Assembly (NCBI GenBank): GCA_017499595.2
Contig: CM038998.1
Coordinates: forward strand, 434,001-498,000
DNA length: 64,000 nt
Direction of reading: 5' to 3'
From: Psilocybe cubensis
Taxonomy: Eukaryota
In this document: piece after piece, positions 1 to 64,000 of the stretch
Layout: every line of letters begins with the position of its first letter
Numbering within the stretch: position 1 is the first letter of the stretch
Translations under genes and position numbers: made by a program
The notes under the pieces: generated by a model
Told to the model about the DNA's origin: nothing
Database searches by the model: none
Seen by the model: only the letters and a program-made list of their open reading frames with translations

Positions 1-382
1 GGAGACAACATGAAAATCTCTTTGCTTCTGTATACGACCGACGCAGGCCCAGGCCCTGGGTAAGCTTCTTAATTCAGGATACATCCACAAATGCAAGTTG
101 AATCAAAATGCCAGGCCAATCCGGTTTAAAGAAGCCACTCCTGCCAAGACTCTTCCCAAAGAGGCAGCCAATTGGCCATTTACGGTCGGTATACATCATC
201 CAGGAATAGAAGACAAAGGCGACGGCAAAAAGAAACACACAAAATATTTGGGACATCGCTTCAAGAAGGCCGGGGCCAACCATTGGCCTCATATGAAGGT
301 GGACAAAATAACCAAGTTAACCGGTATCGTGCCTACTCGCATCTATTCTATTGGATCGGACCACTGGAACGTGAGGGTCTGA
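1..382 (+). CDS. Paralog A of the uncharacterised tandem-module family, last two exons only (gene starts left of the window)
   Basis: Final exon LPKEAANWPFTVGIHHPGIEDKGDGKK...YLGHRFK...IYSIGSDHWNVRV* matches the C-terminal exons of paralogs B-E; GT donor at about 60, AG acceptor at about 97. Confidence 0.85.
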
Positions 383-689
383 TCAGTCATCAAAATGTTT
401 GCTGTGCATTCTACTTCGAATCTTTTCACAATCACTTAGAAATTTGCTTGCTTATATCACATTCCCGGGCTTGCTGTTGCCCCAAGTAACATGCACTTTG
501 TATACGTCGAAAAACCAATTTACCTTGACTTTTGTTTGCCGTTTCAGCCTTATGTGACTTGTTCATCGTCCGCCAATGCTTCAAATCATTCAGTTCCACC
601 GTTTTCCTCAACCGAGACACTCAAATTTCACCTCTTCTAGAGATAGCGGTGAATATATAACGATATAGACACGGGTAATAACAAGTGTG

Positions 690-1443
690 TATAGCAAAAC
701 AGACAAAAGAGAATATGTGCAAAATGAACCCAGCGAGTCCGTACCGGGCAGATATGTAGGTGGATGAATTGATGAGATGAAAGTGGAGATAAATGTTTAT
801 GTGAGAATGGGGCAATTTTTTTTTTTTTTTTTTTGTGTTAACGCCTCTAAGGGGAGGGCCCCTCCTTTGGCTTTGTAGCTACTCTTCTACCTAAGCAGCT
901 CCCTGAGCTGTGAAACGGCCTTCTTTGGCCTGCCCTTGCGCTCTGAGAGGCCCTCACGTCCTCTCACTGAGCCCAGTCTATCCTAGACTGTTTAGGGTAG
1001 CACCTCCGGCGCCTCTTTTTAGGCTTCTCTTCCTCTACTTTTCCTCCTTTCTTCCGTTTCTTGTCCCTATTTTGCGCCTTCCGGCGGCTAGGTTTGTTTT
1101 GTTGCCTTTTCTCAGTCTTCTTCCCCCTGAGAATGGGGCATATGTGATTGTGAACGAAACAGAAATAGAGATAGAAAAGATGAAAAAGGGAAACAAGCAC
1201 TGACATCTATAGGTAGAAAAAAAAGGCAAAGGAAAAAGAAGATATTGCATGGATGGATGGGGGCATGGAAGAGGGGAAATGCGTAACAGTCTTTAAAGAG
1301 ACGAGAGATATGATACGAAAGGGAAACAATGCCAGAGAAAGGACGCGGACATCCCCGCTTCATGGATAGTACAATCGTGTGGGTAGGGGGTAGGTGAGCG
1401 AGCATGCATGTCCGTGAAAGGTTGGTAGAGGAGAACGAAGAGT
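690..1443 (+). repeat. Duplicated 3' flank of paralog A, homologous to about 8050-8497 downstream of paralog B
   Basis: Clear alignment of 1141-1443 with about 8218-8497 (e.g. gatattgcatggatgg...gagcgagcatgcatgtccgtgaaagg..ggtagaggagaacgaagag); a shorter match cccagcgagtccgt at about 729 and 8133. Confidence 0.8.
815..1127 (-). mobile_element. 5'-truncated non-LTR retro-insertion (LINE 3' end or SINE-like) with poly(A) tail
   Basis: Poly-T run 816-834 on +; 13-bp direct repeat TGAGAATGGGGCA at 802-814 and 1128-1140; the paralogous flank near 8205-8235 lacks the insert. Confidence 0.85.
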
Positions 1444-2427
1444 CCTACAACGGTGACGCATTGAGAGTTGCCGTCTCCTTCGTTCGTCAGATGAGTACAT
1501 AATTACTTGGTATCAAGCTGGTTCATAGTCATACTGTCTCACTCGGGCCAGTCAGTCGCATATGGTCATATCTTGTAGATTGTAAATAAACCGAATACAA
1601 TGGTAAAAATAGTGAAATGGAGCTTGTTTCTTCTCGAAGTTTGCTAACAAGTAAGGCTAGCCCAGAAAAGGTTTTTGTATTGGACAGGGAGTTGGAACTA
1701 CTAATTTACAACCTGTTCTGGCCCTCTACCAACGGATGTGGGCGGTGGCTGAGTAGTCGACGAGCAACCGTATCCCCTCCTTTTTACTAGCAAAGTAGAA
1801 TTGTTAGTCAGGTAGATTAGGAACCGCTGAGTGCATCAGGGGTCATCCTCTGCACTTCCATCGGTTGCCTATGCCATGGAGAGAAATCGGCCTCCTATCC
1901 GTCGCCCTCTTCATCACCCAAATCTACTACCCGCCTATGTATTACAAAATTGCTAAGCACGACGCACCAGAAATGAGACAGATGACCTACTTACTAGTCT
2001 CTCCTAGACAGACTTCGATATGATGTGACATGTACCTACTTACCGTGTCGCACATAACCCCAATCAATTTTTGCAGCATTTCTGGCAGCGACTTTGACTC
2101 GAAAATGCGACTTCGCTGCGATTATCTGCCATGGAAAAATTATATTTATTACTGTGAAATAGATTACACACTTTAGTAATTATATTATTCCAGAAGAATG
2201 CAGATGTTCTGGCAGGTAATCTCCGCTTGTTACTAGTTAGTCCCGGGCCTCTCGCAGGTTGAGATCGTGCCCCATAACGGATGGGAACGCTGTAAATAAC
2301 CTTCCACAGGAGCTCAGGACTTACTATACTTACGTTACTCTATTAAACCTTATGGTTTCTTCACTCAAGAAGTTCTAATCTCGTTTTCACTGCTTGCTGC
2401 CCTCCGCAGAGTGAAAAGTCCGTAATT

Positions 2428-2459
2428 AACAAAAACAACAACAACAACAACAACAACAA
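2428..2459 (+). repeat. (AAC)n microsatellite
   Basis: aacaaaaacaacaaacaacaacaacaacaacaa read directly. Confidence 0.85.
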
Positions 2460-4078
2460 TGTCAAACATAAGCATACATCAATCTGCGGGTTAGGTTAGG
2501 TAGGTTAACGAGATTACCATTCAGCCCTAAAGAGTTGTGATATATCAGCCTAAGAAGAGAAAAATATTTGTCTTGATTAGTGTCCACCTGGCCTCTAATG
2601 TACTACCTACCGATTAATGTAATATATGCCGCCTTCACAACCTATTTGGCTCTGGTTTATTTAAAGTTTTGACATGACAATACTTTGACTTGCTTTGTCA
2701 ACTCTTTAAACATTAAACTATACCTTTTTAGGAACAAATGGCGCTTTCGGACATGGGGAACATCCCTGAATTTATAAATATGGATGGTTTGTGAGTCATT
2801 ATGAGGTAATGGCATATGTTTATGCTTTGTTATTTACGGAGACACGACATTGCGGAAGGATATCTTACAATATGCAGATTAAGAGACATCTGGAATTATT
2901 GAGTCATGGGAGTTATATCTTTTAATAGGGTCACGACCATAAATTACAACATACTATCGAGCGAATCATGCAATGCGCCTATGGACTGCGAGTTACGGGC
3001 CTTTGACATTGCTCCGGCAAGAAGTGCAAGAAAAATCCCGATTTCTGCATCATGAAGCTCTTAGGATATCATAATAGGATAACATACTGTTGACCGCCGA
3101 ACACTTTTCTTATTGCCTCTAATGGTAGGACTCTCCATTGGCTTGGTTGTCTAAGTACATACTACACACTCCTGTAACGTATTGGCCTTCATGGTACTCC
3201 CCTAGACTGCTTAGCATTCCTTCTCTGGCGCGTTGGACAGGTATTTTGCTATACACATTCTGTTCTCACGTCGGAAATTAGTTTGTGGTCATTATGCCAG
3301 TAGGGCTTCCCTCAGGTTTCCCCTATTTATATTGAACCCCTTCTTTGATACCTCTTCTTAATATATTTCCGCCAAACACATTCCCATTTGCCAGAATTTG
3401 ATAACTCACCTAATTTTACAAAGCTCCACTCTTTGACAGTGAGATCGTTGCGGCCACTCGGCAAGTGAGATTCTACCTTAGGGTCAGGCTCCAAGCTAGT
3501 CTAAATCACGAGGAGTCGGTTTACCGTCTCAAACCTTACTGAGCCACGTTTGACAATTAATAAGAACATGGCACTCGGAAGCTAGCAATATTTGAACAAA
3601 TCCTTGATGTGTGTCGTCGGACATTGAAACTTAATAAAATAAAGATGGCTGACATTGTGCTAAAGACTCTGGTTAGGCAGAATTTTTAGCTCGCTTACAG
3701 GGACCATCAGTTTTGTTCTCACTGTAGGCTATTTATTGACATAATAGTGAGCTCATTATAACTAAGGGCTAACACGTTGTATAAAATTTATATATTTCTT
3801 GATGGCCAATTTGTCGGTGAAACCGAAAGCGAGATTGGCCTCTACCCACAACGGGGATGGAACTCGACAGTTTTTAGCAATATTTGAACCTCATGCCACA
3901 GCCCGTTATTGACATCTAGTTGGCTCAATCGGTTGGCTTTCAAAATATCACAGTATACACAGACTCTGCTCTGAAATGCTGCATGTAGCATGTATTAGGA
4001 AAGGCTTGAGATATGGAATGCACTCTCGCTTAAAGCGCAGCAAGAAGGTAGATCTTTTCGGAGATTTTGTTGCTGTAT

Positions 4079-5235
4079 TATGGCTGCCCAAGTGGGGAAA
4101 TATTCCCCGTAAATATAATTACCTTATTTTTGAAAACTGCGTCAAGAATAAAAAAAAAATTGTGCGCGGAAACATTTGTTTGGTGCGCAGATTGCTTTCT
4201 GAGGCAGTTTGATGAATCCGTAAACACAATTGCCTGCGCGGAAACATATTTCAGACATAATTTACAAGCACAAGTGCATTATTTCTGCCCCAAATTATAT
4301 TTAACATGCAAGTTACATGCGTGTAAGTACATTTTGTACGTTGAACAAACCTTTTAATGCGCGGAAAACATTATTCGAAATGACCATTTTCTTGACCAAA
4401 GTGGCCAGCCGCGATTGCCGTGATTATGTAAATTGATCCTTTATGGCACTTCGGCACATGCTCATGGAGTTAGAGCTCCGACTGTCCTGTGTAATAGTCG
4501 TCTTGCTATTACCATTCTGTAGGGTAAGGTATAAACAAGTTTTGAGTTATTTATATCTAATAACACCTATCTGGTGCTTTTGAAAGCTCCCCATTGGTGG
4601 TGCAGCTTGTGCACCATCTCAGAGAAACTGCATATATTGTGGGAAAATCATCAGTCAGTACGTCTTTGCCTGTACCTTGCACGTCTGTGAAGTTAAGCAT
4701 GTCTATATAGGACTATAAAGTCATACCAAGGCAATATTTAATGAGTAAAAGTGTAATTACTGACCATAGTACTTCATAAATGGCTGTAAAAGAAAACGAC
4801 CCTTTGTATTTAAATTATAGGTTATGCCTTCAGTCGGAGCTCTAACTCCATGAGCATGTGCCGAAGTGCCATCATGGATCAATTTACATAATCACGGCAA
4901 TCGCGGCTGGCCGCCTTGGTCAAGAAATGGACATTTCGAATATTGTTTTCCGCGCATTGAAAGGTTTGTTTGGCGCACAAAATATAATTACGCGCATGTA
5001 ATTTACACGTTAAATATAATTTGAGGCAGAAATAATGCACTCGCACTTGCAAATTACGTCTGAAATATGTTTCCGCGCAGCCAATTGTGTTCACGGAATC
5101 ATCAAACTGCCCCAGAAAGCAATCTGCGCACCAAACAAATGTTTCCGCGCGCAAATTTTTTTTTAATCTTGACGCACTTTCCAAAAATAAGGTAATTATA
5201 TTTACGGGGAATATTTCCCCACTTGGGCAGCCATA
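4079..5235. mobile_element. TE1: non-autonomous TIR element, about 405-bp TIRs, TATGG...CCATA termini (IS3EU-like)
   Basis: 4079-4484 is the near-perfect reverse complement of 4831-5235; 346-bp AT-rich spacer; repeated GCGCGGAAA motifs in the arms; flanks CTGTAT and TCGACC do not match. Confidence 0.9.
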
Positions 5236-7396
5236 TCGACCGTCTACTACAACGTAAGCCTGTTAATATGACTTTGAGGAACAAAAATGATCTCAATCTG
5301 AGACGCCCAGGTCATTGTTGCGGATCCCAAAGCTCCTGTCATTAGCGTTTCCACGCGTCTGCACATTGTGGACGATGGCAATGCCCCACTAAAGTTGAGA
5401 ATTACTCTTGAGGTATTTTCTTTCTTTTTCGACGAGGGGATAAGATACTCACAATCTCCAGTCTTCAATTATGCCAGCAGGAACCTTTGTATCAATCTCT
5501 TCTTCAACTGGTACAATCAGTCTTCCAAAAACTGCTCTGGTGGCCGACCTCGGAGTCAGCGTCAGTCTGTCTCCCGGTTTTGACGACACTATCACTCTCA
5601 CTGTCTTCCGTGGGCCCAATGATCTCATTGACACGTATGCCTGGCTGTCTTTGCAAGCTGGTATTCTCACAACCCAGGACGTTAATCCTGGCGCCATACC
5701 AATCAGTAAATTCTTTTTGCTTGGCGCTCTGAACGTTGTCTTCAATGATGAGGCTACTACCAACTTTAAACACGCATGTCCTGCGGCTAACCAAAACAGG
5801 GAGCTTACCAATTTGATAAATGCACAAAACAAAGCCGAAACTGTTCAGGCAGATACCACCATTATTCAGAACACCAATGTGACGGGTTCTGCTACTGGAT
5901 GGTGGTTCCGTGATGCTATGGGCGATGGAAACGTTTTCCCCCGGACGTTCAACTTCAGTCATTCACCTGGTACGGATGCTCCCCATTTCTCTGAACTCCA
6001 GTTCTGACTCGTAGTTTATATAGACATTCAACCTGTTGGAACAGCGCCTAGATCTGACGCTCAACAGATACTAGGCGGAGCAAATGCAAACGTCGATTGG
6101 AGCGATGCGAATAATGTTAGTATTCAACAAGGCGCACCAAACTACATTTACCTCCGAGGAAATTGCACTTCGGGCAATAACTATTCCGTTCAAACGAGAC
6201 TTTTCTGCGTTCCCTCGGCTTTGGTTCTTTACCCGCCTACGTATTCGCAGTTCTCTGTCACCGATTTTGACAGCGACAATAACCCTGTTGTCGCTGTGCG
6301 AAACATCACTTCAACCTCGACCAACAGTTTCAACGTCGTGGACACAGCTTTCGATCTGCTAAACCCCCAACCCCCACCACCAGGAAGTGACCATTTCTGT
6401 CTCATTGCAGAGGCCCGCCATCCGACTCCCGAGAATCCGGACCCTCAGTGGCCACACGAAGTCACTGGGTCATATTCTTCAGGTGATTTATTTTCTACAT
6501 CGATCAAGTACATTTAAATTTAATTGAACTCGCCTTTTAGCTTCCGGATTCAGCACATGGATAGGCAGTACCCCCACCGTTACCTGGAGAAACGTGTCCT
6601 ACCAACCAGGCGGCGCCCAAATTATTTGCACTTCTATTGTTACCATTCCACCGGGCTTGTACTCGACCTCCACTGAATGGATTCTGGAGGCAGAAGCTCA
6701 GAATGCTCCTGTTGGTTCTGCCTGTACGTATTTATCTTATTCTGGCAGGTGACGAAGCGTTAAAACTATTTTATGGCGCAGGGAGGTTGACTGGAAATGG
6801 TCCCACAATCCCGGGTGTAGATATTGGATTCCAAGAAACAACAATTACGGCCCCCAACATGGTCCGTTACTCAACAATGTGGTTTTTATTGTTCTAATGC
6901 AAAAATCGTTTTAGGTTCAAGGTTGCCAATTCACTGGAGTTCCAGACCCATATACTTTCTCTGCCGTTCTTTAATGGTTCTCCAATGGAAAGCCTGTTGA
7001 AGATGGCATGACCTTCAAACTTAGTATATTTACGATGCAAACACCGAAGTAAGATTCATTGTTTGCAAGTGTATCTTCACGAACTTAAACTGCTTTCAAC
7101 ACATCAGTCTTTTCCCAACTGGGCCCAACTTTGCAATCACTTCCCGTCAACCATGCACCCTTCCACCAGAGGCAGATGATTGGAAATATATGGTTGGTTC
7201 TTACCATCCAGGAGTCGAGAACAAAGGCGACGGCAAGAAGACGCACGTAGGATACCTGGGTCATCGCTTTAAGTATCCTGGAGAAAACCCTTCGCCTCAT
7301 GCTCGCAAGAAACACAACGCAACCGATTTGAGCACGGATGACATCGAACCTGTTACTGTCTATTCCATTGGTTCGGATTGCTGGAACATTACTTAG
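5236..7396 (+). pseudogene. Paralog B, 5'-truncated at TE1 and carrying a nonsense codon
   Basis: Begins mid-exon at STVYYN|gtaagc directly after TE1; downstream exons collinear with C-E (MPAGT..., GWWFRD...SHSP, DHFCLIAE, YSIGSDCWNIT*); in-frame TAA at 6972-6974 where paralogs have CAA or GAA before TGG TTC. Confidence 0.85.
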
Positions 7397-9563
7397 GCGT
7401 CTCCCAAACATCTTTGAAGTTTCGCTGTCCGCTGTCGGGAGGTAGCCGTTTCCTTTGAATGCTTTCACAACGACTTATCATGAAAATCCTTTGTATACAT
7501 TTTTGGGCCTGCTGTTGCCTTAAGAAACACGCACCTTCTGTACCACGTTGTAAATGATGAATAAATTTACTTTGACGACCTTTTCAATGCGAACAAGGCA
7601 AAATTGTAATTCTTTCCCCGAGAAAATCCAGGAAACAAACATATTCGACTTCCGCCAGAAACACTTGTCTACACAGTAGGGATATCGATGGATACCCGTC
7701 AATATTGCGAGATACTATACCCAATGATGTCGACGCCGGGTGAATGCAGAAGGCGGGCCTGCTGTTACTCATCGTTGTGTATCGGGACCAGATACAAAGA
7801 GAGTGGGGGTAAGAGATGGTCACTCATGATTGCCCGTTAAGATGAATAGAAACAGTGGCCGACAATGGCTGCATGGAGTGAGCACCTAAGCATTCGATGT
7901 AGGCAGAAACATGTAAAAATGTCTACTAGTCGGCGGAGGCCCTGGAAAACACGATGAACTGAGGAATGTCTCCGTCCGTCATACTTCTAGCTGCATTGAC
8001 TGCAGAATTCAACGGGTTTCAGATGGGTCGAAATGTATTCACTCATTCTAGTGTTGACGGTAAAAACAAAATAATACATGAACGAGGAGAACGGATATGT
8101 GTGGAGATAAAAAATAATAATCGCAGAAAGATCCCAGCGAGTCCGTGCCAGGTAGATGTGAAAGAATTGCAAAAAGAGAAAAGAGATATCGGCTAAGTGC
8201 TTGTGTGGGGTGAGGCATATATGATTGTGAACGACGCAAAAATAGAAAAGAAAGAAAGGAAAAGAAGCAGTGACGTCTATAGGGAGAAAAAAGGAAGATA
8301 TTGCATGGATGGTTGGGACCTGGGAAGAGGGAGAATGCAAAGCGTTCTTGATGAGACGAGAGATATGACATGAAAGAGAAACAATGCAAGAAGAAATACG
8401 GGGACATCCCGGCTTCAGTGATAGTAAGATCGTGTGGGTAGGGGGTAGGCGAGCGAGCATGCATGTCCGTGAAAGGTAGGTAGAGGAGAACGAAGAGAGG
8501 ATGTGGGAAGGTAAAAATACAATGCGAGAATGTCGAGGGTGTAGAGTTACGGATGGACGATGGAGCAGATGGGAATCCAGCAGTAAGAATAACGATAACG
8601 ATATTGGTGTTTTGCAATAAACAAATGAGCACCTTGAGTCGAGGTGGGATGGCAAGGTGTAAAGTTCTGCGAGACTTGCTGCGTGTCTGTTCGAAATGGA
8701 CAGACATAGGGGACGTTCGGGGTACTTGTACATGTCCCGGGGATGATTGGCTCGTGATGGTGATAGGTAGGCTGATGCAGGGCCGAGGCTCGCAGCCGAT
8801 CGAGTCCAGGACGGGTGAAAAGCGTTGGTTGCATAGATGACTGCTCAATATTGCGGAGTAAAGTTGGCGATGCGATGGGGTCGATGGATGAGAAGGATAA
8901 TGGCGGTACAGGTTGAATGACCGAGCGACGCCGTCTTGAAGATAGAAATGGAAGAGGCGTAGACGACGAGAAGAATAAAAGGGGGAGGTAGATAAAAATA
9001 CAAACAAAAAGGTATAAATATGAACGAAAATGAAACGAAGTGGAAGAAAGTTGTGATGTAGAAAAAAATATGGGTCCATTCCAACCAAGATAAAAGAAAA
9101 AACGAAGTGCACCGCGGGTATGCGGTAGATACAAAAAAAAATCGCGAGAAATAGAAAGCCTAAAGTAGGCGGATGACGTCGAAGCGGATAAAAATAAAGC
9201 AGGTCCAAAATAGGGAATTTGCGAGGCGAACTACTGAACGGGGAATTTAACACTAGCCAGGGGTCGAAAACAAGAGCCGAATTGTGATAAGACGAAGCAC
9301 GACAGTGTGATCTGCATCATCATATGGCCACGAGGGGGAGGTGATGCGATAGGAACGACAGGATGCTTGCAGTCCTGTCTTGTCAGTTGTCAACCTTCCA
9401 CCTGGCCGGCGAAGTCTAAAACCGGGTGTCCAATTGAGAACTAAACCAAGTCCTGAAATGAATGATTAGGCCCATGTTGAATCAGGATATTAAGCAGCAA
9501 GTGAAAAAGGGCTTACTCGCTTGCCGGTTGCTTCCTTCCCCCCCTTCATCGAACCCCTTAGAC

Positions 9564-12500
9564 TTAGGCGACTAGCCCTGGCGATTCTCTCTCTGAGCCA
9601 CCGCTGCCGCGCATGGTTGCGTCTGGCTTTGAGTCCGCGGTGCTATGGCTGGCGCTACTCCCGACTGTGGGCCCGGGAGCCTGTGCGAAGCACCATTGAC
9701 GAACAAATGCCTGATAGACAGCGTCGTCTGTGGTGCTGCCGGGTGATGTGGGTCCTGGGACAGGAGAAGATGTTCTCCCCGAAGCGTCTGAAACGACATT
9801 TTGAGTGGGATTCGCGTTCGACAAAGGTATGCCTGCGTTCGATGCAAGACCTACTCCGGAACCGTTGGGAGATATGGAGGGCGAAGCTAGGGGAGATACG
9901 CGCATAGGCGAACGTGTTCCGCCCATGCCAAAGCGCGTCCTGTGGCCGATGACAGGAGAGGAGCTCGAGGGGGAGGAGGATGTGGACGACGAAGAGCCGT
10001 ATCCTGATCCAACAAGAGGCCGAGGTGAGCCAGGACGGAGGCCCCACATAGCGGGTCCGCTGCCGTTTCCGTTGCCGCTGGATTTCGATGAGGGGGTAGT
10101 TGTGGATGTGGCGTTGGTGTTTACAGGAGACATTGCGCGCCGGTGAGGTCCAGGGGGTATGATCCCATTGCCGTCTGATTTTGATTTGGAGTTCGAGTCG
10201 CTCCCGCTCCCACTCGATGAGGATGAGGACGAAGAACCGCGTGTGCCGATGCTGAACGTCCTTTTGTGTTCCCCGTTCGACTCCTTGCGTTTTCGGTGAG
10301 GAAGGACCATTGGTCCAGAGACGGACGAAGACCCAGGTGTAGAGCCATATGCTGATGCCGTTGCAGCGCCCGATCCCGAATTGGATGTGGTGCTGCGCCC
10401 TTTTATACTCTTCAGAATCTCGTCAACAGGGACACTAGGTTCATCTTCCCCCGGCTTTCCCTCATCTCCTCGAGTGGTCGTCGGAACGTCCCCGAATGAA
10501 CTCCAAGGCCAGTAACTTTCGCCGTGCTCTCCAGTGCTGGTGCCTCCGAGGATGCGACTCGCAGGAATACGCATGCCCAGGCCCATATCTTCCATCGCAG
10601 AGAACGGTGGGCTGGTACCCAATTTACTAGGACTCGGGCCGCCAGCGAAGCCACCCATATCATTGCTAGAAGCAACATTCCTAGCGGGAACGGGAGGCTC
10701 GCGAAGATTGATCGCGCTGCTGATACCCATGGCGAACTGGTCTTTCTCTCCGTCTCCCCATGTAGGCGGGAGGACTCCGTGTCCCACTGTTGGTGTACGA
10801 TCATTATCGAGCTCGGCATGGTGATCATGGTCTTCGTCGTCTCCAGGGAGTACAACATGTACGTGGTCGTCGCTAGGTCGTGGCGTCTGCACAGGAGTCG
10901 TGCTGGCAGGCACTGAAGTGGGAGAGAATTTCTGATACGTCGCTGGTGCGGCGTAGTTCCTCAAATTGAGCTTCTTAAGCCGAGCTAGCGTGCTCTGCGT
11001 CAACGCCGCCTGATGCTCCTTTCGCTGCTGAAGTTCCTGGGGTGTCGGAGGCGATGCCATAACGGAGGTCGGTGTTGAAAAGGGGTACGAATCTGATCCA
11101 GAACCAGGGAAAGATGCCGAGGAAGATATCTGCGGCGGGGCGGGATATGATTTCGAGCCTGCCATGGGAGGCGGAGACGATGTTGAGCCCGAATAGGCAG
11201 CTGGATAGACATAAAAGGACAAAACGTCAAAAAAGAAAAAGAAGTGGCAACACGTGAGTCAACAGCGAAAATCATATAAAGGCAGGACGAAGAAGACGTA
11301 CAAGGCGCGCTGAAGGTTAATCCCCTCGTATACATCCCTCTTCCATTAGGTGTGGTAGCACCAAAGTGCCCCTGAACCCTCGTTCTCGTCTCCGGTGCGC
11401 GAATGACTTTCTTGAAGCCGATCCGGTAGTTCCGACTCGCGTTGTTGTCCCACCATTCTTGCGCTTGACCTGGAGGAATCGAATGGTCTTTGGACGAGCC
11501 ACTGCCACCGATTCCTGGCATCAACTGGAACGATGATGTCGCAGACGGTGCAGACAAGTCCACACCGGCCGTATACCGAGCTACGAACCACATGGTACGA
11601 CCTTCCAACGTGCCCAAAGACGCATAGTCTTCGAGGCTAATTGAAAATCGGAAGCGATCCCAGCCCTCCTTACCCTTCTCCCCAACTTCTCGTTGTCGTC
11701 CTCCCTCACCATTGCCGCTACTCGTCCCAACAATACCCGAATCCCCTTCCAATCCCCATGGTAAACCAACCTTCGTGTTACCCCTTGTCGCCCAGAACCG
11801 TTCCGGTAGTCCCTTCAGACTGCATTCGTAGACTGCGAGTACGTCGTTGGTGGTGTGCCACTCGTCCATCGTGAATCGGATGGCAACCGTCTTACGGTAA
11901 GCCAGATTGCGAACAAGAATAGTACCGGTGAGTGTCAAGGGACGCGACGGGGGCAGGGTTTTGATGATGCTGGGATTGGAAGAAGCTACAGAAGGGAAGA
12001 AAGGTCAGTTGTTGATCGAACAGTGAATACCGCCCCTTCCATCGATAACCATACTCGTCGACCACGAAAAATGCGCATATATCGACGTTCACCTCAAAAA
12101 ACGCGCATATACCCACATACCCCCTCCCCCTTCAAAAAACCACATACAAAGTAAAAGTAACATGAACTCACAATCTTCAGAAACACTTCTCACAAATCCA
12201 ACACTCTCGACATACACATGTCCCTCTCCTACACGATGACCATTACCCGCCACCCCTTCCGCACCTACACTGCTCCCATCTTGCATTGGTATATACGAGC
12301 AACGGTCCTCGTCAACATCGTAGTATTCTTTCGCGCTCGTGCCATTGTTCGTCGAGTCATCGTCGAAAGTGCCGTTGCTCAATGGACTATGGCTTCTTCT
12401 CACAGGGCCAACCTTCGGGAATGGGTATCCGCTCGTGCCTCCTGCGCCACCTCCACCACTCCTTCCCCAGCCACTCCCCCAACCACCCCATCTATTCACA

Positions 12501-13864
12501 CCAAACCCGCCATACCCTGAACCACTACCCTCTCCTTCAGTCTCCGTCTCCGTTTGACTCTCGTTCCCACTTTCTCTACCGGTAAGTGATAGAGACGCAG
12601 GTCTGGCGGAGCGGTTGAAAATTTTTACGGTTGCGATGTCGGTGTCTTGGGATGGGAAATGTACATTTTTCGGCGTGTGTGAAAGAGTGGAAGACGTCGA
12701 CAATGATGGTGATAGAGATGGAAGAGATGGGGATAGAGGAGGCGATGTCGATGGAGAGGATGATGTCGATGCCGATGAAGAGAAAGAGGAAATGGAAGAT
12801 GTCAGAGAAGGAGGTGCGTCTGGCGAAAGCAATCCTTCCGAAGCGATGGAGTGCGAAACCGACGACTCGGTCGGCCGATTTTGTGGTGAGGTTGCATAGG
12901 ATGGTGTCGAGGAAGCAAGATGAGGTGTGGTTGGTGCGCTCGCTGCCCTTTGATGTGACGCCGGCGATGAAATCTCCTCAACTCGTTTGTGCAAATCAGG
13001 CCAGAGCACGCTTGGAAGAATACTCTGACTAGGAAAAGGAATGTTCATGGCTGGACTCGAACTCGAACTCTTGAGACTACTCCTAAGAGGCTTGCCGTTG
13101 GAAAGGAGGATAGGGGAAGAGTAGGTACGCGAGACCGGGATAGGACGGACGATGGCGTGATGTGGATGCTGGTGCGTCTGCAATACATGGCTGTTCGGGG
13201 CAGGAGAAGGTTGCTCCGAGGTGCTACGCGTATGGGCGTGCTGCTGTGGTTGGGATGGCTGGGAATAAACGCCATGAGGAGGATTGGCGATCCCGTCTTT
13301 CGAGCCAACCGGCGAATGAAGAGGCGACGTTCGAGGCGACGAGCGCGGAGAGGATCGTGGAAAGGGGACAGCGAGTTGGTCGAATGAAGAGGTAGGTTTA
13401 GCTTTGAGGCGGAGAGGGGGTAGACTGCGAAGAACGTCATCGTCTTCATCGCCTTGGCGCGAATGTTTTGCCTTTGTCGCGGCAGACGTGGAGCGGCGCC
13501 TTCGATCGTCCTCGCCTGAGGAGGAATCATCGTCGTCCCTTCCTAGCTGGAAGGTTGTTTTGCGAGGCACAGGTGGTCTCTGAATGATGTCTCCGTCCGC
13601 GTTGTTCCCAATCGCGCTTCCGCTGGTGTTCGAGGGTGTCGCGCCCGATGCTAACATTCCCGAACCTGCATGGGCGCCGGCGCTCGTACTTCTTCTTCTA
13701 GGTAAGCTTCCCATTGAAGACGACGCTGAAGTGAATGAGGCGGATGGTGGTGAAGAAGTGGTGGGCGGAGAGGGAAGGGTTATATGAGAATAAGATCTGC
13801 GGTGACCAGGGCGGCCGTATGAAGGCTGCACAGGGGATTGCTGGGTTGGTGTTGCGTATGGCAT
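9564..13864 (-). CDS. CBM21-domain protein, putative glycogen-targeting PP1 regulatory subunit (Gac1/Gip2-like); exons 13864-12172, 11985-11302, 11200-9564
   Basis: LRSSLK and KNVHF (RVxF-type) motifs; CBM21 signature LTGTILVRNLAYRKTVAIRFTMDEW...WDRFRFSI...EWWDNNASRNYRI; two GT-AG introns join the three long ORFs in frame. Confidence 0.88.
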
Positions 13865-16800
13865 CGTTTTTAGGCGGAAAAAGGTATAGGGTTGATGCGA
13901 TTTTAGGGGGTCGTCAAATCGTAAGTGAGGGAGGTATTATCGTTGAGTCGTGACGTCGTGCGTAGAAGGTATGCGTCGTGGGTTGGGTTGAATCCGCTGT
14001 GCTTATCGAGAGAGTTGGTTAGCCAGATAGAAGACTGGAATTATCATCTCACGAAAGTTACCTTGGGGGTCCTTTTTCCTGGATATAATGGAGCGGAGCG
14101 AGTCTGGAGTTCGCGAATTCGACGCGAGTGCAAGATTCAACTCCTATTGAATCGCTTCTCAAGTCAGCGATAAACCGGGGTAAAGGAAAGCATTTTCGGA
14201 CTGACCTGTGAATAATCAATTCGAATCAACGAACTGGATATCAGAACCCGCAGCGGTCTGATTCCAACAGTAAAGACGTTGGAGAAAGAAGGACGGCGGG
14301 AGGAGGGAAATGAGACAATCTATGACGTCAGTTAATACGCTGGATTGTGGTTCCCAACGTTACTGCTCGTCAACCGTGTGCGTATGAAACCACTACGCTA
14401 GACGCGATTTCACTGCAAGCAGCGAGCGTGGAGGAGGGAGGAGGGAAGGTGTGAGGAGGAGGGAGAGGATGAATGGAGAAAGGAGAACGGAGAAGAAGGA
14501 GGGGTTGTTTTTGAAAAAAAAGACCATGCAACAGCCACCGTACGAATCGAGAATGAAGGGGACAAAAAAAAAGATGCCGCATGCGACGCGCCGGTTATCT
14601 AAGTATGCAATCATGTAAGTCAGTTACGCATCAGGGGCCCGAATGGCTTACGATATGGGAATCGGCTTAGTATTGGCTTATGTGACAGCAGCAAAAAGGA
14701 AAAAACAAACATAGCATAGGGATAGGTAACACGGTTTGGGCTACGGGATCTTCCAGCGCTGTTCCTTGGAAGAAGTCGCTGAATCTGACGGCAATCGATC
14801 TTGCTTGGGTTTTTTTGCATCTATCTATCTATCTTGCTTCCCAGCTCAAAACGTTCTCAATTAATTTGGCAACGAGGGTATGCGTTCGCGAATCAGGATG
14901 CACCCGTCCATCAATAGGAATCAGTGGCCCACGACGTCCACATTGACCCCTCGGTCGCATCCCAAGGGCGCATTCAACGCGCATCTCTCCCATGCGAAGC
15001 CCGACCCAGTGAGAAATGTAAGCAATTCAAACCCGTCAACGACAATCCCTCCATCGCAAAACAAGGGTCCTTTTTTTCTCTTTTTTCTCTTGGTGGTCCA
15101 GGAAAAAGGTGCAACTACAAATTCCACAACGCAAATCATCAATTATGCATCGTTTGCCATACATGGCGGAGCGCCAATACAAATTAATAAGATCCCATTC
15201 CAGAAATGCTGAAATGTGCAGTGAGTAATACCAATTCCGAGTCAATCGATCAAACTGATTGCCAACACGCCATCCGAGACGTGTACCGACGTTTCGAGAA
15301 TCCTCTACTGACGTTGCACCCTAACGAGGGATTCAGGTTCCCTTGGGGCCTTTATCAAACTTACTTATCGTCCTGCCCGACCTTCCTATCTCTCTCGTTT
15401 AAAGATAGTAAATAAGTCCAGCTCCAACTCTCGTTATCTTGTACGTGCGCAAGTATAGTCTCACTCTAGAACGGGGCATCGGTTGTATTCCCGACGTCTC
15501 TCGGAGTAGGCTTTGTATAGCATTCCTCCTGCAACTTCGCGTTCACAGCAACAAGAATCTAGGTGAGGCTTCTGATCGTTCCAGAGGCTATCATCCTATA
15601 TTCAGTCAGTTGTTATATAATCTTTGATAGAACAATGGTCAAGGGCTACCTGAGTGGTACACGGAAAGCTAAGAGTTATTCTTGTCAGTATCCTTATGTT
15701 TTTACTCCTTCCATACGATGGACATAGCATAAACATAACATAATGCCAATCGCGTTATCCTAGGCAATACTTCGATCGTTAAAATCCACTTTACTTTCCG
15801 AACCTTCGAAAGGTTGAGAAAGTCGCTGCGCATACTACAAACGTTCAGTCAATTTCAAATTCAAACGATGTTCAAAGGGTCGTATTAGTCCGAGCCTGTA
15901 TGCTAAGTTCATCGTAGCATCCCAGACTGATAAATCAGCAGGACAGGACAATTATAAGCCGCACAAGCTTCAATGATCTTCCAGGTCATTCGCCAACGTC
16001 GAAGTTGGATCCCGACACCACCCGAAATTCATTTTCTATTACAAACCCATTCACCAACACAGTTCTCATCGCCACTTGTCTCCACCGCATCTGCATTCCC
16101 TCACGCCTAATACTCCTCCGATGGATAGCAGGCTATGCCTGGTGCCGGTACAACTATCATACACCCACAAGCACAAGTACTCGCTGGCATTCCCACCGCG
16201 CGCACCCTTTCGTGCTTCTGACGAATGCAGCCGCAACTGGACATGGGTGGCGTAGCATTTGAGCAATGAATGGTCTGAATGCTCACACCATGCTCACGCA
16301 ATTCACAAGAATGTTTAGTAGCGTATCATTTTTGCTCCTCACCCGCATCTTCGCATTGTCGTGTCCTATTTTCGAAGCCTGTGTGAGACGTTACAGTAGG
16401 TCCCGGCAAACTTCCATCTCAGCCCTGACAGCACTCCCTAAAAATTTTTTATTCAATAGCATTTGCTGGAGCTAGTAAAGAACGTTGGTCCTGCGATCAG
16501 AGCACTGCATGTCCACGTCAATTATCTCTCACACGCACACGCAGAATTTTAGAATGCATCAAAAATTCGACGGATACGTACGTTACAACTGGCAGGGCCA
16601 TCAGTGAGTTGTTCTATAATATCTAAACTTGGTGACTTATCGGTCTGTAAAAGTAGTACTGATATCGCAGGAAGCTTGAGTGTATTTACAATTACATTGC
16701 GTTGTAAATATAGACTGGCTGTTTATCCGTGCCCTGATATCACGGTTCGTCTAGAATCAGAAGTGAGGGTAACCTTGATTTATTCTCCGAATTGGGGCAG

Positions 16801-19065
16801 CCTGAGCTCGCGACGCTGTAAAGTCAATACTGATCATTTTGACTTCAATTAAGAGCTCCACTGAGGAGTACGTGGATTCTAAATTCTCTTCATTTTGGCA
16901 CACCGTCACCGCCTCCACCTGTAAATTTCCTTTTCATGTGGTGCGTAGATCCAAATGCAAAGAAGGCCTGCCTCCTGATGCTCCAAGGTAAAGCACGTCT
17001 ACGAAAGTTCTTGGAAAATCTAGTGAAGCCCCTGTATTTAAAATTTTGCCCTGATCCTTGCAAATTTGTGGAGCAATGAATGTAGCATTTGTGGTATTTT
17101 ATTGTGGCTCAAGCTGGCTCAAGACGTCTAGAGCCTTGCGCTCCTGTCGGATAATGAAAAAATGACATCTACCAGAGCTTGCTCTAGATCATATTCGATT
17201 CTAGACCGAGTAAAACATATTCATTGAAGTGCATTCTGCATATACCATAGTATAGAACATCTTGAGCCGCACAAACCTCTCACCGTCCCATTCGCTGCTC
17301 ATTTTACAACCCAGAAGACGCAATATCATTATGCCTGCAACGCCTCAGACCGGCGCCCGAGTACGCCCAGCAAACGAATACAGTCGCCTATACCAAACTG
17401 AAAATCGGACAAGGCCAATAACCCCGCACCGTCAATTGTGTATGCGCCTCTGGCACCGGGCAATGGACATTCAGTAGATCACAAACGCTGCTTTTAAGCT
17501 TTTTCAAGTTAAGCGGCTTGAAATAGACTTTTTACCGTATTGCCGGTAGCGGGGACAGTGACATAGGTACGCCTGGCTTGTACGAATGTCTTGACTATTC
17601 AAAAGAAAATATAACGTGAGTGTCGAGACTCGAGACTGGTCCCCTCAAAGGCCGTTTCTTTACTCTTGAGCCTTTAAAATGGTGTCAACAGTGGGGATAT
17701 GTATGTGAGCACTTAAAATCGGGAAACGACGATCCCCAATTGTGACCCCAATGGCTTAAACGTTATGTGGCTGCCCAGGGTTCTGAGCCCAGCCTGACCA
17801 TCTATTTAAACGCTATAAATTATCTTGAACTTCGTCCAAACTCTGAGGCTGATATGTGATCACAATAGGCATATACTAGTTGACTCAAATCAGATGAATT
17901 GAGGCACACTCCTACAAAGACAAACCATGAAGCTCTGAGGTATAAAATCGGTAGCTATGAGTGTATCATTCAAGTACAACCAGATCCCATGGGAAGCCGG
18001 CGGTTTTATGTTTTGAACGCCCCGTTTCTCCGCCTGCTCATGAACATATACATCTCGACGACGCTAAAATAGACCACGGATTGCCTTCCCAACGATATAT
18101 ATTCACACTCGGAGTTTCACGTCAATTCTTGCTTCGGGCATGGGTACTATTGACGATTGGACTGAATTGAACAGGAAATCTCCGTGAAATCTCGCCTAGA
18201 TAACGTGTCCATGTTCTTGTTTTGCATCCAATGGAAATGTTATAGAAGTGTACCCTTGAATTCCTTCTATCATGGCTTTGATCATGATCAGGTATGAAAG
18301 TGTCGAAACTGGTGGTGCTCGTGGTTATTTGCATCTAAATTCCGGTGATCATAACTCATTACCCAAGGCCTAAAGACGGTCTATCTAGTTTGGGAGCTGC
18401 CCAAAATGTCAGTAGGTTAGCCTTGTGGAACCCCGCCGAAGTGGTGGGTAATTCCATGATCATGACGCTGTTTCAAACGAGAACATACTTCACACAGATA
18501 ACAGGCTTTTCGTATCATGTCCCACCCTGTTCATATAAGCTCAACAGTGACCATTAGCGTTATCTTCAAGGAATCAAGCTGTATCAGGCCATTGGAGCAA
18601 ACCACTGCCGGATCGAAACGCCGGTGTCTGGTGGCCATTAAACGATCAAAGTCTTCGGGAAAAGCCTTCAGTATCAATGTCAATGGTAGTACTTAAAGGG
18701 CAAATAACTGAACAGATTCCTTATTAAGGGCATCAAGAGATAGATTACCGGCTGTGGGGAGTAAACCAGGGTCGTGTTATTGATGAAAATCAACGCTGGC
18801 GCCTTGCGGCATGAAAAGCGGGAAGAAAGTCTTTCGCACCAGTTGAGAAAAATGGTGAACACCTGCGGCAGGAGGGAAAAAATATCACTTTGTTGCGCAG
18901 ATTTAATATGAAGAAATTGTGTCCCGAATACTACAGCATCTCTGTCGTCGTCGAGCGTATATTACGATTATTTCCCTGTTGTTACACCTATTACACAGTA
19001 CCGACTCCCATCATGATTTCTCTGAGGCATTTAACGATTTGGATTTAGTCGCTTATACCGAGGTA

Positions 19066-22000
19066 TTAAGTGAACTTGAAGTTCCAGTGGTCTCCGCCGA
19101 TGGAGTAAATGACTTCAGGCCCAGGCCCCGGAAGTCTGATGGATTTTGAGTTTTTGGCCTTGTCCGACCTCGCGTAAGGCCATTGGTTGGGCCCAATTTC
19201 CTTGTAACGACGGCCGAGGTATCCTTTGTTGCTCTTCTTACCTTCCCCTTTGTTTTCAACTCCCGGGTGGTAGATACCAACGGTGAATGGCCAGTTCACT
19301 GCGTTGTCAGGAAGAATCGAAGGACTCTTGGCATAGTCGTTGGTGTTAACGTTCGTCCTATGTCACTCTAACATGAGATTCATTTGACGGGACAAAGCAT
19401 GAAACATACACAGGAGGTGAAGTATTAAACAAAATGAAGGAGAAATTCATGCTAGCGTCAGGAACTGTGCCTTGCGAAAACCATTCAAGGACAATCGACA
19501 ATGTGTAACCGCTTGATGGAAGACCCGTGAAGTGGCATCCTTGAGTCTACAACATTTACTTTGTTATTATCTGTGCAATGTCATATTGAAGTAAAAAGCG
19601 AACCTCATTAGTGGAAGTAATTGCGGTCTGAGAGAAACCAATAGTGACCCCAGGAATGGAAGGACCGTTTCCCGTTAATGCCCCTGCACGAGTCAGTCTT
19701 TTGGAGATTTTCCTGTAAAGATTGATATCAAGATGAAGACATACAAGCAGAACCAACAGGAGCATTCTCAGCATCTACTTCCAGGGTCCAGACCGTAGCT
19801 GAAGGGAATACCACGGGAGGGATATCGAGTACAGCGGTGCAAATTAAATGAGCACCACCTGCCCGATATGTGATGTTCCTCCAGGAAAAATCTGGACTGT
19901 AAGCAATCCACTTCGCATACCCAGCGACTAAATGATGGACAATAAATTTCTTGAGATCTAATGAACGACTACGACGCACCCGAAGCAAATGTTCCTGTCT
20001 CTTCATGCGGCCAGTCTGGGTCCGGATTGGCGGCAGTAGGATTGCGCGACTCGGCAATAAGGCAGTAGTGGTCACTTCCCGACGGGGGAGGCAGTGGGTT
20101 CAGAAGGTCGAAAGCCGTCAAGATCACATTGAAGCTATTAGCAGAAGTCGATGTGATGGTGCGAGTAGCAACGAACGGATCTCCATCATCGTCGACGTCA
20201 GTGACGGGGAATTGCGCATAACTGGACGGGTAGAGAAGAAGGGCGTTCGGGACACAGAACAACCTGAATTCGGTGACATAGTTGCTTCCCAATGTACAGT
20301 TTCCTCGCAAATAGATGTAGTTAGGCGCGCCTTCGCTCACGGCGACAGCGTTCGCATCGCACCAATCTATGTTGGCATTGGATCCCCCAAGGATGGTCTG
20401 CGAGTCCGACCTCGGAACTGTACCAACAGGTTGAATATCTAGATGAATTCAAGAGTTAGAATTTAGATCGTTAAGGAAAGAGACCCGATGCATACCAGGA
20501 GAATGAGACAGAGTGTTCGGTCGGGGGAATAGGTTTATGTTGCCAATGTCATCACGGAACCACCATCCAGTTGCGATACCAGAAATAATGTCAGTGGTTC
20601 CAACGGTGCCTTCCTTAGCCACGACAGCCTGAGCTTCAGCTTTCTTCACTTTGAGATGTTCCTTAAGCTGATTGGCGGATGGACTCGAGAACCTCAAGTT
20701 GGTGGTAGCGTCATCGTGGAACACAACGTTGAGGGACCCAAGCAAAAAGACTTCGCTGATGGGGATGAGACCACGACGAGCAGTTTGAGGCACGACAATG
20801 CTTGCTTGAAGGGAGACCCAAGCGAACGTCTCAATCGTATCTTCTGCCGCGGGGAAGATGTTGAGTGTGATGATGTCGTCAAATCCGCCCGAGAGGCTGA
20901 CATGAACTCCAATATCATCTGTGAGAGCGACCTTGTCCAGATTGATCATCCCACTTGGGGAAGACATAGACACAGATGTTCCCGCTGGCATCGTCGAAGT
21001 CTATCGTGTGTTAATTTTCTTACCAAATACTAGTAAAGAAAGAACATACTGCAAGGGTTATCAAAAAGTTGAGAGGGGATGTACCATCGTCGATAACCCG
21101 AAGGCGTGTGGAGACACTGATGACTGGTGCGTTAGGGTCCGCGACAACGACCTAGATATTAATGGTGAGCAAGGTTTCATATGACAAGTTTCCAAGTAAA
21201 CTTACATTGTAAAACACAGTGGACGTGTCGTTGTTGATAAAGTCAACCATATCCTGCCAGTTGTTGGCATTAGCAGGTGGTGCTTGTAACGCGTCCCTGA
21301 GACGCGTCTTCGAGTTAACCACATCCGGAACTGGAGACTGCGTGGCGATCAGCGTGGTATTGAACCCGCCCATGTTTGGTGGCTTAAATGCGAACGGTGT
21401 GCCCAATGCAACCACTGATAAACACCTCCTTTAGTACAGTCATTGTACGTTAATGATGTTTAGCGTACCTGAGTTGGGAGTGGAAGTATCGATAACGAGG
21501 GGCCCTGGGCCAGTGGGCTTGACCTGGTTCCAAATTTGAGGCCACAAGATGAGCTCGCTGGGGACCGCACGTAGAACAACGGCGGTCTTGGATCCTGCGG
21601 TAACGCTAGAGGTCGTCTGTCCTCTGAAAAAGACATTGTTGGTCTCGCTTGGTTGAAGCGGGAGGCTCATGAACAGGTCGTATTCACTGATCAACACCGC
21701 CGGATCGACTTTGTTGCCAAAGTGTATGGAAAGCCGGAAGAGCGAGGTGCCCAGACACAAACCAAACATCGTCCGGCAGAGATGCCGAGTGATCGCTAGG
21801 CAACTCACAATCCCGCTATGGCTGAACGACTTCCGACACCCTGCACCGAGTGCACTATACAAATATCTATATTCCATCGCATACTGTAGGTGTTACCTGC
21901 CCTGGTAGGTAATCTGGATACACATAATTATTACATGTAATCTAGCACACAATAGCAAACACAATTTTACTGGCATGGCAGGCAATTGCTGCGAAGCCGC

Positions 22001-23143
22001 CGTTTGAAGTTATTTTTCGCACTATTATTTACTAGTTATGGCCTGTAAGAAAGGGTTTTTGCATCAGTTACAAGTTTTTCTTGCCCCCGCTGTGACGTAA
22101 GTAACAATATTGACACCGAGAGTAACAGCGGTTCCGTAGCCTTCATTTATATTGTAGAAATAAGGTGTTCAAAAGAAATAGACAAAGAAAGAGATAACAG
22201 GGTTAATTGAGAAATACATGAAGGTAGAGTATAAGTCAGTTTCAAGAAATAGGAAAATAGAGTAAAGAAAATGAGCTAAAGGACTGGGTGTGTCGGGTGG
22301 ATGGAACAAAGGTGAAGTCCACAGAAAAGTAAATTAAAGATAAGATAAAAGGAAGATAATCGGCGGTGTGGGAAACAGTCAGTTTTCTACAGGCTCACAT
22401 CAAGGCTCACATCTTCAGCTCAAGGTCTCAACGACGTCGAGCTTAGACCACTCACCGTGCTCTATCACCTGCCCTAGATCTCCTCTTTCTCCTCTCCTCC
22501 GTCATGTCCATTTCGTCCGTTGCCCATGAACAACCGTCCCGCCGTGCTGAGCGCATACCAAAGTTTGGTTTGGGTCTGATGGGTGAGTATAAGCACTCTG
22601 GATCTTTTTACAAGCAGTTTACCTGTCCTAGTTCACTTCCTCTCATGTCATCAACTTGAATGTGCTAGCCAAGGCCCAAACACCGCGGTCATTTTAGTCA
22701 TGCAAAATATTGAATTTATTGCCTTTCTTACAGGCCATAACTAAATAATAGATGGCGAAAAATAACGTACCTAAAGTATGTGACGGAATATAGATATTTG
22801 TATAGTGCACTCGGTGCAGGGTGTCGGAAGTCGTTCAGCCATAGCGGGATTGTGAGTTGCCTAACGATCACTCGGCATCTCTGCCGGACGATGTTTGGTT
22901 TGTGGCTGGGCACCTCGCTCTTCCGGCTTTCCATAAAAGTGGGGGATGATATCCGGCGTCTACTGCGGTGTGAGTATTCATTTTTATCCGTTGAGGCATT
23001 AAACATTTACGAAGGCTGTCGCCTTGGTGGACACGACATCGTCAGTCAAGACTGCACCAATGTCAGATTTTCACGTCTGTGAGACGTCGCAATGCGATAC
23101 ACTCACAGTTGCGAGAAATGAGGTTGTTGGTCGATTTAGACAT
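19066..23143 (-). pseudogene. Paralog C, full length but interrupted in exon 3 by TE2
   Basis: ATG at 23143 (MSKSTNNLISRN), exons collinear with paralog D, stop at 19066 (DHWNFKFT*); 1211-bp insertion at ...PDIIPHF|HFGNKVD. Confidence 0.85.
21725..22935. mobile_element. TE2: non-autonomous TIR element, about 166-bp TIRs, TATGG...CCATA termini, 6-bp TSD AAAGTG (IS3EU-like)
   Basis: TIRs 21725-21890 and 22770-22935; AAAGTG at 21719-21724 and 22936-22941; empty site ttgccaaagtgggggatg visible in paralog D near 27760. Confidence 0.95.
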
Positions 23144-24675
23144 CTTTGAGATTTTTTTGCTTCTTAGCAATGGATCGCTGGGGTTCTCTGATGTTGAACT
23201 GGGGAATAACTGTCAGTTGAGTTTTCTTTTATACCCCAAGCCTCCTGTGAATACGAAAGAAAAGTCAGACTCAAATCAACCCCTTCCTTGACTTGCCACA
23301 ACTGTAACGGAAGATGTCAAGCAAATGCCCTCGACTTATTCGGATTCCTTTGTCGTTGAGGCCTGGAAATGGTAGGGATGATGGACAGAAAGCTTCAAAG
23401 ACAGCTCATCCAGACAGTATGTCCACCTTCTAAGCGGTCCAAATAAACAATACGAAGGCTATCGTGCACTCGATTGATTTTTTGTACATCGCATCTCCAC
23501 AACGCCGGCCCCAAACAAAGGGAATAAACTTGGTTTATACAACCTTGAAAGGATTGATGAATAATTCCGCTTATAGAGCGTCCAGGGAATGTGCAATTTG
23601 CCAGTTGACTACTTGTGTCCCATTTGGGAAGGATTGGATTGAATAAACATGAAATGCCTCAACAATTCGCAGAAAGCCTGTATCTGGATCATTATATGCT
23701 GAAATAGAATCGAACAACAAAACTCACCGAGCACAACCCGCGTTTTGAGCTTAGTAAAACCGTCATCGTATAATGGATAAAAAGTAAAAAAAGGAAGTGA
23801 AGGCAATTGAACAACTTGCACAAGAGCTTGGGCTTTATCTTTAAATTTGTAGCCAAAATAGACTTGACGTTTAAATGAAAGCCCGAATTTTTTGGACTTG
23901 TTGGCCGCTGCAAGTACGAGGGTGTTTACCTCAAGGTGATCAAAGCATCAACCATTTGCAAAGTCAGCTGCTTTACAGACGTCTCTGGTGGCTTCTTGAA
24001 AGGGGTAGTTTTTGCGGGGCTTATTAGAAAGCACAAATTAAGGTAACACCGTCATGTTGCCTAAAGTTGGAATGTAGGGGACATCTAATTGAAGATACAT
24101 TAGACTCCCATTGAAGAACGACAGACATCAATGTGTTTTCTGTTAGTATACATAAGCAGAGCGCACCTTTTGTGTGCGCCGACGAAAGCCTCCGAATTTT
24201 TCATGCAAATCGAAAGGAAGTGGGTCATAGGTTTCCCCCACCGTGGTTAGGTACACATCGTGTGTTGAAGCCGCTGGGATGATTGAGACTCGAGAGTGAT
24301 GACTAGGCAGCTTGTCGAAAAATGTTGTATGGCTTCTGCAGTAAAGAAACGCATTTTCCGAATGACCAGTGATTATTTTACAATACCAAACTGGATGTCA
24401 TGATCATTAGAAGTGGGGAGTTGAAGAACATGGACTAGCCGGGAGGAACAGCAGGACGACGCAGGAGTCAGACAACTCCTCACCGGCCTCACCGCAGTTG
24501 CCCGACATTGACGGTGGACAGACCAATGATGGCGCCACGCGAGGCCGCCCTGTAACAGCACGTGATGCCTTCGAGACCCCTAAACAGGGATTTGAGGCTT
24601 GAAGTGTACTGTGACGGTTGCCGATATAATTCGTTGTGATACACTCAAAAAGTCGGTAGGTTTCTATAAACTCGC

Positions 24676-24757
24676 AATAGTGATTCTATGTCAGAATATC
24701 GCGTCAAAATATGTGTGAAATAGTGATTCTACGTCGAAATATGGCGCCGAAGTATGT
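24676..24757 (+). repeat. Imperfect 43-bp tandem repeat, 2 copies
   Basis: aatagtgattcta(t/c)gtc..aatat.gcg.c.aa.tatgt at 24676 and 24719. Confidence 0.65.
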
Positions 24758-25124
24758 ACTGTGACCTTTAGCCTTCTGCAGTCGATGTTTTTGGATTTGT
24801 GGTTTATCACGAACGGCCCATATTGTGTTCAGATGCGTCCCGATTCATTTGGATTTTTGTCTGGAAATGGTTCACGGTGTAGAGTGCCCTAGGGTTTTCC
24901 GGTCATCTAAATTTGACCTTTGATTATTCAAATGACAGGCACTGGAGTCAGAATCATGATTTACATATACACTTGTGATCACATTGTCCAATACTACTAC
25001 ATCTCTGTCGTAGTTAAACATAGATTTTTTTGTTGCTTTTATATTTGTGAAATAGTACCGTATCCCAGTCTCAAGATTTCTTTACAGTGTCTACCAATTT
25101 CGATTTCCAGCTTGTGCCGAGCAA

Positions 25125-27970
25125 TTAGGAGAACCTGAAGTTCCAGTGGTCTCCGCCGACGGAGTAGACAATACTAGGCTGGATTGACTTCAAGTTGTCA
25201 TCCTTGTCCACCCGCGCGTATGGCCATTGGTTGGACCCAATCTCCTTGTAGCGACGACCGAGGTATCCTTCGTTGCTCTTCTTACCTTCCCCTTTGTTCT
25301 CAACTCCCGGGTGGTAGATACCGACGGTGAATGGCCAGTTGACTGCGTTATCTGGAAGAGTTGCAGGTTGCTTGACGAAATCGCTGGCATTCACGTTTGC
25401 CCTATGTCACGCTAACGTGAGATTCATTTCATGGGAGAAGGCATGAAACATACGCAGGGGGTGTAGTAGTGAACAAAAGGAAGGAGAAGTTCATGCCAGC
25501 CCCGGGAGCGTGGCCCTCTGAGAACCATTGGAGAACAATCGAGAATGTGTAGCCGCTCGAGGGAAGACCCGTGAAGTGGCATCCTTGACTCTACAACAAT
25601 TGCTTTGTTATTATATGTGCAATATCTTATCGAAGTATGAAGCGAACCTCATTAGTGGCAGTAATTGTTGTCTGAGCGAAACCGATCGAGACACCGGGAA
25701 TGGAAGGACCGCTGCCAGTTAAAGCCCCTACGTGGATTGAGTTTCGTAATGCTTTTCGACAAAGATAAATGACATAGACGTACAAGCAGAACCAACAGGG
25801 GCATTCTCGGCATCTACTTCCAGAGTCCACTCAGCAGACGATGGATATACACCGGCTGGAATCTCGCAAATGGCAGTGCAGATCATTTGAGCACCACCAG
25901 CCCGGTATGTGATGTTCCTCCAGCACACATCGGGGCTGCCAGCAATCCATGTATCAAACCCAGCGGCTAAGAGATAAACTATGAGTTTGCAGCAATCTAA
26001 TGAGCGACCACTAGTCACCTGAAGCAAATGCGCCGGTGTCTTCATGCGGCCAGTCTGGGTCCGGGTTGGCGGCAGTAGGATTACGCGACTCGGCGATGAG
26101 GCAGTAGTGGTCACTTCCCGACGGCGGAGGCAGTGGGTTCAGAAGGTCGAAAGCCGTCAAGATCACATTGAAGCTATTAGCAGAGGTCGATGTGATGGTG
26201 CGAGTAGCAACGAACGGGTCTCCATCATCGTCGAAATCAGTGACCGAGAATTGCGAATAGTTGGACGGATAGAGAAGAAGGGCGTTCGGGACACAGAACA
26301 ACCTGAATTCGGTGACATAGTTGCTTCCCAATGTACAGTTTCCTCGCAAATAGATGTAGTTAGGCGCGCCTTCGCTCACGGCGACAGCGTTCGCATCGCA
26401 CCAATCTATGTTGGCATTGGATCCCCCAAGGATGGTTTGCGAGTCCGACCTCGGAACTGTACCAACAGGTTGAATATCTAGATGAATTCATGAGTTAGAA
26501 TTTAAATTGTTAAGTAAAGAGACCCGATACGATACATACCAGGAGAATGAGACAGAGTGGTCGTTCGGGGGAACAGGTTTATGTTGCCAATGTCATCACG
26601 GAACCACCATCCAGTTGCGGCACCAGTGATAATGTCAGTGGTTCCAACGGTGCCTTCCTTAGCCACGACAGCCTGAGCTTCAGCTTTCTTCACTTTGAGA
26701 TGTTCTTTAAGCTGATTGGCGGATGGACTCGAGAACCTCAAGTTGGTGGTAGCGTCATCGTGGAACACAACGTTGAGGGACCCAAGCAAAAAGACTTCGC
26801 TGATGGGGATGAGACCACGACGAGCAGTTTGAGGCACGACAATGCTTGCTTGAAGGGAGACCCAAGCGAAAGTCTCAATCGTATCTTCTGCCGCGGGGAA
26901 GATGTTGAGTGTGATGATGTCGTCAAATCCGCCCGAGAGGCTGACATGAACTCCAATATCATCCGTGAGAGGGACCTTGTCCAGATTGATCATCCCACTT
27001 GGGGAGGACATAGACACAGATGTTCCCGCTGGCATCGTCGAAGTCTATCGTGTGTTAATTTTCTTACCAAATACTAGTAAAGAAAGAACATACTGCAAGG
27101 GTTATCAAAAAGTTGAGAGGGGATGTGCCATCGTCGATAACCCGAAGGCGTGTAGAGACACTGATCACAGGTGCGTTAGGGTCCGCGACAACGACCTAGA
27201 TATTGTTGGTGAGCAGGGTTTCATATGACAAGTTTCCAAATAAACTTACATTGTAAAACACAGTGGACGTGTCGTTGTTGATAAAGTCAACCATATCCTG
27301 CCAGTTGCTGGCATCAGCAGGAGGTGCTTGCAACGCGTCCCTGAAACGCGTCTTCGAGTTAACCACAGCCGGAACTGGAGACTGCGTGGCGATCAGCGTG
27401 GTGTTGAACCCGCCCATGTTTGGTGGCTTAAATGCGAAAGGCGTTCCCAATGCAACCACTGATAGACACCTCCTTCAATATAGTCATTGTAAGTTATTGA
27501 TGTTTAACGTACCTGAGTTGGGAGTGGAAGTATCGATAACAAGGGGCCCTGGGCCAGTGGGCTTGACCTGGTTCCAAACTTGAGGCCACAAGATGAGCTC
27601 GCTGGGAACCGCACGGAGAACAACGGCAGTCTTGGATCCCGCGGTAACGCTGGAGGTCGTCTGTCCTCTGAAAAAGACATTGTTGATCTCGCTTGGTTGA
27701 AGCGGGAGGCTCATGAACAGGTCGTATTCACTGATCAACACCGCCGGATCGACTTTGTTGCCAAAGTGGGGGATGATATCCGGCGTCTATTGGGGTGTGA
27801 GTGATTATTGCTATCCGTTGAGGCATTAAACACTTACGAAGGCTGTCGCCTTGGTGGACACGACATCGTCAGTCAAGACTGCACCAATGTCAGATTTTCA
27901 TGTCTGTGAGACGTCGCAATGCGATACACTCACAGTTGCGAAAAATGAGGTTGTTGGTCGATTTAGACAT
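25125..27970 (-). CDS. Paralog D, apparently intact member of the uncharacterised family (about 11 exons, roughly 750 aa, no signal peptide)
   Basis: ATG 27970; exons splice to MSKSTNNLIFRNFLTDDVVSTKATAFTPDIIPHFGNKVD...ELILWPQVW...GWWFRDDIGN...SHSPDIQPVG...NYIYLRG...LLLYP...DHYCLIAE...WRNITY...YSVGGDHWNFRFS*; canonical GT-AG introns; TATA-like element upstream. Confidence 0.88.
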
Positions 27971-30231
27971 CTTTGAGATTTGTTTGCTTGTTAGCAATGG
28001 ATCGCTGGGGTTCTTGGATGTTGAACTGAGGAATAACTGTGAGTTGGTTTTTCTTTTATACCCCAAAGCCTCCTGTGAATACGAAAGAAAAGTCAGACTC
28101 AAATCAACCCCTTACCTTACTTGCCACAAGCGTAACGGAAGACGTCAAGCAAATGCATTCAACTTATTCGGATTCCTTTGTCGTTGAAGCCCATTTATGA
28201 CTGATACAATGGATGGAGAGCTTCAAAGATAGGTCACCCATACCTTGTTTACCGTCCAAATAAAACATCCGAAGGCTCTAGTACTTTCTGTTGATTTATT
28301 CGCAGTTCGCATCTCGAAAGCACCGGCCCCAAATAGATCGAATAAACTTAGTTCATGCAGCCTTGAAAGAATGGATGAATAGTCGCGCTAATAGGGCGTT
28401 CTGTAATGTGTCGTTTGCCAGTGGACTAGTTGTGTCCGTTTTCGGAAGGAATGACAACAAGCATGCAAAAGTCTCGACATTTAGCATTTAGCAGAAAGCC
28501 TTGTATTTGGATTATTATATGCTAGAATACGACAAGTCGAGAAATGAAACTCACTGAAAACAACCCCACTCTTGAGCCTAGTTAAACGGTCATCATGTGT
28601 AGACAGCGGGGAAAATGGAAGTGAAAGGCAATCGAACAGCTTGAGCCGGACCTAAGCGTTATCGCGCCTACCTCTATCGAACTATAGAGCATGAAATAGA
28701 TAATGTATATACCACCTATCATCACACTGATATTCGGTCATGAAAGGATGGATGAACAGTCCCCTAGCCGCAGAACATGTTTGATTTTGCCAGTAAACCA
28801 GTTGGGTCTGCTTTCGGAACAAGTCACACAAAAACGTCCGACACAAAAAAAGAACGCCAGGAGTCTAGTGTTATATTACATGCCAGAAATCGAGCACATG
28901 CGTACTCACCAAGTATATCGCCCACATCTGCTGCCAAGCGCAAGCCCCGTCTCGTACGAATGGACACTGAAGAAATTCGGAGCGAATTGGCATTCGATGA
29001 ACTAGTGCAAAGTCTCGTGCTTGACCTTCAAATTGGGATCCAAGAATAGACAGTGTAGTCGAGAGAAGGCCCAAATGTTCTCAACTTGCGCGGGCGTCAG
29101 GCTGCTTATTTCGACGACATATAGATGTACGAGGATCAAATGATTATGCATTTGAAAAGCCATCTGCTTCGTGATAGGGGTCATCTCTGAGAAGAAAGTT
29201 CCCAACTCCAGGTTTCGACCATTGACGTGACAAAACAAATTGACATTCAAATGATTAATTGGAATGGTTCATCAGACACGTTCACCCTTCTCCTTCAAAG
29301 CCAGTTCGACTCCTGAAGCCATATACCATTTGATGAGGAAAGATGGCGACAGAGAATATCGACCCTGAAAACCGAGTTATGCTCGACGTTTTCCAGAATG
29401 AAGTATCGTCGAGTGCTCAGAACGTGTCTTTTGAATAGGACAATAGAATTGGAGCTATACGGGCAGAGGAGGGGTGCAAATGCATTATTATACATGAACG
29501 ATAAAACAACATGGAGATCTAAGAGTATTATGGTAAGCAAAGAGTCAAGGACAGGGTGTAATGCAAAAAGGCAATATCAGAGACTTGAATGGTTCCCGAA
29601 GGAATAAAACCCATCGTGCGAACACGTCGTGGTTATGTTTGCAGTAATAGGTTGCATCTTGCGAACAGAAAAGATGCATAGACTCACCGATAGCCTTTCC
29701 AATTGGAATTGTAGTGAACATGGATAACCTATATACCTAAAACTGGAGAGAATGGTATTAGTAACAATTCACTGGCAGACAGGGGTGGAAAAAGGTGGAA
29801 AAAAGTGGTCGAAAAGTGTCAGGATAGATATACGTGTTCTTCTCATAACCCTTGGGCTTCGAAGTGAGCTGAGTTTGTACGAATAGATTCTCATCATATG
29901 TGGAAATCGAAAGTGAAAGGATACGAAGATGTAGAAATACTCACCACACTGTAATCCAAAGTCATTGGCACCGATGTAGAAGACCATGACGGGAATAACG
30001 AACAACATAGCCACACCCGAAGCCTCAACAAGTGTGAGACACCACGTGATTAACCTGCCCTAAAGTCAGCCACCGGAATTCGACTATACAGAACCATCGT
30101 GAAGATTCCCACCGTCCTCAGGGTACCAGAAGGTCAGTCGACGACACCCAATATCATAATTCACGGTGAGCAGGCCCTATATTACCTTCTCTTCGTCGGC
30201 GACCCGTGTACTGAAGACGGTTCTTTCCTGA

Positions 30232-30797
<566 letters not shown>

Positions 30798-31764
30798 TCT
30801 ACTCGCTCGGAGTCCTATTGGTGTTGGGTTGTCGGGGACGTCGATTCACAGATGTTTGGCCGCCATGTACCACGAGATTATGCTAAAATTCGATATGCCA
30901 ATCTGTGTACTTCGACTTCGACTGTGCGCCATGATATATTTTTCATACCATTCCAAGGTTATGATGTCCATGTTGAGTTGCTCTTTATCAAAAACTTCTA
31001 TTAAGTATGTTGGCAAGATCCTTCCACGAACCTCAGCCGCCAGCACTCGCCGCCGTGAAAAAAGTTGTTACGCACAAGGAACGACCGCGTTTATGGTTCC
31101 TTTCTGGTTTTTGTCGTTGGGTCGACTTTTACCCTGTTTCTACATGCAAAATGGATGACCGCGTTCGTCTCACTGGATCGTAAATTGTATTCAGAACCAG
31201 CTTCGGGATGGGCAATGTGATAGTTGCTGACAATATCCTTGATATCATTTGGTAGTTGGTCGTGAGTGCGATGCAAGGCTGACATCCTACGTCTTTCATA
31301 CCCACATAGAAAGTACTGATAGAGCTATATCACCTGTCCTTGCTATAAGCAGATTAGTAGCCCGGAGAGGTGGTGAAATCATATGCAGCAAGTAGTTAAC
31401 TTCAAAAACGGCGGAGAGGTGCGTTTTGCCATGTGTTCCGCTGTTCTGCTGGTCTTATCGCCATTCAGTCTAGTTTTCTAGGGAAGACTTCTTTATTACT
31501 TTGTGATGTTCTTTAACTTCCATAGTGCGTTTCTAACAATTTCGAACTGTGGAAAATTCTGCTCGTTGGATGGGTCATGGGTATCAAAAATTGATTGTCA
31601 ATATGGATTTTTTCAAAGTTACAGAAGAGCATGTAAGTCAACATCACTGATCAGGTGGGTGCGTAACGACTGTGCGAAAAAGAAAGTGTTTGTCTGCAAT
31701 ATCAAAAGTATTTCGAATTCAGGTTTTCCAACTGTCGCAAACTTGCATTGCGTTGCCTACACCA

Positions 31765-34700
31765 TCAGACGAGATTCCAGTGATCCCCACCAACTGAATA
31801 GACAGGGACAGGACCAATTGCATCATATGCATCAATATCACCGTCGCCGGAAGCATAAGGCCAGGGGTTGGGGCCAATGTCCTTGAACACTTTACCAAGG
31901 TACGCTTTGGAATGCTTCTTGCCGTCTTGAAGGTGTTGAACTCCTGGATGATGAATTCCGACGGTGAAAGGCCAGTTAGCCGCTTCTTTTGGGAGAGTCG
32001 CGGCGGCTCTGAATTGACCTGTGCCCAGCGCCTTGGGCCTGATTTATGTGCATGGTCAGTGGCATCTGCGTTTTAATGCAAGAGACACCTTACCCGGCAG
32101 GAGGCGAGGTAGTGTGTAAGGAAAACGAGAACTTCATCCCTGCTCCCGGAGCGTAGCCTTGTGCGAACCATTGAAGCACAACTGAAAACTCATAGCCACT
32201 ACTTGGTAAACCTGTGAAGTGGCATCCTTGAACCTGTGTATAGAATAAACTCGGCATTCCGTCAACGTTGTTTAGAACAACCTACCATGTTTGAAGCTGT
32301 GACAGTTGTCTGAGCAAAGCCGATGGTGAGTCCGGGGATGGCTGGGCCAGAACCGACCAGTTTCCCTGAGCAAGAAGATCATCATAATTAAAAACATGCA
32401 CAACGTAACAGCATCTCAATATAATGACTTACATGCAGATCCAACCGGAACGTTATATCCATCGACTTGCAATGTCCACTCGGCAGAGGAGGTGTACACA
32501 TTATAAGGAATTGCGACATTGCACGAACAGAGTAATTCAGCACCGCCCGTTTTGAATCCCATGTTCCTCTCGCTGACTGTAGGGGTACTTCCTACCCAGT
32601 TGTTGAAACCGGCGCCTATGAAATCGTTAGAAAATGCTCCATGCCATCTTGCCGCTTGAGAAACGGACTTACCCGAACTAAACGCGCCAGTGTTTTCATG
32701 CGGCCAGTCAGGGTCTGGGCACTCGGCAGATGGATGACGGGTTTCTGCGATGATGCAATAATGATCGTTTTGCGGGGGCAAGGCCTTAGGGTCTAAGATA
32801 TTGAAGGGGTTGTTCAATACGTTGAAACTGTTGGCCGAGGGAGATGTGATGGTGCGTATGGCCACATACGGTTCTCCCTTGTCATCAAAGTCTTGGACAG
32901 ACCATTGTGCGTACTTCGTGGGATAAAGCAGCAAGTTATTGGGTACACAGAACATCCTTGCTTCGACAGCATAACCGTTTCCCTGGGTGCAGCTTCCACG
33001 GATGTATGTATAGTTCGGCTCGCCTTGGTTGATCGTGACATTATGCGAAGCACTGTAATCGATGCTTGCATTAGAGCCGCCCAGAATTGACGCTGGGGTC
33101 GACAATGGCGCGTTCCCAACAGGTTGGGTATCTATAATATATAAAGGTCAGAGGTGTATTTTATCGAGAAAATTCTGAACCGTACCTGGTGAAATATAAA
33201 GGGATTCGGTACGAGGGAAATGGTTGGAGTCGTTCAATGCATCACGGAACCACCACCCAGTAGCTGAGAAGGTCGAGGCAAAAAGGCTTGCCGCAGCATC
33301 CCCGCTCATTACAGATTGTGCGACATCTTTAGTCGCTTGAACATACTTCCTGAGAGCATTGGCAGCAGGACTTGCAAATCTGAGGTTTGTCGTTGCGTCA
33401 TCGTGGAAGACAATGTTTTGGGCTCCCAGCAAATGAACCTCCGTGATGGGTATTCCTTGTTGCGATGCTTGTGGGACTACAATACTTGCCTGGAGTGAGA
33501 TCCATGCGAACGTTTCAACAACCGCATCGGACGGAAGGTGAACGGTGAGTGTAATGGTTTCATCAAAACCAGGATCCAAGGCCACGTGAACGCCGACGTC
33601 GGTATTGTCCGAAATAAGGGTTGGAGCCATGTTTATTGCCCCAGCTGGGGAGGACAAGGACACACGAGTGCCATCTGGCATCAGAGAATTCTGAAAAGCG
33701 GAAAAAGTAAGCCGTATGCCTCTTTTATAGGGATAACAAATAAAACCTCAATCATAATATTGAAATCGAGAGGACTTTGACCATCGTCAATGATACGAAG
33801 GCGAGTGGACATTGTAATGACGGGAGCTTTTGGATCGGCCACCACCACCTAAGCGTTGTCTTTTCAGAATCACCCCTTTAAAAAGTCTCCTTTGGTCTGC
33901 ACTTACATTGTAATATACCGTGGAGGTATCATTGTTAATGAAATCCAGCAATTCTTTCCAGTTCTTCACATCGGCCGGTGGAGCGGGCAAAGCATCTCGA
34001 AGACGAATTGGGCCACCATCGGTATAATCATTCCAGACCAGTATGGCTGTCCGTTTGCACATTTAATGCCATGTATAAGTTTCCTTCTCCTTACATATAA
34101 GTCATAATTCTACACGGTTCCGAAGACATACTTCGGTGTCCCGGTCATAGACAGATGGATTCCCAGCATGGAAGAAACCATCCCAGTCATTGAACTTACA
34201 TGGCCTTCAGTTTTATTGGGAGGTACGAGCATAGAGGTAGGTCACCCATATATAAAAAGGCCAGTATCCTTCTTTCTAACTCCTTCCGCATATATATAAA
34301 CTTTCTTCCGCAGATAGAGAGTCGTCGAGATGACTATCACACGTGCCGTCCTTGCCGGAGGCGCGTGGGAATTCGGTTTGTATCCCGCTTTGCAGTGAAT
34401 TGATACTCGTTGAGAAGCTAGGATGGATATTAGATTTCGTTCAAAGTCTTACCAGCATGTCGTGATTACTACAGGCGTTTGTATAGCAGGTCATGAATAG
34501 AAATATTGCACTTTCTCACTTATAACCTCAACTGCACGCGTATTTAAACCTAGCACACCGGCTAGGCTTCAGTAATGGTGAATGGAAGCTCTTGGCTCCA
34601 ACCAGATAGACGTAATACGTCTATAAGAAGCATATACGCAAGCTTTTATAGCACGTATGAAGACTGTCTTTGCTCATTCAGCGTGTGTTGACTTAGAAAT

Positions 34701-35744
34701 CGTAATGTGCTGAGATGTGTCTTGTCGATGGTCGACATTTGCCGACTTCTCACGATGTCCCGGCTGACACGGCATAGACAAATGCCGAAAAATGCCTCTA
34801 TCTCTTTGGGACGGTGAAATGTAAAATCAATAATACACGGAGCCTGTAGATATGTGTAAGGGTACAAAACATTTATGAAGGGGCGTGGGTTTCCTATGTA
34901 AGGGATTGTAACTTATATATGTGGGCAGCAAAACTATATGTATGGTACTCAATATTTCATCTGAGGGCACAACATTTGAATATGTGGATTTGGGATTTTC
35001 ATGTGCGGTAACTTGCTGTCTGTCTGCGGATATCATAAGATTTACGTACAGGACCATTTACTCCCTACACTTATATGTAAGGGGAAAGAAACTTATATAT
35101 TGGCATTAAATGTGCAAACGGACAGCCATAGACCAGACCTTGAGTAGCAATAAAAACATTGTGAAACCCGCCCATTGAACTGGGGCTAATGATAAAAGGC
35201 GTGTTGAGAGCCATGACTTGGAATATATATTATAAGCACCATTTCTACCTCCAAAGACGTTGGAACTAATATGAAAACAGTACCTTTGTTGGGGCTCAAA
35301 CTTGGGAACATCAAGGGTCCTGGTCCTAAAGGTTTTTTATCGTTCCAAACTTGAGGCCATAGAATCAGTTCGCTAGGGACTGTACGCAAGGTCACAGCTG
35401 CCCTATCGCCAGGAACGATATTGGAGGTTGTGGTTGCTCGAATATAGATCAGGTTGATCTCATTTGGTTGGAGGGGGAGACTTATGAATTGATTGTATTC
35501 TTTAATGAGGGTCGATGCGTCCAACTCGTTTCCGAAGTGACAAACGATATCTGGCGTCTTCAATGCGATGAGTAGGATGAATGTGGATAATGGAGACGAA
35601 TGCATACAAAAGCGAGGGCCTTAGTCGCAGATATTCCGCTTGTTAAATCTAATAGTGATTTAGCGACGGCCTATACGATGCGTGCAGCGGAGTAAACACA
35701 CAATTTCGAAAGATGAGGTCGTTTCTTTGGTTGGAAGCAGACAT
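31765..35744 (-). pseudogene. Paralog E, full length but interrupted in exon 4 by TE3
   Basis: ATG 35744 (MSASNQRNDLIFRN); TPDIVCHFGN, ELILWPQVW, GWWFRDALND, NYTYIRG, DHYCIIAE, YSVGGDHWNLV* (stop 31765); 1089-bp insertion at IATQGLV|LVWNDY. Confidence 0.85.
34042..35130. mobile_element. TE3: non-autonomous TIR element, about 60-bp TIRs, TATGG...CCATA termini, 6-bp TSD GACCAG (IS3EU-like)
   Basis: tatggctgtccgtttgcacatttaatgcca at 34042 and its reverse complement ending at 35130; GACCAG at 34036-34041 and 35131-35136. Confidence 0.95.
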
Positions 35745-36832
35745 GTACTGGTGCCCAGGGGTTGCAGTTCGAGTGACTAAGAGATGGAAGTCTCAACTAT
35801 GAAACTGGCGACTAAACAGACTAGAGTCCTTGCATTTATACCTGGGCGAGCATGTATTCATTTTTTTTCTGAATAGTGAGTCAATGACACACAAACGCAC
35901 ACAAAAATATTGCGCATGGAGGATGCCGAACAATCCTTCTACACAGGACATTCTATGCTAGTGAAAAGTTTCTCTTTACTTCGATGAATGATGATGTGAA
36001 GAACTCCTTCTGTGGACTCACCAGCTGACATTCACGCACGCCTCTACAGCAAAGCTTGGAGTTAGAATAGTCGTTCATCGCCCGAATCAGTGAGGAAGGA
36101 TATATCTTTGACTATCTTTGATATCAGATACAATGGGCGTCGAACGTCCGTACTCCATAGTTTTGTCACACTGGAAGTTTGTTTAAAAATACTTTTATTA
36201 AGTGAGGCTCGATCTTAAGATTAAGCTATGTTAGTTTAGGCCCAAGGGTCCAAGAAGTAAAGTGACTTCTTTAGATCTACCTAACCTCCCACCTGTTGGT
36301 GACCAAAGGATAAAGGCTCCTATTGACATCAGATTTATTGTCTACCAAAGAGGAAGAAAGTTAGTGGTATAAGTTGATCTTAAAAATAGGCGTCGCTGGA
36401 CTTGACACTCGCACGCAATAATTCAGAAAGGCTTCAATCTGGGGTACGAGGTACAACGACAGGGATGTTTAATTTGAAAGTTAACTGCCGATCATTAAGA
36501 GTACATACTACTTCTCAATAGGAAAACCTGTGTGCCTAACATGTAATCGGGGAGGTCACCAGGAAGTCAAAGTTGTAGCATCGGACTCCTGAATATCAAA
36601 TTATATTTGTAACGCGGAAGGATGGCGGTGTACAATTCGCGCCGCGTATTTTACAAAGTACTTTGTTAATTGACAGCATACAATGACTGTATTCCCTTTC
36701 TTCCTAACTTTGGGCCAACATTGGGAGCACAGTGATAAGTTGCATACACAGGCCGTCTGTCAATAATGGTTTTGGTCTCAAGCAGATCCTGAAATTATTA
36801 CTTAGATCAGTTGCTATCATTTGCATAGCTCC

Positions 36833-38860
36833 CTATACCACAGTCAATGACGCAGCAATATTTGATGACAAGATGGATAACATACCATTGGCTACAGACT
36901 TTCGGCTGCTCCTTCGCGGCGCAATTGACGATTTAGAGCTGCTTTCAGGTTCTTCGTATTCTTGACATCCCTCATTTAGACTACTTGCATCTCCGTCATG
37001 CAATTTCCTGCGTTTGCTGGATTTTTGCGTAGTTACATGCTTAGGGGCCTGTTTCACCGACAGACTCCTACCTTCCTTGCCTCTATCACTTTCTCTGGCG
37101 TTTTTCTTCTCTCGGGAGGCGGTACAAAGTGCAGAGTAAGAGGAATACCTAGTCTTCATGTCATTCAAGAAAACGTGGTCGTATTGGATGCATGTCATTC
37201 GGATTATGTCAATGCCCTTCATTCAAGAATAATATAAAAATGCGTTGGTATGAATGAGATTTACTTTGCGTACCTCCTCGCCCTTGGAAAAAGCGTCAAT
37301 AATGTCGTTTTCAGTCAGATGCATTCCTTTGTTGATTTTTATTGACTTTATCTCGGAGCGAATCAGGGTCTCTTCGTCCGCTTTGGAAGTGGAAGGTAAA
37401 AGTTGACCGTACTTTCGAAGCGCAATACGTGCGCGCATCGAAATATAGACGTCATGTGCTTTGGCCTTTAGAAGACGCTGTGCCCATTCAATTTTCGTCT
37501 TCATACATTGAGGTTAACAATAGGTACGAGTAAATGAGTGAGAAAACCAAACGGACCTTGCTTTCTTGTCCGTTATACTGGGAGGCTGTCAATTTTCCAC
37601 ATATAGCGCACGTGTACTCACCTAGGTACAACCAGAGAGCTTTTGACGCATCAGGTTTGCAAAAAACTGTCCAGGGGTAACTTCCATGCAAAAGCTCGTA
37701 TCTGGACGAGTACAACAGGCCCGGCTGTCCGGGACGCATGGGCATAGAGGGATTAGACTCTAATTGCGGAAATACCATGCGTCGCTTCTCTTTCCCTGAT
37801 GGGTTGAGGTTATCCTGGATATATTGGAAGAATTGCTGATCACTTCCACCATAGATAAGACGCAGATATTTACGTGGTACTAGAAGTGTGTCTGGAGAGG
37901 GTGATACAATGAGGGCATTGGAAGACTGCAAATATTCCTTGGCAATGGCCGACAGATTGATCGGTGTAGTTGAATGTACATTGTGTTCTGGCTGTTTAGT
38001 GAGTTAGCGCGGGATGCTCCTGACTCAATATAATGATTGATACCTCGTTATACACTCCCGCTTGTGAGCTATGGGGAGCTAATGAGCTGTTCTGTGCTTC
38101 TTCAACATTACATGCGCTGTTCGAGCCATTTTCAGGCGCACGTGCCACCAACACTAGTTCGTTCTCTTCTGACCCTTGGCCCTCGATTGCATCCTGCAAG
38201 GACCTTGTAATAAGTGGATATCGATCTGTCATTAAGCACACAGGTTCTATCTCAGGATCATCCTTTTCAAGTTTTAAGATGCTCTTGCTTTCCGAGGGCG
38301 ACCCTTTTTTAATCTTAAAATTGCGCGGAGAAAGTTTAACTGGCCAGGAAGGTGTCTGCGGAGAAGCTTTGAAGGTTTTATCATGAGGATTAACATCCAC
38401 ATGACCCAGATTTTTCACAGGCGTTTCTTGGGGCACGGGAAGATTGTAGACCTAGGGGTATTCTCTTAGGTTTTTGCACATACAACACCACGAGCGAAGA
38501 AGCCGAATTACTTTACTATCTCGACCGATCTCTACAAGGTCCAAGGAGCTGGATCGTGCCTAAATTCATGTGTAAGATGCTTCATTCGAGACAAAGCAGA
38601 GATATTACCCTCTTCTGCGATTTATACAGTGTTAGCACATTTTTCGTATCGGCCTAGAGAATAAAGAATGAAATCAACGAGAGTGTACAACAGTCAAAGA
38701 GAATAAACACCTGTTGAAATTCAACCTGCATATTTCCATTTAAAACCAACTGATTTGTGTCATTCATGCCTAGTTCCACCTCCTTCAACCGATGTTTGAG
38801 TTCGGCGTTTTCGCGTTCCATCGCAACAAGCTGTGCCTTCAGTCGCGCAGTTTCGTCCAT
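36833..38860 (-). CDS. Multi-exon protein with N-terminal coiled coil and DUF6697-like C-terminal domain (3' end approximate)
   Basis: MDETARLKAQLVAMERENAELK start; NPSMPMRPGQPGLL...LWLYLGEY...MRARIALRK...AFSKGEE/GIDIIRMTCIQYD motifs recalled from the fungal DUF6697 family; ORF segments bounded by GT-AG. Confidence 0.65.
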
Positions 38861-39210
38861 GTTTGTAGGAACCTCCTCAGATAGTGATTGAGTGATTCGG
38901 CTTGCTTCTTTTGTTGCGTTGTGATAAGCCGTTTTGGAAAGCTTGTAGCCAGATGCAAGGAAGTGAAATGAAGAGTAAGAAAACCAACTCGACGGAAGCA
39001 AAGTCGGCCAACGTCGACGTCCAACGTCAACCTTAATTGAAATTCGTCCACGTGACCATGCCGAACGGCAAGAAATGTTAAACGGAACCGTTCCAGGAAC
39101 ATCAACCTGACCCCTTTCATACACGACCTTCCACATTATCAGTGGCTGTATTCGCTCCTTTCTCGCTACCAGAGTGATATCTTTTGTAACACGCAACTTT
39201 ACCGTTAAAC

Positions 39211-40165
39211 ATGGCCACGGTGGCCACGAAGCAGTCCAAAAGGCCCACAAATCCCACAACGCTTGCCACCGCATCGATGGTAGTATTGCAATCAACCAAA
39301 CCCACTCCAACCGTTGCTGCAGTGAAGACAGATGCCTCAGCGTCCAAACCAAAGAGGCGTAAGAAGCCTCGAGCAGAAAGGATACAGAAGCAGAACGCCC
39401 ATTTTGAAGTAGTCTTAGAGGCCGCGCGGGCGGCGACTCAAATCCTTCGTGCTCGCGGTTTGTCATGCGCAATCTTTGGAAGTCTCGCATCGAAACTTTA
39501 CGGGTGTTCACGAGTCCCCAAAGTATGTTTTTATTATTGCTTTAAAGATACTGGCTCGCCTCTGATCGTTTCAGGATGTCGATTTGCTTGTCAGCCAAAA
39601 TGTCGACGAAGAACCTCCAGCACATAGGGATGATATTTTTGTCCCCCAGCCGCAACTTACTGCTGAAGAGTTGAAAGATCTCATCCTGCGTGCAAATTCC
39701 CAGCACTTCTACCTTAAAATGCCACGCGATCCTGCTGCCGAATATCGTATTTTGTGGTATCGTCAGAAATACCAAGGGCCAGAATGCAAAGTCGATATCC
39801 TCGTACCTGGTACTATGCACCTGCCCTTCCTCAACCCACAACGGATTAACTGGGTACAGGAGCTGCCTCTTGTTCCTTTCTCGCTGCTTCTATTTCACAA
39901 ATTAAAAGGGTGGGATGACCATTGTAAAGCAGAAGAAGCGCATTATAGACGGAGGCAACAACAAGACGCAGCAGATGTAGCGAAGTTGCTAGCTCTCAGA
40001 CATTGGATGAAATCCCTCAAAGGGTCAAAGTTGTTAGACGACGAGGAACTATTTGACGAGGAATTTAAGGTTTTGACGAAAGAAAGGGTGAAGCTTTACT
40101 GTGAAGCCTTTAACGACCGCGCTAAGGAATGGAAAGAATTGGGATTCGAGACGGGTTGTATCTAA
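39211..40165 (+). CDS. Nucleotidyltransferase-fold (pol-beta superfamily) hypothetical protein; exons 39211-39522, 39575-40165
   Basis: AIFGSLA...YG.SRVPK/DVDLLV (hGS...DxD), third acidic motif KVDIL, then LLFHKL...DAADV. Confidence 0.72.
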
Positions 40166-41032
40166 TTTATTTGGGATCTGGGTACGTCTGATTCACTACC
40201 GTTAACTTAAAGTATCTTTGTTTATGTGAACTTTTATTAGATTGTACTGTATATTTTGTGTAACTTGTAAGACGTACTTCAAGGCTGGAATCACTTATTC
40301 TTCTTCCGCTGGACCATTTCTAGATGTATTATACCACAATATCAATATTATTATTCCGGTGTTTTCAGTATCAAAATGCTTGTTCAATGAACAGAGGCAT
40401 GATCTCGTGTAAGCCATCGTTACCTACTACTCATTCACTGTCCTAATTCACACTCTCAGAATGTTTGTGCGCATAATAAATAGATGTCATAACGCTATCT
40501 CACTCGTGTTTCAACCTTCAAAATTCAACCCCAGTGTTCGTCTATTCATTTTTTGTCTGCCTGAGCTTTCGTCAAGATTCAGACTACTTCTGGCCAATCC
40601 GCTTAACTGTATACTGATGCTTTGTATCTCAACCGGCATTTGATGTGCTCAGTCCTTTAGGTATGCACGTGTACCTGTACATTTATGCAGGTCGCGGCTA
40701 TGTCCAATTTGTTCGCCGATGGATTTCCAGTCAACGACAACAACAATAGGTTTGATGTTTTCTTATACCATTTTGGCGCCATTGATATTCCGTGGGCAGA
40801 CCGGCTTGGTCACCACGGTATCTTCAATTTTGTGATAGTCAATTTTGATATCATCACTTCTTCTCCGCAGCAACAATCAAGCGACGTTCATGTCAAACCT
40901 TGCTCAAGTAGCCTGGATGCTGAAACTCCGCAGTTGGTCCTTCCAACTCAGCCGCAGCCGTTTTCTTAAGTTCTTATATTCTGAAGGACTGTAGTAGTCA
41001 CCCACATTATCTCGCCACCATCGCGATAGCAA

Positions 41033-41956
41033 ATGTCTGACGCATCGATCCCCCAAGTCTATCAAGACGTCGAGACCGGCGGGGTGACCCAAGTTTCCGA
41101 TACAGAGCCCCAGGATGTGACTCGGGCCCCTGTCAACGTTTCTACCAAAGAAGGGAGAGGCTGGATACTCACCTTGATTAGAGTCCTCAGGCTTCATAGC
41201 TTTGTCATTTCGCTCTTTACCCTATTCTTACTCCTCAGCATTCGATATATCCTCTATCATGCCCCATTGCAGAACCATTGGGGCTTTGGTGGTCCCAAGA
41301 GGGCAACAACTGTCCTCGCAGCTTGGGTGAGTCCTTTCAATGCTGACTTGTCGTTCGGCTGTTTATTTAATGGTCGGTAATGCAATGAAGATGTTTGCTG
41401 CCGTACTTCTTACTTTCCTCGCCGCTGCCATTACGGTTTTCAAGCGCAAGATGTCTATTTGGCCCCATGTAGTCGCCATTCTCATTGACATTGTCCTCGC
41501 TTCTGGAATAATTGCGTCTGCCGTCTTATTTACGCACGAGTATCCTAGCCCGTCTTGGTGCAACTCATGGTTGCCAAACGGTCAAAATAAGCCCCCACAT
41601 CATGAGTGCTGGAACTGGAAGGATCTTACATGGCTTCTCATGAAGATGGCTTTCACGCTTTCTATTATCCTCAGGTAGCACTCTTTTACCCTCTTCAAGC
41701 TTGCTATGACGGATACTGACTGTTTCTTTACTTTAGCGTGATATTGGCTGCTTTGATCGTATGCCACATCATTGCTATTTGCGAAGGACGTCGTATGTCA
41801 GGGGTACAGCTTGCCTACGCACGATCAAAGAGTGCTTTCAGCCACTTGGGGAGCTTTGTACCATACACTGTTAAGATCAACATCTCGTTTGAGAGAAAGC
41901 CGGACGTACAAGTAGTTTCGGAAGCGCCCCTGGGACAGGGTCCTGTTCATATTTAA
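41033..41956 (+). CDS. Predicted 4-TM membrane protein (3 exons), paralog 1
   Basis: Four hydrophobic segments, loop YPSPSWC...HECWNW, introns near 41327-41390 and 41675-41737. Confidence 0.7.
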
Positions 41957-42328
41957 TACTTTTCTAACGGCCATTCTATTCAAGCCTCCTTCTCAGTAGT
42001 TCATGGCTTAACAAGGCCTCAGTACTTCATTATGACTTGGATTGGCATCAATATGGCATTTTCACGTATACCAAAGGAATTTAACATTATGGCCATTGAT
42101 TGGTTTTATAAGAAAAGAAAAAGGTCAAGTGACTATTACGGAAACGTCATTGAGAATCTGTTGACAAACAGACGCGCAGTCTCTCTCACGTCAATCTCGC
42201 TTGAACATTGACAGTCAATGAGTCATACTCCCGCATAGTCGGAGGTTTGGTATGGTTTGGTTGTGCTGTGGCAGCGGGTATAAGTATATTTTGAGATTTA
42301 TGGTTGCACGTTTGCCATCCACCATCTC

Positions 42329-43229
42329 ATGATTGTGACCTCTCAGCAGAGTCTTCTCTCCGCAGTTGGGTCAGAGAACGAAAAGGCCATCCTTCCCAAG
42401 CCTGAAACGGATGCACTTACGACGAGGGAAAACCATGTCGATCTCCCGAAGCATGACTACCTGGTCCGCCGATCGAGAAGAATATCGGCCTATATGCGAA
42501 TTATCAGATTCTTTGCGTTGACTACCGCTGTTGTGAATCGCTTCATCATCTCAGCTGTATCTCATTCCATTCGAAATGGTCCATTTCCACGACGGGTATC
42601 AGAGTTAAAGGATGGTTCTAATATCTCGAATTTAGAATTAATGGCAAGTGTTTGTGCAGCTACTAATCAGCTGGGGATCTCTATAATCTAAAACACTCTT
42701 TACTTTATAGATGATATCCACTTCCATCTGTTCCTTGTTTTTCTTTATTATCATGGAGGCCAATTCAATCATGGCAAGCGCCTCCATTGAGGCTGTTCTG
42801 CGCGCCGCGACTATCCTCACAGATTCAATACTTATTACAGGCATCATTATTGCAGTCATTCGGTTTACTCATTCATATCCCCACGCACTATGGTGCGATC
42901 AGAATTTTATTGCAAGACAAGTTGGGCGCCAATCGTACTATGGGGCAATCGCATATCCGCCGGGATGTGGCAAATGGTTAACCATTGTGTGGGCATTGAT
43001 GAAGTTATCTTTCTGTATAACAATTGTTCTCAGGCAAGTCCTACCAAGTGTGATACGTTTTTGGCTGTACTCAGACTGAATCTCATTCAGTATTATGCTT
43101 GCCTGTTTGATTGTCCTTCGACTTATCACTCTATTAATTGATGCCCAATTATGGTCAACGGTCAGAAGCGCGCACACATGTGACAGTTGTAATCGAGAAA
43201 TTGTGGACGACCGTGTTAATCAGTGCTAG
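42329..43229 (+). CDS. Predicted 4-TM membrane protein (3 exons), diverged paralog 2
   Basis: Same architecture and intron positions; YPHALWC...GCGKWLTIVWALMKLSF versus YPSPSWC...ECWNWKDLTWLLMKMAF; TATA at about 42279; second intron has a GC donor (ctcag|gcaagt). Confidence 0.65.
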
Positions 43230-43711
43230 CTAGGTGCTTCAGCATGAGCATATAATGGTAGCACTGCGGGAGTCGACCGCTGTATGTTCGACATACAGCA
43301 AACGATACACTTATATAATTTGTAACTATATAAAAGGAGAATATTTGAGTGCGTCTTCGATTTGTCAAGGATACAGTAAACTACTGTACTCATACTGATG
43401 TGTGTATTAACCGCTGTATGAAAAACATACATCAGACAGCGCCTGTAGTGTAAATCTCTGTGTTCTTTGCTATGAAAGAATTAGGGTTAGGCTCCTCTGG
43501 ACGTAGAGAAATAATGAATTTAATGGTTCCGGTGGTCGCGTGCTGTTCGCGTTGAACTCCAATATCGATCACGTGACCCTCCAATTTCAGGTCGCTTTCA
43601 ACGAGTGCTGGCGGCATTCGTTGATTTATTTTCCTCATTCAAAGTTCTTGCAGTTTTCCTCTCACAGAATTTTTTTCAGTAGCTTCAGAACCCCAACAGC
43701 TGCGTTACAGT

Positions 43712-44849
43712 ATGGCAAACACGAATATGGCAGCTGAGCAACTTCTAGAACTTCTTCTTACACTTAAAGTATGTTATATGTAAAACAGAGGGAAAATGTT
43801 TTGACATGTTCGCATTCGCTATAGAAAACGACCCCGGCTGCGGCTAAAGGCATCTTAAACAGCCAGCCTGCCATTGCATACGCTCTCATTACTCTTATGG
43901 TCTCCATGAACGCAATTAATATTGAAGTATTTCAGGTGAGCCTTTGTAGGCTTTCATAGATGTCTTGTTGAATCATGAAAACCAGAAAACGTTGGCAGAA
44001 TTTGGTGCAAGTACAGGTGCAGATGCGACCAGTGGCCCAGCAGCTGTACCTTTAACAAGCGCGAGTTCTACCCCAACGCCAATGGCGGCGTCGAATTCTG
44101 CAGCCGCCCACATCAACAACACCACGCCACAGACCATGCCCCCACCCGCTGCACCTGCACCTATATCAGCCATTCCTCTTCATCTTCAGGCACAGTATCG
44201 AACAGGGACCCCACCTTCTGCTATGGGCGCGGGAACCCCTCAACTTACCGCACACCCACATACACCAACACCGCCGTACGGCTACGGGCACGGACATTCG
44301 AACGGAGGACAGCCGACCCCTCCTGGGCAGGCTGGGTATGCCCAACCGGCTTATGGTCAACAGCCAGGGTATGGGCAGCCAGGGTATGGGTATCAGCAGC
44401 AAGGCGGGTACCAACAAGGAGGATATCAACAGGGCGGGTATCAGCAGCAGCAGCAACAGCAACAGCACAGTGGCTACCAGCAATCAGCCCCTTCGGGGTA
44501 CCAACAAGGATATGGAGCCTACGGATCTGGATATGGACAACCTCCGCCTCAGCCAGCGCATGCTCATCAGGCCACACCTCAGAGTGCCACGCCCGCATTG
44601 CCAGAGTCACTAGCGGGAATTCCGGAGGAGCAAAAGGTGCGTTGCATTTCGTAGCATTTCAGACTGCAAACTTAGCATTGGATGTAGGCTTTGATCATGA
44701 GAGTGCTGGCCATGACACCGGAACAGATCAATATGCTACCCCCCGGAGAGAGAGCGACGTACATACAAATCGTACGTATGCGGATATTATTGTCGTGGAT
44801 TGATCATTGACTTTATTCATAGCGGGCAACTTTGGGAGTTTCGACATAA
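43712..44849 (+). CDS. CstF-64/Rna15-related protein: hinge domain, Q/G/Y/P-rich linker and C-terminal domain, no RRM (5 exons)
   Basis: EQLLELLLTLK/KTTPAAAKGILNSQPAIAYALITLMVSMN (hinge); PEEQK/ALIMRVLAMTPEQINMLPPGERATYIQI/RATLG (CSTF_C motif). Confidence 0.85.
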
Positions 44850-44968
44850 TAGACGCGTCTGAAGAATTTCTATTGAATGGTGGTACATACTAAGTACATG
44901 GTATCATAGGTATGATTGGCTTCCCCATCTCAGGAACTGGCCATACATCTGTTAGGACTCTGCTATAT

Positions 44969-45367
44969 CTAGCCGATCTCCCTCACGTAGACCACAAACA
45001 ACGCGACGAGTGCTAATGCTCGTATCATCCCCTCTCCATATGTCGTGCCGATGAATATCATGGCTGCCAGAACAAGTTTGATCAACTTGGTAAAGATCGA
45101 TGCAGATATGGGACGCCGGCTCGTTGAAGTTGTGGACGATATTGATGAAGGCGACTTGGGCGTTTGTTTGGTGGTTAGTTCAGGTTCGGCTGAGTTGCGA
45201 TCGAGGATGGAAAGGGGGTCATTTGGTCGTTGGTTCCAGCATACCTGGGATCATTACATGTGTAAGGCGAAGGTACCGAGTTTCTGCAAACGTACCCAGG
45301 TGTATCTTGGGGTGTGTGGCTGAAGTGTTATAGTGGTGCTGGTACTGGTGCTATCTCGATACGCCAT
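44969..45367 (-). CDS. Small hypothetical membrane protein (probably 2 exons)
   Basis: ATG 45367, TATA about 160 nt upstream, hydrophobic C-terminus IFTKLIKLVLAAMIFIGTTYGEGMIRALALVALFVVYVREIG*; splice sites uncertain. Confidence 0.4.
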
Positions 45368-45839
45368 AGTACGTGATCTGAGTTTGCTATTGAATGTCAA
45401 GTGATAGTCGAGGAGGTCCAAAGTGTGTCCCGTGAATGATGGGGTGAAGGTTGAACGTTGAGGGTTGAAGGTTTGCCTGCCAAAATGCACAAAAGAGTAG
45501 TCTTGGGCTCTTGGACACTGCACGACTTATATATTGGCACTGCGTAACAACCTAATATTTATTCTTGAACTTTCGATGCTTTAACCGGCACCGGGGGTTG
45601 CCTTTTGCTCTTTATGCTCCTTGTCTCGACTTGTCCCTGATAAGAATGGATGGTTATGAGATAAGACCCAAATTTGAATTTACAACTTGGTAATGGGTGG
45701 GCAGACCCGATTTCTGGCATGTTCTCGAATGTTAAGGGTTTGCGTGGCGGATCACTGTAAGCTAACCAAGACTTGAGTCAAGACTCATATTCAGAGCACG
45801 TAGTCTTCATCAATTGACGGAACTTGGTGCCGATACTAG

Positions 45840-46406
45840 CACGGCGGGCAAAAGTGCTGACTAGTCAGCCTGGGAGTTGGTCTGACCAGTCACCTGACCA
45901 GTGTGCTGACTAGTCACCTGACCAGTGTGCTGACTAGTCACCTGACTAGTCATGTAGCTGTCACGCATTTATTGTCACGCTGCTAAGTTTCTGTAATTCC
46001 GCTCATTGATTGTAGAACAGAGGATTTCTTTTCTATGCCCCAGACTTACACAGGGCGGGCGTCGTGTACCTTCTAAACAACGTCGGGTGACCGTGCACAA
46101 GTACTCTGAAAGCGTGATTAGTTATCCATTTGTTTGAATAATGACCGAATTTCAACCAAACACAAGAAATATCCAATTCCGAGTCATTCATTACTTTTCC
46201 TCAGTGACAGTGCTTTGGAAGACAATGGTTTATTCCCATTTAATCTTATGTTACTGAACTCATTTAACAATACTAACCAGCGTGACAACATTTGTGTGAC
46301 CTCTCCTGACTGGTCAGTTGGTTCGTCACGGAACGCGTCACGATATGGTCACGTGACTGGTCAGACCAACTCCCAGGCTGACTAGTCAGCACTTTTGCCC
46401 GCCGTG
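45840..46406. mobile_element. CACTA/CMC-like MITE (CAC...GTG termini, 3-bp TSD TAG, subterminal repeats)
   Basis: About 60-bp TIR cacggcgggcaaaagtgctgactagtcagcctgggagttggtctgaccagtcac; TAG at 45837-45839 and 46407-46409; tandem ctgac(c/t)agt units 45857-45952. Confidence 0.88.
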
Positions 46407-46442
46407 TAGCTGGCACTCAGGAGTCACGCTAACACGGAACAG

Positions 46443-46556
46443 CCTAATGTTTCGAGTCGTGAACGCGTGAACCATCATCATCTTCAAAAAGAAACAGATC
46501 CTAATGTTTCGAGTCGTGAACGCGTGAACCATCATCATCTTCAAAAAGAAACAGAT
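46443..46556 (+). repeat. Perfect 57-bp tandem duplication
   Basis: cctaatgtttcgagtcgtgaacgcgtgaaccatcatcatcttcaaaaagaaacagat at 46443 and 46500. Confidence 0.9.
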
Positions 46557-46988
46557 ATTTCTCAGTTGTAAGTCCTTAAAAATATCGGTAACAAATCGCA
46601 TTACATCAAATATTGAAACAACACATTTCAATCGTTTTCGATTTTTTTTGTTTTCTGGATATCTCAAGCTATAACTGCCTACAGTCAGCTGTCCGTGTAG
46701 CTTGATCATTGGTGTTTTGTATCGATTCATTCAGTTCGGAAGAAACCTTGAAGATCGTCGACCATCTTAGCACTGCAAAAGATGTCATTCGTGTCTGATA
46801 AATTCTGGTTTGGATACCTACCTCCTCCCGGTGAAATACCTCAGAAAATATCCCTCAGGCGCCTGCCAACTAAAGTTCTTGTGTCAGTGTGGAATTGAAG
46901 TTTGTCGATGAGCTTTGCAGCGTGTCCATCAATCTTGACAATTTTTTCTCCTCTCTCATAAAAGTCGTAGACGTCGCCTCCAGTACCT
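46557..46988 (-). pseudogene. Inverted partial copy of the jacalin gene (3' half plus 3' UTR)
   Basis: Reverse complement aligns with about 48494-49018; lacks the 5' half and has an internal deletion removing intron 2 and GRASPPYGGSGGD. Confidence 0.88.
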
Positions 46989-47375
46989 GATTCATACCTC
47001 TAGGGATAAAGTTTTGGATTGCGCAGTAAACTGAGTTTGTGCGTCGGTAATGAGACGTCAGATATCTCAAGGTGGAGTTTGTCAGCTCCTTCTGCGAAGG
47101 TCAATCTAATGAACCATGATTCCATGAAGTTCTGAGTATCTGCAAAGTCAAGTTGACTCGCCTTCCAGGATTATCGGTTTATCGATGGGGGTTAAATGAG
47201 ATAGCAGATGGAAAAGGATAACATGACTAGTAATAGTATAGAACCCAGACGTTGGAGGTGATACCTCATGCATCATGTTGTAAGGTTCTGTGTCTGCGGC
47301 TCGGGCCAAGCCTAACGCTAATGTTATTATTATAAGCCAAATCAAAGTAAAATCAATGACAATAAGTTTTTCCGG

Positions 47376-47589
47376 CACCGCTGGCGCTCATACATATTTT
47401 CAAAGAAAATAAGACCCAGTAATTATGTTTCCTACATTTTTTTGACGTATTTTATTGGAATATAGGCTTCGGGCTTCCCTAATTGGGTAACCCCGAACTC
47501 TATATACGAGAAAAATACGTCAAAAACCAACAGGAAACATAATTACCGATACATATTTTTCTATCAAATATGTATCAGCGCCAGCAGTG
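47376..47589. mobile_element. 214-bp fold-back (hairpin) MITE with CAC...GTG termini and 3-bp TSD CGG
   Basis: Left arm caccgctggcgctcatacatattt...gtaattatgtttcct...ttttgacgtatttt pairs with the right arm across the whole length; CGG at 47373-47375 and 47590-47592. Confidence 0.85.
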
Positions 47590-48215
47590 CGGATCCTACA
47601 GTAAATTATTCACTAATTATTCTGCCGTTATGTTGACCTTATGGTCCCGGCCACAAGAGATGGTTGGGGTGACACAGTGAGAACAGCATGGTTGCCTGAT
47701 GTATAATAAAGACTCAGCTATTTAAGATCACATCCAATTGAGCTCGAGAAAATTAAAATTGTACACGGAGAAAATGAAAAGAGGGGATATACTTCAGAGG
47801 TTAAAGGTTAACGTCACAGTGGCCGTTGCCTGTTGCCTTTACCTTCGATCTTTGTGCCACCCAAAATCCATCCCCTTCAACAATATCGTCAAGCTCGAGA
47901 CAGGTTTGAATCAGGTGGTTGTTGCATGCCGACCTTTTCCCAAGCCGGTCCTGATATCTGCGCACCGAGTACCTTCGGAAGTGTTGCATCCTATACGATG
48001 ATACATTTAAGATACTTTGAGGGTACAATTACCATGATTTACAAGGTTACACCCTCATTTTCATTTTACGTTTGCGACAGATTGACCAAAGACTGCAGCA
48101 GCTAAACCAGGTACAGCTCAAAGGAATGGCGACCCAACAAAAATGATCCCGCCAAAGGCCAGTTGTATAAATACAAACAACAACTGACTTCGACAGCAAA
48201 CTGGGCCGCTTCATC

Positions 48216-48864
48216 ATGTCTTCAAACCTCACTGAATCTGATTCCACCACGGTTGCTAGTCCTCCTGGTACATGATTTTCACTATAACTTTGACTGCATT
48301 GCTAAACAATAGGTGTAGACGATGATAAAGGCACTGTCTCTTTTCCGTACAAAGGAGGATCTGGTGGCAATCCCTTTGACGACTTCCACCCAACTCGTAA
48401 AGTAATCACTCAGATTCGAGTCAGGGCAGCCAAGAACATCGACGCTATTCAGGTGTTCTACGATGACAACACTATTCCCACTCAAATTCACGGAGGTACT
48501 GGAGGCGATGTCTACGACTTTTATCTTGAGAAAGGAGAAAAAATTGTCAAGATTGATGGACGCGCTGCAAAGCTCATCGACAGACTTCAATTCCACACTG
48601 ACACAGGTGGGCTCGACTCACCTACATCTGACGATGGTATAAAGAAACTGATTTCATTATGAACCTCACAGGCAGAGCTTCTCCGCCCTATGGCGGTAGT
48701 GGTGGTGACAACTTTAGTTGGCAGGCGCCTGAGGGGTATTTTTTGAGGTACTTTACCGGGAGAAGGTAGGTATCCCAAACCAGAAGTTGTCAGACACGTA
48801 GAATAACATTTTTTGCAGTGCCAAGATGGTCGACGGTCTTCAAGGTTTCTTCCAGACTGAATGA
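48216..48864 (+). CDS. Jacalin-like (beta-prism I) cytoplasmic lectin, 4 exons
   Basis: Three GG(S/T)GG repeats: GGSGGNPFDD...ITQIRVRAAKNIDAIQVFY...HGGTGG...EKIVKIDGR...IDRLQFHT/GRASPPYGGSGG...YFTGR/SAKMVDGLQG; TATA at about 48166; no signal peptide. Confidence 0.9.
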
Positions 48865-49102
48865 ATCGATACAGAACACCAATGATCAAGCCACACGGAC
48901 AGCTGACTGTAGGCAGTTATATCTTGAGAAATTCATATAACAATAAATTGAACTGTGTTTATTTGATGAATTCGATCTGCCAGTGTTACCGATATTTTCA
49001 GACTTACAACTTAGAAATGGCTGTGTTTGGCCAACCACAAATATCCAAAAATAGAAAAGAGACCGGGATGCGCCGATTCATTTCCCGCGCATTTTCTCAG
49101 CA

Positions 49103-49454
49103 GCATAGATGACGAGGGAAAAACTCTTGCTTTCCCCTACGAAGGGGACTCGGTGGTGAACCCTTTGACGATTTCGACGCGACCCGTAAAGTGATCACGC
49201 GCATCCGAATTAGGGGCGCAGAATACATAGATGCAATCCAGATTTTTTACGAGGATGATACTTCTCCCGTCTTTGGTGGTACCGGTGGATGCCCCTTCAC
49301 TTGGAGGGCTCCCCAGGGCTTTTATCTCAGGTATTTCACCGGTAGGAGGTACGCATAGACCAAACCAGATATTTTCAATCGCCTAACTAATGGATGCTAT
49401 TTATAGTGCATCCTATGTAGATGGCCTTCAACCTTTCTTCTATTCTGATGAATG
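49103..49454 (+). pseudogene. Tandem jacalin pseudogene
   Basis: IDDEGKTLAFPYEG then a 1-nt frameshift before GGEPFDDFDATRKVITRIRIRGAEYIDAIQIFY; one of three GG-repeat units missing; first exon not evident. Confidence 0.8.
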
Positions 49455-49934
49455 AATCAGTGCGATCCAACAATGGCCGAGCCATACTTGGACAAATGAA
49501 TCATGATTATAGGCAGTTGTAACAATGTGAAGAATGTCGTTTGAACCACTTGATAAATAAAATCCGTTTCCATTAGTTTTAATGACCAAGATGCAACAGA
49601 ATTGAATTCAGGGCTCACCACTGACCAGGAGGCTACAAAAACAAGGCTAACGATCCGGGTATTCCAGAGAAACGAAGAGGCCTAGGGAAAGTTGTAAGAG
49701 TTGATTAAGACAGTATACATTGCTATCCCAGCCTGAGTGTATCGGGTCCTCAAGTTTGCGCATCGAGTTTAAGTTGTGTGACACAACGATCCTTCAATTG
49801 AAGTCCGAATTGTCCCTGTGCGGTCGGAAGCAAAAGCGGACTTCGAATAAATTAGGGGCCATACAATTACGACCAAACAATACCTCATTGCCGTCCAAGA
49901 CGACCGCGACAACAACGTTAGCATCCAACTCAAT

Positions 49935-52276
<2,342 letters not shown>

Positions 52277-55200
52277 GTTAGTGGCAAGTAAATGGGCGGT
52301 GGTATCGTGGTGCATCATAATCCAGTGGCGTCGGTGTGTATCTCTTTGCATCTGAGTTGCGATGTGATATCATGTTGGTGTCACACCGCTTACTTTTTTT
52401 CTTTTCTCTTTTGTTCTTTGTTTTTTTAGCTTCCAACGCGTCTCGGATTAAACTATTTTTGAAGTTCCCACTTCGACCCAGAGGAAATTTCCATCGCAAT
52501 TTCGTTCTTTTCTTCTACTTTTAATCGTTGCTGTCGTTGCATTTTTTTTTTTTCTTTGTTCGTTCTTTTTGATGATTTCATACCCCGCTGCACATATCGG
52601 CCATACTTCCAAAACCTCCTTCACAGTCTCATCACCACCAACACCATTATCATATATATGAACTTTCACCAACTGTCGCATTATTCTTCTATCCCGCACT
52701 ATGCCAAGTTCAAACCTTGGGAAACTTATCTTGTCTCCTTCTATCTCACCCATCTTCCACTATATTTTCAATGGCTTCTAATCTTTTCTTCGTTCTCTCC
52801 TTTTCTGCTTTTCAGTTCGATCATCATGATATGTCGAACCTTTTATTGTTGTTGCTGTTGTGGATGTGCTATTGCTTTTTCACTTGTTGTAGTTATATGT
52901 ACAATAAATTTCCGATTTTCGGCATTCTGAGAGGACCACCACCTTTGGTGGAAACTTGATTCTTACACCATTCCAAGCCTTTGAAATGTTGCCAATGAGC
53001 AAACGCAGGAGGTTACGCGTCGCGTCGCGGGTTAAAAATAGATATGGTAAATGTCCATCCTGAGCTTCCAGGTATTTGTGCCTTATGATCGGCGCAACCC
53101 GCTGGTTTTGACATATTATGAATGTGAGCGCGAGTTTAGAATTTCGCCGACGACTACTGAGCGCTGAGCGTTGAATCTAAACCATTTTCTTTGAGAAGAA
53201 TGTCCAAAAGAAATGGTCATTAGTACGGTGAACGCAAACCGCGCGCGGGCATCTCGGACGTTGGCTACGCGCCTTCTTCAGGGTTGAGAGAGATCATTTT
53301 CGGGTGTAGTATTCAGTGTTAGTGTTACTGAAAGGACTTGTACGTATATACGTCTATACACGGTGTAGAGCGTGGCGAAATGATCGACCTGGATCAACGC
53401 TCCGAGGTCAATTTGTGATCTCCTGTGGATCGTACCTCGGCCCGAGGCGCTTAAAGAAAAAGGTGCGCCTGTGTACAAAAATTACTGGTTCTGATTTTGT
53501 GTGTACTAGTCATCTTATTGAAATTCAGGTTTCTCTGTGTTTATAGAGTGGAAGTGTTTGCGATAATGTCTCAAGGATTTGTTTTTAAAAATGGCAGGAT
53601 GGCTTTGCGATTGCAGAAAATAAGCTGAAATGAGATTGAATATCTAGTCTAACTCTAGATGAATTTCTTGCGTTCTTAGTCTGAACAGCATCGCGACTCA
53701 GAGAGGGCGTAGATTGGATATTGGCGACGTTGGCTTATAAGCCATATGTACCGTATGCTTGTTCTTGTATTACGTATCCCCCAATCAACTCGGCATATTT
53801 CTCTGAGCGAAACGAACTTCGATAGATTTCGATGAGGCGGTCGAGTGAAAGACAAGCGACGCAAATCATGTTGTCGCTATCTAAAATATAAATGAGTCGC
53901 ATTTATCTCCCATCAAGGGATCCGGGGGCCGGGAGAGAGGGATCGTCGCTCAGATGTAGGCGGTTGCAAGGAATTATGACGATTACGGTTATGATGTTGA
54001 ACATCTTCTCTAGCAGGGCACAAGTCAATAAAGCGCTAGTCAAACGCGTACCACGGTGCACCTTCCTTCCACAGGCAAATATAAATGTAAGGCCCCATGA
54101 CGAGTGATTGAGAGCAGGATTTTTGCCATTATGAGAAAAACAAACAAACTCAACAACCAACTCGCGTGGAAGCGAAGGGGCCGAATGACCACAATGCTCA
54201 GACAGGAGATAATATCCATTAATTTAATTCATTCGTGATGCGCTCGCAGATTTGCATTCTACGAACTGATACGCCGCCGGGCGCAAATTCACTTCAAGTT
54301 GAACCACGGGAATAAGCGTAGAGTGGGTTCGCAGGCAGTTTTACGGTGATTGTCCTATACCGATTCTGATGGCAGGCTTATTCAAGCGCATTATATATTT
54401 AAAAACAATTCCAGCGAATCCCTGTGGGAGATAATCGATAAGGACGTAGGGAGGCTGAGTGTTGAACGTTGAAACGTTGAGAGCTGGCACATTGGTAGAT
54501 GTTCACCAAACATAGCATATAGAAGGTCCGAGTCATATCAGACGGTGAAAAACGGTACAAATAGTTCCTATGAGAGAAAATATTAGTCTGACTTGATCAA
54601 AGCCAGGAAACAGTGGGTAAAGCTACTGGTCTGTGCTGTTCGACTGGGTGATTTGACAGATCATCGATGGCATTATATGAAATGAGTTGATGAAGGATTC
54701 CAATTTAGCATTAGGGATCATCCGAGCTGGTTCAATTGATCGATGTTTTAGGTATTTTACAGCATCCTTGAATTTCCGGCGAAGCTCGCGCGTCTGCTCA
54801 CCTCACCTCAATCTGCAAAATCTCTGCTTTCTTCTGTAAGAATCTTGATACTGAGTGACTATGAGATATTTTACAGCCTTAATAATTCTCGATGTTTTTC
54901 AGCGACAAGTTGTAGTGTGTCCCTTGTCGTCAACAAGTTAAGGCTGTACTAGGTACTACCTGCATAGGCACGCGAACCGGAAGATAAAAATATGAATTGG
55001 ATCTACCATGTGTTCCATTTAACTCCGTATGGTTACCAATTCCGCGACGCTATATAAGAAAGAAGGATGCGTTGACAAATCCCCACCACTTGTAGTGTGT
55101 CCCTCACGAACTTAACGAATTTACATGTACGTCTCCAGCTCCTCTATCTGTTTGTTCAGTTGCTAATCCTACATGCATTTTCTCCAGTCGGCGCTGACTT

Positions 55201-55317
55201 GCTGGCCAAGACACTGCTCGAGTTCAATCAATCAATAAACAACAATTTACCGTCTTCCTTCTCGCATTTTACGACACCTCTTTTTACTTGAACGTTATCA
55301 CAGAAAAGCATATCACA

Positions 55318-56619
55318 ATGGCACCCAAATCTATCCTTCGCAATGGAATGTCTATGCAATCTCGCAATATGCTCCAGAAATCCGGTGCTTTACGTTCGAA
55401 CCTCAAGCGCCCTGCGCCTTTGCCCCTGTCTCCTTTATCGCAGAATGCTAGCTTCTCTGTCCTCTCGTCTCCCACAGGAAAGGCTCTGAAGTCTGCACAT
55501 GTCCACTTCCCACCTTCACCGACTCAGCTGGCGGCCACATACACTACCCATGGACCCAAATCGTACGATCGCGGTCCTATCTCTGTTTCGCCCAACCCTC
55601 TTAACCTCCCTGGTTGGGGTGAACGTGTTTATTCGCCATCCATAGATGGATTCAGACTTTCAGCTGTACCCAGACCTTTCCGTACTCTCACTTATCAAGC
55701 GTCTCCGGTAATCACGGAGTTTGAGGATCCCCGCTCACCCAAGCTCCCTGCCCCAGCCGCCGTTGGCAAGGAGAATCGGAATAATTCGATACGCTTCGCG
55801 CCCTTTACCAGCGTACAAACATCGACTCGTTCTGCCCGACAATCGTTGTCTTCTTTGCCCCGTTCCCCATACCCATCGGCTCCTAATTCTCCTGCCGCTG
55901 AGAACAGCGATGTCGACCTCGAGATGGAGACCCGCGGCCGTCCATTGACCCGAAATCGCGACGTTAATAACAATGTCACCATCCTCGACGGACCATCGCG
56001 TGCACGCGCTCGGGCAGCTTCGATTGAGGAGCGTCACAACAAGAGGAACAAGAAGGGTTTAACCCTCGGCGGACGTGTCTCGATGAACCCTATTTCCAAC
56101 GTCATCGGCAACTCTCAGTTCACCCCTGGTCCATCACCTCTGGGACGTTCCATTTTTAGCCCTGCCGTCGCGTCTCTGAACCGCCCCAACAAACCTGCGC
56201 CCCTCGCTATGGATTCGCTCACCCAGGCTTTCTGGCAATCCGTGTCACTCGAGGAGCCAGCATCAGCAGACGAACCTATGGTCACAGCACTGGAGTACCC
56301 GGAGAGTGCAGTGACGTACGAAGAGAAATTGGATATGACACTGCGCGCTGCTGCACAGCCCCCTTTGATGTATGCTGCCGCCGACGGCGCCTTGTGGTCG
56401 CCTGCTCTGCCAGTCCCAGGAGCCAAGGTCGATCGCATTAGGGAAAGTTTGATGAGCCCGGGAGTTGCCAAGTCGTTTGAGAGTAAGGTTGTGCGGAGGG
56501 ACTTCACTGCACCGTCGCCTAACGACCCTTTTGCTGCGTTCCCCTCTTTCGCTGCCGCGCTAGAGCGAGGAGCGGAGCAGATTCGTTACCCACCGCGAGC
56601 TGCTGTTCAGATGTCATGA
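55318..56619 (+). CDS. Ser/Pro-rich hypothetical protein with KSILR and HVHFPPSP...YDR.PI.VSPN motif
   Basis: Uninterrupted 433-codon ORF from ATG 55318; TATA at about 55052; probable 5' UTR intron near 55127-55187. Confidence 0.85.
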   Translation: MAPKSILRNGMSMQSRNMLQKSGALRSNLKRPAPLPLSPLSQNASFSVLSSPTGKALKSAHVHFPPSPTQLAATYTTHGPKSYDRGPISVSPNPLNLPGWGERVYSPSIDGFRLSAVPRPFRTLTYQASPVITEFEDPRSPKLPAPAAVGKENRNNSIRFAPFTSVQTSTRSARQSLSSLPRSPYPSAPNSPAAENSDVDLEMETRGRPLTRNRDVNNNVTILDGPSRARARAASIEERHNKRNKKGLTLGGRVSMNPISNVIGNSQFTPGPSPLGRSIFSPAVASLNRPNKPAPLAMDSLTQAFWQSVSLEEPASADEPMVTALEYPESAVTYEEKLDMTLRAAAQPPLMYAAADGALWSPALPVPGAKVDRIRESLMSPGVAKSFESKVVRRDFTAPSPNDPFAAFPSFAAALERGAEQIRYPPRAAVQMS

Positions 56620-57317
56620 AGGCATAGTAGTAGGTTGGTTGGGGAGGTGTATAGTCTTCTTGGAGAGAGGTTGAGGTTCTCGATCCCAAGCATGGTGTCG
56701 CCATTTCGTGGGGTAATTCTGTTGATAGAATGAGGCCTGTCTGCTGAGAAAGAGATTATCTTGTTGTTCATTTGGGCTCCCGGTGTGTTTGTCTATACAG
56801 TAAAGCCTGTCCATAAGCGTCAGGATCCTCACGTTAAGTATCGACGTCGACTGATGGTTATTTCTTCACGATAACCTACATTTTCCTGGATTTTACATTT
56901 TGTTGCCATATTGCTGTCATTGCTTTCTGGAATTATTTTTTTTGCAGGATTTTTGTGGCGTCTGTCTGCTTCAATTACATTTCACTACACGTTTCATTAG
57001 TCCTAACTGTTAGCATTGAATTGTGTCTCTTGAGCGCACGCTAGACGCAATATTGCTGTCACCATTCATTGACAGCCTTGGGGATAACGCACATATCCTT
57101 ATCCCTATAGATTGAACCGGTTTGGTTTGCTTTCGGTGATCCACTTTTAAAGTAACACAGACTACGGTGATTGGTCGCTGCCACCCCGAAAAAGGTCGCT
57201 CGAGCACTGACTGTCAAATTCGTCAGTAGACTATCACACCAGCGAAGAGTTAGCCTCAGACTCTGGTGGTTGTAAGTATGTCGATCATTGTCAACGTCAA
57301 ATGCTACCACGTTAAGT

Positions 57318-58453
57318 GGGGATGTCCAATCCCCGGTTAGTGTGACACCAAGTGACAGGCAAGGTCACACCTGTGACCAGGCAATTTCTTGAGACATCGA
57401 GTTTGTGCTTTGCACAAATCAAGGTTTCGCCATTTTTTATGTCAATAGAGGCAGAAGATAGTTTATCTCTGGACCTATGGTATTAATTAGCTGTAAAAAG
57501 TTGTCAATGTGTTTTAAATGCTTAATCAAGGTGTTTTGCCTGCCAAATTTAGACCTCAAAGATATTTATGCATTATCTCCTCAAGAAATACACATATAGG
57601 TATGATCTGTAGAGTTTTTTTCATTAGAATTGAATTTGGAATCGACCTATCAGAGCCAAATTTTGAAATTCTTCCTGGTTTCTGAGATATACGTGTAAAA
57701 TAGGCACTTTAACATACTTAGAGGCACAATATAAAAAATCTGCTCTGATAGAGTTGTGGAATATAGAAATTAGATTACTTTATGTCTGCAAAACTACTTG
57801 CAGTTTTGAGGCTGTAATGAGTTGATAGCCAAATACTGGTTATGGATCAATATTACTACCATTATATATATCATAGATGTTATTGATTACATTATATATC
57901 GTTGAACTGAAATGCCCTTTAAAATAGCATTCCAGCGCAGTTAAAATCATGAGATTTGGTGAAGAAATGACCATTTTACACCTTTAACAATTTTTGGCCT
58001 TTGGATGGCTGGGAGCGGGAGCCACTCTCAGCCGCGTCTATTTTTGGCTGTGTCATTCAGCATTGACCATGTTTAGACGAGAGAGCATATCTACATGAAT
58101 TCTGCACCGATTTTCATGATTCAAGATGATAAATGCTTGGTTTTTTAAAGTCAACATGTCTATTCTCATCTCAAATTCCAAACCATATTTCTCAGATCTG
58201 CAGCATGCAAGTTCTCTTTGTTATCATCATGTGATTTTTGATAAATCACTTATTTCATGTACTATTTGCATTCAAGCCTTACTTTTAAGACTCAAATGTG
58301 TGTTATATGTGTGTTGGACTTCATTAGTTCTGAATTATAAGAAGGTAACTGTCTAGAATGAAGAAATATAGGCATGTATCAGGTTTTGTGACAAAACCTT
58401 GCGTGACGCGTGATTATCCCTGCCTGTCACGCTATCAGGGATTGTGCAACACC
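57318..58453. mobile_element. Non-autonomous TIR element, MULE-like (GG...CC termini, 9-bp TSD ACGTTAAGT)
   Basis: Imperfect TIRs ggggatgtccaatccccggttagtgtgaca and ggtgttgcacaatccctgatagcgtgaca; ACGTTAAGT at 57309-57317 and 58454-58462; AT-rich interior. The TSD/TIR boundary is ambiguous (5-9 bp). Confidence 0.72.
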
Positions 58454-59723
58454 ACGTTAAGTACGTTATATCTGTATAACGGAGATCCTCGGAACGTTAT
58501 CTACTTCCGAGTCGATGCGGACTCGGAGGTAGGATCATAGTGTCCGACCCATAACAATCCCATGTGAAGTGCTTTAATTGTGTCACTATAAATCTGAAAA
58601 ATCTGTTTTGTTACAATAAATGTGAAACCAGTACTTTATTTTAGGCTGTTAGTGATATCTATAGTTTTGCAAAATATGGGACTTGACCTGGGCAAAAAAA
58701 GGGGCGTGGAACACTGGGACGCGTCAGTCATGTGACCATGGAACACTCTAGCTTAGTCAGCGCACTCACGACCTGGGCCTAAACATGAAGGAGTCTCAAC
58801 TCGACTTCGACTCGTCCATTACAACGTTCAACGAAGTATCGACAGCAACAGGAATCATCGCTCTCTTTTTCGAAAAGCCTGCATTTACACTACTTTGAAA
58901 TGCACGCTTTCAAAAAACTTGACAAATTCAACACACCTTTGCTGTTTGCTATTTTTTTCCAGTGCTGGTTAGTCGACGTTCTCGGACCAACTGTCGGTCA
59001 ATAGTAATGGATCTTCCGGAACATATCTCACTGCCTCTATACTGCTTTGTGCCATACTGAGATATGACGTGTAAAGACCAGTTCTCGATGATTCCATCCG
59101 GCACAAGTTCGACAATTGGTACTTGTCTGGTAGCGCGCCACTTCAACCGGCTCCACACGGGAAAGGCACGACAATATGACACATGCCGCACCTTTAAAAA
59201 CTTTGTTCCTCCCGTGTTGTACATGATGCCCAGCCATATCTGACATCTCACTCGTCTTAACAAAGAATGCTTCAACTCTCTTTGCATAGTCTCGACCCAA
59301 TCTTCGTGGGATTCCTTTGGTGGGGACTATAACTAGCCGACAGGATCGCAATCAAAGCTGACTGGATTATAACTTGATATCAGACGGCCTGCAAGGCTCG
59401 AAACAATCTGCAGCTTACACCAGGTATGTCAGTACTCCTTACTCTATCTACTTCATCCTGACACATCGCACTTGCAGCCGCGTATCGTATCGTTGACCTG
59501 TCAAGCGTATAAGCACGAGGCTGATGGCTTTTCAGTGATTTAGGAGTCATCGTATAAATCGCTGAAGTCGCCTTTGTGGGCTCTGGTTTGCCGGTCAAGC
59601 CATTGGGTACATATATAGAGGGACACATTAAAGCCTGCGTCCCTCAACCATCCAATAATTTGCAGTGATTCAAGTCTATCGATATTTGCCTCTTCTGTCT
59701 CCTATCAAGTAGCAGCACCAGGA

Positions 59724-60695
59724 ATGTCTCCGCGTCCGATCCTCAAATCTCAACCTCATCTGTCCTCCTTCCCCTTCATCGATGATAGCTTTAACAATTC
59801 CGAGTTTCCCACCCCAAATTGCTGGAATAACGCACTGCCCTTCGCAGATTCCCGAATTCCTCCGTTCGATTCTCCGCATGTCCACTTTCCACCCACACCT
59901 ACTTTGACGAGGATTGAGATGACGCATTCTCCCTTTTCGTATGATCGAAAGCCAATTTCAGTTTCCCCCAATGCATGCGCACTCCCGGAACGCGGAGAAA
60001 GGGATGTGATAAACATTGATGGATCTGAGGACAGTTCAAACAGCAGTGGATCTTCAGGAAGTTACGGTGGTTATTTTCCTCCCCACATAAAAGAATCTCG
60101 TGCGGAAGCATACATAAATTCATCTTCATCTTTTCCACGTTCAGGTCCAACACACGATGGCACAGAACAAGGTACTTCGCGTCCATCACGCCCGCATTTT
60201 TCTCGCCATCAAACGCCCTATCACGCCCCCTCACAAATTACTCCTCATGATCCACATGGTTGCCCACCTGCACTCATCTTTGAACCGTCCTCGGAGTCCG
60301 AATCTGATTCATGCATTTCTCCACCGATGGACATGCCAATATCGACAGCGGGCATTTCACATATCTCGACGCATTTTTCAAACGGCGAGATGTCTGTGTG
60401 TCCGAATGATCAAGGTCGCTTTTCTTTTATATCTAGGAGCGGCAAGGAAAATGCACTGCGTGATATTCTCATGGACCCAGACAAGCGAATAGGGAAAAAG
60501 AGCAGGACAAGAACCCATTTCAAAGAAAGTCCGGAGTGGTATTCGGGATCTACCAGCGATTCTGCTGCTGCTGCTGTTGTTGAAGGAATATCGAAGTACC
60601 GCGCTAGACGCAGTCGTGGAGGTACATCTCATGACTGCACTAGCGCGAATCCATTCTGTGAATCTGGCTTGGACGGATGCTTGGGAGGGTTTTAG
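59724..60695 (+). CDS. Ser-rich hypothetical protein with RPILK and HVHFPPTP...YDR.PI.VSPN motif, ending DGCLGGF
   Basis: Uninterrupted 323-aa ORF, TATA at about 59610, shares a roughly 45-aa motif with 55318-56619. Confidence 0.85.
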   Translation: MSPRPILKSQPHLSSFPFIDDSFNNSEFPTPNCWNNALPFADSRIPPFDSPHVHFPPTPTLTRIEMTHSPFSYDRKPISVSPNACALPERGERDVINIDGSEDSSNSSGSSGSYGGYFPPHIKESRAEAYINSSSSFPRSGPTHDGTEQGTSRPSRPHFSRHQTPYHAPSQITPHDPHGCPPALIFEPSSESESDSCISPPMDMPISTAGISHISTHFSNGEMSVCPNDQGRFSFISRSGKENALRDILMDPDKRIGKKSRTRTHFKESPEWYSGSTSDSAAAAVVEGISKYRARRSRGGTSHDCTSANPFCESGLDGCLGGF

Positions 60696-60984
60696 ACATT
60701 TGGATGTTTTTATCTAGAGTTTGTCGCTGCAGAGTGACGACAGATACCAGTACAAATTAGCTGGGACATTTTAGGTGTTATTCTATAGCTTACTTCCAGG
60801 ACAAGACCTGTATGAATTTTTATCGGTGGTCATTGACTTTTCACAAACTCCAAAACTACTTTTCACTTCTAGAATCACTGACGGCGTGCCCGGCACTAAG
60901 TAGATTGCCCATTACGTAATATGCATATTTCGAACTCAGGCCTTTCTCGCGGAGAACCCCTTGCGAGCAAGTCAACGTCTTCCA

Positions 60985-63900
60985 ATGCCAGTGACCTCTT
61001 TTCCTCCACCAAAGGATGTCTTTGACGACGATGACGACGACGGATGGCAGGACATGCCAATTGTCCGCGAAGACACCTCTGCTAGCGGTCTAGATGAGGA
61101 AGACCAGAAGAAGTACCATTATCAAGCCTCGACTACCAATTCCAAGACGGCTGCCAATGCTACGGGAAACCTGATAGACGTTGACGATCTTGGGAACGAA
61201 TGGCGCTCGAAGATTGACCAGAATGAGAGCGAATATACTCGACTGCGAGTTAATGAGGAGGATGAGGCCGATGAAGTGCACCTGCGCACGCGATACCTGT
61301 TCGACGAGGACAAGGCCATGACTCCGCTCAGCCAGATGCAGGCAACGAAGAACTTGCTCACAGAGGCTCAGCGCATTGCCTATGTTGGTCTATGTGCATT
61401 GACAAGTCGGGAAATGGTTCAGAACTTGAAGGTGGTTCATCGGAAAGAACTGAAGGCGTCCATCACCAGTATGGAGCTTTGGGCTCTCAAGATCATGGGC
61501 AGATTGTACTATCATATGGAATTGGAAACACCAGGTGAGCATCGCTGTACCGTGTCTATAATACCGGGCGTTGCTGATTATAGTTTACAGAACAGAAGAT
61601 GATCGAAAGTCTGGGCGAGCATGGTGTACTGGCTTCGGATCTAGTACCAGCGTTGATGACTACGCATACGGTCGCGAACCCTGAATACGATCCAGAAGAA
61701 GCTCGCAGACAAGCTGAAGACGCCATTAACAATCCGGCTCCTGAGGAAGAGGATGACGACGCAGAAGAGGATGATATATCCATATCGGACCAGACGCTTG
61801 TTAATCAACCTCTATCTAAATCAGATTCGGAGGGGAATAAGACGCCTACTTTGGTCTCCTCGCCAAACATTTCCAAGGAAGATACTCACTCCCCTCGTGA
61901 AGGCGGGCCCCTGAAGCAAGTGCCAACAACCACCAAAGTCCTGCAAGAATCATCGACAGCTGCCATCGCCGGAGTCACGACATCGCTATCGTCTACAGAT
62001 CAAAATGTCACCCTGGATATCCGCTGGACTGTACTTTGTGATCTCTTCTTGATCCTGATAGCCGACAGTGTATATGATGCACGCTCAAGGGTGCTTTTAG
62101 AGCAGGTCGCGTATAAGCTGGGTCTGGGGTGGCTTGATGTTGTGAAGTTTGAAAGTCGGGTAACCCAGGCGCTCGAGATTCAGGAAGACGTGGAAACGTT
62201 AGAGCAGCAAAGTTCAGTAGAGGGTGCTAGGAAGGCCGGGACAAAGCGACGTTACATGATGTTGGGATTGGCTACCATTGGTACTTACCCCTTAAAATGC
62301 CTCTGATTCTGTCTGACATTTTTGTTTAGGTGGAGGACTCGTTATTGGACTTTCTGCTGGACTTCTGGCTCCTGTCATTGGTCTCGGTCTGGCCGGAGCT
62401 CTCACCACCGTTGGCGTTACTGGGACTGGAGCTTTCCTGGGTGGTGCAGCAGGCGCCGCCGTTATCACAACAGGCGGCGTGCTGACTGGCTCAGGTATTG
62501 CTGTGCGCGGTATGGTCAAACGAACTCAGCAAGTCCGAACATTTGACATTCTTCCACTTCACAACAACAAACGCGTAAATTGTATTCTCACAGTCCCTGG
62601 GTGGGTTTGATTTGTCACAGATGCTGAAGTGAATGATTTAATTTGTTACAGCTTTATGAATGGAATGAACGATGATGTACGTTTACCGTTCAGCGTGCTT
62701 GACCCCATCGTCGGTGACGTTTTTAGCGTACTTTGGGAACCGGAGATGATCAGGGAGACTGGTAGTGCGTTGAAGATCTTGACAGGAGAGGTGTTGTCGC
62801 AGATTGGAATGACGGTATTGCAGGCTACAGTCATGACTGGGTTAATGTCTGCCTTACAGTGGCCAATTAGTGCGTGGTCTTGTTATTTTTCATCTATTCT
62901 TTTGACGCTGACGGGCTTCTGCGATTCAGTTCTGACAAAACTCGGCTATCTCATTGATAATCCGTGGAGTAACGCCCTCGACAGAGCCAAATCGGCGGGT
63001 AAAGTTTTGGCGGATGTTCTTATCAACCGCCATCTCGGCGTCCGTCCCATCACGTTGATAGGCTTCTCTCTTGGTGCCCGAGTGATATTTTACGCCCTTC
63101 TAGAGCTCGCAAAGCAGAAGCAGTTTGGAATTGTCCAGGATGTGTTTTTGCTAGGAGCAACTCTCACTGTGTCGCAGAAGACGTGGTGCGAGACTCGTTC
63201 AGTGGTCTCGGGACGATATGTCAACGCGTTTGCCCGGAACGATTGGGTACTCAATTATCTTTTCAGAGCGTCGAGTGGTACAGTGGGTACAGTCGCTGGG
63301 CTGAGGCCTATTGAGGGTGTACCTGGGTTGGAGAACGTTGATGTGACAGACAAAATTGCGGGGCATATGAGCTATCGGACATTCATGCCTCTTATTCTAG
63401 ACCAGCTAGGGTTCCCTGTGTTTTCTGATTACTTTGACGAACCAGAGGTTAGTCTTAATTCATTCTTTTGTTTAGAACCTCTGTCATTGACTTCGTTCCA
63501 GGAACCCGATTTCGATGAAGATAGGATAGTAGTTAGGGAAGAGGATAATCAGAAGAAGTCTGGCTGGTTTTCGCGGAAGAGCACCAACACTACACCTCAG
63601 AAATACGTCCAGCGTCCACCATCCTCTTCTACATTCGGTAACCTGAAGCACCGCACTCAAACAAACGGGTCTGCTGGAAAGGATGCGTCTGCTGAAGACG
63701 ACGACCTCCCACCTCGGATGGACTCTTCTTCTCACATTTCAAGGAAATCTCATGATGATGATTCGACATTAGCGGGTTCTGGGAAGAATACACCGACTTC
63801 TTCACGGCCCACAACACCAACATCATCTCAAGGTCCCTCTGCATCTTCATCCCACTTACCCCTTCATGCCGGTTTCGACTTAAGCGCTATCAAGAGTGTG

Positions 63901-64000
63901 CTTAGTGAAGTCGAACAGGACCCTAGTAAAGGTGCTTTACCGCAAACTTCAAATGTGACATTGGCCAAAAATCATTTGACGAGACTTGATCCACCTCCTG
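60985..64000 (+). CDS. DUF726 / TMCO4 / Mil1-like alpha/beta-hydrolase membrane protein (runs off the window end)
   Basis: LDIRWTVLCDLFLILIADSVYDARSR, Gly-rich TM block GGGLVIGLSAGLLAP, IDNPWSNALDRA, RPITLIGFSLGARVIF (GxSxG), NDWVLNYLFR, IAGHMSYR. Confidence 0.92.

Follow-up and report, generated by a model that had tools for sequence, protein, structure and literature searches.

Three short DNA transposons, here called TE1, TE2 and TE3, lie in the 64-kb window analysed (the whole stretch of 64,000 nucleotides, from Psilocybe cubensis), where they sit in or directly against coding sequence of three separate paralogs from one gene family; this raises the question of what brought them there and what has let them stay. 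The explanation that we prefer, and regard as probable with real room for doubt, is that they are ordinary non-autonomous insertions of the IS3EU superfamily, independent of one another, that inactivate redundant clustered paralogs; family-specific targeting, selected loss and reversible excision are not supported by any evidence here. IS3EU is a minor, little-studied superfamily, and its elements are moved by a transposase of the DDD/E type that is related to the one of bacterial IS3.

Anatomy and classification of the elements

The original prediction was of three TATGG...CCATA elements with inverted ends of about 405, 166 and 60 nt. All three are real and have the predicted lengths, with both terminal motifs present in each and inverted ends of 406, 167 and 62 nt:

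4079..5235, no strand assigned: TE1, putative non-autonomous IS3EU-type element, 1157 bp; inverted ends 4079-4484 and 4831-5235 (406 nt, 91.9%); termini TATGGCTGCCC..GGGCAGCCATA; flanks CTGTAT and TCGACC, no target-site duplication
21725..22935, no strand assigned: TE2, putative non-autonomous IS3EU-type element, 1211 bp; inverted ends 21725-21891 and 22769-22935 (167 nt, 97.0%); a second, inner inverted repeat at 22009-22054 and 22722-22766; exact target-site duplication AAAGTG at 21719-21724 and 22936-22941
34042..35130, no strand assigned: TE3, putative non-autonomous IS3EU-type element, 1089 bp; inverted ends 34042-34102 and 35069-35130 (62 nt, 93.5%); exact target-site duplication GACCAG at 34036-34041 and 35131-35136

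The element-end sequences include TATGGAAAG and TATGGCTG.CC, the latter common to the ends of TE1 and TE3 as had been proposed. Internally the three are dissimilar, again in agreement with the first description, as sensitive blastn found no similarity among them (longest common stretch 16 nt, E >= 0.49). No ORF of more than 76 aa is present in any of them, and they are therefore taken to be transposase-less families; a Pfam search of 20 long ORFs likewise found no transposase in the window. The 6-bp duplications that had been predicted hold for TE2 and TE3 and fail for TE1, the flanks of which differ. That of TE2 is corroborated by a single AAAGTG in the intact paralog D, the unfilled counterpart of the TE2 site, and that of TE3 by sequencing reads that skip 1095 bases, being the 1089 of the element plus 6. 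An age estimate from the divergence of the inverted repeats was discarded, as the ends of a non-autonomous element are not necessarily identical at insertion. The 8-mer TTTGTTGC, seen by eye in the left flanks of both TE1 and TE2, is taken as chance because its distances from the element ends differ and because tblastn gave no family homology to the left of TE1.

The assignment to IS3EU that had been suggested from the termini stands, since termini, duplication length and inverted-repeat length all match those in the available sections of published accounts of fungal IS3EU (PMC12730594, PMC10045372); judged on these features of the DNA, a classification of TE1-TE3 as three different non-autonomous families within the superfamily is supported. 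Complete IS3EU families are described with TA..TA termini and duplications usually of 6 bp (PMC10045372), and those of rust fungi (Pucciniales) with 6-bp duplications, inverted ends of more than 30 bp and TAYGG..CCRTA termini (PMC12730594). Such termini are found in all three elements, as are inverted repeats longer than 30 bp (62-406 nt, 92-97%), and the 6-bp duplication in two of the three. The rust elements, as the same sections present them, are autonomous and several kb in length, carrying a transposase and an alpha-kinase gene and often TET/JBP (PMC12730594), whereas TE1-TE3 are of ~1.1-1.2 kb, are without an ORF above 76 aa and reside in an agaric.

A second comparison is with Styx, an IS3EU-related element of Zymoseptoria tritici, for which the available part of the report gives 6-bp duplications, retention of donor copies, insertion nearer genes, no sequence preference and a link to rearrangements (PMC10853768). 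It resembles TE1-TE3 in its duplications, in recent activity with presence or absence between strains and in proximity to genes without a motif; it is unlike them in being 7.9 kb, autonomous and near genes, as here three short derivatives are found inside coding exons of one family (PMC10853768). Amongst alternative assignments, hAT6 also has duplications of ~6 bp, with a hAT-type transposase or termini, and is known in that account from an animal lineage (PMC12730594); the TAYGG..CCRTA ends point to IS3EU over hAT6. Kyakuja (7 bp, CA..TG), Zisupton/Dileera (8 bp) and EnSpm/Plavaka (2-3 bp, CA..) were rejected, as they misfit a 6-bp duplication with TA ends.

Target-specific DNA transposons do exist, Dada in tRNA and snRNA genes and Pokey in rDNA, and these insert into one conserved sequence at the same nucleotide. 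TE1-TE3 are like them in being found repeatedly in one kind of gene, but they lack the defining feature of the same sequence and position at each insertion, as duplications or flanks differ in all three and the positions are codons 33-34, ~145 and 181/182. As sites and sequences both differ, sequence-specific targeting is excluded. Literature searches brought up no paper on IS3EU in Psilocybe, and TE1-TE3 would be the first non-autonomous IS3EU derivatives described there.

The host family and its interrupted members

The host family has 11 exons and a protein of ~767 aa, and the following members were mapped in the window:

1..379, plus strand: paralog A, 3' end only; residues 660-767 of JR316_0000115 are matched at 100% identity; visible part without an element
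5236..7407, plus strand: paralog B, 5'-truncated pseudogene in which exon 4 is reduced to its last 18 nt and exons 5-11 remain
19066..23143, minus strand: paralog C, 11 exons, exon 3 split by TE2 at codons H33-F34
25125..27970, minus strand: paralog D, intact, 11 exons, letter-for-letter JR316_0000120; single AAAGTG at 27763-27768
31768..35723, minus strand: paralog E, exon 4 split by TE3, 80 nt in, at ~codon 145 (D numbering)

Seven named proteins belong to the family (JR316_0000065, 071, 100, 112, 115, 120 and 121), all on one 4,675,579-bp contig, and B and C match no database protein; there are at least nine paralogs, the seven named ones together with B and C. D, A and four further named paralogs are annotated at full length, and the model of JR316_0000065 is short, at 555 aa. 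No Pfam domain was found in five exon translations of paralog D, nor over the family-homologous stretch in 10 relatives, two of which have Pfam matches only outside that stretch (beta-propeller repeats and a papain-family protease). An Atlas search with the family returned unnamed clusters only, and a metagenome scan for family loci gave one relative in 67 pattern matches, on a 1222-bp contig that is too short to add information. A first structure model was poor (pLDDT 47.6), and a second, built with 94 sequences, was confident (pLDDT 88.7, pTM 0.84). Foldseek matches to the latter were to generic multi-beta-sandwich proteins (TM 0.07-0.13) and were set aside as uninformative. We would describe the family as lineage-restricted, with predicted beta-sandwich domains, and tandemly clustered.

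It had been claimed that each element interrupts an N-terminal exon of a different paralog at a different position, which is borne out for C and E and not for B. When TE2 and one copy of its duplication are removed from paralog C the result is an uninterrupted frame of 772 codons with all AG/GT splice sites retained. The insertion would cut the promoter and first two exons off from the remainder of the gene; a spliced RNA contig spans exons 6, 7 and 11, so the downstream exons are still transcribed and spliced, and the inverted end of TE2 offers in-frame ATGs open into exon 3, for which two reasons C may not be a complete null. Paralog E treated in the same way has an open frame through exons 2-11, with exon 1 poorly mapped. 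The public annotation of E, JR316_0000121 (568 aa), begins only downstream of TE3 and represents a transposon-truncated gene model. Neither C nor E has a lesion besides the element.

Paralog B retains its splice sites for exons 5-10 and has one in-frame stop, in exon 10. Its family homology sets in precisely at 5236, against the right end of TE1, 18 nt from the end of exon 4 and at codon 181/182 of ~767. A tblastn search with 14 family proteins found no family sequence with E below 1 anywhere in 380-5320, a region that includes all of the left flank of TE1, and the exon next to TE1 does not run on at its other side. TE1 may mark the place at which a later deletion or rearrangement took away the 5' part of B, and decay of this paralog would have begun after that loss. 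Rearrangements at the ends of Styx, as reported in the available text, are comparable to the position of TE1 at the truncation point (PMC10853768).

An empty site in another strain and transcripts of the interrupted genes

X13, a raw-read DNA run of another strain, contains 20 reads with 19 different starts, the shorter side reaching 74 letters at most, that join 34034 to 35130, a precise TE3-free junction where the local depth is ~28-36. In X13 this TE3-free form is the principal allele, or the only one, and with read numbers close to the full local depth it has the appearance of an allele into which TE3 was never inserted. Contigs from X8 and X9 over the same empty site were left uncounted, because their shorter sides, of 23 and 30 letters, fall below the bar of 31. 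TE3 at least is so young that some strains have it and others lack it. Among the 15 joints listed of 42 there was no empty TE2 site. X13 furthermore contains 4 + 2 reads that join the right end of TE3 to its left end with spacers of 15 or 17 letters, as either a circle or two copies side by side might give.

For transcripts we turned to X10, which is taken to be spliced RNA from the GT..AG joints of its L40e gene, the record itself having no RNA label. One of its joints concerns TE3:

35065..35138, minus strand: region missing from a single spliced-RNA contig and bounded by GT..AG when read along the gene; weak, with 30 letters on the shorter side

The donor lies in exon 4, 8 nt short of TE3 on its upstream side, the acceptor lies 66 nt inside the element, and the joined frame stops after 7 codons. 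In word depth of assembled contigs, which is a poor measure of expression, contigs with introns 1-3 of E spliced reach 3852.7, the ubiquitin/L40e gene next to E reaches 1390.9 and the contig splicing exon 4 into TE3 reaches 1877.7; 34309-34875 is without a contig, and by the same poor measure the contig over exons 7-11 reaches 38.3, ~100 times lower. It appears that TE3 traps the transcript of E by cryptic splicing into the element, which would be followed by early termination.

Introners are transposon-derived introns, and they resemble TE1-TE3 in occurring within coding exons, in being short and non-autonomous and in having duplications and inverted ends. If TE1-TE3 were spliced from mRNA in this manner the genes would still work, and the transcription and correct splicing of downstream exons in C fits such a reading. 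The element boundaries are however without GT..AG, no spliced-out form is present among the X10 contig joints listed, whether skipping TE2 or TE3 at or near their ends, the one TE3 joint splices into the element and meets a stop, and the contig over the downstream exons of E has the far lower word depth given above; we find intron-like behaviour hardly credible.

The original prediction also raised reversible switches, in which the elements excise during development and the genes are restored. The precise TE3-free junction and the reads joining the right end of TE3 to its left end are what such a switch might leave behind, but the empty junction is at nearly full local depth, as expected of an allele and not of a rare somatic product, and the two spacers differ from each other and from the expected 6 bp. 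In X10, where the transcript of E appears to be spliced into TE3, the joints listed include none that skips the element. Bacterial IS3 elements transpose by copy-out-paste-in, which also counts against excision. Styx is reported, in the sections available, to retain its donor copies (PMC10853768). The sole empty site found is the TE3-free allele of another strain, and the developmental switch is abandoned here as very improbable.

Selected inactivation is a third possibility, in which loss of paralogs is advantageous, through a costly and abundant product or through cultivation, and knock-outs rise whatever their mutational cause. Three broken copies in a family of at least nine, the lack of any second lesion in C and E, and a promoter of E that looks very active (by contig depth only) are in keeping with this. 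Against it, other types of knock-out are absent from C and E and the TE3-free allele predominates in X13 or is the only one there; we rate this reading as quite unlikely.

Concentration of the elements in one family

It had been stated that no such element occurs elsewhere in the window, in intergenic DNA or in other genes, and this was confirmed when the entire 64 kb was scanned for TATGG..CCATA pairs: with an inverted end of 11 nt required at <=2 mismatches, and a duplication of 6 bp at <=1 mismatch, TE2 and TE3 alone were returned. Without the duplication requirement the remaining zero-mismatch pairs all lay within the repeats of TE2 itself, and no further copy was found by inverted ends in the 64 kb. 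Family coding sequence accounts for 9093 of 60531 non-TE bases, so that three uniform hits have p = 0.0034, a post hoc value for this window. As three of three elements in family coding sequence exceeds the uniform expectation, tolerance together with a general 5' bias may be insufficient as an explanation, and the tolerated intergenic DNA of the window, in which the inverted-end scan found none of these elements, also counts against tolerance.

These observations favour integration directed at the family, in which the 5' portions of the member genes would attract the IS3EU transposase, or a host factor that it uses, through very high transcription, a chromatin mark or a DNA structure, and the family would be a true hot spot. 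All three elements lie within codons 33-182 of family members, the in-window chance is low, the 5' exons of E exceed ubiquitin/L40e in RNA contig depth, poor measure though it is, and the element families look small, with depths in X13 of ~111-117 for TE2 and ~208 for TE3 over flanks of ~31-36 (ratios ~3.5 and ~6). Against this, the target sites AAAGTG, GACCAG and CTGTAT/TCGACC have no sequence or position in common, and six of the named paralogs, D and A among them, have full-length annotations. Moreover 269, 584 and 245 reads of X13 run from the ends of TE2 and TE3 into mixed sequence (agreement 0.39-0.44), and from the excess depth and mixed flanks it follows that copies of TE2 and TE3 exist at several other places. 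The 30-nt tip of TE3 has a rough depth 7 to 52 times that of its flank, which suggests that related elements number in the dozens; a metagenome scan for this 30-nt end gave 0 matches. We judge directed integration unlikely. Equally doubtful is its wider form, that one clustered, lineage-restricted family with very high transcription is preferred, in its 5' coding exons, by short elements that IS3EU mobilises. This would give rise to a reservoir of segregating on/off alleles, such as the presence or absence of TE3 in E between strains, and to 5'-truncated or chimeric transcripts, as the in-frame ATGs at the end of TE2 lead into exon 3 of C; were preferential integration true, the family would be a hot spot in which transposition, and not point mutation, sets expression copy by copy.

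The preferred reading, ordinary insertion into redundant paralogs, would account for the locus as follows. The insertions would be independent, as they have no common internal sequence and occupy three positions in three paralogs, each in the first quarter of the coding sequence. They would act as loss-of-function alleles and persist because at least nine paralogs render each copy dispensable. Their concentration in 5' exons might reflect an IS3EU preference for open, transcribed, gene-proximal DNA, taken by analogy from Styx, together with purifying selection that would clear such hits from the housekeeping genes between the paralogs. The core genes there are element-free, namely ubiquitin/L40e (30.2-31.2 kb), a SNF1-type kinase, a CBM21 protein and a DUF726 protein.

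IS3EU has on this evidence been active recently enough in an agaric to leave a segregating insertion. If the concentration in the family holds genome-wide, a mushroom would become available in which an integration bias tied to region or to expression can readily be studied; if it does not, the locus is a classic illustration of how redundant paralogs take up transposon hits. At ~9 genes of 2.3 kb the family makes up about 0.05% of the sequence in contig sets that total 40-47 million letters, and the excess within it over uniform insertion probably extends to the whole genome.

Structure and classification of the three elements

An inverted-repeat search together with self-blastn of the window delimits the three short transposons that had been predicted from the sequence:

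4079-5235, TE1, 1157 bp, inverted ends of 406 nt at 91.9%
21725-22935, TE2, 1211 bp, inverted ends of 167 nt at 97.0%
34042-35130, TE3, 1089 bp, inverted ends of 62 nt at 93.5%

As read from the terminal sequences all three start with TATGG and end with CCATA, and TE1 and TE3 have TATGGCTG.CC in common, in keeping with the original prediction. Their interiors are, as was also claimed, unlike one another by blastn (longest match 16 nt, E >= 0.49) and an ORF of more than 76 aa is absent from all of them; they are three different non-autonomous families. The predicted 6-bp duplications are present at TE2, flanked on both sides by AAAGTG, and at TE3, flanked by GACCAG, but not at TE1, where the left flank is CTGTAT and the right flank TCGACC. 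No further such element had been noticed, and indeed, when the full 64 kb is scanned for TATGG..CCATA pairs that have both matching 11-nt ends and a 6-bp duplication, TE2 and TE3 alone come up; when the duplication criterion is dropped the remaining perfect pairs all fall within TE2's own repeats.

The suggestion that such elements belong to the IS3EU superfamily agrees with published descriptions, as the complete families treated in PMC10045372 have TA..TA termini without exception and, as a rule, 6-bp duplications, and those of seven rust fungi are described in section 3.1.3 of PMC12730594 with 6-bp duplications, inverted ends of more than 30 bp and TAYGG..CCRTA termini. Zisupton/Dileera (8-bp duplications), Kyakuja (7 bp, with CA..TG ends) and EnSpm/Plavaka (2-3 bp) were considered as well, and none fits by the lengths and ends that PMC12730594 gives. 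Given this match, and the misfit of the other superfamilies, assignment of TE1-TE3 to IS3EU is well supported by structure.

A second TATGGCTGAAC motif, similar to the outer termini of TE1 and TE3, lies 92 nt inside each end of TE2, at 21817 and 22843, and may be either a subterminal repeat bound by the transposase or what is left of an inner element. By eye, the interiors of TE2 (22380-22660) and TE3 (34240-34440) both resemble a short ATG-started exon with a TATA-type promoter ahead of it and the GT of an intron start behind it, and may be captured 5' gene fragments.

Host genes, insertion sites and transcripts

Minus-strand stop-to-stop frames at 25.1-28.0 kb match a 767-aa hypothetical protein of Psilocybe cubensis, JR316_0000120, exact protein-to-genome mapping of which gives 11 exons for paralog D. 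The copies of this family in the window are:

Paralog A, the final 108 codons of JR316_0000115
Paralog B, plus strand, no database protein matched, adjoining TE1
Paralog C, minus strand, no database protein matched, host of TE2
Paralog D, JR316_0000120, the intact reference copy
Paralog E, JR316_0000121, with an annotation that begins only at a methionine beyond TE3, its guest, on the downstream side

Further named members (JR316_0000065, 071, 100 and 112) lie on the same 4.68-Mb contig, and the chromosome arm has at least nine family copies. No Pfam domain was found in the family, and a profile search gave 396 relatives at E <= 0.001, which include agaric and bolete proteins as well as shorter ones (~350 aa, one of them actinomycete) that correspond to the C-terminal half. 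An alignment of 94 sequences led to a confident model (pLDDT 88.7) with predicted stacked beta-sandwich domains, for which Foldseek returned generic matches only (TM 0.07-0.13).

The exons of D were projected onto the other copies after deletion of each element and one copy of its duplication. C without TE2 is an uninterrupted frame of 772 codons with AG/GT kept at every splice site; TE2 sits 24 nt into exon 3, its duplication encoding codons H33-F34, and at the matching place D has a single AAAGTG, the two C/D alignments overlapping by exactly 6 bp (27763-27768). E without TE3 has an open frame from exon 2 onwards through to its stop, with TE3 80 nt into exon 4, at about codon 145. Interruption of 5' exons, as predicted, is therefore borne out for TE2 and TE3, whereas the left flank of TE1 is not family sequence. 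The first base of B with family homology is 5236, immediately beyond TE1; from there B retains the final 18 nt of exon 4, encoding S-T-V-Y-Y-N, then a normal intron and exons 5-11, of which exon 10 has one in-frame stop. A tblastn search with 14 family proteins (word size 2, E below 1) gave no likeness to the first 181 codons anywhere from 380 to 5320, a stretch that takes in the left flank of TE1. TE1 would originally have lain within exon 4 of B or of its parent, and a later deletion or recombination with its break point at TE1's left end may have taken the 5' part of B along with the left duplication. Such a truncated flank has a known basis in Styx, the studied IS3EU relative from Zymoseptoria tritici, which the account in PMC10853768 ties to rearrangements.

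Among the public runs X10 alone shows GT..AG joints, in the ubiquitin/L40e gene and in E introns 1-3, and is therefore taken as spliced RNA; the E joints (35216/35284, 35557/35608 and 35648/35702) agree with the exon projection. The 5' exons of E (35139-35723, exons 1-4') have a contig word depth of 3852.7, against 1390.9 for ubiquitin/ribosomal L40e (30187-30667), which if real would place the E promoter among the strongest in the sample. In one contig of depth 1877.7, the shorter side of which has 30 letters, 35065-35138 is skipped between GT..AG ends on the gene strand; this splice joins a donor 8 nt ahead of TE3 to an acceptor 66 nt into the element, where a stop follows after 7 codons. 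Contig coverage is absent at 34309-34875, a contig across exons 7-11 has a depth of 38.3, and no joint that skips TE3 is among those listed for X10. We read the E transcript as trapped and terminating early in TE3, with the proviso that contigs measure levels poorly; that the elements are spliced out in the manner of introns is, given these RNA joints, scarcely credible.

For C, a 2390-nt X10 contig (depth 37) spans exons 6, 7 and 11 with zero mismatches, and no X10 contig covers exons 1-2 or the upstream region. At the TE2 end (21725-21892, minus strand) a stop-to-stop frame holding two ATG codons runs from 56 codons inside the inverted end into exon 3, in phase, so that C could yield a 5'-altered product with a chimeric N-terminus should transcription begin within TE2.

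C (18920-23818) and D (24985-28643) are 95-100% identical in exons 1-7 and just 77-84% in exons 8-11, which suggests recent gene conversion across the 5' two thirds; of the two, only C has TE2. The A and B units form a tandem duplication with a spacing of ~7.0-7.1 kb (1134-1442 vs 8211-8497; 149-292 vs 7157-7300) and includes ~1.1 kb of low-complexity DNA downstream, which overlaps the Ser/Pro-rich CBM21 gene at its 3' end.

The TE3 site and further copies in public reads

Public reads were compared with 19000-36000 of the window at a likeness of at least 92. X13, a run of raw DNA reads, has a joint between 34034 and 35130 that is carried by 20 reads with 19 start points, the shorter side reaching up to 74 letters. 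The joint skips 1095 bases, TE3 plus 6, with 7 ambiguous letters, and corresponds exactly to a TE3-free site that has a single GACCAG. As local depth is ~28-36, we infer that the X13 strain has the empty allele as its major or sole one. One of the three elements still segregates between strains. Single contigs with the same joint in runs X8 and X9 were left uncounted, having 23 and 30 letters on one side, under the tool's bar. No joint skipping TE2 is among the 15 listed of 42 joints.

It had been proposed that the insertions are reversible switches, and this now seems very improbable, as the empty TE3 site is allele-like. Bacterial IS3 moves by copy-out-paste-in, which points in the same direction. 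Styx, too, is described in PMC10853768 as keeping its donor copies.

Depth in X13 is ~111-117 over TE2 and ~208 over TE3, against ~31-36 alongside. Reads leave the elements (269 at the left end of TE2, 584 and 245 at the right end of TE3) into sequence with a consensus agreement of only 0.39-0.44, so that the families of TE2 and TE3 have several members, in different locations. Two more groups, of 383 and 445 X13 reads, share just the outer 32-38 nt of TE3, whose 30-nt tip has a rough depth relative to its flank of 7x in reads and 36-52x in contigs, contig depths not being copy numbers.

Four and two X13 reads join the right end of TE3 to its left end (35130/34038) with 15 or 17 letters between, and could stem from two adjacent head-to-tail copies elsewhere or from circular forms. 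Raised depth is also seen in part of the host family: the start of D exon 6 (26974-27080, ~100 nt) has ~3x the neighbouring depth in the DNA runs X13, X8 and X9. At 26974, 211 X13 reads pass from this piece into the same foreign sequence (agreement 1.0), and nearly all X13 reads have T at 27009. Some multi-copy unit elsewhere in the genome seems to include a fragment of the family.

Concentration of insertions in one gene family

That three of three elements lie in 5' exons of one family is suggestive. Family coding sequence makes up 9093 of the 60531 non-element bases of the window (15%), for which three uniform hits have p = 0.0034, post hoc, and none of the three lies beyond the first 24% of the coding length. 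On the scale of the genome, ~9 genes of 2.3 kb each come to about 0.05% of the contig sets (40-47 million letters), and by a uniform model even one hit in the family would be expected only with something like a thousand IS3EU-type copies, again post hoc. True family-directed integration and selected loss of the paralogs are both considered unlikely.

The window is no transposon dump: the paralogs are interspersed with genes for L40e, an SNF1-type kinase, a CBM21 protein and a DUF726 protein. Selection would remove insertions from these, whilst redundant paralogs would tolerate them. Styx, according to PMC10853768, lies nearer to genes without a sequence motif, which gives a bias towards the 5' parts of genes a known basis. 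For these reasons tolerance combined with a general open-chromatin bias is the explanation we favour as the probable one. TE1-TE3 are new, non-autonomous IS3EU families with a role that is already known in kind, the insertional knock-out of redundant paralogs.

The original prediction also placed the other transposon types between genes, which is so for a CACGG..CCGTG element at 45840-46406 (567 bp, inverted ends of 61 nt at 98%, TAG duplication), EnSpm/CACTA-like by the criteria set out in PMC12730594. Beyond it a 60-nt tandem duplication (46430-46550) precedes a large nested inverted-repeat structure at 46551-49024, with arms of ~330 nt at 82% and further inner arms.
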